Shown: in pieces, positions 1-64,000 of the stretch | Numbering within the stretch: the stretch's first letter is position 1 | Layout of the letters: every line of letters starts with the position of its first letter | From: Bacteroidota bacterium | GTDB lineage: Bacteria; Bacteroidota; Rhodothermia; Rhodothermales; Rubricoccaceae | Length of the DNA: 64,000 nucleotides | Direction: 5' to 3' | Assembly (NCBI GenBank): GCA_039024395.1 | Contig: JBCCQJ010000001.1 | Coordinates: forward strand, 3,288 to 67,287 | Translations under genes and position numbers: made by a program | Notes under the pieces: generated by a model | What the model saw: the letters and a program-made list of their open reading frames with translations, nothing else | What the model was told of the DNA's origin: nothing | Databases searched by the model: none

Positions 1-1
1 G

Positions 2-325
2 TTCGACGCGGTCGACTCGTTCGCCGCGTTCGCCCAGTTCACGACGGCCGGGATTCGCGCACGGCCCCGCCTCGGAGGCCCCGTCTCGGCGGTCGTCTCG
101 GCCGGCGGCGGCGTCGGACTGGGGAGCCGCGACGGCCTGAGCGTCGGAGGCCTCCTGACCGTCGGCGGGGGCGTCGAGGTGGACGTCTCGCGGCCGAACA
201 CCTTCTTCGTGACCGGCCACGCCACGTTCGTCGGCCCGGCGCGGGCCCTCGACGGCGCCGCGCTCCCGTCTGACCCGCTCGACCTGTTCAGCGGCCTCCG
301 CCTCGGGATCCGGACCCGGCTCTAG
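2..325 (+). CDS. 3' end of a CDS cut by the window edge; Gly/Val-rich, possibly an outer-membrane beta-barrel protein
   Basis: The frame is open from nt 2 to TAG at 323-325. It is absent from the ORF track because there is no start in the window. Translation ends ...GGVEVDVSRPNTFFVTGHATFVGPARAL...GLRLGIRTRL. GC3-rich like the neighbouring genes. Confidence 0.35.
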   Translation, partial: FDAVDSFAAFAQFTTAGIRARPRLGGPVSAVVSAGGGVGLGSRDGLSVGGLLTVGGGVEVDVSRPNTFFVTGHATFVGPARALDGAALPSDPLDLFSGLRLGIRTRL

Positions 326-425
326 AGCCCCCTTCGGGTGGGTACGAGGTACCGGGTACTCGGTACGGCTCTCCCCTGTCGCTTCGCGTCCGTACCCCGT
401 ACCCGGTACCTACCGGAGATTTGCT
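326..425. repeat. ~100-bp hairpin element bounded by CTAG (MITE/REP-like)
   Basis: CTAG at 322-325 and 426-429. Internal near-perfect inverted repeat rich in GGTACC/GGTAC (341-368 vs 390-416, about 20 of 22 positions pair). Confidence 0.4.
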
Positions 426-429
426 CTAG

Positions 430-538
430 CGTGGTTTGCGCTGAGGTGCGGTGCACGCATCTCGCTGGAACTCATCACAGCGTTCGGGAAAAGGGCATGT
501 CTGACCCACTGGCGCACTGAACCACGGCCCCACTGACT
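430..538 (-). repeat. 108-109-bp repeat family, copy 1 of 3 (others at 31799-31906 and 52681-52788)
   Basis: By eye about 75-85% identical to the other two copies and in the same orientation. Bounded by CTAG (426-429 and 539-542). The right-hand CTAG contains the TAG stop of the minus-strand gene 539..1180. Confidence 0.6.
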
Positions 539-1180
539 CTAGTCGGCCACCTCGCCTGTCGCGGACTCAGCACCCCGCAAGAGGTCGTACGGGTTGACCG
601 GGGTGCCCCGCCCCGGACCGCGCTTGTCGAGGACTTGGAAGTGGAGGTGCGCGCCGCGCGCGTTCCCCGTGGCTCCGACCGTCCCGAGCACATCGCCACG
701 GCGGACCTGCGTCCCGATCTCGATGCCGTCGGCGTAGGTGTGGAGGTGGGCGTAGTAGTAGTCGTAGCGCCCGTCGGCGGACGTCAGGTAGAGCGTCCGC
801 CCCCCGAGGCGGTTCCAGTGCTTGCGGCTGATGAGGCCGTCGGTGACGGCCACGAGCGGCGTGCCCGTCGGCGCGGCGATGTCGATCGCGTGGTGCGTGC
901 GCCCGCCCGAGCGCGGGGCGAGAAACGAGTCGCGCAGTTGGCTCCCCTCGACCCCGACGACCGGGATCATCAGCCCCGAGGCGGACGCGGCCCGGCGCTC
1001 CGAGCGCGCCTCGGCGGGCGGCCGCGCTTCGGCACGTGGCGTCGGGGCGACGCGGCGCGGCGGGGTGCGCTCGGTCTCAGAGCGGGGGGCAGGGCCAGCG
1101 CCCCATCCGTTGGGCGGCCCCGAGGTGGTGCCGCACGCCGAGAAGGCAACCGCAGCAGCGACGAGGAGGAGAGCACGCAT
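539..1180 (-). CDS. M23/LytM family metallopeptidase, lipoprotein-like
   Basis: Motifs HHAIDIAAPTGTPL and GATGNARGAHLHFQV (HxxxD / HxH of M23). Signal MRALLLVAAAVAFSAC. Start moved from ORF-track 1270 to the ATG at 1180. Confidence 0.85.
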   Translation of the reverse strand: MRALLLVAAAVAFSACGTTSGPPNGWGAGPAPRSETERTPPRRVAPTPRAEARPPAEARSERRAASASGLMIPVVGVEGSQLRDSFLAPRSGGRTHHAIDIAAPTGTPLVAVTDGLISRKHWNRLGGRTLYLTSADGRYDYYYAHLHTYADGIEIGTQVRRGDVLGTVGATGNARGAHLHFQVLDKRGPGRGTPVNPYDLLRGAESATGEVAD

Positions 1181-1411
1181 CGATCTGGGGGGACGATCTG
1201 GCGTCAATATCGGACATGCGACGGCGGATGCTAAAAAATCCGCCTCGCCTTTGAGCCGCCTCGGGGCCACGCCGGGTCACACGCCGTCTGGGCGCGACAG
1301 GCCCGGGAGTTCATCCGCGCTTGAAAACATATATCATTCAACCCTATTTAATACCCTAGTCAAACGATTCAATACGGTTGGCGCCTGCTACAGTCATCTC
1401 TATCTCATCCC

Positions 1412-1789
1412 ATGAATCTCCTCTCTGCTTCTTCCATCCGAAACACCACCGTCACCAACACCCAGGGCGAGGACCTCGGCACAGTCCAGGACCTGATGAT
1501 CGACCCCCAGAGCGGCCGCGTCCAGTACGCCGTGCTCGACTTCGGCGGGTTCCTCGGGATCGGCGACAAGCTGTTCGCTGTGCCGCTTGAGGCCTTCGAC
1601 ATCGACCGCACAAACGAGCGGTTCTTCCTCGACGTCAACCGCGAGCGCCTCGAGTCGGCGCCCGGCTTCGACAAATCGAACTGGCCGAGCACGTCGGACC
1701 CCACGTTCATCGAGACCGTGTACGACTACTACGGCAAGCGTGACGTTTACATGCGCACGCGCGTGAACGAGCCTGTGCTCAGCAACTAA
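1412..1789 (+). CDS. PRC-barrel domain protein
   Basis: GEDLGTVQDLMIDPQSGRVQYAVLDFGGFLGIGDKLFAVP is typical of PRC-barrel proteins. Preceded by an AT-rich promoter-like region (1320-1400). Confidence 0.8.
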   Translation: MNLLSASSIRNTTVTNTQGEDLGTVQDLMIDPQSGRVQYAVLDFGGFLGIGDKLFAVPLEAFDIDRTNERFFLDVNRERLESAPGFDKSNWPSTSDPTFIETVYDYYGKRDVYMRTRVNEPVLSN

Positions 1790-1863
1790 GGCTGACGCAA
1801 CTCGCGCTCGGTAGCATGAGCGCACGATGGGCCGCCTGGGCACACCGCCCGGCGGCCCGTTGT

Positions 1864-2211
1864 CTATTCGCCCCCTGCACACCCGTCGGCCCCGAGGCGG
1901 CGCCACCACTCGGCATAGGGCGTGTTCTCCGGGACTTTGCGGTTGTGGTCTTCGTCGTCGCCCCACCACGTCGGGCCGCGCTCGCCGGGGGCGACCTTGG
2001 CGTTGTGGACCCGCGCGCGCGTCTCGCGCTCTGCCTCGGGGTTGTCGTTCCGCACGGCCGCGCCAACCGCGGGGCGGGCGTCCATCAGCTCACGGACGAC
2101 GCGGGCGCGTTCCGCCTCGGGGAGGGGCGGGTCGGAGCACCGCCAGAGGCGGCGGCCATGGACGAAATAGCGGCCGTCGGGCGTCGACGGCAAATGCTTG
2201 GGGCAGGACAC
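1864..2211 (-). CDS. conserved hypothetical protein
   Basis: 115-aa ORF (PDGRYFVHGRRLWRCSDPPLPEAERARVVRELMDAR...). I recall this pattern from a widespread uncharacterised family. Coding-like GC3. Confidence 0.6.
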   Translation of the reverse strand: MSCPKHLPSTPDGRYFVHGRRLWRCSDPPLPEAERARVVRELMDARPAVGAAVRNDNPEAERETRARVHNAKVAPGERGPTWWGDDEDHNRKVPENTPYAEWWRRLGADGCAGGE

Positions 2212-2248
2212 GGCCAGGCCGGGATGCGCCCGGCAGAGGGAGCCGTGG

Positions 2249-2491
2249 TTACGCCCGCGCTGCGCCCAGGATGCCCGTGACCTCGGTGAGCGAGGGGAAG
2301 TCCTCGATCGACTCGCCCGAGTTGAGCACGTCGAGGTAGAAGCGGGCGAACGCGAGGCGCTCCTCGGCCGTCGCCGACGTGTCTTCGAGGAGGTCGTCGA
2401 AGCGGCTCATCGCGTCGTCGTCCACCTTCCCGGTGATGTAGCCGGCGAGGAGGGCGGTGAAGGCGTTGGGGCGCTGGGTAGCGGTCGTCAT
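2249..2491 (-). CDS. hypothetical protein
   Basis: ORF 2249..2542 trimmed to the ATG at 2491 (MTTATQRPNAFTALLAGY...). No recognisable domain. Confidence 0.5.
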   Translation of the reverse strand: MTTATQRPNAFTALLAGYITGKVDDDAMSRFDDLLEDTSATAEERLAFARFYLDVLNSGESIEDFPSLTEVTGILGAARA

Positions 2492-2648
2492 GACGGGAGC
2501 GAGTGTGTGAGTTGGTTCACCGTTTCCCAACAGTCGTGCCAACCTGCCACGGGGCTGTTCCGGCCGCGCTCACGCCTCAGGACGGCACGTTTGAGAGAAC
2601 AGAGCGGAACGCGCGCGTTACCCTTCTTCTCCCTGACTGTCGCCTTCA

Positions 2649-3119
2649 ATGTCCACTTGCGCCTCCCTCCGCCGCCGCTTCCGTTACCACCAGTGGGCGA
2701 CGCAGACCCTCATCGAGGCGGCGGCACAGACGGACGCCTCGGAGGTGAGGCGTCCGCTCGGCCATGCCCTCATCGCCGACCGCGTGTGGCTCCTCCGTCT
2801 TCGCAGCGAGCCCACCGAGGGCACGGCCCTCTGGCCGGATCTGGAGATCGAGGGCTGCCGCGCCCTCGCACGCCGCAACGCCGACGGCTACGCCGCCGCC
2901 CTCGACACGCTCTCCGAGGCGGACCTCGACGCGACGGTCGCCTACCAGAACTCGTCGGGCCGGACGTACGCGACGGCGATCCGCGATGTCCTCGACCACG
3001 TCCTGCTCCACGCATCTCACCACCGCGGCCAGGTCAACGCAGCCCTTCGCGCTGCCGGCGCCGACCCGCCCTGGGTCGACTTCATCGCCTGGGTTCGCGC
3101 CGGTGAGCCGGGGGCGTAG
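2649..3119 (+). CDS. DinB family protein
   Basis: YHQW...L near the N-terminus and HxxHHRGQ (LHASHHRGQV) near the C-terminus, about 155 aa. Confidence 0.8.
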   Translation: MSTCASLRRRFRYHQWATQTLIEAAAQTDASEVRRPLGHALIADRVWLLRLRSEPTEGTALWPDLEIEGCRALARRNADGYAAALDTLSEADLDATVAYQNSSGRTYATAIRDVLDHVLLHASHHRGQVNAALRAAGADPPWVDFIAWVRAGEPGA

Positions 3120-3187
3120 CGAGCCGTCGCACCGGAGCCTGAGGTGCTCGCTCTGTCCTCCCAGGACGGGCTCCGTTCCCGAGGCGG

Positions 3188-3586
3188 TCAGCCCGTCCGC
3201 TCGGCGACGATGACGAAGCGGCGGGCGAACGCGGAGCCGAGGCCTTGCCATTCCATCCGGTCGCCGCGGAGGCGGACCGTCCAGCGGCTGTCGTCCTCGG
3301 GGCCGGCGTCGCTGTCGAGGCCCAGCTCACGCGTCGCGGGGTCGTAAATCCAGCGGCCGGTGTTGCGTCCGTAGGGCTGGCCGCCGCTCTCGAACGTGCC
3401 GTCTGGCTGCAGCGTGATGAAGCGGTCGCCGGCCGGGTTGTGCTGATCGCTCACATCGGTCCCATTGTCGAGAATCTGGGCCATCGTCCACGTCCCGACG
3501 AGATCGGCGCGCTCGGGCGGGCCGGGTGCGGTCGTGGCGCAGCCGGCGACGAGGAACAGGGCCAGAACGGCGCCGAGGCGGGGCAT
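3188..3586 (-). CDS. lipoprotein, lipocalin-like, function unknown
   Basis: Signal plus lipobox MPRLGAVLALFLVAGC. LVGTWTM... motif. Confidence 0.65.
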   Translation of the reverse strand: MPRLGAVLALFLVAGCATTAPGPPERADLVGTWTMAQILDNGTDVSDQHNPAGDRFITLQPDGTFESGGQPYGRNTGRWIYDPATRELGLDSDAGPEDDSRWTVRLRGDRMEWQGLGSAFARRFVIVAERTG

Positions 3587-3655
3587 GAGAACAGGCGCGG
3601 ACTGCCGTACCGATGCGCGAGACGCAGCCAGGGTCCCGCCCTCAGCCGATCCTCA

Positions 3656-3699
3656 CCGCCTCGGGGCCGGGGCGGCAGCCGGGCGAGGCCCCGAGGCGG
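3656..3699. repeat. CCGCCTCGGGGCC / GGCCCCGAGGCGG hairpin (13-bp perfect stem)
   Basis: Arms 3656-3668 and 3687-3699, 18-nt loop. Lies in the divergent intergenic region. Confidence 0.6.
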
Positions 3700-3914
3700 C
3701 AGTTCGCTCTCGTCGGTTCGCTGTGCGGCCACGCCCGTCCCTGTGCGCTCCCGCACAGTTCAGCGCAGCCTGCGAGGGCGCCAACGAGGAAATGGGCGGT
3801 GGCAAGATTCTTGGGATCTCCCCAGCTCACGGAGGTCCCACGCCGGGCGATCTCTCCTCACGCGCACCACGTCTGGGGGCGGCTGCAGCCCCGAGGCGGA
3901 CGGCCCCTTTCTCC

Positions 3915-6293
3915 ATGCTGCGCCTCTTTCTGCTGGTCGCTGCCCGCAATCTCCGTCGCAACCTCGGCTTCACCACGCTCAACGTCGTCGGGCTGGCCCT
4001 CGGGTTGGCGTGCGTGCTTCTGATCGGCCTGTACGTGATCGACGAGCTGCGCTTCGACCGCTTCCACCCCGACGCCGACCGCGTGGTGTGGGTGACCGCA
4101 GACATCGTCGAGGCGGGCGAGCGGGACCCCACCAGCTCGACGCAAGGCGTCCTCGCTCCCTCCATCGAGGCGGACATCTCCGATGTCGAGGCCGTCGTCC
4201 GTCTCAACCGCGCGGGGGCCATCTACACGCTCGATGGGCAGCCTTATCGGGTCGAGGACGTCCAGTTCGCAGACGGCAGCCTGTTCGACGTGTTCGGGGG
4301 CTTCCGCGCGACCGAGGGCGCCCTCGACCTGAGCCAGCCAGGCCAGATGATCCTGACGTCCTCGCTCGGCAGCCGCCTGTTCGGAGAGCAGAGTCCCGTC
4401 GGCAGGACCCTGGGCAGCGCCAACGGGCCCGTCACCGTCGTCGGCGTCATCGAAGACCTGCCCACCGCCTCGACGCTCCAGTTCTCGGCGCTGATCTCCA
4501 GCACCACGATGGACCCGCCGGCGTGGATGTACGACAACTGGTCGGGGTTCGCGTTCGACACCTACGCCAAGTTGCAGCCCGGCGTCAGCGTGGAGCGCTT
4601 CGAGGCTCAGATGGCCGCGATGGTCGACGCGCGAATCGGAGCTGAGATGGACGCGGAGGGTCGCCAGTTGGAGTTGGGCGCCGTCCCTCTTCTGGATGCG
4701 CGGCTCCGGTCCGGCCGTCCCGGCGGTCACGATGCGACCGCGCTCTGGATTCTCGGCGCGATCGGCCTGTTCGTACTGGCGTTGGCGTGCGTCAACTTCA
4801 CCAACCTCTCCACCGCGCGAAGCCTCGAGCGCGGCCACGAGGTGGGCGTGCGGAAGGCGCTCGGGGCCGGGCGAGCCAGTCTGGTCGCCCAGTTCCTGGC
4901 CGAGGCCGTGGTGTTGAGCCTGGTGGCTCTGGCCCTAGCCGTCGTGCTGGTTCAGACGCTCGCCCCATGGGCCGAGTCGATAACGGGCAAAGCACTTTCG
5001 CTGGCGACGCTCGGGTGGGGGTTGCCAGGAGCCGCGGCGCTGGCGGTTGCGACCGGTCTCCTCGCAGGAGCCTACCCGGCGCTCGCGTTGTCGCACGTTC
5101 AGCCCACCGAGGCCCTGCGTGGGCGGCTCGCCTCGGGGGCGCGCAGTGCGGCGCTGCGTTGTGGCCTCGTCATCTTCCAGTTCACCGTGACGGTCGTGCT
5201 CCTGACGGGGACCGCCACCGTGTTCGACCAGCTTCGGTACATGCAGGGGCGCGACCTTGGCTTCGGGCCTGAGGGCGAAGCCGAGCACCTGGTCACGCTC
5301 GACTTCGCGGGCGACGACGCCGTCGCCGAGCAGCTCGACGCGTTCAAGGCCTCGCTGGAAGCCGTGCCCGGTGTCGAAGGCGCGGCCTCGTCGATGAGCC
5401 GGCTGGCACGCGGTCAGTCCTCCGCGGCGGGCGAGATCGAAGGATCCGACGGGACGGCCCGGGAGATGTCGGTCAGCTTCATCATCACCGACGCGAAATT
5501 TGCCGACGTTCACGGCCTCGAGGTGGTGGCAGGGCGCCAGCCACGCATGGTCACCACGGACTCGTCGCTGGCGGAGTACCTCTTGAACGAGTCGGCGCTC
5601 CGCGAGGCCGGATACGCCTCCGCAGACGAGGTCATCGGAAAGCCCGCCGCATTCTGGGGCTTCGAGGGCACCGTTGTGGGTGTGGTTCGGGACTTCCACA
5701 CGATGGGGCTTCAGTCGGCCATCCAACCCCTCGCCATCTCTGCGCTCCCGCTGTACCAGACCACGCTCACGCTCCGCGTCCGCGCGGGGGACGCCGGCGC
5801 GACGCTCGACCGCGTCGAGGAGGTCTGGAGCGAGTTCGCCCCCGCACTTCCCTACGAACCGGTCTTCCTGGACGACGCGTTCGGGGAGTTGTACGGAGAG
5901 GAGCGGCAGGTCGGCCAGGTCGTAGGCCTCTTTTCCATTCTCGCCGTGGCCATTGCCTGCCTGGGCCTTTTCGGGCTGGCAGCCCACGCGGCCGTGCAGC
6001 GCCGACGGGAGATCGGCGTCCGCCGGGCACTCGGCGCCTCGGTGGCCCAGGTCGTCGGCCTGCTCACGCGCGACACGGTGGTGCTCGTGGGGGTCTCCAT
6101 CCTGATCGGGGTTCCGGTGGCTGTGTGGCTGATGGAGACGTGGCTGACCGAGTTCGCCTATCGCACCACCATCGGCCCGGGCCTCGTGCTCGGCGTCGCG
6201 CTCCTGGTGCTCGCCGTCTCGACGGCGACCGTCAGTTCGCAGGCGGTACGCGCCGCGACCGCCGACCCCGTCCGCTCGCTCCGCGCTGAATAG
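3915..6293 (+). CDS. duplicated FtsX/MacB-like ABC transporter permease (orphan, ~790 aa), paralog 1
   Basis: N-terminus MLRLFLLVAARNLRRNLGFTTLNVVGLALGLA. Two FtsX modules (EVGVRKALGA..., EIGVRRALGA...). C-terminus ...AATADPVRSLRAE. Start moved from 3465 to the ATG at 3915. Confidence 0.88.
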   Translation: MLRLFLLVAARNLRRNLGFTTLNVVGLALGLACVLLIGLYVIDELRFDRFHPDADRVVWVTADIVEAGERDPTSSTQGVLAPSIEADISDVEAVVRLNRAGAIYTLDGQPYRVEDVQFADGSLFDVFGGFRATEGALDLSQPGQMILTSSLGSRLFGEQSPVGRTLGSANGPVTVVGVIEDLPTASTLQFSALISSTTMDPPAWMYDNWSGFAFDTYAKLQPGVSVERFEAQMAAMVDARIGAEMDAEGRQLELGAVPLLDARLRSGRPGGHDATALWILGAIGLFVLALACVNFTNLSTARSLERGHEVGVRKALGAGRASLVAQFLAEAVVLSLVALALAVVLVQTLAPWAESITGKALSLATLGWGLPGAAALAVATGLLAGAYPALALSHVQPTEALRGRLASGARSAALRCGLVIFQFTVTVVLLTGTATVFDQLRYMQGRDLGFGPEGEAEHLVTLDFAGDDAVAEQLDAFKASLEAVPGVEGAASSMSRLARGQSSAAGEIEGSDGTAREMSVSFIITDAKFADVHGLEVVAGRQPRMVTTDSSLAEYLLNESALREAGYASADEVIGKPAAFWGFEGTVVGVVRDFHTMGLQSAIQPLAISALPLYQTTLTLRVRAGDAGATLDRVEEVWSEFAPALPYEPVFLDDAFGELYGEERQVGQVVGLFSILAVAIACLGLFGLAAHAAVQRRREIGVRRALGASVAQVVGLLTRDTVVLVGVSILIGVPVAVWLMETWLTEFAYRTTIGPGLVLGVALLVLAVSTATVSSQAVRAATADPVRSLRAE

Positions 6294-6355
6294 CCTCCCG
6301 GGCTTTCCATCCGACCCCGCCTCGGGGGTGCACGAGGCGGACGATCTCGATCCTC

Positions 6356-8749
6356 ATGCTGCTTTCCGACCTTCTCCTCGCGCTTCGCCAGTTCAAGAGC
6401 CAACCGGGCTATTCCGCCCTCTCCGTGGTCGGCCTCGCGACGGGGCTCGCCTGCTGCCTTCTGATCGCGCTCTTTGTTCTCGACGAGCTGTCGTTTGACA
6501 CGACGCATCCCGAGGCAGACCGGCTCTACCGGGTGGAGCAGGACTGGCAGAGGGGGACAGACGGCGACGTCCGGCGCACGGCCCTCATCCAGGCGCCCGT
6601 CGCGGACCAGCTCCTTCCCGAGGTTCCCGGAATCGAGGCGGTGGTCCGCGTGGCCAGTGCCAACAGCCCTGTGGTGACGTCAGGCGACCTGCGCTTCAAG
6701 GAGGACCGATTCCTCTACGCCGAGCCCGCCTTCTTCGACCTGTTCGACGTTGACCTGGTCGCCGGGGAGGCCGCAGGGCTGGCCCGTCCTCGAACGCTGG
6801 TCTTGGACGAACCGACGGCCGCCATCGTGTTCGGCGAGGCCGATCCCATCGGACGGGAGGTCGAGGTCCGAACCGATCCGCGAGCCCCCGCGGAGACCTT
6901 CGAGGTGGTGGGCGTGATGCGCGAGATGCCCCGCGCTCTTCACCTGCGAGGCGACATCGTGGCCTCTTTTGCCTCCACCCACCTCGCCGAGCCGAGCCCA
7001 ACGTGGTTTCAAACGGCGAGCACCTACGTCCGGCTGGTGGAGGACGCCGACCCGCAGGCGACCGCCACAAGCATCACCGAGGCGGTGGCCCGGCAGAGCG
7101 CCCGGGAAGAGCAGACCGCCTTCGAGGCAGCAGCCCATCTCGTCCCGGTAACGGACATTCATCTCCGGAGCAGAGCCACCAACGAGATCGAGCCCCAGGG
7201 GGACATCCGCTACGTGTGGCTGTTCTCGGCCATCGCGCTCGTGATCCTGCTCATCGCAGGGATCAACTACATGAACCTTGCCACGGCGCGTGGCGCGAGG
7301 CGGGCGCGTGAGGTCGGAGTGCGGAAGGCCATCGGGGCCGGGAAGGGACAGCTCATGCGGCAGTTCCTCAGCGAGTCGTTCGTGGTCACTGCGCTCGCGC
7401 TCGTGCTCGCACTCGCAATGGTGGCGCTGGCGCTTCCGTGGTTCGGGGCCTGGATGTCGCGGCCCCTCGCGCTTCCGCTCGGCGAGCTCTGGTTCTGGTC
7501 CGCCCTCGCGGGGGCGGTCGCAGTGCTCAGCGTTGGTGCGGGCAGCTATCCCGCGCTGGTGCTCTCGGCTGCCAGGCCGACGTCGTCGCTGAGCGGGACC
7601 ACGCAGGCAGCCTCGCGCACGCTCGTCCGCAAGGTGCTGGTCGTCGGTCAGTTCGCAGCGACGGTGGTTCTGATTGCCTGCACGCTGGGCATCATGCGGC
7701 AACTGAACTTCGTACAGAACGCGCGCCTCGGATTTGATCCAGAGCAGACTCTCGTCATCGAGGCGGGGTCTGCGCTTGCATCGAGCGGCGAGGCCTTCCG
7801 GCAGGCGGCCGAGCAGATTGCTGGCGTGGAGCAGGTCAGCCTCGCTTTTTCCGCCCCCGGCCTCCCCGCAGGGGTTCGGTTCTTCCCCGCCTCGGAGGTG
7901 GAGGGCCTGGAGGACACGGAGGGTGGGCCGGTGGTCTTCCAGTGGTTCAGGTCAGATGCGGCTTTCGTGGATGTCCTCGGCCTCGAGGTGGCCGCCGGGC
8001 GCTCGTTTGACCAGAACCGACCGTCAGACATCGGGCGCAGCGTGATCCTCAACGAGGCGGCCGTGCGCGAACTCGGGTGGGACGACCCCATCGGAAAGAC
8101 GATGGGCACCGGCGAGGGCCAGGTCGAGGTCATTGGGGTGGTGGAGGACTTTCACTTCGCGGACATGCGGACCGAGATCGGCCCGCTGCTGATCGAGTTC
8201 GACCCTTCGGCGAGCGACTATGCGATGGTGAAGCTTCGCACCGACGACCTGCCCAGGGCGCTGAGCGAGATCGAGTCGGTGTGGCGTGGCGTCGCTCCCA
8301 ACTACCTCTTCGACCCGTTCTTCCTCGATGACCACTTCGCGGCGATGTACCGCGCGGAGCGTCTGGTGGGCCAGATGTTTCTTGCGTTCTCGCTTCTGGC
8401 CGTCTTGGTGGCCTGCCTGGGCCTCTTTGGGCTCGCAATGCTGGCGGCGGAGCAGCGGACGAAGGAGATCGGCATCCGCAAGGTGCTCGGTGCCAGCGTG
8501 GCCTCTCTGGTGGGGCTGCTCTCGCGCGAGTCGGCGGCGCTGGTCAGCATCGCCTTCGTGATCGGCACCCCGCTGGCCTACCTCTTCCTGCACGACTGGC
8601 TGTCTGCCTTCGCGTACCGCGCCGACCCGTCCGCAGGTCTGTTCCTCGTATCCGGCGCTCTTACGCTCGCCATTGCCCTGGTAACCGTTGGCGCACAGGC
8701 CCTCCGCGCCGCGACCGCCGACCCTGTTCGCGCGCTTCGTGCTGAATAG
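6356..8749 (+). CDS. duplicated FtsX/MacB-like ABC transporter permease, paralog 2
   Basis: Same architecture as paralog 1: REVGVRKAIGA, KEIGIRKVLGA, C-terminal ATADPVRALRAE. Confidence 0.9.
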   Translation: MLLSDLLLALRQFKSQPGYSALSVVGLATGLACCLLIALFVLDELSFDTTHPEADRLYRVEQDWQRGTDGDVRRTALIQAPVADQLLPEVPGIEAVVRVASANSPVVTSGDLRFKEDRFLYAEPAFFDLFDVDLVAGEAAGLARPRTLVLDEPTAAIVFGEADPIGREVEVRTDPRAPAETFEVVGVMREMPRALHLRGDIVASFASTHLAEPSPTWFQTASTYVRLVEDADPQATATSITEAVARQSAREEQTAFEAAAHLVPVTDIHLRSRATNEIEPQGDIRYVWLFSAIALVILLIAGINYMNLATARGARRAREVGVRKAIGAGKGQLMRQFLSESFVVTALALVLALAMVALALPWFGAWMSRPLALPLGELWFWSALAGAVAVLSVGAGSYPALVLSAARPTSSLSGTTQAASRTLVRKVLVVGQFAATVVLIACTLGIMRQLNFVQNARLGFDPEQTLVIEAGSALASSGEAFRQAAEQIAGVEQVSLAFSAPGLPAGVRFFPASEVEGLEDTEGGPVVFQWFRSDAAFVDVLGLEVAAGRSFDQNRPSDIGRSVILNEAAVRELGWDDPIGKTMGTGEGQVEVIGVVEDFHFADMRTEIGPLLIEFDPSASDYAMVKLRTDDLPRALSEIESVWRGVAPNYLFDPFFLDDHFAAMYRAERLVGQMFLAFSLLAVLVACLGLFGLAMLAAEQRTKEIGIRKVLGASVASLVGLLSRESAALVSIAFVIGTPLAYLFLHDWLSAFAYRADPSAGLFLVSGALTLAIALVTVGAQALRAATADPVRALRAE

Positions 8750-8784
8750 TCAGAATCGGTGCCTTTGGTACTCCGACACATTCC

Positions 8785-11235
8785 ATGCTCCTCTTTTCTA
8801 CCCGCTCCGCCCTTCGAAGCCTGCGCCATGACATGGGCTATGCAGCCCTCAACGGAATCGGCCTCGTCGTCGCTCTCGCAGCATGCATCCTGATCGCGCT
8901 CTTCGTCCGGGATCAGCTCTCGTATGACCGGCACCACGCGCATGCAGATCGGATCGTCGTCCTCGGTCGGCAGAACACCGCGTTCGGTCAGGAGGAGCCT
9001 ACGCCCTCGACACCCTACGCCATCGGTGACGCGCTGAAGGACGGTGTGGCAGGCGTCGAAGAGGTCGTCCGGATGACCTATGGAAGTCCAACCGAAGGCG
9101 TCGTTCTTGTGGGCGACACGCCGGACGATTGGTACGAAACCGGAGGCTTTGCGGCCGACCCAAGTTTTTTCCGGGTGTTTACGAGCCCTGTGGTCGCGGG
9201 CGACGGCCGGGACCCTCTCGCCGACCCCTCTGGCATTGTCCTCACAGAACCCGTTGCAGAGCACGTTTTCGGCTCGGCAGAGAACGCCGTTGGAAAGGGT
9301 CGCCGGGTGATTGTGGGCGGTGACACGCTCGACTTGACGGTACGCGCTGTCGTTGAGAGGCCACCGTCGCAGTCGAGCATCCAGTACGGGGCGCTCATTT
9401 CGACGGGCGCGCTCCTCGGGACGAGCCCGAGCCTACCCGCAGACTGGCGCTCGGTCAGATACCGGACGTTTGTGCTTCTGCGACCCGGTGTGCCTTCTGC
9501 GACCATCGAGGTCGCTGCCAACCGACTCTCGCAGGCTGAGATGGGCAACGGCACGGAGGACGACGGGATCCAGTACGTGACGCTCCCGCTCGCCGAACTC
9601 CACCTCTCCAGCCTCTCGTACAAACAGGGGTTCAAGGGCAGTCTATCGTTTATACGAATATTTGCCTCTGTTGCATTTCTGATCTTGCTCATTAGCGTTA
9701 TAAACTATGTAAACATGTCCACTGCACGCGCTACGCGGCGTGCCCGTGAGGTCGGAGTCCGGAAGGCCCTCGGCGCCAGCCGGAACGAGCTGATGTCACA
9801 GTTCCTGCGAGAGTCCATCGCCTTGACCGCTCTCTCTGCGGTCGGCGGCGTCGTTGCAGCCACACTCGCGTTGCCGTGGTTCAACGAGACGTTCGGGGTA
9901 CGCCTGAGCCTGGCGTCGCTCGACAGCCTGTTTTGGGCTGGACTTGGGGGAGCCACCCTTGCCGTTGGCGTCTTGGCAGGCCTCTACCCGTCTGCGTACC
10001 TCTCCCGGTTCTCTCCCTCGCGCGTGCTGGCAGGGGGGCAAACGGGGGGCGCAGGGGCCACGTTGTCACTGGGGGGCACCAGACTCCGACGTGGACTCGT
10101 CGTCGTCCAGTTCGCTACGGCTGTCGCCCTCGTCGCGCTGACCGGCTCGGTCGCCCACCAGTTGAATTACATGCGTTCGGCCTCTCTCGGATTCGAGCCA
10201 GACGGGCTTGTGAGCGTACACGTCGATGACCCTCTGCTGGCAGGTCAGACGGAGACGCTGAAGGCTGCGTTTGAGGCCAGCCCGTCCGTTCTGGCCTCAG
10301 CCGGCGCCAGCGACGCGCCGCCGAATTTCTGGGGGACCTCTGTCGGCCAGCCGGATCCCGACCAGCCAGATCTCCAGCTCTTCTACAATCCCGTCGACGC
10401 CGACGCCGGCCTCGCAGATGTACTCGGGCTCGACGTGAAGGCCGGCCGGTGGTTCGAAGCTGGAGACGCGTCGGAGGCTCCGAGCACGACGGTCATCACC
10501 GAGGGGTTCGCCCGAGCGCTGGGATACGCCCCCGAGGAGGTCATTGACAAAACCCTCGACATCGACATGCGTGAGGGACAGCGGGTCATCGGTGTCGTCG
10601 GCGACTTCCACCATGCGAGCCTTCGAGACCCCATCCAGCCTGTCGCATTTCGCCCCAATCAGCCTGCGTCCTGGGAAGAGCCTGGGACACCGGTTCGCTA
10701 CCGAGAGATCGTCGTACGGATGGCCCCCGGGCGTGACGCGGAAGCCTTGGCCCATCTTCAAGCTGCCTGGGCACAGTTCTCTCCCGAAACGCCCATTCGG
10801 ACGACCCGAATTGCGGACAAGGTGGCGGATCTGAATCGGGAAGAGTCTGCACTCGCGCGCGTGTTCGGTTTGTTCGCCCTGATCGCCGTCGTGATCGCTG
10901 CACTCGGGCTCGCTGGACTGGCCGCGTACTCCGCCAAACGCCGCCAGCGGGAAATCGGCATCCGCAAGGTGCTCGGCGCGACGGTCGGTGGGCTCGTTGG
11001 GTTGCTCTCACGCGAGTACCTCGTGCTTGCCACCGTCTCAGCGGCGCTGGCGTTGCCCATCGTGATCGTCATCGTCCGCCGATGGCTGGAGGGCTTCGCC
11101 TTCCACGCACCGATCAGCCTGACGGTCCTGGTTGGAGCCGTGACCGTTGTTCTGCTGGTCGCGCTGGCGTCGGTTGGGACGCAGGCTCTCCGGGCGGCAT
11201 CGGCCAGCCCCACGCGCACGCTCCGTTCTGAGTAG
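8785..11235 (+). CDS. duplicated FtsX/MacB-like ABC transporter permease, paralog 3
   Basis: Same architecture: REVGVRKALGA, REIGIRKVLGA, C-terminal ASASPTRTLRSE. Confidence 0.9.
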   Translation: MLLFSTRSALRSLRHDMGYAALNGIGLVVALAACILIALFVRDQLSYDRHHAHADRIVVLGRQNTAFGQEEPTPSTPYAIGDALKDGVAGVEEVVRMTYGSPTEGVVLVGDTPDDWYETGGFAADPSFFRVFTSPVVAGDGRDPLADPSGIVLTEPVAEHVFGSAENAVGKGRRVIVGGDTLDLTVRAVVERPPSQSSIQYGALISTGALLGTSPSLPADWRSVRYRTFVLLRPGVPSATIEVAANRLSQAEMGNGTEDDGIQYVTLPLAELHLSSLSYKQGFKGSLSFIRIFASVAFLILLISVINYVNMSTARATRRAREVGVRKALGASRNELMSQFLRESIALTALSAVGGVVAATLALPWFNETFGVRLSLASLDSLFWAGLGGATLAVGVLAGLYPSAYLSRFSPSRVLAGGQTGGAGATLSLGGTRLRRGLVVVQFATAVALVALTGSVAHQLNYMRSASLGFEPDGLVSVHVDDPLLAGQTETLKAAFEASPSVLASAGASDAPPNFWGTSVGQPDPDQPDLQLFYNPVDADAGLADVLGLDVKAGRWFEAGDASEAPSTTVITEGFARALGYAPEEVIDKTLDIDMREGQRVIGVVGDFHHASLRDPIQPVAFRPNQPASWEEPGTPVRYREIVVRMAPGRDAEALAHLQAAWAQFSPETPIRTTRIADKVADLNREESALARVFGLFALIAVVIAALGLAGLAAYSAKRRQREIGIRKVLGATVGGLVGLLSREYLVLATVSAALALPIVIVIVRRWLEGFAFHAPISLTVLVGAVTVVLLVALASVGTQALRAASASPTRTLRSE

Positions 11236-11245
11236 AGCCCGTGGA

Positions 11246-11274
11246 GCGGTGGCTCCGCCAGGAGCCTCCACCGC
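11246..11274 (+). terminator. hairpin downstream of permease 3 (no U-tract)
   Basis: GCGGTGGCTCC-gcca-GGAG(cct)CCACCGC, located between convergent genes. Confidence 0.3.
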
Positions 11275-11363
11275 CCGCCTGAGAAGCTGTTCGGATTCAC
11301 GCGTTCGGGCTCTGAGCGACTGCGTCGCCGGCAGCGTTCAGCACGAGGGTCCTGTGTCCGATC

Positions 11364-13628
11364 CTACTCGCCCGCGGCGATCGCAATGCCCCGCTCCAGC
11401 ACCTCGTCCCGACCGGCTCGGATGCCGGCGAGCGTGCGGCGTACCTCGACCATCGGCTCGATCCCCACCGCGTGGAGCACACGTCCGTCGTGGCGGCGGA
11501 CACGCATCCCCGTCCAGGCCACCTGGTGGCCCCCCGGCAAGGCCAGCGGGTTGACGTTGCCGTTGGCACCGGCCGTCGTTCCCCCAACCGTCGTGCCCAC
11601 GTCGAAGTGATCGACGATGCCCAGGATGGACTCGGCGTAGCTGATCGCGCGGGCGTCCGTCAGAAACACGAGTCGCCCCCCGATGTGGGGCTCCATCGGC
11701 CGGACGTGCTCCCAGCGGACCGAGTCCACGCCGGCACCGCCGGGCTGACCGGGACGTACCGTCCGCAGGGTTTCGAGCCACGCGGACACCACGGGCTCGT
11801 CGACGAGGTGGTTCAGGAACGTCGTCGACATCTGGCGGGGGTAGCCCCGGAAGTCGAGCACCACACCGCGAGCGTCGACCAGGTCCCCGAGGCGGGCCGT
11901 GAACAGGCTGTCGTTGGTGCGGTCGATGTCGACGTACAGGATCCCCGGCCTCACCTCGGAGATGGGGGCGGGCCGCTGCTCTGCTGGCGCACGCTCCACG
12001 CGGGCGACGTCGACCTCCATGCGGCGCCTCTCGCGGTCGAGCCCCACGCGGGCCGTCGACCCGGCGTTTCCTCGGCCAAAGGTGCGGAGGGCACGATGGG
12101 TACGCCACTGCGGCGATCCCGACATGAGGGTTGCCTCCGCCTCCACGAGAGCCATGGCGGCCTCCCCGTCGATGCTCACGACGACGTCGCCGCGCTGCAC
12201 CTGTGCCGAGTCCGCCGTGGCGACGACCACGATCTGCCCCTCGGCCATCTCGACCGAGAACGGCAGGTCGAAGCCTCGCTCGACACCGGCACAGCGCACG
12301 TTTCCATGCCCGTCCTCGAGGCGGCTCACGAGCTGGCGCAGCACGTCGCAGTGGTCCGCGGGTGTGGAGGCCTGGAGCGCTCCTTCGAGGGCCTCGGTAA
12401 GGGCGGCGTCCAGGTCCACCTCGACGTCGTCGAGGTACGGGTAGAAGTGGTGGAAGGTGCTCCACGCCACGATCACGTCGGCCGCACGCAGCGCCAGAGA
12501 CGGGCTGCCAGCATCCGCCTCGGGGAGGCCTGCGAGGGCGGCGTCCAAGGCGTCAAGCTCGGCGCCATCGGGTCGGGGACGCGTCTGGCCGTCGCGGCTG
12601 TACAGCGCCAGCGGGACCGAGACCGAGAGGCCCTGGCCGATCTCGATGATGGCTGTCTCCTCGGGTGACACGCGTGCGTCGAAGAGGGGCGCGGCGGGAT
12701 CGTCTGGGGAGGGGAAGGAGACGCGGAGCGCTCGGTCTCCGTCCGACGCCTCGGGGCGCACGTCGAGCGTGTAGCCGGGTCCGGCGCCGCCCCAGCCCTC
12801 CGGCCGGTCGGCCGCCTCGAACGAGGCGTTCGGGAGCGCGACCGGCTCCCACCCGGCGGCCCCTTCCACGTCGAGGCGGAAGGCATCCAGCCACGCCGTC
12901 CCTGGACGCAAAACGAGCCCGCCGAAGGCCAGCATGTCGGCATCGTCGTCGACGGTCCCTTCGACGGCGTAGGTGTCCCAGGTTGTGGAGGTCACTGGGC
13001 CGTTGGGCAGGTTCTGGAAGAACCCGGGCTGCCCTCCCGGCCGATCCGCCCGAACCCAGAGCTGTGCCTGCCCCGACTCCACGCGGATGTCGGCGGAGAG
13101 TCGAACGCGACGCCCCCGAAACGGCGTCGCGTCGAGGGCCTGGATGACGCCGCCGAACGGAGGGCCGGTGACCTGCATCGGCGACGGCCTCCCCAGCCGA
13201 ACGCTCCGGTAGACGTTGGGCGGCCCGTCGAGCCAGACGCCCGCGTGCTGCCACGCGACCACCGTGAGCCGATCTGCGTCTGCGGGCGGTACCAGAGGAT
13301 CGGGAGGGTCGTCGGTGGAAAACACGTCGACGGACGGCGCCAGTGGGCGGAGCACCGACTCGATCGCGCGCTCCAGGTCGCCGGGGGTCGTGGCGGCGAG
13401 CACGCGCTCGGCCCCGAGGCGGGCGACGCGGTCCCAGTCGGCCGCGGCCGCCTCGTCGCTCGGGTGGAAGAAGCGGACGGCTCCGTAGGCCCGCGCGAAC
13501 GCCTCGAGGCGGGCAGCCGGGTCCGGGTCAGGCGTCGCGGGAGGCGTAGATCCGCTGAGCACGGGCGCGGCCAGAAGCCAGCCGCATGCGGCCAGCACAG
13601 GGACCCATCGGCGGTGCGTGTCGCGCAT
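11364..13628 (-). CDS. S41 family peptidase (tail-specific protease-like), secreted
   Basis: PDZ-like block GDVVVSIDGEAA. S41 core blocks VVLDFRGYPRQ and LVFLTDARAISYAES. Start set to the ATG at 13628 (MRDTHRRWVPVLAACGWLLA). Confidence 0.8.
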   Translation of the reverse strand: MRDTHRRWVPVLAACGWLLAAPVLSGSTPPATPDPDPAARLEAFARAYGAVRFFHPSDEAAAADWDRVARLGAERVLAATTPGDLERAIESVLRPLAPSVDVFSTDDPPDPLVPPADADRLTVVAWQHAGVWLDGPPNVYRSVRLGRPSPMQVTGPPFGGVIQALDATPFRGRRVRLSADIRVESGQAQLWVRADRPGGQPGFFQNLPNGPVTSTTWDTYAVEGTVDDDADMLAFGGLVLRPGTAWLDAFRLDVEGAAGWEPVALPNASFEAADRPEGWGGAGPGYTLDVRPEASDGDRALRVSFPSPDDPAAPLFDARVSPEETAIIEIGQGLSVSVPLALYSRDGQTRPRPDGAELDALDAALAGLPEADAGSPSLALRAADVIVAWSTFHHFYPYLDDVEVDLDAALTEALEGALQASTPADHCDVLRQLVSRLEDGHGNVRCAGVERGFDLPFSVEMAEGQIVVVATADSAQVQRGDVVVSIDGEAAMALVEAEATLMSGSPQWRTHRALRTFGRGNAGSTARVGLDRERRRMEVDVARVERAPAEQRPAPISEVRPGILYVDIDRTNDSLFTARLGDLVDARGVVLDFRGYPRQMSTTFLNHLVDEPVVSAWLETLRTVRPGQPGGAGVDSVRWEHVRPMEPHIGGRLVFLTDARAISYAESILGIVDHFDVGTTVGGTTAGANGNVNPLALPGGHQVAWTGMRVRRHDGRVLHAVGIEPMVEVRRTLAGIRAGRDEVLERGIAIAAGE

Positions 13629-13770
13629 GGGATGGAGGCGAGTGAGCCGAATCAACCTACAGCCGTGGCCTCAACCGGATGGCCGCCTGGGCCCACCGAG
13701 GCGGAAAGGCCGGCGGCGCGTGCCGATGATGGTGCCTGCAGGGGGAGGAGATCTCTGTCACGACGAGGCC

Positions 13771-15216
13771 CTATTCACCGCCAGGGGCAGAAGGCTCAAA
13801 CTCCAGGACGACCCCCACCTGGGGGGATCGACGCGTACGCAGGACCTCTCGCGTGGAGTCGTCGATGTCGTAGGTCATCTCCCAGCCGTCGTCGGACGTG
13901 GTCCGGACGCGCCAGACGCGCGCTGAGGCATCGGTTTCGTTGAGGGCGTCGACAGAGACCCGGACCGGAGCCGGGACTCCTTTCGACCCGACCGATTCGA
14001 CAGTGGTCGCGTACCCGTCCTCGAGAGGGAGCATCCGGATGAGTTCGCCGACCCAGTTCTCATCGAACGCCGGTCCGTCGAGGTCGATGAGGGTCGTCTC
14101 GTTGGGCTCGACGGTCGACCCGGAGACCGTCCGCTGGAGGCCACGGTCGGAGAACACCAACTCGATTCGGGTCTCCTGATGGGTGATCGTTCGGGACAGA
14201 GGCTGGAGCGACGGCCACGAGGCGACAGACGAATCGCGCAGTACCACGCCGTCCATCGCCCCCATGCGGCTGGTGGTGACCAAGGTTGCTGTGCGGGCAT
14301 CGTCGTCGACGGTGAGCGTCCGAGATGTCGTCCCCATGTCCTGCTGCATCGGCTCGACGACGCGGATGCGATAGGTCTGCGCGTAGCTCCGCAGACGCGA
14401 GGGATCGAGAGGCGCGTCTTCAGGATGGATGGGGCGCGCGTCGCGGTCGGCGGTCGGTTGGTCCGCAGTCGCAGGCGCAAGCGTGACAACCACGCCCGCA
14501 CGGAGCGCAATCGTGGTTTTCACGAGGTCGCGTGTGGCGCCGTCGACGAAGAAGCGGCGATCCTGGCTCCCCGCCTCCTGGATGCTTCCGCCCCTGTCCC
14601 GGGTCTCCTGGATCACCCATGTGGTACGGCTCGCTCCGTCTGCTCCCGTCACCTCTTCCTGCCCGACGACGGTGAGCGTGACCTCACGAAGACGGTGGAT
14701 CGGAGAGAAGGTGGGAACGATCGCTGTGTACCCGGCCCCGAACGGCAGGGACCGTGCGACCAGAGGGACGGCGGCAGGGTCGAAGGGGACCTGCGGCAGG
14801 TCGATGTCGAACGATCGCGTCTGTCGATCGCGTGTGAGATGGGCTCCGCTCGCATTCGACCCCCTGATGGTCGCGCGCCCGGTTCCGGCACGCCCACGGT
14901 CGTGGTCGATCACGAGCGGGGTCAGGTCGGGTCGGTAGACCGCCGAGTCTCGGGAGGCCAAACCCGCTCGGGGGGCGTCGGCATCGGTCACCACACTCAC
15001 GGCGCCGTCGGCGAGCGGCGTCACGGTCCGTGTCACGGTTCCGAGACGTGGGCCACCGACGGAGCCGTCGTAGACGGCGAGCACAGAGTCGTCCGGGCGA
15101 ACGGGCGTCAGGTCGGGGTGCCCGGGCGACAGGCGGACGGCGTCCTGGGCCGTCGCAGTCGCAGCGAGCACAAGGACGATGGGGAGAAGGGGGGTCGGCA
15201 CAGAGCGCATGGCCAC
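13771..15216 (-). CDS. secreted hypothetical protein (two-domain, DUF3108-like?)
   Basis: Signal MAMRSVPTPLLPIVLVLAATATAQ. 481 aa. Lies directly downstream of a near-consensus promoter. Confidence 0.65.
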   Translation of the reverse strand: MAMRSVPTPLLPIVLVLAATATAQDAVRLSPGHPDLTPVRPDDSVLAVYDGSVGGPRLGTVTRTVTPLADGAVSVVTDADAPRAGLASRDSAVYRPDLTPLVIDHDRGRAGTGRATIRGSNASGAHLTRDRQTRSFDIDLPQVPFDPAAVPLVARSLPFGAGYTAIVPTFSPIHRLREVTLTVVGQEEVTGADGASRTTWVIQETRDRGGSIQEAGSQDRRFFVDGATRDLVKTTIALRAGVVVTLAPATADQPTADRDARPIHPEDAPLDPSRLRSYAQTYRIRVVEPMQQDMGTTSRTLTVDDDARTATLVTTSRMGAMDGVVLRDSSVASWPSLQPLSRTITHQETRIELVFSDRGLQRTVSGSTVEPNETTLIDLDGPAFDENWVGELIRMLPLEDGYATTVESVGSKGVPAPVRVSVDALNETDASARVWRVRTTSDDGWEMTYDIDDSTREVLRTRRSPQVGVVLEFEPSAPGGE

Positions 15217-15236
15217 AAGAGGGACTTCTCAGGATT

Positions 15237-15284
15237 TACTACAATCGTAGTATTCATTATACGACGATCGTAGTATGTTGCCAA
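15237..15284 (-). promoter_or_regulatory. sigma70-type promoter TTGGCA-N17-TATAAT with two 16-bp palindromic operators
   Basis: Read on the minus strand: -35 TTGGCA (15284-15279), 17-nt spacer, -10 TATAAT (15261-15256). Operators are TACTACAATCGTAGTA (15237-15252) and TACGACGATCGTAGTA (15260-15275), 23 bp apart. The patch is AT-rich within a GC-rich genome. Confidence 0.6.
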
Positions 15285-15348
15285 GAGGGTACTGGGTAGC
15301 CCTGGGAACCGGGGCAAGCCTTCTCCCTCCTCCAGGCTCCTTCTTCTC

Positions 15349-15967
15349 TTGGCCTCCGACGCCATCGGCGCGGCCATGCTCGCCGACGCGCAACCCGCGC
15401 CCGAGGTGGCCGGCCTCGTGTTCGTTGGCAAGTACAGCATCAGCCGCAAGACGGCCTGGCGCCACGCACAGTCCCAGCGCAGGAGACAGGCGGGCGGGCG
15501 GGTGCGCACCGAGGTCCAGGGAGCGGGAACGCAGAGACCGCCGCCGCTCCAACGGGGGCGATGAACGAGCGTGGTCTGCTGGTGCTCGGCCAACGGGTTG
15601 GCGGGAGCGACGACGGCCCGGTGCCTTGCCTTCGTGACCGACGTGCTCGTGCCTGCGCTGCGACCGGGACCGGTGGTCGTGCCCGGGGAACCTCACGGCG
15701 CACCAGAGACCCGAGGTCCGGACGGCCATCGAGGTGACAGGGAACCCCCTGCGCTTCGCGCTGCCGTACAGCGCGGAATGCTACAAGACTGAGAACGCGC
15801 GGTCGAAGCGGAAGCCGCTGCTTCGCAGGATCCCAGCCCGGACGCACGAAGCGCTCGGCACGGCGGGTACCGAGGCTGCACAGATGATCATGGTCGTCGA
15901 TGCTGTGAGCGAGATACGGGGGCGGGCTACGGCTCCAGACCTAACTGAACGTTGCTCTAGAGCGTGA
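15349..15967 (+). pseudogene. IS630-family transposase relic (C-terminal ~2/3, in-frame stop and frameshift)
   Basis: Fragments LVFVGKYSISRKTAWRHAQSQRRRQAGGR, then an in-frame stop (15562-15564), then AFVTDVLVPALRPGPVVV, then a frameshift, then LRFALPYSAECYKTENARSKRKPLLRRIPARTHEAL. These match the DDE-region pattern (VFVDE...PRG, VLxPxLRPGxVVVMDN, LPPYSPxxNPIE...K..LR...ART.EAL). Confidence 0.6.
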
Positions 15968-16018
15968 CCTCAATGGTCTGGCTGTTGCCTGTGTAGCCCC
16001 TTGCGGCTGTCTCACGAC

Positions 16019-17491
16019 TCATGGGGTGACCGCACGAGCGGTTTCAAGGACCCACGCCTCGACCAACTCGGTGTCGAACGTAAGCCCCGGGTATGCGATG
16101 GCAGGGAGGTACGGTTGGTTGTGAGCCCGGGGACGGTCCCGCCACACCTTCATGGAGAACCCGAACACCCCGAGTTGGCTCGGGACCACGATGCCCTGAT
16201 TGTCGATGTAGACGGCGTCGGCGAACGTCGCGGTGCCCAGGTGAACGACCCCAGGAACGGGCAGAAGTTGATCTGCGAAGTCCAGGCATGCGCTTCCGCA
16301 CCAGCCGTCGGTGAGAAGCACAACCGTTCCAGAGACGGGGTTCTCGACCTCGGGCAGGGCTTCCTTCGGATCGTCACCGCTCGATCCGTCAACGTCGACC
16401 AGGTCTCGTCCCGACGCCGCCGCATCCCGAAGGGTCGCGATCAGACCGGTGACGTACCTGTGCTGCGAAGAGCCCGGCGTAAAGCGGGGAAGCGTCGAGG
16501 TCTCGATAAAGTCGGCGTTGCTTTCTGACGCTCGCCATTCGACACGCGGCGAGTACGGATCGAGGCTGTAGAGGTAGTCTCCGTAGGCCTCTCCGTACAG
16601 GCCCTGCAAAATGGAGTACGCGAGCCCCGAGCTTCCGCCCGTGTTTCCGCGGACATCGAGCACGATGAGATCATGGTCACGGAACGTTGGCATTTGCCCG
16701 CTGAGGGCTTCCAGGCGCGCGACGTTCTCCCGGTCGCCGCCACTGAAGGTCGGGAGTGAGATCCAGACCGTCTCGTCGTCCATCTCCCGGACTCCGAACC
16801 CCGGTGCCGGGCCGTACACCGCACGCTCGAGGAGAGGGCGGACGGTTTCGCGGGCGATCCCCCACCACCCAAGTTCGATGGTGCGCTCCGTCCCGCTGGT
16901 GTCCCGGACGAGGCAGTCTGAGGGTCGTGTCCAGAACGGGTTGTGCGCATCCACGAGGACGTATGGAGCCGACCGGGTGCGCGATGCTTCGAGGGATGGA
17001 ATCGCCCCGTCGTAGGGCATCACCTCGGTCGCGAGACGCTCTTCCAATTGAACGCCATCGCAGGAAAGCACCTCGTCGCCTACAGACGGGTAGCGGTCTT
17101 CATCTCGGTCCACGTGGTCGACAAAGAAGCGTCCTTGGCGCAGCGCGACGGTGAACCGGGGCCACCGGACCCACGATCGCGAATGGAAGGACTCGAACCC
17201 GATGTGACCGTCGTCGAACCCCGAGGTGTAGTACCGGAGCACCGCCAGATGCCCGTCGAGCGATGTGATCTCGTCCGTCATCGCGGGGGCGGCCTCGTAC
17301 CCGTCGTCGAGCCACGTTCGGTAGCCGGGATTGAGGGGATCGACGGGGCCCGGATGGTTTTCCAACAGGGCCTCCCGAATCGCAGCGAGATCGTTGCGAG
17401 CCAACTCACCCCAGGGACTCGGGGTCTGGGCCCAGGCGGATCCTGCAAGGAGAAAGGCGGCGGCAAGAATGCTCGCGAGTGATTGACTCAT
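16019..17491 (-). CDS. S41 family peptidase, secreted
   Basis: Signal MSQSLASILAAAFLLAGSAWAQ. LIVLDVRGNTGGSSG and VVLLTDGWCGSACLDFA blocks. Start moved to the ATG at 17491. Confidence 0.8.
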   Translation of the reverse strand: MSQSLASILAAAFLLAGSAWAQTPSPWGELARNDLAAIREALLENHPGPVDPLNPGYRTWLDDGYEAAPAMTDEITSLDGHLAVLRYYTSGFDDGHIGFESFHSRSWVRWPRFTVALRQGRFFVDHVDRDEDRYPSVGDEVLSCDGVQLEERLATEVMPYDGAIPSLEASRTRSAPYVLVDAHNPFWTRPSDCLVRDTSGTERTIELGWWGIARETVRPLLERAVYGPAPGFGVREMDDETVWISLPTFSGGDRENVARLEALSGQMPTFRDHDLIVLDVRGNTGGSSGLAYSILQGLYGEAYGDYLYSLDPYSPRVEWRASESNADFIETSTLPRFTPGSSQHRYVTGLIATLRDAAASGRDLVDVDGSSGDDPKEALPEVENPVSGTVVLLTDGWCGSACLDFADQLLPVPGVVHLGTATFADAVYIDNQGIVVPSQLGVFGFSMKVWRDRPRAHNQPYLPAIAYPGLTFDTELVEAWVLETARAVTP

Positions 17492-17599
17492 GTGTCCTGT
17501 CGGATGAGAACGGTGACGCGGTGAGGTCCGGTCTTGCCAGCTCGGCCAAACACTGTACCGCTGCACGTCTTCGTCACTTCCGTGGCATACGGCAAGGGC

Positions 17600-17651
17600 C
17601 TCTGCACAGCAATCGTGCGTCTCCGCACAGCAACCGTGCGCCTCCGCACAA
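17600..17651. repeat. 21-bp tandem repeat x~2.5, each unit a GCAC-N7-GTGC dyad
   Basis: CTCTGCACAGCAATCGTGCGT / CTCCGCACAGCAACCGTGCGC / CTCCGCACAA... in the divergent intergenic region. Confidence 0.6.
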
Positions 17652-17930
17652 CGGAGGGCCGCCTCAGCGATTCGATAGCGCCGTGGCACGGCTGGTTTGA
17701 GGACGTCGCAGGTGCGGACGGCGTGCGCGCAAGCATGGGACCGATTGTCGGCGCATCCAAGCGATGCCTCAGAAAAGAGCCTGGGCGTATCGGTGCGGTG
17801 TGCGCTCCCGCACGACCGATGAGCGCTCAGGCACACCTCGACGCCTCGGGGGGCGCGTTTGGGGCAGGTCGGAGGTCAGGCATGCCCGTTGCCAAGCGCC
17901 GGGGTGTCTCACCTCTCCCCCCTCCCTCCC

Positions 17931-18368
17931 ATGCTCCGCCTTCTCCTCTCTCTTCTTGTTCTCCTGGTCGCGTGGCCGGCCACCGCGCAGCGCGTCCTCC
18001 TCGTTGCGGACCAGGATCGGCTTACCATGCAGCTCATCCACAACGACCTGACGGCCGCTCAGCGCCAGTGGGTCGATGACGGCCAGGCGGTCGTCGTCGG
18101 GCGCGTGGGGGACGAGAGCTGGTGCATCGGCTGCTCGCTCAAGGACGACGCCCAGCGCTCCGCCTCGGAGATGCAGCGGGCGGGTCGCGACATGGCCCGG
18201 TTGGCGCGCGCCGAGCCCGTCCGTGCCGGGGCGTCCTCTCGGACGCACATCGAGTGCGACGCCCCGCTTGTCGTCCTCGCCTCGATGCTCGAGTCGGGGC
18301 TGCCGCGGTGGATGACGCTCGCCCCCGCGCGACTGACCCCGAGGCGGCCGGCATCGCCTCGGCGCTAG
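17931..18368 (+). CDS. secreted hypothetical protein
   Basis: Signal MLRLLLSLLVLLVAWPATAQ. Start trimmed to the ATG at 17931. C/T-rich leader. Confidence 0.6.
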   Translation: MLRLLLSLLVLLVAWPATAQRVLLVADQDRLTMQLIHNDLTAAQRQWVDDGQAVVVGRVGDESWCIGCSLKDDAQRSASEMQRAGRDMARLARAEPVRAGASSRTHIECDAPLVVLASMLESGLPRWMTLAPARLTPRRPASPRR

Positions 18369-18461
18369 CTGAACACGCTCGTCCTGCACGTCACATCATC
18401 GCCCGTCGCTGGCCGCACGCGCGGATCCAGCCACGGCCTCTCTCCTCAGCCTGCTCACGCC

Positions 18462-18847
18462 ATGAACGCGCACCTCTCGGCCCTCGCGATCCCCCTCTGC
18501 TTCCTGACCGGGACCGCCTCGGCGCAGGCCGTCGACGCCCTTGCAGACCCACCGCGCTGGTCATCGACCCGGAGCGGCGGTGGCTCCTCCGGCGGCATCG
18601 CGGCGAGCAGGTCACGCTCTCGCCCGATGCCCCGGAAGACGTCAGCGGGGTGATCCAGAGCGGCGACGTCTTCGACGGGAGCCTCCAGCCCGCGGCCTAC
18701 GTCGACGGCCGGTGGCAGGTCGAGGTGGCGCTGCCGTCGGGCACCTACGTCTACGCCTTCCGCGTGGCCGGCGAGTGGCAAGGCATCACCCCTCTGGTCA
18801 TCCGGCCGCTGGTCGACCTCGACCCCGACACGACGCACCCCGACTGA
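18462..18847 (+). pseudogene. frameshifted gene: signal peptide in one frame, beta-sandwich (CBM48/E-set-like?) domain in the -1 frame
   Basis: MNAHLSALAIPLCFLTGTASAQAVDALADPP (frame of 18462) continues sensibly only in the frame of ORF 18122..18847 (ALVIDPERRW...GTYVYAFRVAGEWQ...). The switch is near 18545-18555. Confidence 0.45.
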
Positions 18848-18902
18848 ACGCCTCGGTGCGGCCCGTTCTCTCCTTCTTTCACCTCCCGTCTCCTGCCTCG
18901 TC

Positions 18903-20006
18903 ATGCGTGCTCTTCTCTTCAGCCTGTTGCTGGCCCTCGCACCGTCTGCCTCGTCTCAATCCGCGTTTGCGGAAGAGGACATCACCTTCGCCTCCGTCGA
19001 CGGCGTCACGTTGGCGGGCACCGTCGCGGTCCCCGACGGCGACGGTCCGTTCCCGGCCGTCGTGCTCGTGTCCGGCTCGGGGCTGCAAGACCGGGACGGC
19101 GGCCCCGATGCGCCCATCTTCCCCACCGGCTATCGGTTCTACCGCGACCTTGCGCACGCGCTCACCGAGGCGGGCATCCTGACGCTCCGCTACGACGAGC
19201 GCGGCGTCGGCGAGAGCACCGACGGCCCCGATCCGGCGTCCGTCACCACGTTCGACTATGCCGACGATGCGGCGGCCGCCGTCCGCGCCCTCGACGCGCG
19301 AGGCGATGTCCGATGGGTCGGGATCGTCGGTCACAGCGAGGGCGGGACGGTCGCGCCCCTCGCGGCAGGCGCCGAGCCGGCCGTCGATGCCATCGTGATG
19401 GTCGGCGCCGCGGGGATCTCGGGCCTCGACATCGTGATGGAGCAGAACCGGTTCGCTCTCGGGCAGGCCGGGGTCTCCGACGCCGGCGTCGAGATCTTCG
19501 TTGACCGCCTCCGGACAGCCTTTGTGTCGCTTGCGGGCACGGCGGGCGGCGCGGTCGACGAGGCCGCACGCGAGGAGGTCGAGGCGAACCTCGCCCGCGC
19601 GTTCGGCGACCTCCCCGAGGCGGACGCGGCGGCGCTGGGCATCACGCCCGAGGCGATCCCGTTCGTGGTGTCGCAGCAGATGCAGTCCGTTTCCGGCGCG
19701 TGGTACCGGACGTTCCTCGCCCTCGACCCGGCCGAGCCGGTGGGCGCGCTCCGTGTGCCCGCGCTCGCCCTCTACCTCGCCCTCGACCAGCAGGTGCCGC
19801 CCACTCAGAACGCTGCGCCCATGCGCGACGCCCTCGACACCTCGTCCAGCCCCGACTGGGACGTCGTCACGCTGGACGGGCTGAACCACGTCTTCCAACG
19901 CGCCCAGACGGGGTCGGTGCAGGAGTACGCCACGCTCCCGGCCGTGGTCGACCCGGCCGTCCCCGAGGCCATCGCGGCGTGGGTCCTCCGGGTGGCCGAC
20001 GAGTAG
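18903..20006 (+). CDS. alpha/beta hydrolase, secreted
   Basis: Signal MRALLFSLLLALAPSASSQ. Nucleophile elbow GHSEGG. Confidence 0.8.
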   Translation: MRALLFSLLLALAPSASSQSAFAEEDITFASVDGVTLAGTVAVPDGDGPFPAVVLVSGSGLQDRDGGPDAPIFPTGYRFYRDLAHALTEAGILTLRYDERGVGESTDGPDPASVTTFDYADDAAAAVRALDARGDVRWVGIVGHSEGGTVAPLAAGAEPAVDAIVMVGAAGISGLDIVMEQNRFALGQAGVSDAGVEIFVDRLRTAFVSLAGTAGGAVDEAAREEVEANLARAFGDLPEADAAALGITPEAIPFVVSQQMQSVSGAWYRTFLALDPAEPVGALRVPALALYLALDQQVPPTQNAAPMRDALDTSSSPDWDVVTLDGLNHVFQRAQTGSVQEYATLPAVVDPAVPEAIAAWVLRVADE

Positions 20007-20043
20007 GCCCCCGCCAACGCGGTCGGCTCCGCCTCGGGGTGCG

Positions 20044-20070
20044 TCCGCCTCGGGGCGAGGCTCCGAGGCG
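20044..20070 (+). terminator. CCGCCTCGG-loop-CCGAGGCGG hairpin after the hydrolase gene (no U-tract)
   Basis: 9-bp perfect stem (20044-20052 / 20062-20070), 9-nt loop. Preceded by another CCGCCTCGGGG copy. Confidence 0.35.
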
Positions 20071-20120
20071 GGTCACGACCTGTGCTCGCGGACCTCTCGT
20101 TCCCCTCTCCTCTCCCTGTC

Positions 20121-21251
20121 ATGATCCTTCGTGTCCTTGCGAGCACGCTTCTCGGCTCGTTCCTCCTCGCCGCCTGCTCGGCATCGCGTCCTGCGGAGAC
20201 TCCGCCCATCGGCCTCGACACCGAGGTGGCAGCCCTCATGGACACGTTCAATGTCACCGGCGTCGGCCTCGGGCGCATCCAGGGCGGGCGTCTCGTCTGG
20301 ACCCGCTACTACGGCGAGCAGGCGCCGGGCGTGTCCGTGACCGCCGCCACGATGTTCAACACGGCCTCGATGCACAAGGCCGTCACCGCCGAGCTGGCGC
20401 TCCGCCTCGTGGACCGGGGCCTGCTCGACCTCGACGAGCCCATCTCGGCGCACTACGTCCACCCCGACATCGCCGACGACCCGCGCCACGAGGCGCTCAC
20501 CCCGCGCCTGCTGCTGACGCACCAGACCGGCTTCCTCAACTGGCCCCACAGCTACGAGGACGGCCGGCTGGCGTTCACCCAGGACCCCGGAACAGGCTAC
20601 ACCTACTCCGGCATCGGCTTCATGATCTTCGGGCGCTTCCTGGAGCAGAAACTCGGGACGCCATTCCCCGACCTCGTCCGGACCTACGTCTACGACCCCA
20701 TCGGGATGGACGGTGCCTCCTCGGTGCAGGAGGCCTGGATGGCCGACCGGGTGGCGCAGCCTACCGACGCCGAGGGCGAGCCCTTCGCGGACTTCGCCCT
20801 GGAGGAGGGCACCTGGAATCCGGCCGACGACCTCTACGTGACCGTCGAGGACTACGCGGCCTTTCTGATCGACGTCTGGCAGGGCGGCGGGGTGCGCCCC
20901 GAGGTGGTCTCGCTGCGAACGCAGGTCCAGACCCCGTTGCGCGAGGACACGATTTGGGGCTGCGACGGCGGCGCGATGGACCCGTGCCCGGAGCCGTACG
21001 GGCACAGCATCGGGTGGTTCGTGTTCGGCTACGGCGACTCGCTGAACCTGCAGCATGGCGGCAACGACCGCGGGGAGGCGGCCAACGGGTACATCCACCT
21101 GGACTCGGGCAACGGCCTCGTGGTGCTGGTCAACGGCGCGAACGGTGTGCTGGCGTGGCCTCAGATCGTGGACGCGGTGGACGATGAGCAGCGGTTCACG
21201 GCGACGTTCCACTACATCATCGACAAGTTCCTCACCCAGGACCGCGGATGA
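20121..21251 (+). CDS. serine hydrolase (beta-lactamase/transpeptidase-like)
   Basis: Lipoprotein-like signal MILRVLASTLLGSFLLAAC. SxxK = SMHK. Confidence 0.8.
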   Translation: MILRVLASTLLGSFLLAACSASRPAETPPIGLDTEVAALMDTFNVTGVGLGRIQGGRLVWTRYYGEQAPGVSVTAATMFNTASMHKAVTAELALRLVDRGLLDLDEPISAHYVHPDIADDPRHEALTPRLLLTHQTGFLNWPHSYEDGRLAFTQDPGTGYTYSGIGFMIFGRFLEQKLGTPFPDLVRTYVYDPIGMDGASSVQEAWMADRVAQPTDAEGEPFADFALEEGTWNPADDLYVTVEDYAAFLIDVWQGGGVRPEVVSLRTQVQTPLREDTIWGCDGGAMDPCPEPYGHSIGWFVFGYGDSLNLQHGGNDRGEAANGYIHLDSGNGLVVLVNGANGVLAWPQIVDAVDDEQRFTATFHYIIDKFLTQDRG

Positions 21252-21296
21252 CGTGGAGCGGCTATCCCCGTGCCAGCGGCCTCCCTCCCTCGCCGT

Positions 21297-22127
21297 TTAC
21301 CGCCTGACCGGCGTGGAGGTCAGAGGGTTGAGGTCGTCCCGAGGGTCCAGAAGGACGCCCGCCCCCGCGGTCACCTCGCTCGGAGCGGCCGGCGTGTCGA
21401 GGCAGAGATGCTCGTAGTTGTCGTTGTCCCCGAGGTCGCCGAGTGCGAACGGGACGACCTCCCCATCACCGGTCGTGACCCGGTACATCGTGCGGTGCGT
21501 CTCGGGTGTGATCCCATCGTCCGGTCGGACACCACCCGCCCACGTCACCTGAATCACCTGCTGCGTCGCCGCTGGACAGTCGCTCTCGATCGCATGGGCC
21601 TCGTAGGCGATGGCGAGAACGAGCGTCGGCCCGGCCTCCAACGGGTCGACCTCCGCCTCGAGGCCTCGTGCCGAGGCGCCGCCCTCCAGCATCACGTTCC
21701 CGACGATCTCGACGCGACGAGGTGGGTCCTCCGCGCTGCCGAGGTCGCCGATGAGGAGGACGGTGTGACCCTCGGAGGGCTCGTCGGCAGGCCGCAGCGT
21801 GGCACACAGGGGCCTCTTTTGCATGCCCGATTCGGTGGTCACGAGAACGTCGCCGGGCTCGATCGAGGTCACTCGCCGAGAGAACGTGACAGGCATTCCA
21901 TCCCGTCCCGGGGCCGCCCGGCACAGGAGGCGGGCGCGCCTGGGCAGGGCGTCGTCCAGACCGAAGAAGGCATTGAGCAACCGAGGCGGCTCCCGGTCGA
22001 GTGCGGTCGCCGGCGGGATCTTCGGAGGCGATGTCCCACATGCACTCACGAGCAGAACGAGCACAGGCCAGAGTGCGAGGCACGAACCGGATGCGACGCG
22101 GGTCGGGAGGCCTGGCAGGTCGAGCAT
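21297..22127 (-). CDS. hypothetical lipoprotein
   Basis: MLDLPGLPTRVASGSCLALWPVLVLLVSAC lipobox. Start trimmed to the ATG at 22127. Confidence 0.6.
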   Translation of the reverse strand: MLDLPGLPTRVASGSCLALWPVLVLLVSACGTSPPKIPPATALDREPPRLLNAFFGLDDALPRRARLLCRAAPGRDGMPVTFSRRVTSIEPGDVLVTTESGMQKRPLCATLRPADEPSEGHTVLLIGDLGSAEDPPRRVEIVGNVMLEGGASARGLEAEVDPLEAGPTLVLAIAYEAHAIESDCPAATQQVIQVTWAGGVRPDDGITPETHRTMYRVTTGDGEVVPFALGDLGDNDNYEHLCLDTPAAPSEVTAGAGVLLDPRDDLNPLTSTPVRR

Positions 22128-22334
22128 CGCGAGGATTGGTTCCCGCGGCGGCAACGGGCGCGCGGTAGCAGAGGAGCAGGTCAAGCTACAGAGTGACCGT
22201 GCGCGATGAGCGCCAGGGCGCATCCGGTGTGCGCTCGCGCCCGGTGATTCGGCTCGAAACCGCCATTTCAGGCTCCGGCGCCGGCTGGCACACCCGTTGG
22301 AAGGCTCCTGGGTGTCTCACCAACACCCCCTCCC

Positions 22335-22499
22335 ATGTTTGCCTCCACGCCTTCCTTCCGCTCCTCGCTCACCACGCACGGCTCGACCCTCTACGGCATG
22401 CGCCGCGTCCGCGCGCCTCGCCGGCCGTTCGGTGCCTGGGACGTCGCTCGTTCGTCCAGCACGTCCACGCGGCAGCTCCAGGGCCGGGCCGGCCGATGA
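22335..22499 (+). CDS. candidate small basic protein (54 aa), or the body of a small RNA
   Basis: ATG 22335 to TGA 22499 (MFASTPSFRSSL...RQLQGRAGR), too short for the ORF track. C-rich leader. Followed by a strong intrinsic terminator. Its 3' part plus the terminator recurs at 59806-59927. Confidence 0.3.
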   Translation: MFASTPSFRSSLTTHGSTLYGMRRVRAPRRPFGAWDVARSSSTSTRQLQGRAGR

Positions 22500-22524
22500 G
22501 CCGAGCCCCTGCGTCCTTCCGATG

Positions 22525-22558
22525 AGCGCTGGTCTCCGCAGAGGCCAGCGCTTTTTTG
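22525..22558 (+). terminator. rho-independent terminator
   Basis: AGCGCTGGTCTC-cgca-GAGGCCAGCGCT (12-bp stem with one G-U pair) followed by TTTTTT. Confidence 0.7.
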
Positions 22559-22619
22559 TGGGGGAGCCTGCGAGCGAGGACTCAACCCGCTCGCGACGCG
22601 TGGACCCTCCGAAAGGCGA

Positions 22620-23534
22620 TCAGGGCGAAGGCCGGCGGGCACTCACGTACGATGTCGCCTCGTGAAGAAAGCGCGCCCCCACAGGCGGCACGTCGTCCAC
22701 CCGCCACACGACCGAGAGCGCCGTCGCCTCGATCACGGCGTCCGGGACGTCGGCCAGCGGGCGCGCCTCGACACCGGCCTGGACACGGTGCCCCACGACC
22801 TCCGGGGCCAGCGTGACGCCGAGGCCTGCCGCCACGAGCGCGAGGCTAGCTGCCAGCGGCTCGGCCTCCTCGACGATGCGCGGCTCGAACCTGGCGGACC
22901 GGCACAGCGCCATCACGGTCGTCATGTAGCCGCCCGACCGGTAGCGGGGCGACAGCACGAACGGCTCGCGCGCCAGCTCGGTCAGGGGCACGGCCGCAAG
23001 CGAGGTCAGCCGGTGGTCGCTGGGCAGGAGCACCACCAACGGCTCGGCCCGGAGGGCAAGAACCCCAACGCCATCGCGGTCGACGAACGGCCCGCGGCTG
23101 ATGCCGACGTCGATCTCGCGGGAGCGGAGCGCGTCCGCGATCTCCTCCTGGAACCGCTCGACGAGATGCACCGAGCTGCGCGGCGCGTGCGCGCGGAACG
23201 ACCGGAGCAGCTCGGGCACCAGCCGCACCGTCGCCGAGCTGACGGCCCCGAGGCGGAGCGTGCCGCCGCGCCCGTCGGCGGCATCCCGGGCCGACGTGCG
23301 GGCGCGGTCGGCCCAGTGCAGCACCTCGCGGGCGTCGCGGAGGAAGGCGCGGCCGCTGGCCGTCAGCGTCGCCCGGCGGGTCGTGCGGTCGAAGAGGCAC
23401 ACCTCCAGGTCCGCCTCGAGGCGCTGGATCTGGCGCGAGAGCGCCGACTGCGAGAGGTGGACCTGCGCGGCAGCGCGGCCGAAGTGCCCCGCCTCGGCGA
23501 CGGCCACGAAACACTCGATCTGACGAAGCTCCAC
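22620..23534 (-). CDS. LysR family transcriptional regulator
   Basis: wHTH (M)ELRQIECFVAVAEAGHFGRAAAQVHLSQSALSRQIQRLE. GTG start. Divergent from the hydrolase at 23638. Confidence 0.9.
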   Translation of the reverse strand: MELRQIECFVAVAEAGHFGRAAAQVHLSQSALSRQIQRLEADLEVCLFDRTTRRATLTASGRAFLRDAREVLHWADRARTSARDAADGRGGTLRLGAVSSATVRLVPELLRSFRAHAPRSSVHLVERFQEEIADALRSREIDVGISRGPFVDRDGVGVLALRAEPLVVLLPSDHRLTSLAAVPLTELAREPFVLSPRYRSGGYMTTVMALCRSARFEPRIVEEAEPLAASLALVAAGLGVTLAPEVVGHRVQAGVEARPLADVPDAVIEATALSVVWRVDDVPPVGARFLHEATSYVSARRPSP

Positions 23535-23536
23535 AG

Positions 23537-23551
23537 ATGCACGCTGCGCAT
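23537..23551. promoter_or_regulatory. candidate LysR box (ATGC-N7-GCAT, T-N11-A)
   Basis: ATGCACGCTGCGCAT, 3 nt upstream of the LysR start in the divergent region. Confidence 0.3.
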
Positions 23552-23637
23552 GGGTCAGGCCAACTTATGCATGGAAGTGGACAGCGACCGATGAGCGCTC
23601 TACCCTGGCATCGACTCCAAACCACCGATCGACGTTC

Positions 23638-25134
23638 ATGCTCCGGCTCCTCTTCGTCCTTGTCCTCTCGCTCGCGGCGTGCCACACGGTGGCCGCCGTC
23701 CCGCAGGCCCCAGATTCGCCACTCACGCTGACCGAGGAGACCGTCACCTGGGACAACGGCCAGAGCGTGACGTTCGATCTCGGCACCCTGACGGTCCCCG
23801 TCAACCGGCGGGCGGGTTCCAACGAAACGATCACCGTCGAGGTCGTCCGCTTCCGACGTGCCGCCAGCGCACCCAGCGACGTTCCGCCCGTGTTCCGACT
23901 CCGAGGCGGGCCGGGCTGGCCCGGTGTCACGAGCGACCTCGATGACCCGATCCACTACCAGTTCAACGTCGAGCGTCTGATCGAGACGACGGACGTGGTG
24001 TACGTCGGCCAGCGTGGGTTCGGGACCTCGACGGACACCCCGTGCGCGGATCGCGAGGCGCTCTCGTTCGATGCCTCCGACGCTCAGCGCCAGCAGGCCC
24101 TCCTCGACGCGCTCCGCGCATGTCGCCAGTCCTATGAGGCCGGAGGACTCGACCTCACCGGCTTCAACGTGCTCGAAGCCGCGGCTGACGTCGCCGAGGC
24201 GGCTCGCGAGCTGGGATACGACCAGATCCAGCTCTACGGCAGCAGCTTCGGATCGCACGTCGGGATGGCGCTCCTGCGAGCCAACCCGGATCTCATCGCC
24301 CGCGTCATGTTCTACGGGCTGGAGGGGCCGGACCACACCCACGACGACCCCGACGGGCTGGAGCGAGCGCTCGAGTCCATCGCTGCCGCCGCAGAGTCCT
24401 CTGAGACGATCGCCCCGTACGTACCGCCGGGTGGCCTCTTGAACGCCTACCGCGACCTCATCCGCCGCGCCGACGCCGAGCCGATCCGGGTTCCCACGGT
24501 CCACCCGGACACCGGCGACTCGCTCGTCGTCGTGCTCGCAGGCGACGACTTCCGCGAACTGTCGCGTGGCGTCACGCGCGGCCTCGCGTGGAACTACCTC
24601 ACGCCGGCGTGGGCGCTCGACCTCCTGACGATGCTGAGCGGCGACTTCGAGCCCGCCGCCCGCCGCATCTTCCGGCTCCGGACGCGCACGGGCATGCGCA
24701 ACGCCGCGTTCTATCAACTCGACTGCGGATCAGGCATCACCGAGGCGCGAGACGCGAGGTATCGGGCCGCAGACGGTGCGGACCTGGTCGGCGAGATCTG
24801 GACGATGTACAGCGTCGGGTGCCTCCCGTGGGACGCCGACCTCGGCGACGGCTTCCGCTCTGACTTTGTCACCGACATCCCAGCGCTCCTGCTGCACGGG
24901 ACGTGGGATGTGAGCACGCCCTACGAGAACGCCACGGAGCTTCTCCCCTCCTTCCGCGACCACCACCTCGTCACCGTCGAGGGCGGGTCGCACGGCGCGG
25001 TCTACGAGGCGATGGAGGTCGACCAGGCGTTCGAGGACGGGCTCTACCGCTGGTTCGCGACCGGCGACGCGACGGGCCTTCCGGACCGTGTGGTTCTGCC
25101 TCCGCCCGCCTGGCAGGCCCCGGCCGAAGGGTGA
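23638..25134 (+). CDS. alpha/beta hydrolase (S33/TAP-like peptidase?), secreted lipoprotein
   Basis: Signal MLRLLFVLVLSLAAC. GxSxG as YGSSFGSHV. LLLHGTWDVSTP near the C-terminus. Confidence 0.8.
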   Translation: MLRLLFVLVLSLAACHTVAAVPQAPDSPLTLTEETVTWDNGQSVTFDLGTLTVPVNRRAGSNETITVEVVRFRRAASAPSDVPPVFRLRGGPGWPGVTSDLDDPIHYQFNVERLIETTDVVYVGQRGFGTSTDTPCADREALSFDASDAQRQQALLDALRACRQSYEAGGLDLTGFNVLEAAADVAEAARELGYDQIQLYGSSFGSHVGMALLRANPDLIARVMFYGLEGPDHTHDDPDGLERALESIAAAAESSETIAPYVPPGGLLNAYRDLIRRADAEPIRVPTVHPDTGDSLVVVLAGDDFRELSRGVTRGLAWNYLTPAWALDLLTMLSGDFEPAARRIFRLRTRTGMRNAAFYQLDCGSGITEARDARYRAADGADLVGEIWTMYSVGCLPWDADLGDGFRSDFVTDIPALLLHGTWDVSTPYENATELLPSFRDHHLVTVEGGSHGAVYEAMEVDQAFEDGLYRWFATGDATGLPDRVVLPPPAWQAPAEG

Positions 25135-25140
25135 CGTGCT

Positions 25141-25174
25141 CCCGCCTCGGAGTCACGGGCGGCCCCGAGGCGGG
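25141..25174. repeat. CCCGCCTCGG / CCGAGGCGGG hairpin between convergent genes
   Basis: 10-bp perfect stem (25141-25150 / 25165-25174), 14-nt loop. Confidence 0.5.
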
Positions 25175-25256
25175 TGGAGGTCTAGCGATGGCGTCCTGCT
25201 TCTCCTCGAGGCGGAGCGCACGCTCTTCCGCCTCGGAGCACGCGGCGGTCGTGGCG

Positions 25257-26516
25257 TCACCGCCCGACGTGCCACACGAACTGGATGAAGTTGAACTCGA
25301 GCTGGTCGAACCGGAAGCCGCCGTCGGCGAGGGACAGCCCGGGGGCGTAGCGGAGGTTGGTGCGGAGCAGCCACGGCTGCGTGCGCGTCGGGCGGATGTC
25401 CCACCCGAACAGGACCGACGGCACGACGGTCGTCTGGGTCTCGACGAACGTCTCCTCGCCCCCGTCCGTCTCGCGGGCCGTCAGCCGCTCCACCGATGCA
25501 CCGGCGCCCAGGAAAGGCACAAACCCCTCGTAGTCGCCGAGGATCTTGGCGGCCTCCAGCGTGGCCGCGTTCCGCGACAGCCGCTGCGACGCGCCGAAGG
25601 CGTCCTGGCCGGTCGTGATCCGTCGGTAGGCGAGGTTCACGAAGGCGTCCAGGCCGTCGTGGTAGTAGCCCGCCCCAAACTCGGGGAAGACGGCCGGCGA
25701 CAGCGCGGAGAGAAAGAACGATTCGTCGTTTCGGGGAGAGTTCCGGAGCGGGATCGCGCTCGACGGGCCGATGGAGAGCAGCACGCCACTGAGGCGACCG
25801 GCCTCCCGGAGCCGCCGCTCGCGCCGAGCCTCCGCACCGCTCGCAACGCCCGCCTCGTTGAGCGCCGTGGACTCGAAGAACACCCTCGCGCCCACCAACG
25901 CAGACCACGACGGAATGGAGACCGTCCCCGGCTCGGTCCGCGACAGCGGCACGTCCACCTCGCGGCCGGCCGCGTAGCGGACGCTCCCGTCCACGGCGAC
26001 GGGGCCGAGCCGGGCCGTCAGGCCCGCCTCCAGCGGGAACCGGTGGAGCGTCGCGAACGGCCCGTCTCCGAGGCGGACCGTTTCGACCGTCCAGCTCGTC
26101 CCGACGAAGGGGCGCACCGTCCCCGGCTGGGTCGCCCAGGGGTAGGCGCGCGCGCCAGTCTCCACTGTGGGGATGTTGATGAGCGTCTGGTCGCCCACGG
26201 TGGTGCTCCGGCTTAGCGTCGTGAAGCGGACGTAGAAGTCGGCGTGGCCCCAGAAGTGCAGGCCGCCGAAGGCAAGCTGCGCTGCGGACGTGCGGCCCGG
26301 CGCGTCGAATCCCGGGACGTCTGCGGACTCTGCCGACGAGAGGGCGCTCGCGCCGCCGTAGCCCTCGGCGAAGGCGAAGCGGCGCTCGGCGTCTCGCGCC
26401 CGTTCCGCCGCTGTGGTGTCGTCCGGGGCTGGCCCCGTCTGGGCGAGCGCCGCGAGCGGTGCAATCGCCAGGGCGAGGAGTGTCAGGGAGCGGTGTAGAC
26501 CTGGAAGGCAGCGCAT
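25257..26516 (-). CDS. outer-membrane beta-barrel protein, function unknown
   Basis: Signal MRCLPGLHRSLTLLALAIAPLAALAQ. Alternating beta-strand pattern. Start trimmed to the ATG at 26516. Confidence 0.65.
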   Translation of the reverse strand: MRCLPGLHRSLTLLALAIAPLAALAQTGPAPDDTTAAERARDAERRFAFAEGYGGASALSSAESADVPGFDAPGRTSAAQLAFGGLHFWGHADFYVRFTTLSRSTTVGDQTLINIPTVETGARAYPWATQPGTVRPFVGTSWTVETVRLGDGPFATLHRFPLEAGLTARLGPVAVDGSVRYAAGREVDVPLSRTEPGTVSIPSWSALVGARVFFESTALNEAGVASGAEARRERRLREAGRLSGVLLSIGPSSAIPLRNSPRNDESFFLSALSPAVFPEFGAGYYHDGLDAFVNLAYRRITTGQDAFGASQRLSRNAATLEAAKILGDYEGFVPFLGAGASVERLTARETDGGEETFVETQTTVVPSVLFGWDIRPTRTQPWLLRTNLRYAPGLSLADGGFRFDQLEFNFIQFVWHVGR

Positions 26517-26572
26517 CCTCCACGATCCACACGCTCTGGACCGGTCGCCTATCGGTTGGCGCCATTCTCCTG

Positions 26573-27562
26573 TCATTCGGCGCCACCCGTGCGGTCTCGA
26601 CGCGGCGCGTGTCGCGACGGCGGGTGCCCGTGCCACCGCCGGTAGGCCCGCGTGAACGACGTCGGCTCGGTGTAGCCCAGCCGCTCGGCGACCTCCTGCA
26701 CAGACAGGCCCACGCCCAGCAGGCGGTCGGCGGTCTCGCGCCGGACGGTTTCCAGCACGACCGCGAACGTGGTGCCCTCGGCCGCGAGCCGACGCTGGAG
26801 GGTCCGCGCGGACAGGCCCAGCGCCGCCGCCGCCTCGGGGACCGAGACCGTGGCTCGGGGCAGAGCCTCAGCGAGGTGGTGCCGGACCGCGAGCACCGTC
26901 TCCGACCCGGTGGGCACCTGGGGTTCGGCGTAGTCGGCCAGCGCCGAGAGGGTGGCGTGGAGGGACGGGTCGGCAAGGCCGAGCGGGCGCGTCCACGACC
27001 CGGTCGGGAAGAGGATCTCGGCGTGTGCGGCGCCCAGCACCGTGGGCGCCCCGAACGCCTCCGCGAAGCCGTCGGCCGCCCCGCTGGCGGGCTCCGCGAG
27101 GCGGACCTCCACGAGCGGGGCGGGCAACACGGGCCGGAAGCGGCCCACGATCACGCCCAGCGTGAACGGCTCGCTCACGAAGCGAAACACCGAGGGGCCG
27201 TCGTGGCGGAGCCGGACGCGCCCCATCGAGACCTCCAGCCGCCCCACCGGTGAGACGAGCGCGAACCGGTCGGCGAGCGCCTGCAAGCCGGCCTCCAACG
27301 TCTGTGAGGTTCCCGCGAGGTAGTCCGTCACGCCGAAGGCCCCGAACGGAACCGCCATTCCAACGCGGGCGGGAAGCTCGGGCCGCGGGTCGGCCTCGAA
27401 GGCGGCTCTCCAGAGGCGGTAGAGCGTCTCGTCGGGGATCGTCGTGAAGTCGCCCACGCCGGGCGTCGCGCCGATCCCGGCCTGTCGCGCGAGCGCGTCG
27501 CCGTCGAGACCGACGGCCGTGAGGCCGAGGCACATGGCACGGAGGGTGGCGGCAGGGGTCAC
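26573..27562 (-). CDS. AraC family transcriptional regulator
   Basis: C-terminal HTH: SVPEAAAALGLSARTLQRRLAAEG...VAERLGYTEPTSFTRAYRRWHG. The start is uncertain (GTG 27562 or ATG 27535). Confidence 0.8.
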   Translation of the reverse strand: MTPAATLRAMCLGLTAVGLDGDALARQAGIGATPGVGDFTTIPDETLYRLWRAAFEADPRPELPARVGMAVPFGAFGVTDYLAGTSQTLEAGLQALADRFALVSPVGRLEVSMGRVRLRHDGPSVFRFVSEPFTLGVIVGRFRPVLPAPLVEVRLAEPASGAADGFAEAFGAPTVLGAAHAEILFPTGSWTRPLGLADPSLHATLSALADYAEPQVPTGSETVLAVRHHLAEALPRATVSVPEAAAALGLSARTLQRRLAAEGTTFAVVLETVRRETADRLLGVGLSVQEVAERLGYTEPTSFTRAYRRWHGHPPSRHAPRRDRTGGAE

Positions 27563-27752
27563 GAACAGGAGGTGGCGTGGACGGACAGGGTAACGGCAAT
27601 GCAGAGACCCACTCGGAGTGGCTCCTGCTCCGGGCCTTGAGCAGGGTCGTGGAACGCTGTCCCCAGCGCACCGCAGGCGATCTACCCTCGTGCCCTCCCC
27701 CATGACCATCTTCCCCTTCAATGCCGTGCGCAGGCCTGCCGGGGGAGGTTGA

Positions 27753-27784
27753 CGCCTCGGGGTCGGACTCAGGCCCCCGAGGCG
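27753..27784. repeat. CGCCTCGGGG / CCCCGAGGCG hairpin
   Basis: 10-bp perfect stem (27753-27762 / 27775-27784), 12-nt loop, in the divergent region between the AraC and sigma genes. Confidence 0.5.
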
Positions 27785-27844
27785 GATGCGCTGGCCGCGA
27801 CGCCTCCGGGTCTAGCTTCAGCGCTGCCCCCTGTCCCTCGCGCT

Positions 27845-28441
27845 GTGACCTCCGAGCATCACGCCCACTGGCTGGCCGTCGCCCGCCGCCACACCCGCGT
27901 CGCCACCGAGGCGGAGGACCTGCTGCACGACGCACTCCTGATCGCCGCCGCGGCAGGCCGGCTCGACCTGGACGAGGAGGCCAACCGCCGCTGGCTGACC
28001 GGCGTGATCCGCAAGCAGGCCGCGTTCCACGCGCGCTCGGCCGTCCGCCGCAAGCGGCGCGAGGCGACGGCGTCGGAGGAGGCGCACCCGGCCCTCCCCG
28101 AGGCGGTGCGCACGTCGTTCCGCCTCGGGGGGCTGGCGCCCTCGGTTCGGAGCGTGCTCGCGCTCGCGCTGCACGGCCTCCGCCGCGACGAGATCTGCGC
28201 CGTCCTCGGGATCTCGGCGGCCGCGTTCCGGCAGCGGCTGGTGGCGCTGCGCCGGGCCATCGGGCCGCTGCCCGACGACCTCCGGCGCGAGGCGCTCGCG
28301 CTCGCCTACGCGCGCCAGCGGTCGCGGGCGGATGATCTCGCGCTCGGCCTGATCCGCCGGGCGCTCCTCGCGCGCGCCCGCGTCGCTCCCGGCCTGGGCA
28401 CGCACGACCCGGACGGGCACCTGCTCATCTTCGGATCCTGA
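27845..28441 (+). CDS. ECF-like RNA polymerase sigma-70 family factor
   Basis: Region-2-like AEDLLHDALLIAA...RRWLTGVIRKQA. Region-4 HTH RRDEICAVLGISAAAFRQRLVALRR. A GTG start at 27845 is preferred because the ATG at 27749 lies inside the hairpin. Confidence 0.7.
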   Translation: MTSEHHAHWLAVARRHTRVATEAEDLLHDALLIAAAAGRLDLDEEANRRWLTGVIRKQAAFHARSAVRRKRREATASEEAHPALPEAVRTSFRLGGLAPSVRSVLALALHGLRRDEICAVLGISAAAFRQRLVALRRAIGPLPDDLRREALALAYARQRSRADDLALGLIRRALLARARVAPGLGTHDPDGHLLIFGS

Positions 28442-28501
28442 GGTTGGCCCTCACAGATCGGCAGCCAGCGGCAACGATCTCGTACACCTGCCCTCCTGCC
28501 C

Positions 28502-28885
28502 ATGGCCTCGTCCGTCTCCGCCCTCGTCTTCTACGTCGCCGACCTCGACCGCACCGAGCGGTTCTACGGCGACGTGCTCCACCTCGACCTCGACCGCGTG
28601 GACAGCGACGACGACCACCCTCCGCTTCTCACCGGCGCCGTCGGCGCGCTGTCGCTAGTGTTCATCCACAACCCCGACGACGCCCCGGGCCGCAGCCCCG
28701 TCGTGGTGTTCGGGCTCGACGGCGGCATCGAGGACGCCGTGGACGCGCTCGTGCAGCAGAACGTCGAGATCATCGCCCCCGTCAGCGAAGCGCCCGACGG
28801 CGGCCTCACGGCAGACTTCCTCGACCCCGACGGGCATACGCTCAGCTACCACCAGCCAGCGGGCCTCCCGGCTCGCCTCTCGTGA
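28502..28885 (+). CDS. VOC (glyoxalase/bleomycin-resistance) family protein
   Basis: ALVFYVADLDRTERFYGDVL...DFLDPDGHTLSY pattern. Confidence 0.75.
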   Translation: MASSVSALVFYVADLDRTERFYGDVLHLDLDRVDSDDDHPPLLTGAVGALSLVFIHNPDDAPGRSPVVVFGLDGGIEDAVDALVQQNVEIIAPVSEAPDGGLTADFLDPDGHTLSYHQPAGLPARLS

Positions 28886-29412
28886 TGCGCCCCCTCGCCA
28901 TGCGCGCCCTCGCTCTCGGTCTCGTTCTGCTCGCCGTGCCCGCGCTCGCGCAAGCCCCCCTCACCGAGCACACGCTCGCCCGCACCGACTCGGTCTCCCC
29001 TCCGGCCACCCTCGACGACGTGGCGTGGCTCGTCGGCTCCTGGCACGGGCCGGGCCTCGGGGGCACGTCCGACGAGGTCTGGCTACCGCCGGTCGGCGGC
29101 GCGATGCCCGGCATGTACCGCCTCGTGCAGGAGGGCCAGCCGGTGTTCTACGAGATCTGGGCGATCCGCGAGGTGGGCGGGTCGCTCGTGCTCGACCTGA
29201 AGCACTTCGACCCCGACCTGACGAGCTGGGAGGACCGCGACGAGAACACGACGTTCGAGCTCGTGCGGGTGGGGGGCCAGACGGCCTGGTTCGACGGGCT
29301 CACCTACCACCTCGCGGACCCGGATACGCTGCAGATCTGGGTGGCCCTTCGCGAGGGCGGCGCGGTCACCGAGGCGAGCCTCACCCTCCGCCGTCGGCCC
29401 GTGGCGCCCTGA
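28885..29412 (+). CDS. secreted small protein (DUF6265-like, from memory)
   Basis: Signal MRPLAMRALALGLVLLAVPALAQ. WLVGSWHG motif. The ATG overlaps the VOC stop (GTGATG). Its last ~46 codons are duplicated at 59380-59519. Confidence 0.7.
   Translation: MRPLAMRALALGLVLLAVPALAQAPLTEHTLARTDSVSPPATLDDVAWLVGSWHGPGLGGTSDEVWLPPVGGAMPGMYRLVQEGQPVFYEIWAIREVGGSLVLDLKHFDPDLTSWEDRDENTTFELVRVGGQTAWFDGLTYHLADPDTLQIWVALREGGAVTEASLTLRRRPVAP
29254..29393 (+). repeat. left copy of the 140-nt direct repeat bracketing the alginate locus
   Basis: Hand alignment to 59380-59519. The 113-nt core (29281-29393) has 2 mismatches. The 27-nt upstream part has 4 mismatches. Confidence 0.85.
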
Positions 29413-29538
29413 TCGGTTGGCGGCTGTAGTCTCCAGAAGCGAATGTCCTGGTAGCGATATCAGAGTGTGACCACCTCGCTCGTAGCCGGGCGGATGCGCC
29501 CTTCAAGCCGCAACTCGGGCACCATCTCAAGGGCTCGC

Positions 29539-29952
29539 TCATGCGCCGATGGACCCAGACGCAGTGTCCTCGGCATCGATCTCCTCGTGATCGTACCCGT
29601 CCGAGTTGGCTGGCGGCGAGATCACGACACCTTCGTCCGAGAACAGCATCAGCGTAGGCCATGCGCCGGCGGAGGATCCCCCAGCTTGATGACACTTGGA
29701 AGAGGTTGACGTCTGCGCTGCCTGGCGCGCGAGCCGCTGGCCGGAGACGTAGCCAACTTTCCGAGCGAGCATCGGGTCTCGCCCGCGTGAGAGACTGAGC
29801 TGACGGTCACCTCCCAAACGCCTCAGATCGTCGACCGTCATGAGATCGCGGCCCAACTCCGAGGCGGAGCGGCCTACCGAGTAACCGGAAGATCCGCGAG
29901 ATTGAGTGCGTGGTCGGCGAGGCTGACGAGGACCCCCAACTTCCCGGACCTC
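29539..29952 (-). pseudogene. relic resembling the C-terminus of a VirD4/TraG-type conjugative coupling protein
   Basis: Open frame reads ...GSSGYSVGRSASELGRDLMTVDDLRRLGGDRQLSLSRGRDPMLARKVGYVSG... followed by an acidic tail. It matches the recalled pattern (S.S...R.L.T.DE.RRL..D..L.....P....K..YY). There is no N-terminal part. Confidence 0.3.
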
Positions 29953-30082
29953 GGGCTGCTACGTCACGCAAGCAAGCCCGATGCAGTGGGAGAACGTCAC
30001 GCTCTGCGGGGCTCACAACGTCTGGACTGAGCTCGTACGGGCGCGACCAGGCCGAGCGCGCCGGCGGTGAGGAAGCGGCGAC

Positions 30083-30217
30083 GAGAGGGCATGGGGGTGG
30101 GGAAAAGGAATGGGGGGAGGGGGGAGAGCGGAGGGAGTGGGGAGAAAGGGGGGAGGAGGAGAAAGAGGTCTTTCCATTCCCTCCTTTCTCCCCATTCCTC
30201 CCACTCTCCCCCTTCTC
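30083..30217. repeat. homopurine tract followed by its inverted homopyrimidine copy (36-bp imperfect inverted repeat 30121-30156 / 30176-30211)
   Basis: 30083-30168 is almost all G/A (GGGG runs). 30169-30217 contains no G. About 29 of 36 arm positions match. Lies directly 3' of the kdgK stop on the minus strand, so it may act as a terminator. Confidence 0.6.
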
Positions 30218-30221
30218 AGAC

Positions 30222-31301
30222 TCAGCGTTCGACGCGCCCCGAGCCGGAGCCGCCGGCCAGCGTCTCGACCTCCCCCGCCGTCGTCAGGTTCAGGTCCCCC
30301 GGGATGGTCTGCTTGAGCGCGCTCGCGGCCACGGCGAAGTTCAGCGCCGCCTCGGCGTCGGCCTTCGTCAGCAGCCCGTGGATGAGGCCGGCCGCGAAGC
30401 TGTCGCCCCCGCCCACGCGGTCCACCAGACGCACGTCGTAGACCCGGCTACGGACCGCCTCGGCGAGCGGCTGCGCCGCGCCTGCGCCCCCGAGCAGCAT
30501 CGCGCTCCAGCCGTTGTCGCTCGCGCTGTGCGACTCGCGCAGCGTGATCGCGACCGCCGCGAAGCCGAAGTCGGCCTGCAGCCTCTCGGCCAGCCGCGCG
30601 TAGCCGTCGACGTCGAGCGCGCCCGCCTCGGCGGCGGCGGCGCCCGAGCCCTGGGTGCGCACCCCGAGCGAGCGGTCGGCGTCCTCCTCGTTGGCGATGC
30701 ACACGTCGACGTGCTCCATGAGCGGCCGCATCACCGCCTGCGCCTCGGCGGGGGTCCAGAGCTTCGAGCGGAAGTTGAGGTCGCACGAGACGGTCGCGCC
30801 GGCGGCCTTGGCGGCCCGGCACGCCGCCTCGACGGCCGCCCGCGGCTTCGGCCCCAGCGCCGGCGTGATGCCGGTCCAGTGGAACCAGTCGGCGCCGCTC
30901 GCCTCGGCGCCGCCCGCCTCGGTGGCGAAGGCGGCCTCCCAGTCGACCTCTGCGGCGTCCATCTGGCTCACCGCCGAGTGCGCCCGGTCGTAGACCACCG
31001 TCGACGGCCGCTGGCTGGCGCCGGTCTCGAGGAAGTAGATCCCCACCCGCTCGCCGCCGCGCACGACGAAGCGCGTGTCGACGCCGTACTGCCGCAGCCG
31101 GTTGACCGCCGCCTGCCCGATGGCGTGCGTGGGCAGCTTGCACACGAAGCGGGCGTCGTGGCCGAAGTGGGCCAGCGACACGGCCACGTTGGCCTCGCCG
31201 CCGCCGAACGTCGCGTCGAAGGCGTGGGCCTGGGCGAAGCGCTGGAAGCCCGGCGTCGAGAGCCGGAGCATGATCTCGCCGAAGGTGACGACGGTGGGCA
31301 T
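30222..31301 (-). CDS. kdgK: 2-dehydro-3-deoxygluconokinase (PfkB family)
   Basis: MPTVVTFGEIMLRLSTPGFQRF..., GGGEANVAVSLAHFG, VGGGDSFAAGLIHGLL. Start trimmed to the ATG at 31301. Confidence 0.85.
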   Translation of the reverse strand: MPTVVTFGEIMLRLSTPGFQRFAQAHAFDATFGGGEANVAVSLAHFGHDARFVCKLPTHAIGQAAVNRLRQYGVDTRFVVRGGERVGIYFLETGASQRPSTVVYDRAHSAVSQMDAAEVDWEAAFATEAGGAEASGADWFHWTGITPALGPKPRAAVEAACRAAKAAGATVSCDLNFRSKLWTPAEAQAVMRPLMEHVDVCIANEEDADRSLGVRTQGSGAAAAEAGALDVDGYARLAERLQADFGFAAVAITLRESHSASDNGWSAMLLGGAGAAQPLAEAVRSRVYDVRLVDRVGGGDSFAAGLIHGLLTKADAEAALNFAVAASALKQTIPGDLNLTTAGEVETLAGGSGSGRVER

Positions 31302-31352
31302 GGAGGGAATGGGAAGAGAGGAGGAAATGGGGGGAGTGGGGAGAATGGGGGG
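31302..31352. repeat. homopurine tract (C/T-rich leader of kdgK on the mRNA strand)
   Basis: GGAGGGAATGGGAAGAGAGGAGGAAATGGGGGGAGTGGGGAGAATGGGGGG. Shares the 14-mer GGGAGTGGGGAGAA with 30133-30146. Confidence 0.6.
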
Positions 31353-31409
31353 CGAGTCGTGCGAGACCTCAGGCTCCTTCATTCGTGCACGCCCCGGTTC
31401 CGGGTCTAG

Positions 31410-31585
31410 TACTGCGACCAGCCCACGTTGTCATCCTGAGGAGCCTCGCGACGAAGGATCTCAGCGCAACGTGTCGGCCGTCGCAACCGGCGGCGACGGC
31501 TTCGGCCGACGGCGCCCGGATCCTTCACTGCGTTGGCTGCGCCGTCGCTGCGCGGTCAGGATGACAGAGTGCATTGGTCGGGGTG
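31410..31585. mobile_element. MITE-like element with ~30-bp imperfect terminal inverted repeats, bounded by CTAG
   Basis: Left end ...CGACCAGCCCACGTTGTCATCCTGA matches the reverse complement of the right end ...CGACCAATGCACTCTGTCATCCTGA. CTAG at 31406-31409 and 31586-31589. No ORF. Confidence 0.55.
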
Positions 31586-31589
31586 CTAG

Positions 31590-31794
31590 AGCTTGTCATG
31601 AACTGGACCGCCCAAAACAGAGCGGAATCGGCCGTCGGCTGTTCCCCTCCCTTCCACCGAGTCATCCCGGACTCCGATCCGGGATCCATGCAGCGTCCGA
31701 GCGAGGTGGAGAGGCCGTATGGATTCCCGCCTGCGCGGGAATGACCGTGGTTTTGAAGGGTGTGGCTCCGCGTCCATCGAGTCCATGACAAGCT
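31590..31794. mobile_element. MITE-like element with a perfect 12-bp TIR (GAGCTTGTCATG, counting the flanking G/C), TA/CTAG bounded
   Basis: 5' ctaGAGCTTGTCATGAACTGG ... CCATGACAAGCTCtag 3'. Internal palindromes (CCCGGACTCCGATCCGGG, CCCGCCTGCGCGGG). Confidence 0.6.
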
Positions 31795-31798
31795 CTAG

Positions 31799-31906
31799 AG
31801 TGGTTCGTGCTGAGGTGCGGCCCGTGCCTCTCGCTGGAACCGGTCACGGCGTTCAGAGAAAGGCATGTCTGACCTACTGATGTACTGACTCACCGCCCCG
31901 CTGACC
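31799..31906 (-). repeat. 108-bp repeat family, copy 2
   Basis: Aligns with 430-538 and 52681-52788. Its right-hand CTAG (31907-31910) contains the TAG stop of eda. Confidence 0.6.
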
Positions 31907-32581
31907 CTAGGCGGCGTCGACGGCCTGGCGGAGGCGGCGGGCGTTGGCGGTCAGCCGGCCCCAGTCGCGCGCGGCGACCGCGTCGCGCTCGACGAGCGCC
32001 GAGCCGGCCCCGACGGCCACGGCGCCCGCGCGCAGCCACTCGGTCGCGTTGTCGAGCGAGACGCCGCCGGTGGGCATCAGCTTCAGGTGCGGCATCGGCG
32101 CGAGGACGCCTCGGATGAAGCCGGGGCCGAGCGAGCCGGCCGGGAACACCTTGACCACGTCGGCGCCCGCCTCGTGGGCGGCCAGGATCTCGGTGGGCGT
32201 GAAGCAGCCCGGCATGGCGGCCGCGTCGAGGGCGTGGGCGGCCGCGATCACCTCGCGGCGGAAGACGGGGCTGACGACGTAGCGGGCGCCGGCCTCGATG
32301 GCGGCGCGCGCCGTCGCGGCGTCGGTGACGGAGCCTGCGCCGACGAGGACGCTGCCGCGCATGGCCTCGGTGACGGCCCGGATGCCGTCGATGGCGCCCG
32401 GGACGGTCATGGTGACCTCGAAGCAGACGACGCCGCCGACCTGGAGGGCCTGGGCGACCTCGACGAGGCGGTCGGGGGCGTCGAGGCGGACGACGGCGAC
32501 GGCGCGGTCGCGCTCGATCCAGCGGACGACGTCGGCGCGGGTGTCGGCGGTGGGCTTGTCGAGGACGGGGTGGAAGGGCAT
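31907..32581 (-). CDS. eda: KDPG / 4-hydroxy-2-oxoglutarate aldolase
   Basis: VVCFEVTMTVPGA, GAGSVTD, MPGCFTPTEI, VKVFPA, MPTGGVS motifs. Confidence 0.88.
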   Translation of the reverse strand: MPFHPVLDKPTADTRADVVRWIERDRAVAVVRLDAPDRLVEVAQALQVGGVVCFEVTMTVPGAIDGIRAVTEAMRGSVLVGAGSVTDAATARAAIEAGARYVVSPVFRREVIAAAHALDAAAMPGCFTPTEILAAHEAGADVVKVFPAGSLGPGFIRGVLAPMPHLKLMPTGGVSLDNATEWLRAGAVAVGAGSALVERDAVAARDWGRLTANARRLRQAVDAA

Positions 32582-32680
32582 GGCAGGGCCGCCTCGGGGC
32601 GGAGTTGGCGGGCGGCGCGGAAAAAACAGACCGGGCGAGGGCTGGCTAGCCCCCGCCCGGAAGAACAGATTCTGTCGAGG

Positions 32681-34252
32681 CTAGCGGACGATGGACAGGG
32701 TCCGTGCCGCGACCACCGAGCCCGCGCGCAGCCGGACGTGGTAGAGGCCGGCAGCAAGGCCCGCGCCGTCCCACGTCAGCTCCTGCGCGCCAGCCGCAAG
32801 CGTGCCGTCGGCGAGCGTCGCCACGCGGCGGCCCATCACGTCGAACACCTCGACCGTGACGTCAGCCGGAGCGTCGAGAGCGAACGAGATGGTCGCCGAC
32901 CCCGAGGTGGGGTTGGGCGAGGCCCCGAGGCGGAGCGCCTCGACCTCCGGGCCGCGCGACACCGAAGTCCCGAAGGCACCGGTCGTCCCGATAGCCGCGT
33001 AGTACACGTCACCGACGACGTCGGTGCCGACCACCTCGAAGTCGAACTCCCAACCGGAGAGGTCGCTAGACTGGATTGCCGTCGGGGGCGACGCGAGCGA
33101 CGTCAGGTGGGCTGTCGTGCCATCCGTGTCGAAGCCGCCTGCGTTCGTCCACGTTGTGAAGTCGTCGATCGAGCTGGCAACCACGAAGTCTGTACTCCCT
33201 TCCGGCACCTCGTCGTCGTCGCCGTACGAGATCTCGATCCGGTCGATGTTGATCGCGTCCGACGAGTCGAAGAAGTACCACTCGAAGGCGTAGTACCGGA
33301 CCGGCGAGACGTCCGTGAGGCCGCCCTCGAACGTGCTGCTGCCGCTGTCAGCGTCGCCGCTGATCGCGCGGACACCGAAGAACTGGTCGTCCGACGGCCG
33401 CTCGGTGACGTAGACCGTGACGGGGCGGTATCCGTCCTCATCGCCAACGGGGTAGAACCGGTTGTTCTGCGAGGAGACTGTGCCCTTCGGAAGGCCACGC
33501 GCCAGCTCGCCGATGACGTAGGAGGCCGGCGACCCGCCGACGACGACCGAGCTGTTGTTCGAGATCAGCGTGAACCGGAAGTCGCCCGTGTCGAGATAGC
33601 CACTCGTGAGTGTGAACGTCGCGCGGCTGTTGTTGTCCATCGTCGCGTCGTTGAGGAGCGTGACCGTAGCGCCGTTCTCCTTCGCGATCTCGGTGCGGAA
33701 GAGCTGGTTGTCGTTGTTGTCGTAGTCACCGAGGTGGAGCGTCGCGTCCTCGTCGCCAGCGAAGATGAGGTCGATGAAGGCGGCCGAGGGCGGATCCGTC
33801 GAAGTCGCCCCGCGGCGCATGTCGAACGTGCCGCCAGAGGAGTTGTCGATGCTCCCGTGGATAGTCAGGCGGTGGTAGATCTCGCCAAACCCGACGCTGG
33901 TGTCTTCGTCTTGGTTCGAGAGTGGACGGAACTCGCCGTCGGCGTCGATGGTGAGGTCGCCGAAGATGGTGATCCCCTTCGCCACGTTGTCCACGCCCCC
34001 GCGGTCCATGCGGAGCCAACCGTCAGCATCGCCCTCTCCGCGGATGGTGACGTTGTTGGCGACGGCGTCATCCACATCGATCGTGACGGTGGAGTCGATC
34101 ACGACATCGTCGGTGGCCGTCGGGACGGCCCCGCCTGACCACGTGGCCGGGTCGCTCCAATTGCCGCTGAGGGCAACGGTGATCTGCGCCTGCGCGGTCA
34201 GCGGGACGAGCCCGAGGGCGAGGGCAGCGAGGAGGGGGTAGAAAGGTCGCAT
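32681..34252 (-). CDS. T9SS-secreted protein of unknown function (beta-helix-like N-terminal region, C-terminal sorting domain)
   Basis: Signal MRPFYPLLAALALGLVPLTAQAQ. GNWSDPATWSGGAVPTATDDVVID. CTD LGASPNPTSGSATISFAL...VEVFDVMGRRVATL...GLYHVRLRAG...LSIVR. Confidence 0.75.
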   Translation of the reverse strand: MRPFYPLLAALALGLVPLTAQAQITVALSGNWSDPATWSGGAVPTATDDVVIDSTVTIDVDDAVANNVTIRGEGDADGWLRMDRGGVDNVAKGITIFGDLTIDADGEFRPLSNQDEDTSVGFGEIYHRLTIHGSIDNSSGGTFDMRRGATSTDPPSAAFIDLIFAGDEDATLHLGDYDNNDNQLFRTEIAKENGATVTLLNDATMDNNSRATFTLTSGYLDTGDFRFTLISNNSSVVVGGSPASYVIGELARGLPKGTVSSQNNRFYPVGDEDGYRPVTVYVTERPSDDQFFGVRAISGDADSGSSTFEGGLTDVSPVRYYAFEWYFFDSSDAINIDRIEISYGDDDEVPEGSTDFVVASSIDDFTTWTNAGGFDTDGTTAHLTSLASPPTAIQSSDLSGWEFDFEVVGTDVVGDVYYAAIGTTGAFGTSVSRGPEVEALRLGASPNPTSGSATISFALDAPADVTVEVFDVMGRRVATLADGTLAAGAQELTWDGAGLAAGLYHVRLRAGSVVAARTLSIVR

Positions 34253-34285
34253 ATCATCGGTGGGAGGAGGAAGGAAGCAGAGGGC

Positions 34286-34312
34286 CTGTAACATGTAACA
34301 TGTCATACAGGA
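34286..34312 (-). promoter_or_regulatory. site 1 of the conserved PUL motif (with a 7-bp internal duplication), 34 nt upstream of the start codon
   Basis: Plus strand CCTGTAACATGTAACATGTCATACAGG. The outer arms CCTGTA/TACAGG are palindromic. Confidence 0.5.
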
Positions 34313-34399
34313 CAATTGAGTATAGCGGCTGGAAACGGGACTCGCAAGCGCTTCCAGGAACGAGCGGCCTATTTGCAGCTCGGCCCTTCGGGGAGTGCC

Positions 34400-35134
34400 T
34401 CAGGCCGCTTCGGCCTGCCTTGCCAGCGTCGTCTCGACATGCTCGCGCGCGACCTCCAGGTGCTCCCGCATCTCTGCCTCGGCTCGGCCGGCGTCACGGG
34501 CGAGGATGGCCTCGAGGATTCGGGTGTGCCAGTGGACCGCCGCCTCGTGGGCGTCGCCGACCACCTCGTACACGTTCGCCTTGATCGCCGGCATCAGCTT
34601 CTGGATCGGGCGGACGAACAGGGGCAGGAGCGGGTTGTGTGCCGCCTCGGCGATGAGAAGGTGGAACGTCATGTCGAGCTGCGAGAGCCGCTCCTGATCG
34701 CCCTTGACCGTCGCCAGGTCCGCCACGTTCGCTCTCAGCTTCTCGGCGTCGGAGGCCGCGTGGTGGACCGCCGCGGCGGCAGCGATCGGCGGCTCGATCA
34801 GTTGGCGCGCCCCCACGACGTGGAGCGCATGATCCGGCCCGGTGTGCATGTGGAGGTACAGCTCCATCGGCGTCGCCACCGAGTCGGCCGAGAGCCGCTG
34901 CACAAAGATGCCCCTCCCCTTCTCGATACGAAGGAGCCCACGCGCCGAGAGCACCCGGAGGGCCTCACGCATGACCGTCCGGCTCACCCCGAACTGCTCA
35001 CAGAGCTGCATCTCCGACGGAAGCTTGTCGCCCTGCCCGAAGTCACCCGCGCGGATGGCGTCCTCGATGGCCGTCTCGACGGTCTGGCTGAGCAACTCAG
35101 ACTTTCCGACGGCCTTGAATCGGGTCTTGGGCAT
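34400..35134 (-). CDS. GntR family (FadR subfamily) transcriptional regulator
   Basis: wHTH LPSEMQLCEQFGVSRTVMREALRVLSARGLLRIEKGRGIFV plus an FCD-like helical C-terminus. Start trimmed to the ATG at 35134. Confidence 0.88.
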   Translation of the reverse strand: MPKTRFKAVGKSELLSQTVETAIEDAIRAGDFGQGDKLPSEMQLCEQFGVSRTVMREALRVLSARGLLRIEKGRGIFVQRLSADSVATPMELYLHMHTGPDHALHVVGARQLIEPPIAAAAAVHHAASDAEKLRANVADLATVKGDQERLSQLDMTFHLLIAEAAHNPLLPLFVRPIQKLMPAIKANVYEVVGDAHEAAVHWHTRILEAILARDAGRAEAEMREHLEVAREHVETTLARQAEAA

Positions 35135-35178
35135 GGGGGCAACGGGGCGTGCCCCGCAACATACGCGAACGGGGGCAT

Positions 35179-36474
35179 CTAAAGCCCAAACGCCTCGGGG
35201 AGCGCCGTCGTGAGCGCCGGGAACAGCACGACGACGGCGAGCGCGATCAGCATCGCGATGTAGAGCGGCAGAAGCGGCCGCGCGATTCGCGAGACCGGCA
35301 CCCCGGCCACGCCGCAGCCCGCGAACAGGACCGTCCCCACGGGCGGCGTGCACAGCCCGATGCACAGGTTGAGCACCATCAGGATCCCGAAGTGCAGCGG
35401 GTCGATGCCCAGGCTCACCGCGACCGGCAGGAAGATGGGCGTGAAGATCAGGATGGCCGGCGTCATATCCATGAACGTCCCCACAGCCAGCAGCACGAGA
35501 TTGATGAGCAGCAGGAGCACGACCGGGTTGTCGGACAGGCCGACGAGCCCTTCGGCGACGCCCTGCGGGATCCGGTCAAACGAGAGCACCCACGAGAGCG
35601 CCATCGACGTCGCCACCAGGAGCATCACCACGGCCGTCGTCACGACCGACTGGAGGATGACGCCCTGGAGGTCGCGCACCGAGACCGACCGGTAGATCCC
35701 CATCGAGAGCACGAGCGCGTACATCACCGCGATCGCTGCCGCCTCGGTGGCGGTGAAGATGCCAGCCACGATCCCCCCGATCACGACGATGATGAGCCCG
35801 AGGCTGGGGAGCGCGTCGAGGAACCGGCGGCCCACCTCGGCAAGCGGGACGCGCGCGTCGGTGCCGTACCCGTTCCGCTTGGCGATCACGCCGGCTACGA
35901 GCATCAGCGACAGCCCGAGGATGAGGCCCGGGATGTAGCCGGCCACGAACAGGGCCGCCACGCTCACGCCGCCCGACGCGAGCGAGTACACGATGAGCAC
36001 GTTCGAGGGCGGGATGATGAGGCCTGTCGTCGCCGCCGACACGTTGACGGCCGCGCTGAAGCCCTCGTCGTAGCCGGCCTCGGTCATCTTCGGGTGCATC
36101 ACGCCGCCGATGGCCGCGGCGGCCGCGATCGCCGAGCCCGAGATGGCCCCGAACAGCATCGAGGCGATGATGTTGACGAACGCGAGGCCGCCGGGCAGCG
36201 AGCCCACGAGCGACCGCGCGAACGCGATCAGCCGCTGCGCGATGCCGCCGCGCGCCATCAGGTTGCCGGCCAGGATGAAGAACGGGATCGCGAGCAGCGT
36301 GAAGCTGTCGAGCCCACCGGCCAGCCGCTGCGCGACGGTGCTCACCGCCGGACCTGGATCCACGACGGTGAGCAGCGACGCCAGCGTGGCCGTCCCGATG
36401 CAGAACGCGACCGGCACGTCGAGCGCCAGCAGGACGAGGAAGACGACGATGAGGACGGTGACGGCGAGGGCCAT
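35179..36474 (-). CDS. dctM: TRAP transporter large permease
   Basis: 431 aa, polytopic. LLAIPFFILAGNLM, MLFGAISGSAIA motifs. Confidence 0.9.
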   Translation of the reverse strand: MALAVTVLIVVFLVLLALDVPVAFCIGTATLASLLTVVDPGPAVSTVAQRLAGGLDSFTLLAIPFFILAGNLMARGGIAQRLIAFARSLVGSLPGGLAFVNIIASMLFGAISGSAIAAAAAIGGVMHPKMTEAGYDEGFSAAVNVSAATTGLIIPPSNVLIVYSLASGGVSVAALFVAGYIPGLILGLSLMLVAGVIAKRNGYGTDARVPLAEVGRRFLDALPSLGLIIVVIGGIVAGIFTATEAAAIAVMYALVLSMGIYRSVSVRDLQGVILQSVVTTAVVMLLVATSMALSWVLSFDRIPQGVAEGLVGLSDNPVVLLLLINLVLLAVGTFMDMTPAILIFTPIFLPVAVSLGIDPLHFGILMVLNLCIGLCTPPVGTVLFAGCGVAGVPVSRIARPLLPLYIAMLIALAVVVLFPALTTALPEAFGL

Positions 36475-36481
36475 GCAGATC

Positions 36482-37015
36482 TCAGGCAGACGGGGGAGGG
36501 GGCGCCGACGGGGCCTCGGGAACGGCGGCCTGACCGCGCGCCGTCTCGACCGCCCCCACGACGGCGTACCACACCATGAGCAGGCCCGAGATCGGGAGCA
36601 CGAGGTAGACGTACCCCACCGGCACCTGGAACGCCGCCGACCGCTGGCCCAGCTCGAACGTCACGTTGACCAGGATGCCCCCGCCGACGACGAGCGTCAC
36701 GATGGCGAACAGCGCCACGACGGCGTAGCTCGCGATGCGCGCCCGCTTTCGAGCCTCCGGAGAGAGCCGCGTCACGACCACGTCGATCCCCAGGTGGGCG
36801 CGCTGTCGGAGCGCGTAGGCCGCCCCGAGGAGGGAGATCCACAGGAGCAGGTACGTCGCCAGCTCCTCGGTGTACGAGCTGGGCTCGTTGAGCAGGAAGC
36901 GCGTTGCCACCTGCCACGTCACCGTGAGCACCATCACGACGGTGAGGCCGACGAGGACCGCGGCGAGGACGCGGTCGAGGGCGGCCGTGAAGCCGCGGGC
37001 GGGGGCGTCCGTCAT
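36482..37015 (-). CDS. dctQ: TRAP transporter small permease
   Basis: 177 aa, 4 TM. WQVATRFLLNEPSSYTEELATYLLLW. Confidence 0.85.
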   Translation of the reverse strand: MTDAPARGFTAALDRVLAAVLVGLTVVMVLTVTWQVATRFLLNEPSSYTEELATYLLLWISLLGAAYALRQRAHLGIDVVVTRLSPEARKRARIASYAVVALFAIVTLVVGGGILVNVTFELGQRSAAFQVPVGYVYLVLPISGLLMVWYAVVGAVETARGQAAVPEAPSAPPPPSA

Positions 37016-38070
37016 GGGGCGTCAGAGGCCTCCGCCTCGGGGACGGCGGCCTCGGTGGCGTCTGGTTCAGTGGCGTCCGCCTCGGTGGTGTCTGCGGGGG
37101 CGGCGGGGAGCGCCTGGATCCGCTCGGCGAGGGCGCCGACGGGCGTGCCGCCGAGGTCGTCGTAGATCGGGGCGACGGCCTCGCGGAAGGGCGTCTTGTC
37201 CACCTCGACCACCTCGACGCCAGCGGCGCGCACCGAGTCGAGCGCGGCGCCCTCGTCGCGGAGCCACAGCTCGCGCTGGAGGGCCACCGACTCGGCGGCG
37301 GCCTGGCGGAACCACGTCCGCTGCTGCTCGCTCATCCGGTTCCAGCGGTGAGTCGAGATGAGGAGGATGTCGGGTGGGGCCGAGTGCTCGTCGAGCACGT
37401 AGTGCGTCACCTGCTGGTAGTGGCCCATACCGTAGAGGCTCATCGGGCTGTTCTCGGCGCCGTCGACGATCCCCTGCTGGAGCGCGCCGTAAACCTCCGA
37501 GAACGCCAGCGGCGTCGCGTTCCCCCCCAGCAGGTTGATCGTCTGGATGAAGAGCGGGCTCTGGATCACCCGGATCTTGAGTCCGTCGAGGTCCTCCGGC
37601 GTGCGGACGTCGCGGCCGTTGACGTAGAAGCTCCGGAAGCCGGCGTCGTAGTAGGCCACGCCCAGCATCCGGTAGGGCTCGGCGCTCGCGAGGATCTCCT
37701 CGCCGACGTCGCCGCCCAGCGTCTGCCACAGGTGGTCGCGGTCGCGGAAGAGGTACGGCAGGCTGAACACGCCCATCTCGGGCACGAAGCTCTCCATCAC
37801 GCCCGACGACACCTTCGACATGTCGAGCGTGCCGAGCTGGAGCAGCTCGATCGTCGCGCGCTCGTTGCCGAGCTGGCCGCTCGGGTAGATGTCCATCCGC
37901 ATCGTCCCACCGGACAGCTCCTGGAGCCGCTCGTCGAAGCGGACGAGCGCGTGGTGGACTGGCGACTCGGTGTCGAGCGAGTTGGCGACGCGGAGCACCG
38001 TCACGTCGTCCTCGGCGCCGCACCCGGCGAGGAGCGCGACCGCGAGGAGGACGAGCGGGAGGCGAGGCAT
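37012..38070 (-). CDS. dctP: TRAP transporter substrate-binding protein, lipoprotein, with an acidic C-terminal tail
   Basis: MPRLPLVLLAVALLAGC. IYPSGQLGNERATIELLQLGTLDM. ATGA overlap with dctQ. TAATG overlap with the upstream lyase. Start trimmed from 39033. Confidence 0.88.
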   Translation of the reverse strand: MPRLPLVLLAVALLAGCGAEDDVTVLRVANSLDTESPVHHALVRFDERLQELSGGTMRMDIYPSGQLGNERATIELLQLGTLDMSKVSSGVMESFVPEMGVFSLPYLFRDRDHLWQTLGGDVGEEILASAEPYRMLGVAYYDAGFRSFYVNGRDVRTPEDLDGLKIRVIQSPLFIQTINLLGGNATPLAFSEVYGALQQGIVDGAENSPMSLYGMGHYQQVTHYVLDEHSAPPDILLISTHRWNRMSEQQRTWFRQAAAESVALQRELWLRDEGAALDSVRAAGVEVVEVDKTPFREAVAPIYDDLGGTPVGALAERIQALPAAPADTTEADATEPDATEAAVPEAEASDAP

Positions 38071-40682
38071 TACAGGCGGACGATCGAGGTGGTGGCGCGC
38101 AGACCGCCCGCCTCGGCGACGGCGACGTAGACGCCGGCCGCAACGGGCGCGCCATCGGCCCGGCCGCCCCACGTCAGGTCGTGCGGGCCGGCCGGGAGAA
38201 CGGTGTCGGCGAGCGTGGCGACGCGGCGGCCGAGGGCGTCGTAAAGACCCACGCGCACCGGCCCCGAGGCGGGCAGGTCGAGCGTGAGCCGGACCGCCCC
38301 AGCCGACGGGTTCGGGGCCACGCCGAGGCGGAGCGGCATCGCTTCGGGGGCAGACGCTGTAGAGGTCGGGAGGTCGGTCGTGACCATGAGTGTGCCCGCC
38401 TCGGGGAGCGTGATGCGGACGCGCCCGTCGGGGAGCGCCTCGAAGGACAGGGGCTCGTCGTCGAGCGTCACGCCCTGAGCCACGGTCGTCGCGGGCAGGA
38501 GCTGGAGCGTGAGCGTCGTCGCCCCCTCCGAGGCGACGTCGAAGGTCTGGACCTGGCCGCCCCGGTGGTCGGCCGAGACCGTGACGGGGGCGTCCGCCTC
38601 GAGAAGGGCCAGGCCGTCCCAACGGAGGTCGGTCCCGCGGACCACGCCCCACCGCGAGGCGGCGTCGCCGTCGCGCCCGACGGCCGCGAACGCGGCGTCG
38701 GTCGTCACGCGGCCCGCCGTGCGCGTCCCGTCGGTCCGCTGCGTGGCGAGGTGCCAGGCCCCCGAGGCGGTCGTCATCTCGGCGGCCACGAGGTCGCCGT
38801 CGGTCCGGTCCGTCACGGCCGGTGCGGTCCCCGAGGCGGGCGTCGCGGTGAGCGTGTGGAGGAATGTGGCGCTGGCGGCGTTGCGCCGTGCCACGACGCT
38901 CTCCTGCGCCTCCTCGCGGCTGAAGTAGAAGCTCGTCCAGCCGTCGAAGGCGTCGTACGTGATCGGCCCGTCGGCGACGAACGAGACGTGGAGCCGGCCG
39001 CCGTCGCCGATCGCGTCGTTCGGCGCGGTCCACGTCGCCGTGTTACCAGCCCGCGTGGGCGTGCCACGGCCGTGGACGTGCACCTGGAGGCTCGCCGGGT
39101 TGGCCGCCTCGATGTGGTCGTAGACGGCGAAATACTCGTCGTCGAGGAAGGCGATGCCGCGGCGGACGGTCGCGCCGCCGATCACGCCGTTGTTGGGCGC
39201 GAACATCTCGGCCACGTCGAACGCCGCGCCGTCGAGGAACGCCGTCTGCTCCGGCCCCTCGTTGTCGTTGGTGCTGACGTCGCGGACCGGGAAGCCGCCC
39301 ACCGTCACCACGTTGTGGGCGCGCGCGGTGAGGTACCACGCGTCGCGTCGGTCGTCGGAGAACCCGCCCGGCCCGTAGCCGGCGTCGACCGAGAGCGGCG
39401 TGTTCTCGGCGTCGAGGGTGTACGAGAGGAGGTCCGGGTGGTCGTGGTTGTCGGCGCTCGCGACGCCGTGGAACAGGAGCATCCGCGTCGCCGGGTCGCC
39501 CGCGTTCCAGTCGCTCCGGAAGGCGACCTGCCCGCTCTCGAGGCGGACCGTCGGCGACACGTCGGGCGCCGTGGCCGGGATCGAGAGGTCCATCGTGATG
39601 AACTCGTCGACGCTCCAGACGACGTCGTTCGTGGCCCCGGTGTAGTTGTCGGTAAAGAACTCCGTCGTCGCCCAGTTCCACTGGAGCACCTCGCCCAACG
39701 AGGCGGTCGTGTGGAGAGAGGTCGGGGCGTCGGCGTAGGCCGCCGCGACCATGTGCGTCGGGGCGGGCTTGGGGAAGCCGTCTTCGAGGGCCGGCATCCA
39801 GCCCCGCCCGGTCCGCGTCTGGACGGGCCACTCGAACGCCGGCTGGTAGGCCGGGAACAGGTCGACGCCCGCCTCGCGGTAGTGCCAGAGGAAGGGGATG
39901 CCGTTGACGAGGGTGTAGAGCCAGTAGTGCGAGCCCTCGCGGTAGACGCCGTCGGCGCTGAACTGGTAGCGCGTCGTCGTGTTGAGCTGCTCGAGCGCCA
40001 GCTCCAGCCAGCCGGCCGCCTCGGGGTGGTCGGAGAGCGTGAGAGCGGCCGACCCCACGGCGTAGGCCGGCTTCGAGCGGTGGTTGTGCGGGCGCGGCGC
40101 GTAGCGGACGCCCGAGACCATGTTGTCGGCGAGGAGCGACGTCTCCTGAGCGAGCGCGGCGCGGATCGTGGCCTCGTCCTCGGGCGTGAGCACGTCGAAG
40201 AGCCAGTCGTAGGCCGCGACGAAGTTCTGGAGCCACGTCGCGCGGCGGATCTCGTCGAGGTCGCCCGTGAAGTTGGCGCTGGTCGCCGCGCGGGGGACGT
40301 TCTCGTAGGCGAGCAGCAGCGCCTGGTAGCCTCGGACGCGGGCCACGAGGTCGCCGTCGACGATCCAGGCGAACGCGAGCGCCTTCGCCATCTGCGACCG
40401 GTCGCCAGGGTCGGTCGACTCGGGGTTGCGGCTCTTGTAGCGCGCGATGTCGGCGCGGACGCGAGCGACGACGTCGGCATAGGCCGGGTCCTCCCACTTG
40501 GCACGGAGCGCGTCGAGGTCGTCGGCACCGAACCAGAGCTGAGGGTGGGCCTCCGCCTCGGGGAGGACGGGCGTCGTGTCGACGGCCCAGCCGGTGTACG
40601 TCTCGTAGAGGCTCTGGCCCTGGACGGGCAGAGCCATCGCAACCGCGAGCGCGACGAAGGTGGATCGGACGAGGAGCGTCAT
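38070..40682 (-). CDS. heparinase II/III-like polysaccharide lyase (PL15/PL17-like fold) with a T9SS C-terminal sorting domain
   Basis: Alpha/alpha-toroid-like N-terminal half. NHRSKPAY, REGSHYW, NHDHPDLLSY (Hepar_II_III-type). CTD LGVAPNPSAGAVRLTLDL...VGLYDALGRRVATL...GVYVAVAEAG...IVRL. Confidence 0.75.
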   Translation of the reverse strand: MTLLVRSTFVALAVAMALPVQGQSLYETYTGWAVDTTPVLPEAEAHPQLWFGADDLDALRAKWEDPAYADVVARVRADIARYKSRNPESTDPGDRSQMAKALAFAWIVDGDLVARVRGYQALLLAYENVPRAATSANFTGDLDEIRRATWLQNFVAAYDWLFDVLTPEDEATIRAALAQETSLLADNMVSGVRYAPRPHNHRSKPAYAVGSAALTLSDHPEAAGWLELALEQLNTTTRYQFSADGVYREGSHYWLYTLVNGIPFLWHYREAGVDLFPAYQPAFEWPVQTRTGRGWMPALEDGFPKPAPTHMVAAAYADAPTSLHTTASLGEVLQWNWATTEFFTDNYTGATNDVVWSVDEFITMDLSIPATAPDVSPTVRLESGQVAFRSDWNAGDPATRMLLFHGVASADNHDHPDLLSYTLDAENTPLSVDAGYGPGGFSDDRRDAWYLTARAHNVVTVGGFPVRDVSTNDNEGPEQTAFLDGAAFDVAEMFAPNNGVIGGATVRRGIAFLDDEYFAVYDHIEAANPASLQVHVHGRGTPTRAGNTATWTAPNDAIGDGGRLHVSFVADGPITYDAFDGWTSFYFSREEAQESVVARRNAASATFLHTLTATPASGTAPAVTDRTDGDLVAAEMTTASGAWHLATQRTDGTRTAGRVTTDAAFAAVGRDGDAASRWGVVRGTDLRWDGLALLEADAPVTVSADHRGGQVQTFDVASEGATTLTLQLLPATTVAQGVTLDDEPLSFEALPDGRVRITLPEAGTLMVTTDLPTSTASAPEAMPLRLGVAPNPSAGAVRLTLDLPASGPVRVGLYDALGRRVATLADTVLPAGPHDLTWGGRADGAPVAAGVYVAVAEAGGLRATTSIVRL

Positions 40683-40745
40683 GGAAGCAGAGCCGCCGCG
40701 CCGCCCGGCCCCGAGGCGGGGCAGCACGGCCGAAGATCGGAAGCC

Positions 40746-41114
40746 TCAGGCGTCGTCGCTCGCGGGCACGAACGTCTCCCGGGCCGGCGCGAACACGTCG
40801 AGCAGCTCGCCCGCCTCGGTGCAGACGGCCCCGTGGAGGAGGTCCGGCGCGACGAAGAAGCTGTCGCCCTGGCGAAGCGTCGTCGTCTCGCCGTCGATGG
40901 TCACCTCGAAGGCCCCCCTGCAGACGTAGCTCACCTGCCGGTGCGGGTGGCGATGCGGCGAGCCGATGGCGCCCATCTCGAACACGACGCGGACGAGCAT
41001 CAGCTCGCCGTCGTAGCCCAAAACCTGGCGGGTGATGCCCGGGTCGGGCACCTCCCACTCGATGTCGGCGGTCTGGATGAAGGGACCGGAGCCCTGGATC
41101 GGTGTCGTCTGCAT
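40746..41114 (-). CDS. kdgF: cupin domain protein, KdgF-like
   Basis: 122 aa. GSPHRHPHRQVSYVCRGAFEVTIDGE cupin motifs. Sits between lyase and reductase genes. Confidence 0.8.
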   Translation of the reverse strand: MQTTPIQGSGPFIQTADIEWEVPDPGITRQVLGYDGELMLVRVVFEMGAIGSPHRHPHRQVSYVCRGAFEVTIDGETTTLRQGDSFFVAPDLLHGAVCTEAGELLDVFAPARETFVPASDDA

Positions 41115-41118
41115 GGGC

Positions 41119-41874
41119 TCAGGTGAAGTAGAGGCCGCCGTTGATCTCGAGCGACTCGCCGTTGATGTAGGACGACGCGTCGGAGGCGAGGAAGACGACG
41201 GCCTGCGCCACGTCGTCGGACTCGCCCTCACGGCCGGCAGCCGTGGTCGCGGCCGTCCGCTGGCGGGCTTCGTCGGGCGTGAACGTGTCGTGGAACGTCG
41301 TGTTGATAAGGCCCGGCGAGACGGCATTGCAGCGGATCTTGCGGCCCGACAGCTCCTTGGCGAGCCCGCGCGTGAGCGTGAGCACGCCGCCCTTCGAGGC
41401 CGCGTACGCGACGGCCCCGCCGCCGCCGCCGTTGCGGGCGGCCAGCGACGAGAGGTTCACGATCGCACCGCCGTCGTTCATCTTCGGCGCGGCCGCCTTG
41501 ATGACGAGGTAGACGCTCTTGAAGTTGACGTCCATGACGCGGTCCCAGAGGTCCTCCTCCATCTCGACGATGGGGCACCGCTGGAGCAGCCCGCCGGCGT
41601 TGTTGACGAGCACGTCGAGGCTCCCCCCAAGGCGGTCGCACGCCTCGGCCACGAGGCGGGCCACCTCGTCAGGCTTCGTCACGTCGGCCTGGACGGCGAT
41701 GGCCGTGCCGCCCGCCTCGGTGATCTCGGCCGCCGCGGCCTCCGCCTCGTCCTGGCTCGAGCGGTAGTTGATGGCGACGGCGGCGCCCGCCTCGGCGAGC
41801 CGGTGGCAGATGGCCTTGCCGATGTCCCGGCCGCCGCCGGTGACGAGGGCGGTCTTTCCAGAGAGGTCGATCAC
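41119..41874 (-). CDS. SDR family oxidoreductase (probable DEH/KduD-type reductase)
   Basis: (V)IDLSGKTALVTGGGRDIGKAI, NNAG, YAASKGG. GTG start at 41874. Confidence 0.85.
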   Translation of the reverse strand: MIDLSGKTALVTGGGRDIGKAICHRLAEAGAAVAINYRSSQDEAEAAAAEITEAGGTAIAVQADVTKPDEVARLVAEACDRLGGSLDVLVNNAGGLLQRCPIVEMEEDLWDRVMDVNFKSVYLVIKAAAPKMNDGGAIVNLSSLAARNGGGGGAVAYAASKGGVLTLTRGLAKELSGRKIRCNAVSPGLINTTFHDTFTPDEARQRTAATTAAGREGESDDVAQAVVFLASDASSYINGESLEINGGLYFT

Positions 41875-41927
41875 AAGTCGTGGGAATGGGGTGAGGCGCT
41901 GGCGGGCCGTCCGCCAGTCGGGGTGAG

Positions 41928-44189
41928 CTAGTCGAGAGAGCGGACGGCGGCATTGCCCATCCAGGTGTAGGTCTGGCCGCCGAACGTGGCCGTGTGGGTC
42001 CCGTCCGCGGGCGCGCCGTTGTTGACGAAGACGTGCCAGCGAGCGCCGTCGACGTCCTCGATCTCGACGACGCTGGCGGCATCGTCGGAGCCGACCACGC
42101 GGACGGCGGCGATCCGGCTGCGGGCCTGCACGCTCCGCTCGCGGGCCCCGCTGTAGAGCCCGTGCGGCTCGATCACGCTCGCGAACAGATGGTCGGCCGC
42201 GCGGCGGCGGAGAATGAAGACCGGCTCGGGGGTCAGGTTGAAGTCGGGGTCGTTCGCCCCGAGGCGGCCCATCAGCACCTCGGTGGGCGCGGTACCGCTC
42301 GTCGTGCCCGTGGCCGAGCCACTTGTTGTAATGGAGTAGTAGCGGTGGCCGTCGAGCCACGTGAACTGGACGTCGCCGGCCGCCTCGGCGCGGGCGGTCT
42401 GCCAGAGGTGCTGGTAGCCGTGGCCGCTGCCCATTGGCCGGAGCGCCTCGGTGTTCGTCTCGAACGCCACGTTCGTCGTGATCGGGACGCCGTCGAAGTG
42501 GAATGGCAGGTCGTACTGGTGCTCCGCCTCGGCGTCGAGGCGGAAGAGGTCGATCAGGACCGGGTGCTCGAAGGCGTCGTCCTCGACCAGGAGCACCGTC
42601 CGCTGCATGTCGACGCCCTCGTAGTAGCCGTGCGCGGTCGCGCTGACGGCCTGGACGCCGTCGGCCCCGTCGCCGTCGAAGAAGTGGCGGTCGGCGTGCA
42701 TGGCGTCGGCCGCGCGGCGGTCGCCGTCGTTCTGGCTCCGCCCGTCGACCACGACCGTGTTATGGGCGACGGTCTGCTTGGCCCAGGTGTCGTTCTCGGG
42801 GAGGTAGCGCCCGCCGTACTTGGGCTCGACGTTGACGAAGCGCGCGAACCCGTAGTCGTCGAGGACGTCGCGGCCCTGGTCCCAGACGATGACCGAGAGC
42901 TTGTCGAAGTGGCCGTGCCCCAGCCCGTGCACGCCGTACTTCATCAGGACGACGGTCTGGTCCTCGCCCGCCCCGGCGCGCAGGATCCCGAGCCCCCCGC
43001 CCTCGCCGTCGACGCCGTCGCGGAACTCGACGCTCGGCCACGTCATCTCGGGGATCTCCGAGGCGGCGGCGTGGGCGCGCGCGACGGCCAGCCCGGACCC
43101 GTTGAGGACGACCTCGCCCTGGAAGCGCGCCACCCCGAGGAGGGTCGGGTCGCCCCCGTAGCGTTCGAAGACGAGGTCGGTGCCCAGGACCACGCCGGGC
43201 GCGGCCACGTCCATCGAGAGGCTCCCATCGTTGAGGGCCGGGAAGACGCCGTTCGGCCACGCGGTCTGCACGGTCGCGTAGAGCGCCTTCTCGAGGATGC
43301 CGTCGCGGTGGGCGTAGATGCTGCGCTCGGGCTCGTTGCGCTCGATCGCCTCGGCGAAGTAGAAGAACGGCCAGATGGCGTAGCGGGCGTAGTACGGCCC
43401 CTCCATGTAGTAGCCGTCGGGCGAGAACAGCTCGTCGAGCTGACGGAGAAACCCGAACTCGCCCGTCTTGTCGGTCCCCAGGAGCGCCTGCTCCACGAGG
43501 TCGTCGTCGCCCAGGACGTAGCCGGCCATCCCGACCGCCGCCGCGGCCCAGGTGCCGTGGTTGTGGATCCGGTCGAGCGAGAACGCGCCCGGACCCGTGA
43601 ACCAGTCGATCATGGGGCGGAACACGTTGGCCTCGATCGTCGCCCGCTCCGCCTCGGTGAGCGCGCTCACCACGTTGTCGTAGCCGACGATCGTGTGGAC
43701 GAGCCAGACGTTCTCGTTCAGGAGCTGGTGGAACAGCTTGCCCGGCACCTGGCGCTCGCTGCGGGGGTGCGGCCCCAACGCCGGGTACATCTCGGCGTAC
43801 TGCATCAGCATGTCGCGCACGAAGTCGGCGTAGCGGCGCTCGCCGGTGATCTGGTAGAGCAGCCCGGCCGCCATCATCTCGCGGTAGTTCTGCTTGTGGC
43901 GCTCGTGGGCGTAGCCGCCAGCCTCCCCCGGCGGCGGCGTCTCGATGGGCGCCGCGAGGGCCGCCTCCAACATCTCGACGGCCCCATCAATCGTGGCGTC
44001 GAGGAGGGGGTACTGGCCGCGGGCGGCGCGGATCGCGGCGATCTCGTCCGACGAGACGAACACGTTCGGATGCGCCCGGTCGGCCCCCGAGGCGGCCGGC
44101 ACCGCAGGCTCGGCGACCGCCGGCCCCTGCGCGCAGGCGGCCGAGCCGACGAGCGCAGCGGCGAGCGGGAGGAGGCGGAGGACGGCCAT
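41928..44189 (-). CDS. PL17-like oligoalginate lyase (alginate_lyase + heparinase II/III domains)
   Basis: 753 aa with signal. HERHKQNY, RIHNHGTWAAAA, GPYYARY, GHGHFDKLS. Confidence 0.78.
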   Translation of the reverse strand: MAVLRLLPLAAALVGSAACAQGPAVAEPAVPAASGADRAHPNVFVSSDEIAAIRAARGQYPLLDATIDGAVEMLEAALAAPIETPPPGEAGGYAHERHKQNYREMMAAGLLYQITGERRYADFVRDMLMQYAEMYPALGPHPRSERQVPGKLFHQLLNENVWLVHTIVGYDNVVSALTEAERATIEANVFRPMIDWFTGPGAFSLDRIHNHGTWAAAAVGMAGYVLGDDDLVEQALLGTDKTGEFGFLRQLDELFSPDGYYMEGPYYARYAIWPFFYFAEAIERNEPERSIYAHRDGILEKALYATVQTAWPNGVFPALNDGSLSMDVAAPGVVLGTDLVFERYGGDPTLLGVARFQGEVVLNGSGLAVARAHAAASEIPEMTWPSVEFRDGVDGEGGGLGILRAGAGEDQTVVLMKYGVHGLGHGHFDKLSVIVWDQGRDVLDDYGFARFVNVEPKYGGRYLPENDTWAKQTVAHNTVVVDGRSQNDGDRRAADAMHADRHFFDGDGADGVQAVSATAHGYYEGVDMQRTVLLVEDDAFEHPVLIDLFRLDAEAEHQYDLPFHFDGVPITTNVAFETNTEALRPMGSGHGYQHLWQTARAEAAGDVQFTWLDGHRYYSITTSGSATGTTSGTAPTEVLMGRLGANDPDFNLTPEPVFILRRRAADHLFASVIEPHGLYSGARERSVQARSRIAAVRVVGSDDAASVVEIEDVDGARWHVFVNNGAPADGTHTATFGGQTYTWMGNAAVRSLD

Positions 44190-44227
44190 CGGAGACGAAA
44201 AGGGGAGCCGGGTACGTCCGCCGGAGT

Positions 44228-44239
44228 GGGAGCGCTTCC
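44228..44239. promoter_or_regulatory. near-palindrome GGGAGCGCTTCC (compare GGAAGCGCTTCC at 59058)
   Basis: 11 of 12 positions palindromic. 39 nt upstream of the PL17 start codon. Confidence 0.35.
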
Positions 44240-44256
44240 GAATTGGCGAGAGTCTA

Positions 44257-44281
44257 CCTGTAACATGTCATACAAGTCAAG
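44257..44281 (-). promoter_or_regulatory. site 2 of the conserved PUL motif, in the divergent PL17 / PL6 intergenic region
   Basis: CCTGTAACATGTCATACAAGTCAAG, identical to 59084-59108. Confidence 0.55.
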
Positions 44282-44341
44282 TCCAGAGGGCTACCTTGCA
44301 GCCCCTTTGCCCCCGCCTCGGGGCCACTGCCTCCTGCCTCC

Positions 44342-45949
44342 ATGACGCGCTCTCTGACCGTTCTCCTGATGCTCGCCGCCCTCGCCGGGTGCCAGCACAC
44401 CGCGGCCGTCCACGCCCAGACGCCGGTCACGACCGCCGCGGAGCTTCGCGCGGCCATCGAGGCGGCCGAGCCGGGGACGGAGATCGTCATGGCCGACGGC
44501 GAGTGGAGCGACCTCCGCATCCGGTTCGTCGGCGTGGGCACCGAGGAGGCCCCGATCACGCTCCGCGCCGAGACGCCGGGCGGCGTCGTCCTCCGAGGCG
44601 CGTCCGACCTCCGGCTCGCCGGGGAGCACCTGGTCGTGGACGGCCTCCAGTTCCGCGACGGGGCCTCGCCGTCCGGCGCCGTCGTCCGGTTCTTCGCGAG
44701 CGACGACTCGCTCGCCTTCCACAGCCGCGTGACGAACTGCGCCATCGTCGACTACAACCAGCCGCAGCGCAACCAGACCGACCTCTGGGTCCAGTTCAAG
44801 GGCCGCCACAACCAGCTCGACCGCTGCTACCTGGCCGGCAAATCGAATCGCGGACCGACGATCCGGGTCGACCTCGACGGCAACCCGAGCATCTACAACC
44901 ACCACCGGATCACGAACAACCACTTCGGCCCGCGGCCGCCCAAGGGCGGGCCGAGCGCCGAGACGATCCAGATCGGCGACAGCGGCACGTCGATGGCGCC
45001 CAGCCACACCCTCGTCGCGGACAACCTGTTCGACCGGTGCAACGGCGAGGTCGAGGTGATCTCCAGCAAGGCCAACTTCAACGCGTTCCGGCGCAACGTC
45101 TTCTACCGCAGCGAGGGCTCGCTCGTGACCCGGCACGGCAACTACGCGACGGTCGACGGCAACGTGTTCATCGGCGACGGCGAGAACCCGTACTACGGCG
45201 GCGTCCGGCTGATCGGGACCGGCCACTGGATCACCAACAACACGTTCTACGGCCTCCGGGGGACCGAATTCCGCGCGCCGCTGGCGATGATGAACGGGAT
45301 TCGGCGCTCGGCCATCAACCGCTACTTCCAGGTGACCGACGTCGTGGTCGCCCACAACACGTTCGTCGACACGCGGTCGCCGTGGCAGATCGGCGTGGGC
45401 TCGAACAGAGATCAAGCGGAGGTCCTCCCCGCCTCGGAGATCCGCGACCAGGCGCCCACGCGGACGCTCCTCGCCAACAACGTGATCGTCAACGCAGAGG
45501 GCGACGACACGCCGATCCTCCGGGTCGACTCGGTCGACGGCATCGACTTCCGGAGCAACGTGATCGACAACCAGGGCGTCGCCTTCGAGGGCGTCGACGG
45601 GCTGGAGGCGCGCGACCTGACGGTCTCGGAGGTCGAGGACGGCATCTGGATCACGACCGGCGGGATCGCCTCGGTGCCCGTGCATCGGGGGTTCGAGTTC
45701 GAGCGGATCGACGAGGACCTGTTCGGGCGGTCGCGGGGGGCGCAGAACGCCGTGGGCGCGACGAACGGCACGGTCCCCGAGGCGTCCCGCTTCCTCGACC
45801 GCTCGCAGTACGGCCCGACGTGGCTCGACCCCGAGGCGGGCACGGACCGGACGCCCCAGGTCCACCCGGTCCGCGACGCCGACGCGCTCGTCCGCGCCCT
45901 CGCCGAGGCGGGGCCAGGGGATGCCATCGAGCTGGCGCCGGGCACGTAA
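44342..45949 (+). CDS. PL6 family alginate lyase, N-terminal catalytic beta-helix part (ends at an in-frame TAA)
   Basis: Lipoprotein signal MTRSLTVLLMLAALAGC. NHFGPRP...AETIQIGDS...NGEVEVISSKAN...GSLVTRHGN PL6 signature. Confidence 0.8.
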   Translation: MTRSLTVLLMLAALAGCQHTAAVHAQTPVTTAAELRAAIEAAEPGTEIVMADGEWSDLRIRFVGVGTEEAPITLRAETPGGVVLRGASDLRLAGEHLVVDGLQFRDGASPSGAVVRFFASDDSLAFHSRVTNCAIVDYNQPQRNQTDLWVQFKGRHNQLDRCYLAGKSNRGPTIRVDLDGNPSIYNHHRITNNHFGPRPPKGGPSAETIQIGDSGTSMAPSHTLVADNLFDRCNGEVEVISSKANFNAFRRNVFYRSEGSLVTRHGNYATVDGNVFIGDGENPYYGGVRLIGTGHWITNNTFYGLRGTEFRAPLAMMNGIRRSAINRYFQVTDVVVAHNTFVDTRSPWQIGVGSNRDQAEVLPASEIRDQAPTRTLLANNVIVNAEGDDTPILRVDSVDGIDFRSNVIDNQGVAFEGVDGLEARDLTVSEVEDGIWITTGGIASVPVHRGFEFERIDEDLFGRSRGAQNAVGATNGTVPEASRFLDRSQYGPTWLDPEAGTDRTPQVHPVRDADALVRALAEAGPGDAIELAPGT

Positions 45950-45952
45950 GTC

Positions 45953-46663
45953 GTGCCCGCGTCGCTCCCGGTCCGCACGCACGTCACGGTCCGCTCGGCG
46001 GACACGGCCGAGCGCTCGGTCGTCCGGTACGCCGGCGCTGCCGGCACGCCCGCGTTCGAGATGCACCCCGGTGGGCACCTCCACCTGGCCGCGGTCGCGC
46101 TCGAAGGCGACGGCGAGACAGTCGCGTTCGCCCCTCTCGCGAGCGGGATGTCTGCCCTCTACACCCTCGAGGTCACCCACGCCGAGGTCTCGAACTTCGA
46201 GACGGTCCTCAAGGCGACCAAGCACTCGTTCGCCGACGTCGTCCGCTTCGCGTTCACCTCGGTGCGGGACTGCGCGAACGGCCTGGACCTCGCGGCCGAG
46301 GACGACGACCGGGGCGACTACAACGCCGAGGCGGTGTACATCGTCGACAGCCGGTTCGACGGCATCGGGGCGAACGTGATCGACTACTACCGAGGTGGCT
46401 ACGACGAGTCGACGGTCGGCGGCACGCTGATCGTCCGCGGCTCCACGTTCACGAGCAGCGGGGCCAACGAAGAGACCGGCACCCTCATCAACACCTACGG
46501 GATCATCAACGTCGACCTCTCCGGCAACACGTTCCGTGACAACGAGGTGGAGCGGGTGGCGCTGCTCTGGGGCGCGAAGAACAATGCCCACGCCGACAAC
46601 GAGATCGTCGACTCGGGCGAGATCGTCGTCGAGCAGAACCTGCCGCAGCGGCTGGTCTACTAG
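45953..46663 (+). CDS. PL6 C-terminal beta-helix domain, same frame as 44342..45949 and separated only by a TAA plus one codon
   Basis: ...GDAIELAPGT*VVPASLPV..., where paralogs have G-T-Y. GTG at 45953. Together the two parts would make a 773-codon two-domain PL6. Confidence 0.65.
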   Translation: MPASLPVRTHVTVRSADTAERSVVRYAGAAGTPAFEMHPGGHLHLAAVALEGDGETVAFAPLASGMSALYTLEVTHAEVSNFETVLKATKHSFADVVRFAFTSVRDCANGLDLAAEDDDRGDYNAEAVYIVDSRFDGIGANVIDYYRGGYDESTVGGTLIVRGSTFTSSGANEETGTLINTYGIINVDLSGNTFRDNEVERVALLWGAKNNAHADNEIVDSGEIVVEQNLPQRLVY

Positions 46664-46664
46664 C

Positions 46665-46696
46665 CGCGCCGCCTCGGGGCCGCGCCGCCTCGGGGC
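46665..46696. repeat. tandem 16-bp CGCGCCGCCTCGGGGC x2 between convergent genes
   Basis: Direct reading of 46665-46680 and 46681-46696. Confidence 0.6.
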
Positions 46697-46702
46697 CGTT
46701 TC

Positions 46703-49399
46703 TCAGCGCACGACGGTGAGCGTCTGGCTCTCCATCCCCGCCTCGGTGGCGGCTCGCACGAGGTAGACACCCGAGGCAAGGCTGGCAGCGTCGAGCGCGA
46801 GCGGATGCCCACCAGCGGCGAGCGGCCCCTCGTGGAGGACGGCCACACGGCGGCCGAGGGCGTCGAACAGCGCCACCTCCACCGAGGCGGCCGCCTCGAC
46901 CGTCAGGAGGAGGGTCGTGCGAGTGCGGACCGGGTTCGGGCCGGCCAGGGCCAGAGACAAGCCGCGCCGCGCCGGGTCACGCGGCTCCGAGGCGGTCGCG
47001 CCCACCGCCTCGGGGCCGACGTCGGCGGCGGTGAGCGGGGCGTAGAGGACGGGCGCGGACGGGTCGTACTCGTCGGCGCCCACGTCGGGCGTGACGCGGG
47101 TCTGCCCCTGCACATCGAGGGCTGGCGCGCCCGGCCCCGAGGCGGCCGCGTCGATGGCCGGCGAGCCAGCCGCGAGCAGCCACGGGAGGTCGCCACCGGC
47201 GAGGCCGGGGTCGGCCACGCGGATCTGCGCCTCGGGGGCCGTCACGCCGAGGGCGGCCGTGCCGGTGGGCCACATGAGGTTGTCCCGCCACGTCGGCGCT
47301 GTGGGCGCGGTGTAGACATGGATGAGGTCCGCCTCGGCGCCCTCGACGACGTTGTTGGCGAACGTGATCTGGCGCGGCGGGCGGGTGTAGCCGCTGCCCG
47401 TGTACCCGATCTCGATCCCGTGCGTGTTGCCGACGAGCGTGTTGTGGGCGATGAGCGCTCGCTGCGGCGTGAAGTGGCGCGTGAGGTCGGTCGTCGAGCC
47501 GTAGTCGGCGTCGCCGTTCGTGACGGCGAGCGGCGCGTCGAAGCGGGTGCCCGTGAGCCCGGTCATCACGTTGTTGACGATGACGTGGTCGTCGCCGTAG
47601 AACCGGATGCCGCCGGTTCCCTCGCGGCCCTCCCCCAGGAAGACGTTGCCCTCGACGAGCGTCCGGTTGCCGTGGCGCACCGAGAGCGTGCCCTGGCTCC
47701 GCCGGAACGTGTTGTAGCGGACGACGGCGTCGCTCGTCTTGACCGAGATGATCTCTGGGTCGCCGTCACACGCCTCGAACAGGTTGTGCTCGACGGTCGT
47801 GAATCCGCTCGAGAGCGACATGGCGCTCCACCCCACACGGATCGCCTCCTTCTCGTTCGTGGCTCGGGGGCCGGTGCGGAGGAAGTGGTTGTGGTCGATC
47901 CAGTCGTTCTGCGACGAGAGCGCATTCGGCGGCTCGGAGCCGTCGATGGTGATGAAGTTGCCCAGCTCGGCCTTGTCCTCGAACCGGTTATGGTCGATCC
48001 GGTTGTGGTCGCTGAACGGGACCCAGAGGTCGGACGTCCCGCCGACGACGATCCACTTGAGCGACGCCGTCTCCCCGAGGCGAAACACGTTCTGCGTGAT
48101 CCGGGCGTGCGAGGCGCTCTCCAGCTTGACGGCCGTCACGTCGGTGCCCGCGAACACAAAGCCCTGGATCGTGACGTGGGCTGCCTGCTTGATCGCGAAC
48201 GCGGACTCGCCGGTCAGCGTGACACCGCCGACGGTCTGAGCGCGGACCGTAACCGGGTGCCCCTCCACCCCGCCCTCACGGATCGAGACGAGGCCGATGT
48301 CGTAGGTCCCGTTGGCCATCTCGATCACGTCGCCGGGGCGGGCGTTCTCGAGCGCGTCCTCGAGCGCACTCCCCGAGGCGGCCGTCACCACGCGCGTCTC
48401 GGGCGGGGCGTTGGGGTCGGCGCAGACGAACGGGCGGAAGGCCAGCCGGTCGGTCACGGTGAATTGGATTTCGGCCGCCTCCGCCTCGGAGTCGCCGGTC
48501 CAGCCGCAGGCGACGAACCCGTCGTCGGGCGTGACGGTCGCCGTGACGACCGTGCCCTCGTCGTAGAGGACGCCCGGGCCGTCGTCAGGCGCCGTGCCCG
48601 CTGGGCTCAGCGCGACCGCCCCCGCCGAGGGCTCGAACACGACGACCGGGTACTGGGGGACCACCTCGGGGAAGGTGACCCCCGCCGGCGCCTCGGTGCC
48701 GACGGCGAGGCGGTCGATGCCGACGTCGGCCGAGCCCGAGGTGTCGTCGGAGCCGAGGTTGAGCGTGAGCGCGTGGTACTGACGCTCGCCGCCGGTGCGG
48801 TCCCCCGAGGCGGACGGCGTGTAGCTCTCGCGGAAGGCCACGGCGACCGGCTCGGCTGCGTTCAGGCTCACCTGGTACGTCCCCGCCTCGAAGTCGGTAC
48901 GGACGGTGATCCGGGTCCACGCGCCGACGGTGTAGCTCCCGATCGGGACCGCCGTGAAGGTGTCGAAGATGCGGACTTGCCCCGTGCCGGCCGCCGGCGT
49001 GTCGAAGTCGATCACGAAGGCCCGCTTGCGGCTGCCGCCGTAGAGGTCGACCCCGCTCAGGGTGAACCGGGCGGCGGACAGTTGGCGGACGTTGACCCAG
49101 AGGTCGGTGTAGACCACGCCCGGGATGCCGTCCTCCCGCCCGTCGAAGGCGACGTGGTCCACGCGGAGCCTCCCCGAGGTCGACACCCGGAGTCCCTGCG
49201 CTCCGTCCTCGACGTAGTCCGCACCTGACGTGACGGCGGCCGTGCCGCTCGCGACGGCCCAGCCGTTGCGGCCGTTCACCGAGGCGGCGGGGTAGCCTTC
49301 GGCGGCCTCGAACGAGGTCTCGATGGCCGTCGTCTGCGCCGCCGCGCCGCTCGCGAGGGCGACGAGGAGAAGCCAGCCCACCCTCATGCGGACGCGCAC
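46703..49399 (-). CDS. PL6-like lyase with a ~330-aa N-terminal extension and a T9SS C-terminal sorting domain
   Basis: NHFLRTGPRATNEKEAIRVGWS...DGDPEIISVKTSD...GTLSVRHGN. CTD LALAGPNPVRTRTTLLLT...VALFDALGRRVAVL...GVYLVRA...LTVVR. Confidence 0.8.
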   Translation of the reverse strand: MRVRMRVGWLLLVALASGAAAQTTAIETSFEAAEGYPAASVNGRNGWAVASGTAAVTSGADYVEDGAQGLRVSTSGRLRVDHVAFDGREDGIPGVVYTDLWVNVRQLSAARFTLSGVDLYGGSRKRAFVIDFDTPAAGTGQVRIFDTFTAVPIGSYTVGAWTRITVRTDFEAGTYQVSLNAAEPVAVAFRESYTPSASGDRTGGERQYHALTLNLGSDDTSGSADVGIDRLAVGTEAPAGVTFPEVVPQYPVVVFEPSAGAVALSPAGTAPDDGPGVLYDEGTVVTATVTPDDGFVACGWTGDSEAEAAEIQFTVTDRLAFRPFVCADPNAPPETRVVTAASGSALEDALENARPGDVIEMANGTYDIGLVSIREGGVEGHPVTVRAQTVGGVTLTGESAFAIKQAAHVTIQGFVFAGTDVTAVKLESASHARITQNVFRLGETASLKWIVVGGTSDLWVPFSDHNRIDHNRFEDKAELGNFITIDGSEPPNALSSQNDWIDHNHFLRTGPRATNEKEAIRVGWSAMSLSSGFTTVEHNLFEACDGDPEIISVKTSDAVVRYNTFRRSQGTLSVRHGNRTLVEGNVFLGEGREGTGGIRFYGDDHVIVNNVMTGLTGTRFDAPLAVTNGDADYGSTTDLTRHFTPQRALIAHNTLVGNTHGIEIGYTGSGYTRPPRQITFANNVVEGAEADLIHVYTAPTAPTWRDNLMWPTGTAALGVTAPEAQIRVADPGLAGGDLPWLLAAGSPAIDAAASGPGAPALDVQGQTRVTPDVGADEYDPSAPVLYAPLTAADVGPEAVGATASEPRDPARRGLSLALAGPNPVRTRTTLLLTVEAAASVEVALFDALGRRVAVLHEGPLAAGGHPLALDAASLASGVYLVRAATEAGMESQTLTVVR

Positions 49400-49529
49400 C
49401 CGGGGGCGGCGCCGGACAACCCGGCCTCGCGGATCACGTGGGGAAGGACGGCCCCGCCGAGGCCCTCTGGCTCGCCCCCAGCGGCCGGTCGTAGCACCCA
49501 GCAGGAAACGTCGGCGAGGGAGGCGCGCG

Positions 49530-51257
49530 TCATCGGGCGAGGGTGATCAGCCGGTAGTCCCTCCGGCCCTCGGCTTCCATCACGAGGAGGTACGTGCCGG
49601 TCGGGAGGCCGGCCCCATCGAGCGTGAACTCGGTCGTGCCCGCCGGGTAGGTCCCATTCAACACGCGCCGGACCTCGCGGCCGCTGATGTCGAACAGGCG
49701 CACCACCACCGAGGCGGGCGCGTCGAGCGCGAACGACACGGTGGTCGTGCTGTCGAACGGGTTGGGGAAGGTGGGCGCCAACCGCGAGGCCTGTCGCACC
49801 GGGGCATCGTCCGCCGCGACGCCCACGCGCCACACCGGACCGACGTCGTCGGGGTCGAGCGGGCCGAGCGTTCGGGGGTCGGCCGAGACCTCGTCGGCGC
49901 CGACGTCGGCCGTCGCGCGCGTCTGACCGTCCATGTCCGCCTCGGGGGCGAACGCGGCCGCGGCGGCGTCGACGAGCGGGCTCGTGGCCGACGGGCGCAA
50001 CAGGCCGTCGGCTCCCTCTTCCAGCTCGGGGTTGGCGAAGGTGACGCCGTCTGGGAAGTCGCTGCTCGGCTGGCCGAAAAACACATTCCCAGACCACTCC
50101 GAGGTGCCGACCGGCTCCAGGTCCACATCGATGATCGGCGCGCTCAGCCGCGTCTGGACGGCGTTGTTGACGACCGTGATGTCCTCCGGAGGAAGCGACT
50201 GGTCGCTGCTGTTGCCGACCCCGATCACGAACGTGCGGTCCGTGTTGACGAACGTGTTGTGGGCCACGAGCGGCCGCTTGACCTGGAAGTAGCGGTTGAG
50301 CGGCGAGTTCGGGACGCCCTGCACCATGGAGAGCGGGGCCGAGTAGCCCGTCCCGCGGAGCCCGAGGAAGTAGTTGTTGACGACCCGGTGATCCTCGCCG
50401 ATGATGCGGACGCCGCCCGTGCCAGACACCCCCTCGCCCAAGAAGAAGTTGCCCTCGACGAGGCAGTCGTTCCCGTGGCGGAGCGTGAGCGTGCCCTGGG
50501 CGCGGCGGAAGGTGTTGCTCCGGTAGACGTTGCCGTTCGACTTGTTGGAGATGATCTCGATCTCCCCGTTCGTCTCCGTGAACAGGTTCCGCTCGACGAC
50601 CACGTTCGCGTACTGCATCGACCGGCCGCTGGTGCCGATGCGGATCGTCTCGGCGCCGTTGTCGCCGAACTCGGGCCGCGGGCCGAAATGGTTGCGGTCG
50701 ATCCGGTGCTCCGGCGGATCGCCGCCGGTGACGAGCCACACCACGAGGAGCGCGCCCTCGTTCGTTTTGCCGGCGAAGTAGCAGTGGTCGACCCGGTTGA
50801 AGCGGCCGTACAGCGAGACCCACTTGTACTCGGTGCGGACGTTGGCCGGGTTGTAGTCGACGACGGTGCAGTTCGTCAGCCGGCTGTGGTTGGCGAGGTC
50901 GCTCGACGACCGCCGAAACTGGATGACCGGTCTCCCGTCAGGGAGCGCCCCGTTCTCGAAGCGCAGCCCGTCCACCTTCAGGTAGTCCCCGCCGATCGAC
51001 AGGTTGGACGAGCCCGTCAGAATCACCTCGCCCGGCGTCTCGGCGCGGAGCGTGATCGTGTCGCCCACGACGCCGTCGGCGTCGAAGTTGATGGGCGTGT
51101 CTTCCCACGTCCCGTTCGCCATCGTGATGACGTCGCCCGGTTCGGAGGCTCGGACGGCCGCGCCCAGCTCGGCGGCCGTCGTCACGAAGCGGTCGGTCTG
51201 GGCGTGCGCGCCCGCCGCCACCGAGGCGGTCAGCACCAGGGCAAGGAGGAAACGCAT
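49530..51257 (-). CDS. PL6 family alginate lyase with a T9SS C-terminal sorting domain
   Basis: Signal MRFLLALVLTASVAAGAHAQ. NHFGPRPEFGDNGAETIRIGTS...NGEIEIISNKSN...GTLTLRHGN. CTD FPNPFDSTTTVSFAL...VRLFDISGREV...GTYLLVMEA. Start trimmed to 51257 (TGATG overlap). Confidence 0.85.
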   Translation of the reverse strand: MRFLLALVLTASVAAGAHAQTDRFVTTAAELGAAVRASEPGDVITMANGTWEDTPINFDADGVVGDTITLRAETPGEVILTGSSNLSIGGDYLKVDGLRFENGALPDGRPVIQFRRSSSDLANHSRLTNCTVVDYNPANVRTEYKWVSLYGRFNRVDHCYFAGKTNEGALLVVWLVTGGDPPEHRIDRNHFGPRPEFGDNGAETIRIGTSGRSMQYANVVVERNLFTETNGEIEIISNKSNGNVYRSNTFRRAQGTLTLRHGNDCLVEGNFFLGEGVSGTGGVRIIGEDHRVVNNYFLGLRGTGYSAPLSMVQGVPNSPLNRYFQVKRPLVAHNTFVNTDRTFVIGVGNSSDQSLPPEDITVVNNAVQTRLSAPIIDVDLEPVGTSEWSGNVFFGQPSSDFPDGVTFANPELEEGADGLLRPSATSPLVDAAAAAFAPEADMDGQTRATADVGADEVSADPRTLGPLDPDDVGPVWRVGVAADDAPVRQASRLAPTFPNPFDSTTTVSFALDAPASVVVRLFDISGREVRRVLNGTYPAGTTEFTLDGAGLPTGTYLLVMEAEGRRDYRLITLAR

Positions 51258-52663
51258 CAGCGGGAGAATGGCAGGGCATAGGCCGCCTCGAAGAAGACGG
51301 CATGGCGCGTGACCGAGTTGTCGTTGCCGTTCGAGAGCCACAGGTCCTCGTAGCGGAGGCTCGACAGCTCGTAGGTCACGTCGAGGGCCACCGGCCCGAG
51401 CGCGAGACCCACGCCGGCTCCGAACACGTCGGCCCGTGCGGGCCGGTCGAGCAGCGCCGCGCCGGCCGGAGCGAACGCCTGGGCCTGCTCGCGGTAGCCG
51501 CCTCGGAGGGCGAGTCCGTCGAACGCCTGGAACTCGGCCCCGAGGTGGACGGTGCTCCCGCTCACCCACGGCTGGACCGCCTCGGTGGAGTCGGCGTAGA
51601 GGACCTCCGCGCTGCCAAGCGCGCGGAGGTCGACGTCGGCGGCGACCACGAGCCGGTCGCTCGGCCGAACGGAGGCGCCGACCGTGAACGCAGAGGCGAA
51701 CTGAACCTCGTCGGTGCCGGCCGTGCCATCGCTCCGCGACCACTCGCGAGAGAGCGTGTAGCCGGGCTGCCAGACGGCGTCGAAGGCGAGAACCCCCGTC
51801 TCGAATCCACCCGCCAGGGCAAACCGCGTACCCGAGACGTCCGACGTCCCCGTCACGACGGTCTCGCCGCCCGTCGGCGCGGCGAGGCTAAAGCGGTTCT
51901 GGAAGCGGAGCGTGAACTCGCCCCGGTCGAGGACCTGCTCGGTGTCGTCGGACGAGCCGGTGAGGACCGTCGCTGAGAGGCCGAGCGAGAACGGGCCGCG
52001 GGCGAGCGCGAGCGCCGGCGTGATGCCGTAGACGGCGCCGGTGCGCTGGCGGCTGAACTGTGCCCACCCGACGAGGAGCGAGTCGCCGTCCTGGATGCGC
52101 GGGATCGGCTCCGGCCGGATCTCCCCGATGTTGGGGTCGAGCGCGTTGTTGTTCTGGAAGTAGTGATCGAGGTCGGCCACCTGCGCCGCCCCGAGCCCGG
52201 CCGTCAGTTCCACCCCGCCGGGCGCAAACGGGAGCGGGACCGCTACCGACCCCAGCGTCGGTCGCACCGACGACAGGTTCTCGTCCCAGTCGGGCGTGAT
52301 GTCGTCGAAGGCCCGCGTCGGGTTGGGCGAGGTCGGGTCGTTCTCGAAGATCAGACTCAGCTCGAGGTAGAGCCGGTTGGGCACCCACGTCTGGTCCTGG
52401 CTCAGCGCCTGCGCGACGGCTCCGCCCCCGAGGCGGGCCTCCGCCTCGGTGAGGTGGCGGAGCGCGGCCGGGTTCGAAAAGAGAGCCGCCGACGTGGCGA
52501 GGCCGCTGGCGCGGACGCCACCCATCGCGCGGGCCCGGGCGCCCACGGCCTCCTGCCGGTCGAGCCCCTGGATCGAGAGCGGGGCGGCGGCGTCCTGAGC
52601 CGCCGCCTCAGGGGTCGCGAGCGACGCCAGGGCGACGAGGACGAGGAGCGTACGAATCGGCAT
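51257..52663 (-). CDS. outer-membrane beta-barrel protein (FadL/PorV-like), function unknown
   Basis: Signal MPIRTLLVLVALASLATPEAAAQ. ARARAMGGV...ALFSNPAAL motif. Start trimmed to the ATG at 52663, because the upstream part of the ORF is the antisense of the repeat. Confidence 0.7.
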   Translation of the reverse strand: MPIRTLLVLVALASLATPEAAAQDAAAPLSIQGLDRQEAVGARARAMGGVRASGLATSAALFSNPAALRHLTEAEARLGGGAVAQALSQDQTWVPNRLYLELSLIFENDPTSPNPTRAFDDITPDWDENLSSVRPTLGSVAVPLPFAPGGVELTAGLGAAQVADLDHYFQNNNALDPNIGEIRPEPIPRIQDGDSLLVGWAQFSRQRTGAVYGITPALALARGPFSLGLSATVLTGSSDDTEQVLDRGEFTLRFQNRFSLAAPTGGETVVTGTSDVSGTRFALAGGFETGVLAFDAVWQPGYTLSREWSRSDGTAGTDEVQFASAFTVGASVRPSDRLVVAADVDLRALGSAEVLYADSTEAVQPWVSGSTVHLGAEFQAFDGLALRGGYREQAQAFAPAGAALLDRPARADVFGAGVGLALGPVALDVTYELSSLRYEDLWLSNGNDNSVTRHAVFFEAAYALPFSR

Positions 52664-52680
52664 CGAGGGGGACGGATTAG

Positions 52681-52788
52681 AGTGGTTTACGCTGAGGTGC
52701 GGTACACGCATCTCGCCGGAACCGGTCGCTACGTTCGGGCAACGGCGTTTCTGACCCACGGACGTACTGAACCACGACTCCACGGACT
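52681..52788 (-). repeat. 108-bp repeat family, copy 3, filling an intra-operon spacer
   Basis: Aligns with 430-538 and 31799-31906. Its right-hand CTAG (52789-52792) contains the TAG stop of the PorV-like gene. The left boundary is TTAG. Confidence 0.6.
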
Positions 52789-53808
52789 CTAGGGGAGGGT
52801 CGCGCCGATCGTGAGGCGGTGGACCGCGCCGAGGAACTCGCCCATGTCCCCGTAGCTGTAGTCGATCCCGAAGCGGGCGCCGCTGAGGTCCGCGTTGAGG
52901 CCGGCCCCCAGCGTGATCCCCTCGGTGTCGTAGTTCATCTTGTAGCCGGCCCGGAGCGCGATCAGTTCGGCGAAGGCGTACTCCGCCCCGAACTGCATCT
53001 GCTGGTCGTAGTCGTTGGGCTGGTGGAGGTCGTAGGCGACCGTCAGCCGGTTCTGCGCGTTCTGCTGCACGATCCCGTTCGGCCCCACGAGATCGCCCGA
53101 CGCCCCGAGGCGGAACGTCAGCGGGGCCGCGAAGCGCTCCTCGACGAAGGCCACCTCGGGGCCGAAGTTCTGGACCGACATTGCGATGTCGAGCGAGCGG
53201 AACCCGGTCTCGTACTGAATCCCGAAGTCGAACAGGACCGCCCCGGCCGCTGTGTTCACGTCGCCGGCCGCCGGCCCGTCGTAGAGCGACTCGTAGGCGT
53301 ACTTGGCCGTCACGCCTGTCGCGAACCGGTCGGTCAGGCGCCGGGCGTACGAGACGCCGGCCACGAACGCCGTCGGGCCGAACGTGCTGCCGGTCAGGCC
53401 GGGGTTGTACGTCCCGTCGGGGTTGAACCCGAGGTTCTCCGTCCGCGTCTCGGCGATGCTGCCGTAGTCGACGGCCTGGACCTGGAACCCGATCTGGCCG
53501 AGCCCTCTCACCGAGGTGGCGTACCCGGCCGACGAGAGGCGGGTGTCGACGAGGTACGGGATGTGGGTCGCCGTGACGGCGTGGCCGGTCGTGCTGGCGA
53601 GGCCGGCCGGGTTCCAGAACAGGGCCTCGGCCCCCTTCGCCAGCCCGACGTAGGCGTCGCCCATGGCCGTCGCGCGGGCCGTCGGCATCACCTTGAGGAA
53701 CTGGAACGACGTCGTCCCCACCTTCTGAGCCGCCGCGGGCGGGGCCGCGACGAGGAGCGCCAGCGCGGCGATCGCCACGAGCCGGACAGGGTTTCGGGAG
53801 GCGATCAT
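52789..53808 (-). CDS. PorV/PorQ-like T9SS-associated outer-membrane protein
   Basis: VGTTSFQFLKVMPTARATAMGDAYVGLAKGAEALFWNPAGLA is the characteristic PorV/LptO N-terminal signature. 339 aa beta-barrel. Confidence 0.75.
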   Translation of the reverse strand: MIASRNPVRLVAIAALALLVAAPPAAAQKVGTTSFQFLKVMPTARATAMGDAYVGLAKGAEALFWNPAGLASTTGHAVTATHIPYLVDTRLSSAGYATSVRGLGQIGFQVQAVDYGSIAETRTENLGFNPDGTYNPGLTGSTFGPTAFVAGVSYARRLTDRFATGVTAKYAYESLYDGPAAGDVNTAAGAVLFDFGIQYETGFRSLDIAMSVQNFGPEVAFVEERFAAPLTFRLGASGDLVGPNGIVQQNAQNRLTVAYDLHQPNDYDQQMQFGAEYAFAELIALRAGYKMNYDTEGITLGAGLNADLSGARFGIDYSYGDMGEFLGAVHRLTIGATLP

Positions 53809-53812
53809 GACT

Positions 53813-56173
53813 CTAGCGGATGATGACGAACTTGCCTTGCGTCGACTCCCCGTCGGGCGTCGTCACGACGTAGAAGTAGACCCCCGAGGCGAGGCGCTGG
53901 TTGTTCCGCGTCTCCTGGAGGTAGGCCACCGAGTAGGTCGGGCTGTCGTGCTCGATCGTCTCGACGAGCTGGCCCGCAAACGAGTAGATCCGGATCGTGG
54001 CCTGGGCCGGGAGGCCGTAGAACCCCATCCGCAGCGACGACTCGCTCGCGCCCCCAAACCCCGACCCGACCACGAACGGGTTGGGCACCACATGGACGTC
54101 GCCGAGCTGGGCGACGGCCCCGAGCTGGGTCTCGAACGCGGTCACGTTCGTTCGGCCGCTCCGCCCCCCGTTCTCGTCGACCGAGACGACCGAGTAGTAG
54201 AACGTCTCGCCCACGACCGGCTCGGGGTCCGCGACGACGTAGTCGCCGGCCGGCACGAAGCTGTACGTGGCGCCGTCGTGGACGAACGCCGGGTCGCCGG
54301 CCTCGACCGTCGCGAGGGTCTCCCACGGCCCCGCCGGGTGCGTGCTCCGGGCCACCTCGTAGCGGGAGAAGGAGCCGGTGAGGCGCGGCGCGCTGAAGCC
54401 CTCGACCGCGGCCGACCAGTAGATCACGTTCTGGGCCTGGTCGTCGCTGGCCACGTTGAGCGCCGGCGCCGGGACCGGGATCGGGAGCCGGTAGACGCCC
54501 GCCTCGGGGTTCAGCTCGGGGCGGTTGTACGCGGGCGCGGCGAACTCCTCGCCGGTGTAGGCGAAGTAGGCCCGGTCGGCCACCTCGCGGACCGTCACCA
54601 CGTCGGAGTTGACGTAGTCGGGAAGGTCGTACTCCGAGAGGTAGGCACTCCCGTGGCGCTTGATAACCGTCCCCTCGTCCGCACCCGGCCCGTAGGGGAA
54701 GATGCCCGGGAAGACCGGGTTGCCCCCGTAGCGGACAGTGTCGGCGTACGAGGCGAGAGGAAAGAACCCGCGGCTGCCGTCTTCGCCGCAGTCCTCACCG
54801 CACGACCCACCCCAGTCGACGACGTAGTTGTCCTGATCGGGGGTCGTCCGCTCGCCTGGCGGGAGGTAGGCCTGCTCCGGCCGGATGGCCCCGAAGCCGA
54901 TCACCTCGGCCAGCGCGAACCGGGCGGTCTCGCCGATCTCGAGGTCGTACGGCCCGAAGACGGTGATCCGGCCGGTCGCCCACCGCGTCTGGCGGAAGTT
55001 GTAGCGCCCGGCACCCACCCAGTAGTCGAGGAAGTGCTGGTAGGCCGGGTCCTCGATGCCGCCCTCGGGCGGGATCACCGAGCCCTCGCGGAGCGGCGCG
55101 TTCTTGCGCGTGTCCACGCGGAGGTACTGCGTGAGCTTCGAGGCCCGGAGGTTGCTCGTCTCCTGGCGGACGAACCACGGCTGCTTGATCTTGACGCCGC
55201 CGCCATACTCCCCCGTCCACACGATCGCCGAGTCGCTCTGGGTGACGTCGACCAGCGTCCCGCTGTCGATCGTCGAGAGGTGCTCGGTGTCGAAGCGGAG
55301 CATCATGTAGCCCGGCGTGCCTGGGGCGTTGAGGCCGCCGCCGTTCTCGCCCGTCTCGGACCACTCGCGGTAGTAGACCGGGTCCGGCAGGCCCGTCTGG
55401 TGGTAGGTGTAGTTGAGGAACCGGAACGGGTCGAACCGGCCGCGCTGGTCGTTGTCCTGGTACTCGTCGTCGGTCCAGGCGCCGTAGGTCCGGAGGTTGC
55501 CGAAGAGGTTCGGCGCGAGCCCGTACGAGAACGCGATTGTGACGTCGGTGATGGGCTGGTCGGTGTCCGGGATCGTGTCGCCGTCGCGGTCGCCGGTGTA
55601 CTCGAAGGCGTACTCGTAGACGATCAGGTCGTCGTAGTCGGGGTAGCTCCAGGCCCGGCTCGTCCGCGTGACCGTGATGCCGACCGGCGTGGCCCACGAG
55701 GCGACGATGATCTCCTCGGCCTCGTCGGGATCGTAGGCCGGGTTGAGCGTGCCGTCGTCGAGGACGGGGTAGTTCTCGGTCCGCGTGATCGTGAGCGGGA
55801 ACGCCCACCGCCCAACGGTGATGTCCGGCTGCGAGGCCCCCACACCGCCGCTGAGCGCGTGGACGCGGTCGGTCGAGTCGGGGAGCTGGGCCGAGATGTA
55901 GACGCCGCCGCCGTTCGTGTAATGCTTGCCGTCGTAGTTGATGTCGTCGACGGTCACGCGGGAGTTGCCTGGCCACTCCATCATGGGCACCTCGGTGGCG
56001 TTGCCACCACCCCCTTGGTGGTAGGCCCGGCCGATCTCGCCGGTGTTGAAGACGGTCTCGTGGAGCATGCCCCGCGAGTGGATCTCGAACCGCCGCTGCG
56101 CCTCGGCCGGGAGCGCCGCGGCTACCCCGAGGAGGGCGACGAGGCCGGCGCGCATCGTGTGTCGGAGGGTCAT
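53813..56173 (-). CDS. 786-aa surface protein of unknown function with an FN3-like region and a CTD-like C-terminus
   Basis: Signal ...GLVALLGVAAALPAEAQ. C-terminus VVPNPFVVG...ATIRIYSFAGQLVETI...GVYFYVVTTPDGESTQGKFVIIR. 1-nt gap to the TonB receptor stop. Confidence 0.75.
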   Translation of the reverse strand: MTLRHTMRAGLVALLGVAAALPAEAQRRFEIHSRGMLHETVFNTGEIGRAYHQGGGGNATEVPMMEWPGNSRVTVDDINYDGKHYTNGGGVYISAQLPDSTDRVHALSGGVGASQPDITVGRWAFPLTITRTENYPVLDDGTLNPAYDPDEAEEIIVASWATPVGITVTRTSRAWSYPDYDDLIVYEYAFEYTGDRDGDTIPDTDQPITDVTIAFSYGLAPNLFGNLRTYGAWTDDEYQDNDQRGRFDPFRFLNYTYHQTGLPDPVYYREWSETGENGGGLNAPGTPGYMMLRFDTEHLSTIDSGTLVDVTQSDSAIVWTGEYGGGVKIKQPWFVRQETSNLRASKLTQYLRVDTRKNAPLREGSVIPPEGGIEDPAYQHFLDYWVGAGRYNFRQTRWATGRITVFGPYDLEIGETARFALAEVIGFGAIRPEQAYLPPGERTTPDQDNYVVDWGGSCGEDCGEDGSRGFFPLASYADTVRYGGNPVFPGIFPYGPGADEGTVIKRHGSAYLSEYDLPDYVNSDVVTVREVADRAYFAYTGEEFAAPAYNRPELNPEAGVYRLPIPVPAPALNVASDDQAQNVIYWSAAVEGFSAPRLTGSFSRYEVARSTHPAGPWETLATVEAGDPAFVHDGATYSFVPAGDYVVADPEPVVGETFYYSVVSVDENGGRSGRTNVTAFETQLGAVAQLGDVHVVPNPFVVGSGFGGASESSLRMGFYGLPAQATIRIYSFAGQLVETIEHDSPTYSVAYLQETRNNQRLASGVYFYVVTTPDGESTQGKFVIIR

Positions 56174-56174
56174 C

Positions 56175-59048
56175 TTAAAGGTCGACTGCGAGGCCGAGGA
56201 AGAGCGAGCGGGGCGCGTTGTCGTAGATCCGGAAGACCTGGTTGGCCGGCTCGGGGAAGCTGTCGCCGAGGTAGAGCTCGAGCGCCTCGTCGGGGTCGTC
56301 GGTGAACCCGTCCGGCGTGAGGTCTGACGGGTTGACGGCGAAGTCGTAGGCCCGCAGGTTGCGGACGTCGCGGAAGACGCGGTTGTAGTCGTAGACCCGC
56401 TGGTTGAACAGGTTGACGACTTCGAGGAAGAGCGAGCCCTCGGCGCCCGACGCGAGTTGGAACGGGCGCGTCACCTTCAGGCTGGTCTCATACTCCATCG
56501 GCGCGCGGGCGTCGGCGACGAGAACCTCCTGGCCGGCAGCGAATGACGTGTAGGGCCGGCCCGAGCGGACGCGCGTCCGCACTGAGGCGGTCCAGCGCCC
56601 GAGCGGGCGGACGCCGGCCACCTCGGGGCCGAGGTCGCGCGGCGTCGAGGCGGAGAGCTGGGCGATCAGGTTGTGCGTCCGGTCGAAGTCGAGGAGGATG
56701 TCGTTGAGCCCGATCCCGACGCGCTGCTCGTCGATCGTCCCGTCGAGGCCGCGGATGAACTGGGGGGGCGCGTCCTCGGCGCTCGACGTTCTGCCGGTGG
56801 CGACCTCGTAGCGGTAGCGAACCGACCCGCGCACGAGCCCGCGCCGACGCTGAACCGAGACCCGGAAGCCGCGGATGTCGGCGTAGTCGCGGTTGATGTA
56901 GGTCTGGTACGGAATGTCGACGCCCTCGCTGAAGAAGGCGAGCTGGACGAGGTTGCGAACGTCCTTGTAGTAGCCCGAGAGGTCCATCGTGAACCCGAGC
57001 GGGAGCTGCTGCGCCACGCCGACCTCGTACATCCGTGTCTCCTCGGGCTTGAGCTGGGGGTTGCCGAGCTGGATGATGGCGAGGTCGTTCGACCGCTGGA
57101 TCCGGCTCACGAGCGAGCGCTCGAACGGCGGCCGCTGGAGGAACGAGCCGTAGTTGAGGTGGAAGACGGTATTGACCGAGACCGGGAACGAGGCCCCGAG
57201 GCGGGGCTGGAGCCGGGCCACCCACGCGGTGTTGTCGACGAGCGCCAGGTCGGGGTCGCGCTCGGCGTTCTCGCCCACGGCCGGCTGCGTCGGGTCGAAG
57301 CCGGGGTTCGCGTACGGGTTGTACAGGTCCGAGAAGTAGTCCGTGTTGAGGTTGTAGGCGTCGAACCGGAGGCCGAGCCGGGCGATCAGGCCCTCGTACT
57401 CGATCTTGTCCTCGGCGAAAAGCCCGATCTCGAACGGGTACACGCTGAACGCCTCGTCCTGCGCGTCGGACGGGCTCGACAGGTTGAGCCGGTTGTCCAC
57501 GTCGAGGTGGTAGAGCCGCCCCTGGACGCCGACCTTGACGAGGTGGTTGTTCGTGACCTGGTTGTTATACGTCGCGTCGAGGGCGTACGTCGAGGCCTGC
57601 TCGTTGCGGAAGTCGTTCTCGGTGTAGCCGACGCGGAACTGGTCCGGCGTGTTGAAGAAGCGCCACACGCCGAGGTCGCTGGTGTCCTCGCGGAAGCGGG
57701 CCGGATCGAGGATGGTCGCGCCCGTCTCGTAGTCGTTGCGGAGGACGCTCACCGAGACATCGGCGAAGCTGGACGGGTCGAGGACGACAGCCAACCGGGC
57801 TGAGGCGCCGAGCGTGGTCTCGTCGACCTGGGCGAATCCGCGCTCGCGGTCCCAGAGGTACTGCCAGAAGCTGCTCGTGAACTCGAACCCGCGGACCCGG
57901 TTGAAGGCGCCGGCGAGCTGCAACGAGGCGGCATCCGAGAGGGCAACGCGGGCGCTCCCGAGAAGCTGGCGCGTCCGCTCGGGCTCGTTCGTCGGGAGGG
58001 CGTACCACTCGTCGGAGAACCGCCCGCCGATGAAGACACGGACGCGGTCTGAGACCGGCCCGCCGACGGAGAGGTCGAACTGGGTGTCCCACACGTCGTC
58101 GTACTCCGTGTTCAGCTCCTCGCGGGCCTGCGCCCAGACGGCCTGCGCGATCTCAGCGGCCTGGAGGCTGTCCTGGGCTGTGTCGAGGCCGTAGGCGCTG
58201 CAGAAGCTGAGGCCGATCGAGCACGAGAAGAGACCCTCACCGCTGTCGCCGCCCCACTCCTCGACCGTGTCGAAGGCGAGGAGGTACGGGTTGTTGTCGA
58301 GGCTGAAGACACTCCCCCCGAAGTGCTTGTAGCCCGGCGCCCGGACGCGAAGGCTTCCCGACCCCTCCCAGCGGTCGAACCCGCCGGACTGGAGGGCCAT
58401 GTTGATGACGCCACTCTGCGCGTTGCCGTACTGGGACGGGAACCCGCCTGTGATGACCTCGACCTCCTCGAGGGCGCTCGCGATCGGGTCGAACGCGCGG
58501 GCCCCAGTAAACGGGTTGACGATGTTGATCCCGTTGAGGAGATAGAGCTCCTCGCCAGTCCGCCCGCCTCGGAAGTGGCCGTCGGTCGCCTCGACCGTCA
58601 GACCGATCACGTCGGTGAGCGAGTAGACGCCGGGCGCCTCGGCAACCTCGCGGGGCCGGATGATCTCGCTCGACGCCGTGCGCTCGGGCTCGATGTCGGG
58701 CCGCTCGGCCGTCACCACCAGGTCTCCCTCGATCGCGAGGTCCTCGGCAAGGAGAACGAAGTCGACCTCGGTGGTCCGGTCGTTGTTGACCACGACGCCC
58801 TCCTGCACCACGGTCTGGAGGCCGACGAATGCCGCCCGGAGATCGTACGTCCCGGGCGTCACGGTGAGGATGTTGTAGACGCCGTCGACGTCGGTCGAGG
58901 CGCCCTGCGTCGTCCCCACGATGAGCACGTTGGCCCCCGGGATGGGGGCGCCGTCTGCGTCGACGATCGTGCCGGTCAGTTTTCCGGTCTGAGCGTGGGC
59001 TCCGCTGGCGAGCGCGATGGCGAGAGCACCGAGCCAGAGTCGTTGCAT
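56175..59048 (-). CDS. TonB-dependent receptor with an N-terminal CarboxypepD_reg domain (SusC-like; no SusD partner)
   Basis: Signal MQRLWLGALAIALASGAHAQ. GKLTGTIVDADGAPIPGANVLIVGTTQGASTDVDGVY. Plug and barrel. Start trimmed to the ATG at 59048. Confidence 0.88.
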   Translation of the reverse strand: MQRLWLGALAIALASGAHAQTGKLTGTIVDADGAPIPGANVLIVGTTQGASTDVDGVYNILTVTPGTYDLRAAFVGLQTVVQEGVVVNNDRTTEVDFVLLAEDLAIEGDLVVTAERPDIEPERTASSEIIRPREVAEAPGVYSLTDVIGLTVEATDGHFRGGRTGEELYLLNGINIVNPFTGARAFDPIASALEEVEVITGGFPSQYGNAQSGVINMALQSGGFDRWEGSGSLRVRAPGYKHFGGSVFSLDNNPYLLAFDTVEEWGGDSGEGLFSCSIGLSFCSAYGLDTAQDSLQAAEIAQAVWAQAREELNTEYDDVWDTQFDLSVGGPVSDRVRVFIGGRFSDEWYALPTNEPERTRQLLGSARVALSDAASLQLAGAFNRVRGFEFTSSFWQYLWDRERGFAQVDETTLGASARLAVVLDPSSFADVSVSVLRNDYETGATILDPARFREDTSDLGVWRFFNTPDQFRVGYTENDFRNEQASTYALDATYNNQVTNNHLVKVGVQGRLYHLDVDNRLNLSSPSDAQDEAFSVYPFEIGLFAEDKIEYEGLIARLGLRFDAYNLNTDYFSDLYNPYANPGFDPTQPAVGENAERDPDLALVDNTAWVARLQPRLGASFPVSVNTVFHLNYGSFLQRPPFERSLVSRIQRSNDLAIIQLGNPQLKPEETRMYEVGVAQQLPLGFTMDLSGYYKDVRNLVQLAFFSEGVDIPYQTYINRDYADIRGFRVSVQRRRGLVRGSVRYRYEVATGRTSSAEDAPPQFIRGLDGTIDEQRVGIGLNDILLDFDRTHNLIAQLSASTPRDLGPEVAGVRPLGRWTASVRTRVRSGRPYTSFAAGQEVLVADARAPMEYETSLKVTRPFQLASGAEGSLFLEVVNLFNQRVYDYNRVFRDVRNLRAYDFAVNPSDLTPDGFTDDPDEALELYLGDSFPEPANQVFRIYDNAPRSLFLGLAVDL

Positions 59049-59057
59049 GGAGGAGAG

Positions 59058-59069
59058 GGAAGCGCTTCC
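59058..59069. promoter_or_regulatory. perfect 12-bp palindrome GGAAGCGCTTCC in the receptor leader
   Basis: 10 nt upstream of the ATG. Related copies at 44228-44239 and 34344-34355. Confidence 0.4.
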
Positions 59070-59083
59070 GATCCCCGAACGTA

Positions 59084-59108
59084 CCTGTAACATGTCATAC
59101 AAGTCAAG
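59084..59108 (-). promoter_or_regulatory. site 3 of the conserved PUL motif, 36 nt upstream of the receptor start codon
   Basis: CCTGTAACATGTCATACAAGTCAAG (minus strand: CTTGACTTGTATGACATGTTACAGG). Confidence 0.55.
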
Positions 59109-59154
59109 ACAATGCCTTCAACCATGATAGGAGGAGGACCCGGGCGCACGCGGG

Positions 59155-59377
59155 TCAAGTAGCGAATCTCGTGGGTTGGCGAAAAGGGGCATGGAGGGGC
59201 TCCATGTCGAGGTAGCGGCGCTGGCACCCGTCCTCGGAGACTCGCAGCAGCACAGCCGATGCCAGCGTCTCCCCGCTCTGCCCGCTCGGGAATACACCCA
59301 CGACGCGCGTGCGACGCTTGACCTCCCGCATGACCCGCCCGACGAGTCTCTGAAGCACCTCGCGCGAGCCCGTGATG
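59155..59377 (-). pseudogene. IS256-family (mutator-type) transposase relic, C-terminal ~70 aa only
   Basis: ...TGSREVLQRLVGRVMREVKRRTRVVGVFPSGQSGETLASAVLLRVSEDGCQRRYLDMEPL matches the recalled C-terminal pattern (E.LN.EIKRRT.VVGIFPN....RL..AVL.E..E.W...RYL.M). Confidence 0.6.
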
Positions 59378-59379
59378 GC

Positions 59380-59519
59380 TTCGACCTCGTGCGGGTGGAG
59401 GACCGGACGGCCTGGTTCGACGGGCTCACCTACCACCTCGTGGACCCGGATACGCTGCAGATCTGGGTGGCCCTTCGCGAGGGCGGCGCGGTCATCGAGG
59501 CGAGCCTCACCCTCCGCCG
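59380..59519 (+). repeat. right copy of the 140-nt direct repeat (orphan 3' fragment of the 28885..29412 gene family)
   Basis: Translates FDLVRVEDRTAWFDGLTYHLVDPDTLQIWVALREGGAVIEASLTLRR. No 5' part is present. It abuts the IS256 relic. Confidence 0.85.
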
Positions 59520-59569
59520 CCAGCCGGTCCGGCTCCGACCGTCCGAACAGCCCCGAGGCGGACCTGACG

Positions 59570-59800
59570 AGTGTGCGGACGTGCCCAGCAATGTGCGTCG
59601 GGGCTCGTCGACAGGTCGTAGGACGTGCCCAACGCCCCCGACACCAAGTTCCGCATTGCCTCGACGACGAAGCAGTTCACGGCGGCGCTCGTCCACCGCC
59701 TCGCCGAGGCGGGCCGGATCGATCTCGACGCTCCGATCTCGACCGTCCTCCCCGACTACCCGACGCCGCAGGGGACGCGCATCCCCCCACGTACCTCCTC
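59570..59800 (+). pseudogene. truncated/frameshifted serine hydrolase (beta-lactamase-like) fragment
   Basis: PDTKFRIASTTKQFTAALVHRLAEAGRIDLDAPISTVLPDYP (SxxK = STTK). The frame then decays, and most of the N-terminal region and the whole C-terminal region are missing. Confidence 0.5.
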
Positions 59801-59891
59801 AACCAGGACGTCGCCCAGGCCTCTGGCGCGACGACGCGTCGGTCCCAGAGCCGGGTCGGCCGATGAGCCGAGCGTCCGTACTTCCCCGATG

Positions 59892-59927
59892 AGCGCTGGT
59901 CGCGATGCGAGGGCCAGCGCTTTCTCG
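59892..59927 (+). terminator. degenerate copy of the 22525-22558 terminator
   Basis: AGCGCTGG-14 nt-CCAGCGCT followed by TTTCTCGT. Part of the duplicated module 59806-59927. Confidence 0.35.
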
Positions 59928-60007
59928 TGAGCGATGGCCTCTGGCGCGGTTGAGACCCGCTGGCGTCTGGCACACCGCCAGCGGGGGGACCTGGCGACCG
60001 CGAGGGG

Positions 60008-61186
60008 TCAGGGAGCGGTGGTGAGGGTCCCGTTGGCATCGAGCACCGGCCGGAGGACGGACACGATCTGCTCCACGATCTGGTCGCCACTGCCGAGGCC
60101 ACCGCCGTTGGACATCAACGCAACGACGAGGTCTTCCTCGGGGAAGAGCACCACGATGCACGACGCCCCCGCCTGCCCACCGGGATGCCCCAGCGAGCCG
60201 GGAAACCGACCGATCAGGTCGACCCCGTGACCGTAGCCGGACGGGATCTCTTCCCCATTCGGGCCGACAGGCTCGCGGCTCATGACCGCGATGGTCGCCT
60301 CCGTCACGAGATTGCCCGCGTCGAAGGCCATCGCGAAGCGGACGAGGTCCTCCGCCGTCGAGAGGTGGCCGCCAGCGGGCAGGTTCTCGCTCACGTCGCG
60401 AAGGGCTGCCCGGCGCACGTCGTTCAGACCTGCCATGTCGTAGCCTGTGGCCCGGTTCGGGATGAGGGCCTGCACGTCGTCCGGAACCGTCGCGTCCATG
60501 CCGACGCGGTCGAAGACCTCCTCCTGGAGGACCGCGCTGTAGGGCTTCTCGGCCGCTCCGGCAAGGACGCACCCGAGGACGCGGTAGCCGAACGAGGAGT
60601 AGGCGTAGCCCCGCCCGGGCGTGTACAGCAGAGGGTCGTCGGCGAACACCGCCAGCGGGGCGACGACATCCGTGTAGCGGGTGACGCTGCTCGCGATCGC
60701 GCGGTCGCGGCGGGTCTCAATGGCGCGGCGCTCGGCATCCGTCGTGGCAGCCGCCAGAAGGTCGTCGTAGTCCTCGTAGTGGCGGATGCCGGATGTGTGC
60801 GAGAGCAGTTGGCGCGCCGTGATGGGCGCGCCTTTTTCTGGGTAGGCCGGGCAGTAGGTCTGGATGGGCGCGTCCAGGTCGAGCGCGCCGCGCTCGGCCA
60901 GCCGCATCACGGCGGTGCCCGTGAACCATTTGGACACCGAGGCGGTGCGGTAGCGCGTGGCGGGCGTCGCCGGGACCGTGTTCTCCACGTCCGCGAAGCC
61001 GTAGGCACGCGACAGAGCCACCGATCCGCGGTGCCCGATGGCGACCTGGATGGACGGCAGGCCCGTGAGCTCCAGGGTGCCCGTGATGATCTGGTCCACC
61101 TGCGACGGCCAGGCGTCCTGGGCGTGCGCGAGCGGGGCGGCGGTCGCGAGCGCGACAAGAGCGATGGTGAGGGAGCGGAGACGCAT
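60008..61186 (-). CDS. serine hydrolase (beta-lactamase family), secreted
   Basis: Signal MRLRSLTIALVALATAAPLAHAQ. SxxK = SVSK. LLSHTSGI. Start trimmed to the ATG at 61186. Confidence 0.85.
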   Translation of the reverse strand: MRLRSLTIALVALATAAPLAHAQDAWPSQVDQIITGTLELTGLPSIQVAIGHRGSVALSRAYGFADVENTVPATPATRYRTASVSKWFTGTAVMRLAERGALDLDAPIQTYCPAYPEKGAPITARQLLSHTSGIRHYEDYDDLLAAATTDAERRAIETRRDRAIASSVTRYTDVVAPLAVFADDPLLYTPGRGYAYSSFGYRVLGCVLAGAAEKPYSAVLQEEVFDRVGMDATVPDDVQALIPNRATGYDMAGLNDVRRAALRDVSENLPAGGHLSTAEDLVRFAMAFDAGNLVTEATIAVMSREPVGPNGEEIPSGYGHGVDLIGRFPGSLGHPGGQAGASCIVVLFPEEDLVVALMSNGGGLGSGDQIVEQIVSVLRPVLDANGTLTTAP

Positions 61187-61203
61187 GGGAAGCCAGGAAG
61201 GGG

Positions 61204-61902
61204 TTACAGGAGAATGAGCCTCTGGCGGACGGCCTCGACGCGCGTGCGCCCGACAGGCACCTCGTCGCCAGAGGCCAGGACGGCGTGGTAACGGCTGCCT
61301 TCGCTGGCTCGAAGCCGGACGACCTCGTCCATGCGGACGAGGTACGAGCGGTGGACGCGCTCGAAGGTGGCGGGCAGCACCGCCAGCAGGCGGTCGAGCG
61401 ACTTGCTGTGGAGCCGGATAGAGTTGTCCCGCAAGACGAGCTCCGAGTAGGTGCCCGCCGCGCGGACGTAGGCCACGTCGGCCACGCGCACGAGGTCGAT
61501 GCACCCGGCGGAGCGGATGGCGAGCGAGGCGGCGGGGTGCTCGGCGCGAGCGCCGCGCAGGCGGTCGAGCGTGGTGCGCAGGCGCTCCGCGCCGAAGGGC
61601 TTGCCTACGAAGTCCAGCACGCCAAGGTCGAAGGCCTCGATGGCGCGCTCGGTGTGAGCCGACACCACGACGGTGTGAAACGGGCTCGCGGTCGAGGTCG
61701 CCAGCAGGTCGAAGCCGTCGAAGCCGTTCAGGTTGAGGTCCAGGAAGAGGACATCGATGTCGCGGCGGGTCAGGAGCGTCTCGGCCTCGTCCAGCGACGG
61801 GCAGGTCTCGATGGAGGCGATCTCGTCGCCCGCAGCCTCGCGGAGCAGCCGCTCCAGGCGCCGGGCGATCACGACCTCGTCTTCGACGATCAGCATGCGC
61901 AT
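61204..61902 (-). CDS. LytTR family response regulator
   Basis: MRMLIVEDEVVIARRL...DVLFLDLNL receiver domain plus the LytTR DNA-binding domain (HRSYLV). Start overlaps the kinase stop. Confidence 0.88.
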   Translation of the reverse strand: MRMLIVEDEVVIARRLERLLREAAGDEIASIETCPSLDEAETLLTRRDIDVLFLDLNLNGFDGFDLLATSTASPFHTVVVSAHTERAIEAFDLGVLDFVGKPFGAERLRTTLDRLRGARAEHPAASLAIRSAGCIDLVRVADVAYVRAAGTYSELVLRDNSIRLHSKSLDRLLAVLPATFERVHRSYLVRMDEVVRLRASEGSRYHAVLASGDEVPVGRTRVEAVRQRLILL

Positions 61903-63608
61903 CCGCTCAGGGGCAGGTCGATGTTGGTCACCCAGGCGTCGCCAGAGGCCTGGGAGCGGACCGACCAGGGACCGTCCACACTCTCCTCCAGCCGGGCGCG
62001 CACGTAGCGGAGGCCGCTGCCCTCGCGTGAGGTCTCGCGCGCGGCTCCCGCCAGAGGCGCCCGCAGCGTGAGGCGCCGCCGCCCCTCGCGCCGCGTCTCG
62101 CGGAGCGTCAGTTGGACGCGGCCCGGCGGGTAGGCATTGTGCGTGACGGCGTTCTCGACGAGCGTGTGGAGCACCGCGGGCGGAATCGGGCCGTCGGGGT
62201 CCACGCCGCTGGCGTCGAGGTCGAAGCGCACGTCGCGGCGGTAGCCCATCACGTCGAGGTGCGTGCGGCAGAGCGCCAGCTCGCGGGCCATCGGGATGAG
62301 CGGCTCGCCGGAGACCTCGGAGAGCGCTCGCAGCTCGGCTGCCAGGGCTTCCAGCGCGCGGACACCCACCGCGGGGTCGGTCTCGATCCACTCGGCCACC
62401 GACGTGAGCGAGTTCATCAGGAAGTGCGGCTGGAGGTGCTTCTTGAGCAGCTCGGCCTCCAGGCGGACCGCCTCGGCACGAGCGGTCTCGAAGCGGCGCC
62501 GCGCGTCGCGCGTCTGCAGCCCGAGCGACACCAAGAGCCCCGCCAGCAGGACGCCGAAGGCTGGAAAGAACGTCGTGTCCATGAACTCGTCGCCGGTCGC
62601 CAGCAGGACGGCCGCGCACACGCCGACGCCGAAGAGAGCCGCCCCAGATCCCGGGAGCCGCTTGAGGACCGCCCGGAGCGTGAGCCCGAGTGACACCAGC
62701 AGCGAAACCGCGAACAGTCGATACGCCTCGGGGTCATGCTCGGCCGGGAGCGCGAGAAGAACCGCGAGAGCCGCCGCGAGCCCCCCCAGTACCCAGGGCC
62801 CTCGCGGCTGGCGGAACTGGACCACAAACGTCGCCGCGAGCAGCATTCCTACCGCGACCGTCAGCCCGCTCACGATCCGCAGGCGGACGAGGTGGAGGTC
62901 GTAGTCGTACCCGACGAGCCACCGCCAGCTCTCGGCGACGAGCAGCGCGGCGACGGCCAGGCAGAGGAGCGACGTCAGGAGATATTCGCGGCGGCGGCGG
63001 TCGGCGACGAACAGCGCGCCGTAGTAGAGCCCGACCAGCAGGAAGCCGCCCAGAAACACGAAGGGCAGCCAGAACTCGCGGGCAGGGTCCAGCAGCAACT
63101 CGCGCAGGCTGCCCACCCGGACGGTCATCAGGTACACACCGTGCAGGTCCGCTGGCCGCCGGAACGTCGACATGCGGATCGCGAGGACATGGACCCCTGG
63201 CGTCGCGAGCGAGTCCGGCACCGTCAGGATGAGATCGACAGGACCCGGCTGCTCGCTCGCTACATCGGTTCCGACCTGCCCCGCTGCACCGATCAGGACG
63301 CCGTCCCAGTACACCTCGCGAGCGGCGACGGCCGACGCGATCAGGCCTGTGGCCCCGGACGGGTCGAGGTCTACGCTGAACCGGAACCACGCCACGCCCG
63401 GCTCCTGGAACTCGCTGAAGCCGGTCTCGATGGCGCCTGACATCTGATCCCAGTCGCGGTCGTCCCAGTCAGGGTCGGCCCAGCGGAGGTCGTCGCCGGA
63501 GCGGATGCGGGCGTCGTCGTAGTCGACACCCGTGACGTGGGCGCGAACCTCCGCTAGTCCGGTGAGGACCGAGAGGGATAGCAGGACCAGGGCGGCGGCG
63601 AGTTGCAC
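61890..63608 (-). CDS. sensor histidine kinase (LytS/YehU type, 7TMR-DISM-like sensor)
   Basis: LLKKHLQPHFLMNSLTSVAEWI (His_kinase PF06580-type). Multiple TM segments after an N-terminal extracytoplasmic domain. GTG start. Confidence 0.85.
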   Translation of the reverse strand: MQLAAALVLLSLSVLTGLAEVRAHVTGVDYDDARIRSGDDLRWADPDWDDRDWDQMSGAIETGFSEFQEPGVAWFRFSVDLDPSGATGLIASAVAAREVYWDGVLIGAAGQVGTDVASEQPGPVDLILTVPDSLATPGVHVLAIRMSTFRRPADLHGVYLMTVRVGSLRELLLDPAREFWLPFVFLGGFLLVGLYYGALFVADRRRREYLLTSLLCLAVAALLVAESWRWLVGYDYDLHLVRLRIVSGLTVAVGMLLAATFVVQFRQPRGPWVLGGLAAALAVLLALPAEHDPEAYRLFAVSLLVSLGLTLRAVLKRLPGSGAALFGVGVCAAVLLATGDEFMDTTFFPAFGVLLAGLLVSLGLQTRDARRRFETARAEAVRLEAELLKKHLQPHFLMNSLTSVAEWIETDPAVGVRALEALAAELRALSEVSGEPLIPMARELALCRTHLDVMGYRRDVRFDLDASGVDPDGPIPPAVLHTLVENAVTHNAYPPGRVQLTLRETRREGRRRLTLRAPLAGAARETSREGSGLRYVRARLEESVDGPWSVRSQASGDAWVTNIDLPLSGCAC

Positions 63609-64000
63609 GGAGAGGCGGGAAACAGGCTCATCCTACGGCGCTGTCCTCGCGCGAAACAGACCCGGTGCGAGACGTTCGGCGAACGCATGAGCCGTTGGCA
63701 CATCACGCGAGGAGAACAGCCTCTTGCGTCCGTTGATTCGGCCGACGCTCCCCTGTGACCCTATGACTCGTCTTCCTTCTCACCGCCGGCGGATGCAGCG
63801 CGCCGGGTGTGCCTCCGCCAGAGGCCGCTTCCTCCTGGTTGATGGGCGCGCTGAGCAACTGCCAGCAGGGCCGGTGGTGTGCGCCCGGGCGCGCCGGGTG
63901 TGCGCGAGCGCCCGCTCAACACGCCAAAACTGGCAGCGTCAGCCGTCAGCCGGGTTGGCATAGCCGTTGGGATGGGTCGGGTGTTCCAACACTCCACGTT

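Follow-up and report, generated by a model that had tools for sequence, protein, structure and literature searches.

A direct repeat of a DUF6265 gene end brackets an alginate utilisation locus in a Rhodothermales bacterium and may mark an old insertion or rearrangement

Islands that reside in gene 3' ends and glycan loci that are carried on mobile elements are both well known. In Bacteroidota, integrative and conjugative elements (ICEs) carry polysaccharide utilisation loci (PULs), such as the seaweed-glycan loci of gut Bacteroides. In E. coli, the prophage e14 lies between icd, which reaches into the prophage, and the C-terminal pseudogene icdC (PMC13626634).

Here we analysed a window of 64,000 nt (contig JBCCQJ010000001.1, positions 3,288-67,287, assembly GCA_039024395.1), on which all coordinates are based. 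Its alginate genes lie between two direct copies of the 3' end of a DUF6265 gene. Judging from the sequence, we give a probability of about 45% to the reading that DNA inserted into the 3' end of that gene long ago and left this repeat as a scar. The features at the two edges are the following.

28885..29412, plus strand: intact DUF6265 gene (D) of 175 aa, or of 170 if translation starts at the ATG at 28900 (Pfam DUF6265, 1.3e-35)
29254..29415, plus strand: left repeat copy, the last 52 codons of the DUF6265 gene plus 3 nt
29413..29538, no strand: spacer from the DUF6265 stop to the stop of the coupling-protein relic, 126 nt, GC 62%
29539..29952, minus strand: relic of the C-terminus of a type IV coupling protein (T4CP) of VirD4/TraG type (Pfam, NCBIfam, phmmer)
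29997..30092, minus strand: orphan N-terminal fragment with a twin-arginine-like signal, MPSRRRFLTAGALGLVAPVRAQS... (six-frame translation)
30107..30215, no strand: G/A-rich imperfect inverted repeat downstream of kdgK
59052..59108, minus strand: conserved promoter/operator of the receptor operon, CTTGACTTGTATGACATGTTACAGGTACGTT...GGAAGCGCTTCC (comparison with relatives)
59155..59377, minus strand: relic of the C-terminal ~70 aa of an IS256-family transposase (weak Pfam match, tblastn)
59380..59541, plus strand: right repeat copy (D'), orphan DUF6265 3' end (~last 50 codons)

The two copies are similar far above chance. A repeat search of the window gave a direct repeat of 162 nt with 91% identity (29254-29415 and 59380-59541). 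Our recount of 29254-29393 against 59380-59519 furnished 6 mismatches in 140 nt: the 113-nt core has 2 and the 27 nt before it have 4, in full agreement with the initial annotation. This match scores 226 bits; the best score in 60 random Markov-1 sequences of 64 kb each was 35.6 bits. The abrupt left edges described there are real, and the 60 nt upstream of the copies show no similarity (21/60 identical). The edge of the right copy, however, joins the interior of the IS256 transposase gene to the interior of DUF6265; it is a deletion scar. Because of this, the length of 140 nt is accidental and uninformative on an att site, and the original repeat may have been longer, perhaps comprising an entire second gene. 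The decay of similarity that had been noted after ...CTCCGCCG is likewise only half of the picture: 9 of the last 22 nt differ (~40%, compared with ~4%, 6/140, before), but the homology continues in frame at much lower identity for 7 more codons up to the mutated stop. Past 29415 the flanks are dissimilar (12/60 identical). D' is indeed an orphan, separated from the rest of the gene and with CGA (59536-59538) where the left copy has TGA. Both sets of terminal codons, RRRPVAP* on the left and RRQPVRL(CGA) on the right, are homologous to ortholog C-termini, and those of the orphan resemble the ends of other orthologs (RRQPVAL*, RRQPVE*). A simple recent duplication of the gene end is excluded by the 9 differences in a final 22 nt that are nevertheless homologous in frame. 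The step in divergence from 6/140 to 9/22 speaks in the same way, and it needs an added conversion or homologous-recombination step.

If the repeat is an insertion scar, a DNA molecule with a segment similar to the DUF6265 3' end would have recombined with the chromosomal gene, either site-specifically through an integrase that has since been lost, or by a single homologous crossover of the Campbell type. The left copy would then complete the gene with its own last 7 codons, and the other gene end would be displaced 30.1 kb downstream to decay as an orphan. The incoming DNA may have included, or sat in, a conjugative element of which only the coupling-protein C-terminus survives. Later deletions would have stripped the rest of the backbone, one of them fusing the coupling-protein gene to the truncated Tat-signal gene and another the interior of the IS256 copy to that of the orphan. 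The near-identity over 140 nt would reflect either recency or gene conversion between the copies. In this sequence of events we infer the direction, the involvement of an integrase and the cargo status of the alginate locus.

Both relics that had been reported just inside the repeats are genuine. The coupling-protein relic has an open frame of 137 codons, with its homologous core at ~29713-29880, and sits 127 nt inside the left repeat. It scores 21.3 bits against Pfam T4SS-DNA_transf (gathering score 20.1), and three NCBIfam T4CP models match the same stretch. With phmmer against 1.8 billion representatives it matched a genuine T4CP of 692 aa (E=4.8e-5, 48% identical over 56 aa); the other match (P0229), an ankyrin/STAND protein, is spurious. 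A word-index search for a close intact relative returned only the relic itself on a 913-bp contig, and tblastn against plasmids gave nothing. The relic is also present in a conspecific metagenome-assembled genome, 5-8% diverged. With a GC3 of 0.67, compared with 0.94 for the DUF6265 gene, it looks foreign. The IS256 relic, whose truncated 5' side abuts the right repeat, is matched weakly in Pfam (E=0.01) and by tblastn to a Thermus transposase (57% identity, E=2e-14); it also matches >1000 plasmid records, and the named ones listed are IS256-family transposases.

As initially annotated, no integrase was found: neither the window ORFs scanned with Pfam nor six-frame scans of both junctions (29400-30230 and 59040-60010) gave an integrase/recombinase or another mobile-element domain, and the same ORFs and scans contain no relaxase, mating-pore or excisionase gene. 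ARAGORN detected no tRNA target at either junction; its 92-nt 'tRNA-Ala' inside an abhydrolase gene was treated as a false positive. In Rfam, the whole window gave no match at or above a family's gathering score.

The intact DUF6265 gene is well conserved. The stop of the upstream glyoxalase gene overlaps with it, its orthologs are 65-81% identical with a conserved upstream gene order, and three conspecific alleles all end with RRRPVAP*. Exact-protein look-ups of this protein and of a 498-aa beta-lactamase ORF of the window gave no record; the called genes use different start codons. The spacer that follows has no Pfam signal in any frame. The Tat-signal orphan, cut off after ~30 codons and conserved in the conspecific contig L001, marks a second deletion junction, from the coupling-protein relic to the alginate locus. 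The same contig breaks at the G/A-rich inverted repeat.

The 30.1 kb between the copies hold every alginate/uronate gene of the window, as had been stated; Pfam confirmed this, and we found none in the flanks. The alginate/uronate utilisation locus (30222..59048, minus strand unless marked; Pfam, NCBIfam) consists of the following genes.

30222-31382, minus strand: kdgK
31907-32581, minus strand: eda
32681-34315, minus strand: T9SS-tailed protein
34400-35365, minus strand: GntR/FCD
35179-36474, minus strand: DctM
36482-37015, minus strand: DctQ
37012-38100, minus strand: DctP
38070-40727, minus strand: heparinase-like protein
40746-41327, minus strand: cupin
about 41119-41900, minus strand: SDR
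41928-44189, minus strand: PL17-like lyase
44342-45949, plus strand: PL6 lyase
45953-46663, plus strand: 236-aa ORF
46703-49399, minus strand: PL6 lyase
49530-51743, minus strand: PL6 lyase
51257-52663, minus strand: 468-aa protein
52789-53808, minus strand: PorV-like protein
53813-56173, minus strand: 786-aa T9SS-tailed protein
56175-59048, minus strand: TonB-dependent receptor

The gene adjoining the receptor encodes the 786-aa protein with a T9SS sorting tail and has no SusD domain; the locus is functionally PUL-like, not of the SusC/SusD type. The promoter/operator at 59052..59108, of which a second copy lies at 44223-44281, is the last sequence in common with the loci of relatives.

Where these genes came from is a separate matter from the repeat. 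The initial annotation had seen a decayed conjugative island that delivered the PUL. This delivery is unproven. The locus is native in composition, and no integrase, relaxase or mating-pore gene was found in the window. The region 29.4-59.4 kb is indistinguishable from its flanks (tetranucleotide correlation 0.979; GC 70.2% inside versus 69.6% in the flanks), and composition thus drops out as a sign of foreign origin. GC3 is 0.92-0.99 for most of the genes, about 0.95. A species-specific 125-nt repeat has two copies inside the locus and is also present outside; with only 75-82% likeness these copies must be old. The receptor operon occurs in six other species, equally diverged and free of mobile-element genes. 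Its proteins are 76-89% identical to those of every related species sampled, at roughly equal distances, as expected under vertical descent. The upstream neighbour of the operon differs in each of the six species, which indicates that, over this timescale, either the locus or what surrounds it is mobile. From the native GC3, the species-specific repeats and the orthologous operons, the alginate genes look long-resident, and the composition suggests that the locus came from the same lineage or was already there. Set against the foreign-looking coupling-protein relic, these native genes make delivery by a conjugative element the weakest link, and we regard it as unlikely that the alginate locus was cargo of the incoming DNA.

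These observations lend weight to an explanation without any causal link, which we nevertheless judge to be on the unlikely side. Here a long-resident locus would have had a second DUF6265 copy, a paralog or one borne by a mobile element, upstream of the receptor operon. An IS256-associated deletion would have truncated it to D', gene conversion with the intact gene would have homogenised ~140 nt, and the coupling-protein relic would stem from some other element, without relation to the locus, whose decay took place in this plastic region too. The junction of orphan and IS256, internal to both genes, fits such a deletion, and a conversion tract with its end near 59519 would leave just such a step from 4% to ~40%. 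The contrast between native locus and foreign-looking relic fits as well, as does a neighbourhood rich in fragments and insertion sequences (X', the Tat-signal orphan and, in a third strain, an IS110-like insertion in X) whose left flank is itself rearranged compared with L004. However, this makes it a coincidence that direct copies exactly bracket all alginate genes with relics at both inner edges, and the relatives speak against it: none has a second DUF6265 paralog in its 20-kb locus, and some keep the same left-flank order with no alginate locus downstream of DUF6265.

These relatives (L002, L004, L009, L012) conserve the order sigma-like gene, glyoxalase and DUF6265, after which other genes come. 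No second DUF6265 fragment lies within 10 kb downstream of their DUF6265 genes (65-81% identity). A true empty site was not found: the right flank is collinear in no relative, and the sequence right of 59519 follows DUF6265 in none of those examined. The only right-flank link is in L002, where an ortholog of the beta-lactamase gene X lies 7.5 kb downstream of DUF6265, which makes it plausible that the native neighbourhood of DUF6265 includes the genes right of the orphan. The scan of genome contigs gave 5 loci, 3 of them useful relatives, and that of metagenome contigs 4 loci with 1 useful, while viral contigs returned matches of 28% identity or none. The searched collections hold no relative between 81% and 98% identity and hence no informative empty site. 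The initial attL/attR reading keeps its architecture and the absence of the locus in relatives, and it loses from the missing empty site, the deletion-set repeat edge and a second orphan. Of the three observations that had been named as contrary to an insertion (the locus without repeats here in relatives, an independent full-length paralog behind the right copy, relics without significant HMM hits) we made none.

The second orphan, X', lies beyond D', where intact native sequence does not follow; a single att event does not predict it. The features to the right are the following.

59601..59810, plus strand: second orphan (X'), internal fragment of a serine beta-lactamase-family gene (Pfam 1.2e-15)
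59806..59929, no strand: patch 75% identical to window 22439-22560 (repeat search), with a terminator-like hairpin, AGCGCTGG...CCAGCGCTTT
60008..63608, minus strand: block between X' and X
60008-61186, minus strand: beta-lactamase-family gene
61204-61902, minus strand: LytTR response regulator
61890-63608, minus strand: histidine kinase

X' begins at codon ~65 and carries a W-to-stop change and a frameshift. Its parent gene X, intact and on the same strand, sits 4.9 kb to the right and starts 332 nt past the window end; the two are 89% identical over the only 66 nt that can be compared before window and contigs end. One could think of two successive RecA single-crossover (Campbell-type) insertions of circular DNA, with no integrase: a first circle with a DUF6265 3' fragment would have brought 29.4-59.4 kb, a second with the 5' part of X the beta-lactamase/LytTR/kinase block, leaving D' and X' back to back. 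Two adjacent blocks of 30.1 and 4.9 kb, each bracketed by a direct partial copy of its outer-edge gene, and orphans that meet at 59380-59810 would be explained in this way. We consider this scenario improbable. It needs an extra deletion of codons 1-64 of X', a plain crossover of diverged copies alone gives no 140-nt near-identical core, and the comparison with X covers just those 66 nt.

Homologous exchange is active in this region. All three conspecific genomes have the same layout (3/3) with an identical D' (3/3), but near-clonal strains differ by a diverged stretch with a left edge at ~29.05 kb, inside DUF6265, and a right edge at ~48.8 kb; it was read at 29.05-30.1 kb and 43.8-48.8 kb, the span between being on no recovered contig. 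This again is in line with two circles. In a more unusual reading, ongoing recombination would keep the DUF6265 ends ~96% identical as an integrase-free handle. RecA would excise the 30-kb locus as a loop, which could pass from strain to strain and be taken up again through one crossover, and the 4.9-kb beta-lactamase-bracketed block would behave likewise. Metabolic loci in Rhodothermales would then travel in series as 'Campbell cassettes'. We find this very improbable. Also very improbable is that 59380-59930 is filler DNA, made up of short segments that break repair or template switching at a rearrangement junction copied from three nearby places (DUF6265, X and the terminator region at 22.4 kb). 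Three consecutive pieces of 120-220 nt do each match a different locus within 40 kb, but their identities vary widely (96%, 89%, 75%), and the last 7 codons of the orphan, diverged yet homologous, are unlike a fresh copy.

In summary, the repeat looks like an old insertion or rearrangement scar at a gene 3' end, and the initial island reading is partly supported. If the insertion is true, it shows how an alginate locus came to lie inside a gene 3' end in an uncultured marine Rhodothermales bacterium close to Rubrivirga, and that a mobile backbone can be thoroughly erased while cargo and an att-like repeat survive. It would also bear on the spread of algal-glycan catabolism among marine Bacteroidota-like bacteria. 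For island calling the locus advises caution, because its repeat boundaries were set by later deletions and not by the recombination site. The direct repeat at the boundaries has its left edge at a deletion junction, and its length (140-162 nt) and divergence pattern are atypical for an att core.

Compared with known systems, the IS256-family fragment at one edge recalls an IS256 composite transposon; this is excluded, with one internally truncated copy, no second one, and neither terminal inverted repeats nor an 8-9-bp target duplication at the boundaries. PUL-carrying ICEs share the glycan locus inside direct repeats, the conjugation gene at one edge and the absence from the homologous site of relatives. 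Different from them, our locus has no integrase, relaxase or tra operon. Its conjugation module is a relic of ~137 codons with ~60 homologous residues of one protein, of the VirD4/TraG (PF02534) type and with a composition unlike the locus, which itself is native and has no element genes in the relatives where it occurs. 'Grounded' (domesticated) prophages and decayed islands likewise keep cargo and att-like repeats after losing their backbone to deletion and insertion sequences, though decay here is too complete to establish the element type. Unlike our recombinase-free metabolic locus with its orphan truncated by an IS256-linked deletion, e14 contains prophage genes, keeps its integrase and excises. 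Excision of this type would join the two copies into a chimeric gene; no chimeric DUF6265 allele occurs among the 107 DUF6265 homologs or the three cluster members. The architecture is nevertheless the same: in e14 and phage 21, element-side sequence replaces the last ~50 codons of icd, which stays intact, and the displaced C-terminal fragment persists, in direct orientation, as a pseudogene at the other end, with few residues differing between the two ends (PMC13626634). Here, too, an intact gene has an alternative terminal segment, with an orphan end in the same orientation at the far boundary.

The 140-nt direct repeat that brackets the alginate locus (29254-29393 and 59380-59519) has 6 mismatches, 4 in the first 27 nt and 2 in the 113-nt core, and our recount thus agrees with the initial annotation. 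A repeat search of the window lengthens the pair to 162 nt (91% identity). With the same query, 60 random Markov-1 sequences of 64 kb gave no more than 35.6 bits, compared with 226 bits for the actual match. The window repeat families D1, D4 and D14 are explained by three tandem paralogous MacB/FtsX-type permease genes of ~800-940 aa each at 3465-11235. The two copies of the direct repeat are:

28885-29412, plus strand: D, an intact DUF6265 gene (Pfam 1.3e-35) whose 3′ end is the left copy
59380-59541, plus strand: D′, the right copy, an orphan without an intact gene of its own

Similarity had been described as decaying after ...CTCCGCCG. Nucleotide identity indeed drops there (9 of 22 nt differ), but in-frame homology persists for 7 codons up to the stop position. 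D ends in CGT CGG CCC GTG GCG CCC TGA (RRRPVAP*), and D′ in CGC CAG CCG GTC CGG CTC CGA (RRQPVRL, with the stop mutated). Since DUF6265 orthologs of other species terminate in RRQPVAL*, RRQPVE* or RRQPVAP*, both repeat ends are legitimate DUF6265 termini. The terminal codons of D and D′ differ from each other as much as from orthologs of other genera, whereas in the 140 nt ahead of them D and D′ are 96% identical and the orthologs reach only 73-77%. Such a pair may also stem from a second DUF6265 copy that was truncated and underwent gene conversion in a generally plastic region, which we consider possible but rather unlikely.

Pfam and NCBIfam confirmed the alginate/uronate locus between the repeats (30222-59048), and in the same scans the window flanks held no alginate/uronate genes. 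The locus encodes kdgK, eda, a GntR/FCD regulator, a DctPQM TRAP transporter, a heparinase-like protein, a cupin, an SDR, a PL17-like lyase, three PL6 lyases, a PorV-like protein, T9SS-tailed proteins and a TonB-dependent receptor. It includes the following features:

53813-56173, minus strand: 786-aa protein adjoining the TonB-dependent receptor, not SusD-like, its T9SS sorting tail being the only known domain
59052-59108: promoter/operator of the receptor operon
44223-44281: second, inverted copy of this promoter/operator, in the PL17/PL6 divergent intergenic region

Because the gene beside the receptor is not SusD-like, the locus is a non-canonical (SusD-less) glycan utilisation system. The promoter/operator carries a TTGAC -35-like box, the near-palindrome TTGTATGACATGTTACA and the palindrome GGAAGCGCTTCC. 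Kept upstream of the receptor gene in at least six species (L016-L025), it is probably the operator of the GntR/FCD regulator of the locus. In the conspecific contig L018, the equivalent of window 59046-59125 shows 12 clustered substitutions, mostly transversions, in this element, and the surrounding 10 kb are identical. Either an artefact of assembly or replacement of the operator could account for this.

Rubrivirga marina and Rubrivirga sp. IMCC45206 also have the receptor operon (receptor, 786-aa protein, PorV-like protein, 468-aa protein, PL6), as do four lineages from metagenome/MAG contigs, one of which comes from a Tara contig set. Compared with those of the window, the operon's proteins show 76-89% identity, with about the same distance for every species, and the 786-aa protein is conserved at 88-89% across all related loci. 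The upstream neighbour of the operon differs in each species, and no mobile-element genes were found near it in any of them.

At the left junction the DUF6265 stop is followed by a 126-nt spacer, the C-terminus of a type IV coupling protein, a twin-arginine-like orphan, a G/A-rich inverted repeat and kdgK:

29539-29952, minus strand: coupling-protein relic (VirD4/TraG type)
29997-30092, minus strand: orphan twin-arginine-like signal fragment of ~30 codons, signal peptide only: MPSRRRFLTAGALGLVAPVRAQS

The coupling-protein relic is genuine, with a Pfam score of 21.3 bits against a gathering score of 20.1, and three NCBIfam coupling-protein models match the same place. With phmmer against 1.8 billion representatives, the best full-length match was a 692-aa protein (E=4.8e-5, 48% identity over residues 588-643), itself a clear T4SS-DNA_transf/TraG-D_C protein (4e-72). 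The twin-arginine-like orphan, which sits between the kdgK terminator region and the relic, is probably all that is left of a gene lost by deletion. G/A-rich low-complexity tracts lie on either side of kdgK (30107-30215 and 31297-31352); the former is an inverted repeat, 84% complementary, and one conspecific MAG contig stops there.

The second relic noticed initially, an IS256 transposase end at 59155-59377 (minus strand), is real as well: tblastn gives 57% identity to a Thermus transposase (E=2e-14), while the profile scores are weak. It matches more than 1000 plasmid records by tblastn, and those listed with a name are IS256-family transposases. In line with the initial annotation, neither an integrase nor any other mobile-element domain turned up in the Pfam-scanned ORFs across the window or in six-frame scans of both junctions.

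On the right, the receptor promoter/operator is the last sequence common to related loci, and the transposase stop follows 45 nt further on. At ~59377/59380 the interior of the truncated transposase gene abuts the interior of the truncated DUF6265 orphan. An IS end or an att boundary cannot produce such an interior-to-interior join, which is the scar of a deletion. How far the right copy once reached to the left therefore does not follow from the 140 nt. Beyond D′ lie two further patches:

59601-59810, plus strand: X′, internal fragment of a beta-lactamase-family gene (Pfam 1.2e-15) with a W-to-stop change and a frameshift, 57 nt after D′
59806-59929: third patch, ~120 nt, 75% identical to 22439-22560, with a terminator-like hairpin

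The intact parent gene, X, begins on the same strand, 332 nt past the end of the window, as read in the conspecific contig L006 (1-258, window-equivalent 64332-64589), and is 89% identical to X′ over the 66 nt comparable. It lies 4.9 kb to the right of X′ in direct orientation, with a beta-lactamase/LytTR/histidine-kinase block bracketed between. In L018 (1-140, beyond the right end of the window) X is broken after codon ~44, and the reverse strand of the inserted sequence encodes ...MRKLLHAVHGMLRHGADFDGERF, which may be an IS110-family transposase C-terminus and would suggest strain-specific insertion-sequence activity at X. The third patch belongs to an intergenic repeat of ~150 nt (22439-22600 and 59806-59960, 75% identical) in which the motifs CGGCCGATGAGCCGAGC and CCGATGAGCGCTGGTC occur together with a terminator-like hairpin and, behind it, a T-run.

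From these patchwork junctions the overall layout reads D / coupling-protein relic, alginate locus, IS256 relic / D′-X′ / beta-lactamase, LytTR, kinase / X. There are two adjoining blocks, and for each of them the bracketing sequence is a partial copy of its outer-edge gene. Insertion by two successive RecA-mediated single crossovers could be proposed for this arrangement, which we hold to be quite improbable, and templated filler DNA at a rearrangement junction seems to us very improbable.

The same layout is present in three conspecific MAGs, one of them the probable source of the window, at the junctions covered, on the left in L001 and on the right in L006 and L018 (L001 and L006 from GCA_038747655.1, L018 from GCA_039045855.1), and no conspecific empty site was found in the collections searched. 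Outside the species, the nearest DUF6265 orthologs are 65-81% identical. Their genomes keep the upstream order LysR, abhydrolase, sigma-like, glyoxalase, DUF6265; downstream follow unrelated genes (Rce1-like, 435-aa unknown, DUF5916, beta-lactamases), and neither the alginate locus nor a second DUF6265 fragment was found there. The right flank of the window is not collinear with these regions, and the sole link is an X ortholog 7.5 kb downstream of DUF6265 in the relative L002, on the opposite strand. Within the 3′ end of the window's abhydrolase gene ARAGORN calls a 92-nt tRNA-Ala(cgc) (25023-25114); in coding DNA this rich in GC, the call is probably a false positive. Two genes that follow it at 25257-27562, a 419-aa unknown and an AraC-type gene, are missing from the relative L004.

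We compared 18900-30145 with L001 and 43814-64000 with L006 and L018. The flanks are near-clonal (6 differences in 18900-28900 and 4 in 48814-64000); strain divergence there, as in the right-hand third of the locus, is ~0.03-0.06%. Divergence reaches 1.7% in the coding locus at 43.8-48.8 kb and ~8% around the coupling-protein relic at 29.67-30.15 kb. This mosaic implies an imported stretch with its left edge at ~29.05 kb, inside DUF6265, and its right edge at ~48.8 kb, 30.1-43.8 kb being on no recovered contig. These alignments show that homologous allelic exchange has acted across this region and that the relic DNA evolves neutrally. Additionally, the junction between D and the relic, the only left-side part on a conspecific contig, is older than the strain divergence.

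By composition, 29.4-59.4 kb does not stand out as foreign, with a GC content of 70.2% versus 69.6% in the flanks and a tetranucleotide correlation of 0.979 between locus and flanks (0.987 within the flanks, 0.975 within the locus). GC3 is mostly 0.92-0.99 in the alginate genes, 0.67 in the coupling-protein relic, which is still open over 137 codons, and 0.79 in the IS256 relic. Given the gap between them, the coupling-protein relic and the locus are probably of different origins. A structured 125-nt repeat, whose copies are 75-82% identical, occurs both outside and inside the locus:

423-547, minus strand: outside the locus, after an M23 peptidase gene
31792-31915, minus strand: inside, after eda
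52674-52797, minus strand: inside, after the PorV-like gene

Each copy begins at or directly after the stop of the minus-strand gene. The termini of the repeat are inverted (CTAGAGT...ACTCTAG), and it is predicted to fold into two hairpins. It has no Rfam match, and relatives lack it at their orthologous loci; either a MITE-like element or a 3′-UTR RNA is conceivable. Because its copies look old and are native to this lineage, we infer that the locus has been resident there much longer than the ~4% divergence of D and D′ suggests. Either D and D′ became homogenised afterwards, or the locus changed its position in this lineage.

To explain why an orphan gene end in direct orientation brackets the locus and why a conjugation relic lies next to it on the inner side, we consider integration into the 3′ end of a gene the best single explanation, at a tentative probability of roughly 0.45. 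Of the initial reading, an attL/attR footprint of a decayed conjugative island, the repeat, the relics and this architecture stand, but the delivery of the alginate locus by a conjugative element is weak and in our view unlikely. Neither a recombinase nor a second conjugation gene was found in the window, locus and relic differ in composition, and native repeats lie inside the locus. Moreover, the divergence of the receptor operon is the same towards every related species, as vertical descent predicts, and a single att event does not predict the second orphan pair, X′/X. The arrangement corresponds to insertion in the 3′ end of a gene, of which e14 in E. coli icd, with the icdC pseudogene at the far end, is the classic case (PMC13626634). 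Precedents are known for islands at the 3′ ends of genes, for decayed ("grounded") elements and for mobile elements that carry glycan loci, and the present locus is at best a heavily eroded further case, in an uncultured Rhodothermales lineage.

What the first reader, a model, noticed from the sequence alone, without database searches (positions are those of the whole stretch)
51257..59108. SusD-less TonB-receptor operon with an embedded PorV-like gene, a CTD-tagged 786-aa protein and a second barrel: a possible alternative glycan-capture module
Seen:
- A tightly packed minus-strand run begins with a CarboxypepD_reg TonB receptor (56175..59048).
- One nucleotide later comes a 786-aa secreted protein with an FN3-like region and a T9SS-CTD-like tail (53813..56173).
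- Four nucleotides later comes a protein with the PorV/LptO N-terminal signature (52789..53808).
- A FadL/PorV-like barrel follows (51257..52663), overlapping by TGATG with a CTD-bearing PL6 lyase. A second CTD-bearing PL6-like lyase comes after that.
- No SusD-like (TPR lipoprotein) gene is present anywhere in the locus.

Established: in canonical Bacteroidota PULs SusC pairs with SusD, and PorV shuttles or binds CTD cargo of the T9SS.

Inference: a PUL-dedicated PorV paralog next to a CTD-tagged unknown protein and the receptor may tether the 786-aa protein and/or the lyases at the surface as a functional substitute for SusD and surface glycan-binding proteins. I am not aware of a described mechanism for this gene combination.
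Basis: partly seen in the sequence, partly recalled or inferred. Interest (0 to 1): 0.75.

Follow-up and report, generated by a model that had tools for sequence, protein, structure and literature searches.

The report
Alginate uptake operon with PorV-anchored partner
A four-gene outer-membrane operon (TonB-dependent receptor, a 786-aa secreted protein, and two PorV-type barrels) heads an alginate-degradation locus, keeps the same gene order across several bacterial phyla, and probably does the job SusD does in classical Bacteroidota loci, though its function has never been tested.

Summary
On the minus strand lie a CarboxypepD_reg TonB-dependent receptor (TBDR), a 786-aa protein with a T9SS type A C-terminal domain (CTD), a PorV/PorQ-family barrel, a second barrel and two CTD-bearing PL6 lyases. 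No SusD homolog is present.

New findings:
- The order TBDR, 786-aa protein, PorV-like, second barrel is kept in every related locus with enough flanking sequence (about 80 species genomes from Rhodothermales, Ignavibacteria, Calditrichia and Marinimicrobia). Nearly all sit in alginate loci.
- Distant relatives form the same three-gene core next to non-glycan genes in Latescibacteria-like genomes.
- The second barrel is itself a divergent PorV homolog.
- The 786-aa protein has a beta-rich N-domain with no close solved structure, then an FN3 domain and the CTD.
- Its CTD is its most conserved region. In the neighbouring lyases the CTD is the least conserved region.

Best reading: the T9SS exports the protein, its cognate PorV-like barrel holds it through a retained CTD, and it serves the receptor as an alginate-capturing partner.

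The same genes appear as unexplained "hypA–C" in the published Rhodothermus marinus alginate locus. I found no functional proposal in print.

The parts
56175..59048 (-). TonB-dependent receptor, 957 aa: signal peptide, CarboxypepD_reg N-terminal domain, TonB-box-like DLVVTA, plug and barrel. Not a SusC-family member.
   Evidence: Pfam PF13620, PF07715 and PF00593. SusC model TIGR04056 scores 52 bits against a cutoff of 368, on the N-terminal domain only. In the PDB only the N-terminal domain matches SusC.
53813..56173 (-). 786-aa secreted protein (P786). It belongs to a conserved family with no Pfam model and is homologous to hypA of the R. marinus Alg-PUL by gene order, size and annotation.
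   Evidence: More than 537 homologs, 40-50% identical over the full length across phyla. AF2 model pLDDT 90.4, pTM 0.88. No PDB sequence relative.
54494..56098 (-). P786 N-terminal domain, residues 26-560. Beta-rich super-sandwich-like fold with no close solved relative.
   Evidence: AF2 pLDDT 91.7, pTM 0.93. Foldseek finds only weak matches (TMq up to 0.29) to GH94, GH116 and GH65 glycosidases/phosphorylases and one polysaccharide lyase; I take the matched part to be their N-terminal beta-sandwich domains. Profile search: 288 representatives at E<=1e-3 among 1.84 billion.
54104..54481 (-). P786 FN3-like domain, residues about 565-690.
   Evidence: Foldseek top hits are tandem FN3 arrays. No Pfam FN3 hit.
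53816..54097 (-). P786 T9SS C-terminal domain, residues about 693-786, beginning at the VVPNPF motif. It is the most conserved region of the family.
   Evidence: TIGR04183 31.4 bits; C-terminal 90 aa of the PorZ model NF052228 26.7 bits. Majority-residue fraction 0.74, against 0.63 for the N-domain and 0.58 for FN3. Median identity 61% against 46%.
52789..53808 (-). PorV/PorQ-family 339-aa outer-membrane barrel (hypB equivalent). Proposed cognate shuttle or anchor for the P786 CTD.
   Evidence: NF033709 211 bits; below the equivalog cutoffs for PorV and PorQ. Best PDB match is F. johnsoniae PorV 6h3i_F, E 1.2e-7. Directly downstream of P786 in 79 of 79 loci.
51257..52663 (-). Second barrel, 468 aa (hypC equivalent): a divergent PorV-superfamily barrel with long insertions relative to the PorV-like protein. 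Partner unknown.
   Evidence: hhalign against the PorV-like family: 99.1% probability, E 1.5e-18, full length. Orthologs hit Pfam Toluene_X. Present in 73 of 73 loci. Absent from the distant three-gene modules.
49530..51257 (-). PL6 alginate lyase with a T9SS type A CTD. Its start overlaps the stop of the second barrel (TGATG).
   Evidence: PF14592 343 bits; TIGR04183 29 bits. Junction read.
46703..49399 (-). Second PL6-type lyase, 898 aa, with an N-terminal extension and a type A CTD.
   Evidence: PF14592 183 bits; TIGR04183 28 bits.
44342..45949 (+). Third PL6 lyase, no CTD, on the opposite strand.
   Evidence: PF14592 591 bits.
41928..44189 (-). PL17-type oligo-alginate lyase (Alginate_lyase plus Hepar_II_III_C).
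41119..41874 (-). Short-chain dehydrogenase; likely DEHU reductase by locus context.
   Evidence: adh_short_C2 219 bits.
40746..41114 (-). KdgF-like cupin.
   Evidence: Cupin_2 53 bits.
38070..40727 (-). Heparinase II/III-like lyase with a CTD-like FlgD_ig tail. Same size and domain make-up as PL39 AlyRm3 of R. marinus.
   Evidence: PF07940 and PF13860. Compared with the description in PMC9530828.
35179..38070 (-). TRAP transporter genes DctP (37012..38070), DctQ (36482..37015) and DctM (35179..36474): inner-membrane uptake of uronates.
30222..34315 (-). CTD-bearing protein of unknown function (32681..34315), KDPG aldolase (31907..32581) and PfkB-family KDG kinase (30222..31382).

Best explanation
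The four genes form one conserved outer-membrane module that captures and imports alginate fragments.

Shown:
- They are tightly linked, with 1-nt and 4-nt spacers and a stop/start overlap.
- They keep the same order in all related loci.
- They sit at the head of a complete alginate pathway: PL6 x3, PL17, a PL39-like lyase, KdgF, an SDR, TRAP DctPQM, KdgK and KdgA.
- The receptor is not a SusC and no SusD is present.
- P786 carries a Sec signal and a T9SS type A CTD.
- Both small barrels are PorV-superfamily members.
- TBDR, P786-like and PorV-like genes also travel together, as homologs, in distant modules with different neighbours.

Inferred mechanism:
1. P786 is exported by Sec and then by the T9SS.
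2. Its unusually conserved CTD is not treated as a disposable signal. It stays bound to the dedicated PorV-like barrel encoded directly downstream, as PorZ stays on PorQ, PorU on PorV, and type B cargo on PorP/SprF barrels.
3. This holds P786 on the cell surface beside the TBDR.
4. Its large beta-sandwich N-domain binds alginate chains or oligomers released by the T9SS-secreted lyases and passes them to the receptor. That is the role SusD and surface glycan-binding lipoproteins play in classical PULs.
5. The TBDR moves oligomers into the periplasm, PL17 and KdgF process them, and the TRAP system takes up the monomers.

The second barrel is specific to the alginate version. It probably joins the complex or anchors another surface component.
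For: - Gene calls and domains.
- Collinearity: TBDR upstream in 77/78 scripted (78/78 after checking L008), PorV-like 79/79, second barrel 73/73, plus six loci reached independently.
- Link to alginate: 43 of 54 loci with at least 7 kb downstream carry a PL6 gene. Two of the other eleven were checked and carry PL17, SDR, MFS and GntR genes.
- Co-diversification: in distant modules all three core proteins hit the cassette profiles (TBDR 243-390 bits, P786-like 128-156, PorV-like 165-195) while the neighbours change.
- CTD conservation is inverted: P786 CTD 61% median identity against 46% for its N-domain, whereas the PL6 CTD is 30% against 57% for the catalytic domain.
- CTDs of the family match the C-terminus of the PorZ model.
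- The PorV-like protein matches solved PorV.
- Precedents for retained CTDs and for cognate barrels encoded downstream of their cargo: PMC10202324 and PMC12618676.
- P786 is not SusD-like but has a fold type associated with carbohydrate enzymes.
- No terminator-like site above chance inside the operon.
Against: - There is no direct evidence for CTD retention, for a P786/PorV-like or P786/TBDR contact, or for alginate binding.
- Formally the CTD is type A, and the general PorV normally handles type A CTDs before PorU cleaves them.
- The matches to the PorZ CTD are weak (E 1e-7 to 5e-3).
- The N-domain's structural matches are poor (TMq up to 0.29), so a glycan-binding role is only suggestive. 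Its many invariant polar residues would also fit an enzyme.
- The role of the second barrel is unexplained.
- Distant modules lie beside non-glycan genes, so the family is not intrinsically a glycan binder.
- I could not locate the housekeeping porV/porU of this organism.
Confidence: 0.55

Rival explanations
1. Dedicated shuttle only. The PorV-like barrel is needed just to pull P786 out of the T9SS translocon, as SprF does for SprB. P786 is then cleaved and either attached to A-LPS or released, and acts as a free or surface alginate-binding or processing factor with no stable complex with the TBDR.
For: The CTD passes the type A model. Cognate shuttles encoded downstream of their cargo are established for secretion (PMC12618676). 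A low-confidence loop (residues 699-710) lies within or just before the CTD and could be a cleavage site.
Against: It does not explain why the TBDR gene stays fused to the pair in every locus, including distant modules with other neighbours. It also does not explain why the CTD is more conserved than the functional domains. PMC12618676 itself argues that stoichiometric cognate shuttles have a post-secretion role.
Confidence: 0.2
2. P786 is an enzyme, for example an unrecognised alginate lyase, epimerase or deacetylase displayed at the surface, rather than a binding or lid protein.
For: There are many invariant charged and aromatic residues in the N-domain, such as H32, R34, E151, R173, D179, Y180, D182 and K346. 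The weak fold matches are to glycoside phosphorylases/hydrolases and one polysaccharide lyase. The core family is restricted to alginate loci.
Against: No match to any CAZy-type Pfam, NCBIfam or PDB sequence. In my reading the fold matches concern the non-catalytic beta-sandwich domains of those enzymes. Every locus already encodes CTD-bearing endolytic lyases. The distant relatives sit in non-glycan contexts.
Confidence: 0.13
3. The two small barrels are substrate channels, FadL- or KdgM-like diffusion pores for oligo-uronates or a hydrophobic co-substrate. They are unrelated to the CTD, and P786 is ordinary T9SS cargo.
For: Both barrels belong to the FadL/Toluene_X superfamily, whose founding members are transporters (PMC12578637).
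Against: The first barrel scores well above the cutoff of the PorV/PorQ family model and aligns with solved PorV. Alginate oligomers are hydrophilic polyanions, unlike FadL substrates. A TBDR is already present for uptake. The gene order, cargo then barrel, mirrors known cargo-shuttle pairs.
Confidence: 0.08
4. Coincidental neighbourhood. The PorV-like gene is the general housekeeping PorV that happens to lie next to a PUL.
For: None beyond family membership.
Against: Linkage in 79 of 79 loci across phyla. Two cassettes occur in single MAGs (L013 with L062, L045 with L069). Two paralogs of the 786-aa family lie on single 8.08- and 5.46-Mb contigs. Scores are far below the PorV and PorQ equivalog cutoffs.
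Confidence: 0.02

Closest known systems
R. marinus MAT378 alginate utilisation locus (Alg-PUL, GenBank ON640824; PMC9530828)
   Same: Same gene order and sizes: TonB-dependent receptor (2805 nt), hypA (T9SS type A sorting-domain protein, 2181 nt), hypB (PorV/PorQ family, 1056 nt), hypC (hypothetical, 1398 nt), PL6 alyRm1, then PL17, kdgR, kdgF and PL39. The lyases of that locus have been characterised biochemically.
   Different: A different genus; the window is a Rubrivirga-like MAG. The paper draws hypA-C as grey 'hypothetical genes' and proposes no function. It does not note that they are conserved, that SusD is absent, or that hypC is a PorV homolog.
SusC/SusD pairs of Bacteroidota polysaccharide utilisation loci
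   Same: A TonB-dependent transporter gene is followed at once by a gene for a surface-exposed partner, at the head of a CAZyme locus. The receptor shares the CarboxypepD_reg N-terminal domain.
   Different: The receptor fails the SusC family model (52 bits against 368). The partner is a beta-rich protein with a T9SS CTD, not an alpha-helical TPR lipoprotein. It would reach the surface by T9SS plus a barrel anchor, not by lipoprotein export. One or two extra barrels are part of the unit.
T9SS cognate cargo-shuttle pairs: type B CTD proteins with PorP/SprF-like barrels (SprB-SprF, Fjoh_3952-3951, PG1035-PorP)
   Same: The cargo gene is directly followed by a gene for a PorV-superfamily barrel. 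The pairing is proposed to give both secretion and final localisation or anchoring (PMC12618676, PMC9143113).
   Different: The CTD here passes the type A model, not type B (CHU_C only 18 bits against a cutoff of 27). The barrel is PorV/PorQ-family rather than PorP/SprF. The pair is fused to a TBDR and serves nutrient uptake rather than adhesion or gliding.
PorZ-PorQ and PorU-PorV of the T9SS attachment complex
   Same: Type A-like CTD proteins keep their CTD and stay bound to a PorV-family barrel (PMC10202324). The family's CTDs weakly match the C-terminus of the PorZ model. Two PorV-type barrels are encoded together.
   Different: P786 has no PorZ or PorU body; only the last 90 aa or so match. 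The barrels fail the PorV and PorQ equivalog cutoffs. The genes are part of a catabolic operon, not the secretion machinery.

Membership tests
Canonical SusC/SusD PUL | SusC/RagA-family TonB-dependent transporter (TIGR04056) | tested here: not met
   52.1 bits against a cutoff of 368.25. Only residues 23-114, the N-terminal domain, match. The PDB search agrees.
Canonical SusC/SusD PUL | Adjacent SusD/RagB-family TPR lipoprotein | tested here: not met
   No SusD-family Pfam hit in any of the roughly 30 window proteins scanned. The adjacent protein is beta-rich, with a signal-peptidase I type signal and no Cys.
Canonical SusC/SusD PUL | Co-located CAZymes and sugar catabolism genes for one glycan | tested here: met
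   PL6 x3, PL17, a PL39-like lyase, KdgF, SDR, TRAP, KdgK and KdgA.
T9SS type A cargo | Sec signal peptide plus a C-terminal type A sorting domain (TIGR04183 / PF18962) | tested here: met
   TIGR04183 31.4 bits against a cutoff of 23. Pfam PF18962 scores 18 bits, below its cutoff of 27. Signal peptide MTLRH...PAEAQ. Ig-like CTD fold matching the PorU and PorZ entries.
T9SS type A cargo | CTD removed by PorU and cargo linked to A-LPS or released | not testable with these tools
   Needs proteomics. The conservation pattern argues for a different fate.
Housekeeping PorV (NF033710) or PorQ (NF033711) | Score above the equivalog cutoff | tested here: not met
   PorV 83.5 bits against 250; PorQ 94.1 against 220.
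PorV/PorQ family (NF033709, PF19572) | Score above the family cutoff | tested here: met
   211.1 bits against 90; PF19572 41.1 against 27. The second barrel reaches it only by profile-profile comparison.
Type B CTD / PorP-SprF cognate pair | Barrel gene directly downstream of the cargo gene | tested here: met
   4-nt spacer in the window; 79 of 79 loci.
Type B CTD / PorP-SprF cognate pair | Type B CTD (CHU_C, PF13585) and a PorP/SprF barrel (PF11751) | tested here: not met
   CHU_C 18 bits against a cutoff of 27. No PF11751 hit for the window barrel, although some homologs carry precomputed PF11751 hits.
Proposed TBDR / P786-like / PorV-like module | The three homologous genes are collinear, whatever the neighbouring genes | tested here: met
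   for alginate loci. for non-glycan contexts in Latescibacteria-like genomes.
Proposed TBDR / P786-like / PorV-like module | Physical complex at the outer membrane | not testable with these tools

The most novel reading that the evidence does not exclude
Non-Bacteroidia FCB phyla (Rhodothermota, Ignavibacteriota, Calditrichota, Marinimicrobia, Latescibacterota, KSB1) may use a second, SusD-independent class of TonB-dependent uptake complex. A dedicated TBDR clade would pair with a roughly 750-aa beta-sandwich protein that the T9SS delivers and that a cognate PorV-like barrel holds permanently through an uncleaved CTD. The T9SS would then be an assembly route for nutrient-import machines, for alginate and, in paralogous modules, for non-glycan substrates.
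Probability: 0.4. Interest if true: 0.85.

Novelty: new variant of a known kind. Interest (0 to 1): 0.7.

Why it matters
PUL prediction tools and databases define glycan-uptake loci by SusC/SusD pairs, so loci of this type go unseen in abundant marine, sediment and soil lineages that degrade algal polysaccharides. If the module works as proposed, three things follow.
- There is an alternative way to build a surface-exposed receptor partner: T9SS plus a PorV-type anchor instead of a lipoprotein.
- The T9SS gains a role beyond secreting enzymes and adhesins.
- A protein family of several hundred members with no Pfam model gets a function.

The system can be tested directly, because the same genes (hypA-C) lie in the alginate locus of the cultured Rhodothermus marinus, whose lyases have already been characterised.

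Tried and rejected
- **SusD in disguise: rejected.** No Pfam or NCBIfam hit, and the AF2 model is beta-rich.
- **P786 as a known lyase or CBM: no support.** No support from Pfam, NCBIfam, a PDB profile search or Foldseek. The full-length Foldseek run was dominated by FN3/Ig hits, so I remodelled the N-domain alone; it still gave only weak matches.
- **Paralogs of the cassette elsewhere in the window:** none.
- **Literature:** ten searches found no functional description. Only PMC9530828 shows the genes, as hypotheticals.
- **Promoter and terminator scan of the operon:** nothing above chance.
- **Suspected IS256-type transposase remnant at 59155..59436(-):** no Pfam support, so dropped.

Full report
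**Observation**

The window has about 70% G+C. Its closest relatives are Rubrivirga (Rhodothermales); the 786-aa protein is 89% identical to that of Rubrivirga sp. IMCC45206.

| Gene | Coordinates | Main evidence |
|---|---|---|
| TBDR (CarboxypepD_reg, plug, barrel) | 56175..59048 | |
| 786-aa protein (P786) | 53813..56173 | 1 nt after the TBDR stop |
| PorV/PorQ-family barrel | 52789..53808 | 4 nt after the P786 stop; NF033709 211 bits (cutoff 90), PF19572 41 bits |
| Second barrel, 468 aa | 51257..52663 | 125-nt gap |
| PL6 lyase with type A CTD | 49530..51257 | its ATG overlaps the barrel's TGA |
| Second PL6+CTD lyase | 46703..49399 | |

P786 has a signal-peptidase I type signal with no lipobox Cys. 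It matches the type A sorting-domain model TIGR04183 at 31.4 bits against a cutoff of 23.

The wider locus is a complete alginate pathway:
- a third PL6 lyase and a PL17 lyase;
- a PL39-like Hepar_II_III lyase with a CTD;
- a KdgF cupin and an SDR;
- TRAP DctPQM;
- another CTD protein of unknown function;
- KDPG aldolase and KDG kinase.

None of the roughly 30 distinct window proteins scanned hits a SusD family. The receptor is not a SusC: TIGR04056 gives 52 bits against a cutoff of 368, on the N-terminal domain only.

**Conservation**

P786 belongs to a large family with no Pfam model. It has more than 537 homologs, 40-50% identical over the full length, in Rhodocaloribacter, Melioribacteraceae, Calditrichaeota and KSB1.

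A scan of one genome per species (185,579 genomes) found 280 loci, and I fetched the best 80. Searching their ORFs with the window proteins showed one arrangement throughout: TBDR, P786, PorV-like, second barrel, all on one strand and contiguous.

- TBDR upstream: 77 of 78 loci by the script. The one miss, L008, is a filter artefact, and one search shows the TBDR there.
- PorV-like downstream: 79 of 79.
- Second barrel: 73 of 73.

The record titles name Ignavibacteria/Melioribacteraceae, Rhodothermales, Calditrichia and one Neomarinimicrobiota. Six loci reached by other routes show the same order.

The context is almost always alginate or uronate use. Of 54 loci with at least 7 kb downstream, 43 carry a PL6 gene. 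I checked two of the other eleven; both carry PL17, SDR, MFS and GntR genes.

Two MAGs each hold two cassettes (L013 with L062, L045 with L069). The cassette's PorV-like gene therefore cannot be a single housekeeping PorV. It also falls far below the PorV (83.5 against 250) and PorQ (94 against 220) equivalog cutoffs.

**The parts**

The AF2 model of P786 is confident (pLDDT 90.4, pTM 0.88). It shows four segments:
- a large beta-rich N-domain, residues 26-560;
- an FN3-like domain, about 565-690;
- a short low-confidence loop;
- an Ig-like CTD.

Foldseek with the whole model returned only FN3/Ig matches, among them PorU (6za2) and PorZ (5m11). The N-domain modelled alone (pLDDT 91.7, pTM 0.93) gave only weak matches, with TMq up to 0.29. 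These were to GH94, GH116 and GH65 glycosidases/phosphorylases and one polysaccharide lyase; I take the matched part to be their N-terminal beta-sandwich domains. A family profile finds nothing in the PDB by sequence. P786 is thus a new family, not SusD-like in fold, with at most a loose likeness to carbohydrate-associated sandwich domains.

The PorV-like barrel aligns with solved F. johnsoniae PorV (E 1.2e-7). The second barrel looked FadL-like only weakly. A profile-profile comparison shows it is a full-length homolog of the PorV-like family (99.1% probability, E 1.5e-18) with large insertions.

**A clue to mechanism**

In the P786 family the CTD is the most conserved region. Its majority-residue fraction is 0.74, against 0.63 for the N-domain and 0.58 for FN3. 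Median identity to the window protein among the more distant members is 61%, against 46%.

In PL6 lyase homologs from the same set of loci the reverse holds: the CTD is 30% identical and the catalytic domain 57%. That is what one expects of a disposable sorting signal.

The CTDs of P786 and its distant relatives also hit the last 90 residues or so of the PorZ model (26.7 bits for the window protein; E 1e-7 to 5e-3 for others). PorZ and PorU are the known type A-like proteins that keep their CTD and stay bound to PorQ and PorV (PMC10202324). Type B cargo depends on PorP/SprF-like barrels encoded directly downstream, which also set its final location (PMC12618676). The order here, cargo then barrel with a 4-nt spacer, repeats that logic.

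**A wider module**

A profile of the N-domain searched against 1.84 billion representatives found 288 proteins at E<=1e-3, of which 37 were at E<=1e-30. These comprise about 25 full-length core clusters plus distant relatives of 700-850 aa that share the central region.

I looked up three of the distant relatives. Each is again flanked by a CarboxypepD_reg TBDR upstream and a PorV-like gene downstream. There is no second barrel, and the neighbours are not glycan genes: S-methyltransferases, PhyH, amidohydrolases and oxidoreductases.

All three proteins hit the cassette profiles: TBDR 243-390 bits, P786-like 128-156, PorV-like 165-195. One cluster includes a Latescibacteria protein, and two paralogs of the family share single 8.08- and 5.46-Mb contigs.

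So TBDR, P786-like and PorV-like genes have diversified together as a unit. This is the strongest available argument that they work as one machine. It also shows the core is not intrinsically glycan-specific.

**Interpretation**

I conclude, with about 0.55 confidence in the full mechanism, that this is a SusD-independent outer-membrane uptake module. The T9SS exports P786. Its conserved CTD keeps it on the cognate PorV-like barrel next to the receptor. Its N-domain captures alginate fragments made by the T9SS-secreted lyases for TonB-dependent import. The second PorV-type barrel is an add-on specific to alginate loci, and its partner is unknown.

That the four genes are one conserved functional unit for alginate use is well supported. 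Anchoring, contact with the TBDR and ligand binding are inferred.

The rivals are:
- a shuttle-only role for the barrel (0.2);
- an enzymatic role for P786 (0.13, compatible with anchoring);
- the barrels as channels (0.08);
- a coincidental housekeeping PorV (refuted).

**Prior knowledge**

Ten full-text searches found no functional account of this gene combination.

The arrangement itself is in print. The R. marinus MAT378 Alg-PUL figure lists tonB, hypA (T9SS type A sorting-domain protein), hypB (PorV/PorQ family), hypC (hypothetical) and alyRm1 (PL6), followed by further genes. hypA-C are coloured as hypothetical genes with no comment (PMC9530828). A run of TBDR plus three hypotheticals, two with a CTD, in the R. 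marinus xylan cluster (PMC6987092) may be analogous, but I could not check it.

I therefore rate this a new variant of a known kind. The components are known (TBDR, T9SS cargo, PorV-type barrels). The combination is conserved and uninterpreted, and it would matter for how glycan-uptake loci are recognised outside Bacteroidia.

Noticed in passing
window 59622..59930 (+): A truncated beta-lactamase-family fragment (Pfam PF00144, 58 bits, model positions 43-95 only) lies in the 0.9-kb gap just upstream of the TBDR. It is on the opposite strand to a full-length beta-lactamase-family gene at 60008..61504(-). This looks like a rearrangement scar in the presumed promoter region of the operon.
   Followed up: partly
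window 61204..63608 (-): A 7TMR-DISM_7TM/His_kinase sensor (61890..63608) and a LytTR response regulator (about 61204..61950) lie upstream of the locus. Related loci usually have a GntR/FCD regulator instead (L030, L086, L087). Whether this two-component pair controls the alginate operon here is unknown.
   Followed up: no
window 45953..46663 (+): A 236-aa ORF with strong coding signal (GC3 0.95) starts immediately after the plus-strand PL6 gene. It has no Pfam hit and its function is unknown.
   Followed up: no
window 32681..34315 (-): A 544-aa protein has a clear T9SS CTD (Por_Secre_tail and FlgD_ig) and an N-terminal body with no Pfam match. It sits between the TRAP transporter and the KDPG aldolase genes and is another uncharacterised secreted component of the alginate locus.
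   Followed up: no
window 3465..11235 (+): Three consecutive large MacB_PCD/FtsX-type permease genes (942, 797 and 816 aa) lie in tandem and are unrelated to the finding.
   Followed up: no
L049 1739..5944 (-): Next to the alginate cassette, a second and different pairing occurs on the opposite strand: a PorV-like gene (119 bits) directly upstream of a TBDR (237 bits), with no P786-like gene between them. TBDR and PorV-like associations may therefore come in more than one layout.
   Followed up: no
L088 1..3714 (-): The locus holding the distant module carries a second cassette-type TBDR (356 bits to the cassette TBDR profile) on the other strand, preceded by a 236-aa gene with no Pfam hit.
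   Followed up: no
L001 14823..21692; L003 14770..16191: In Ignavibacteria and Calditrichia loci the gene after the second barrel is often a CTD protein with DUF5123, DUF4957 or Flg_new_2 domains rather than a lyase. These could be further surface components of the system.
   Followed up: no
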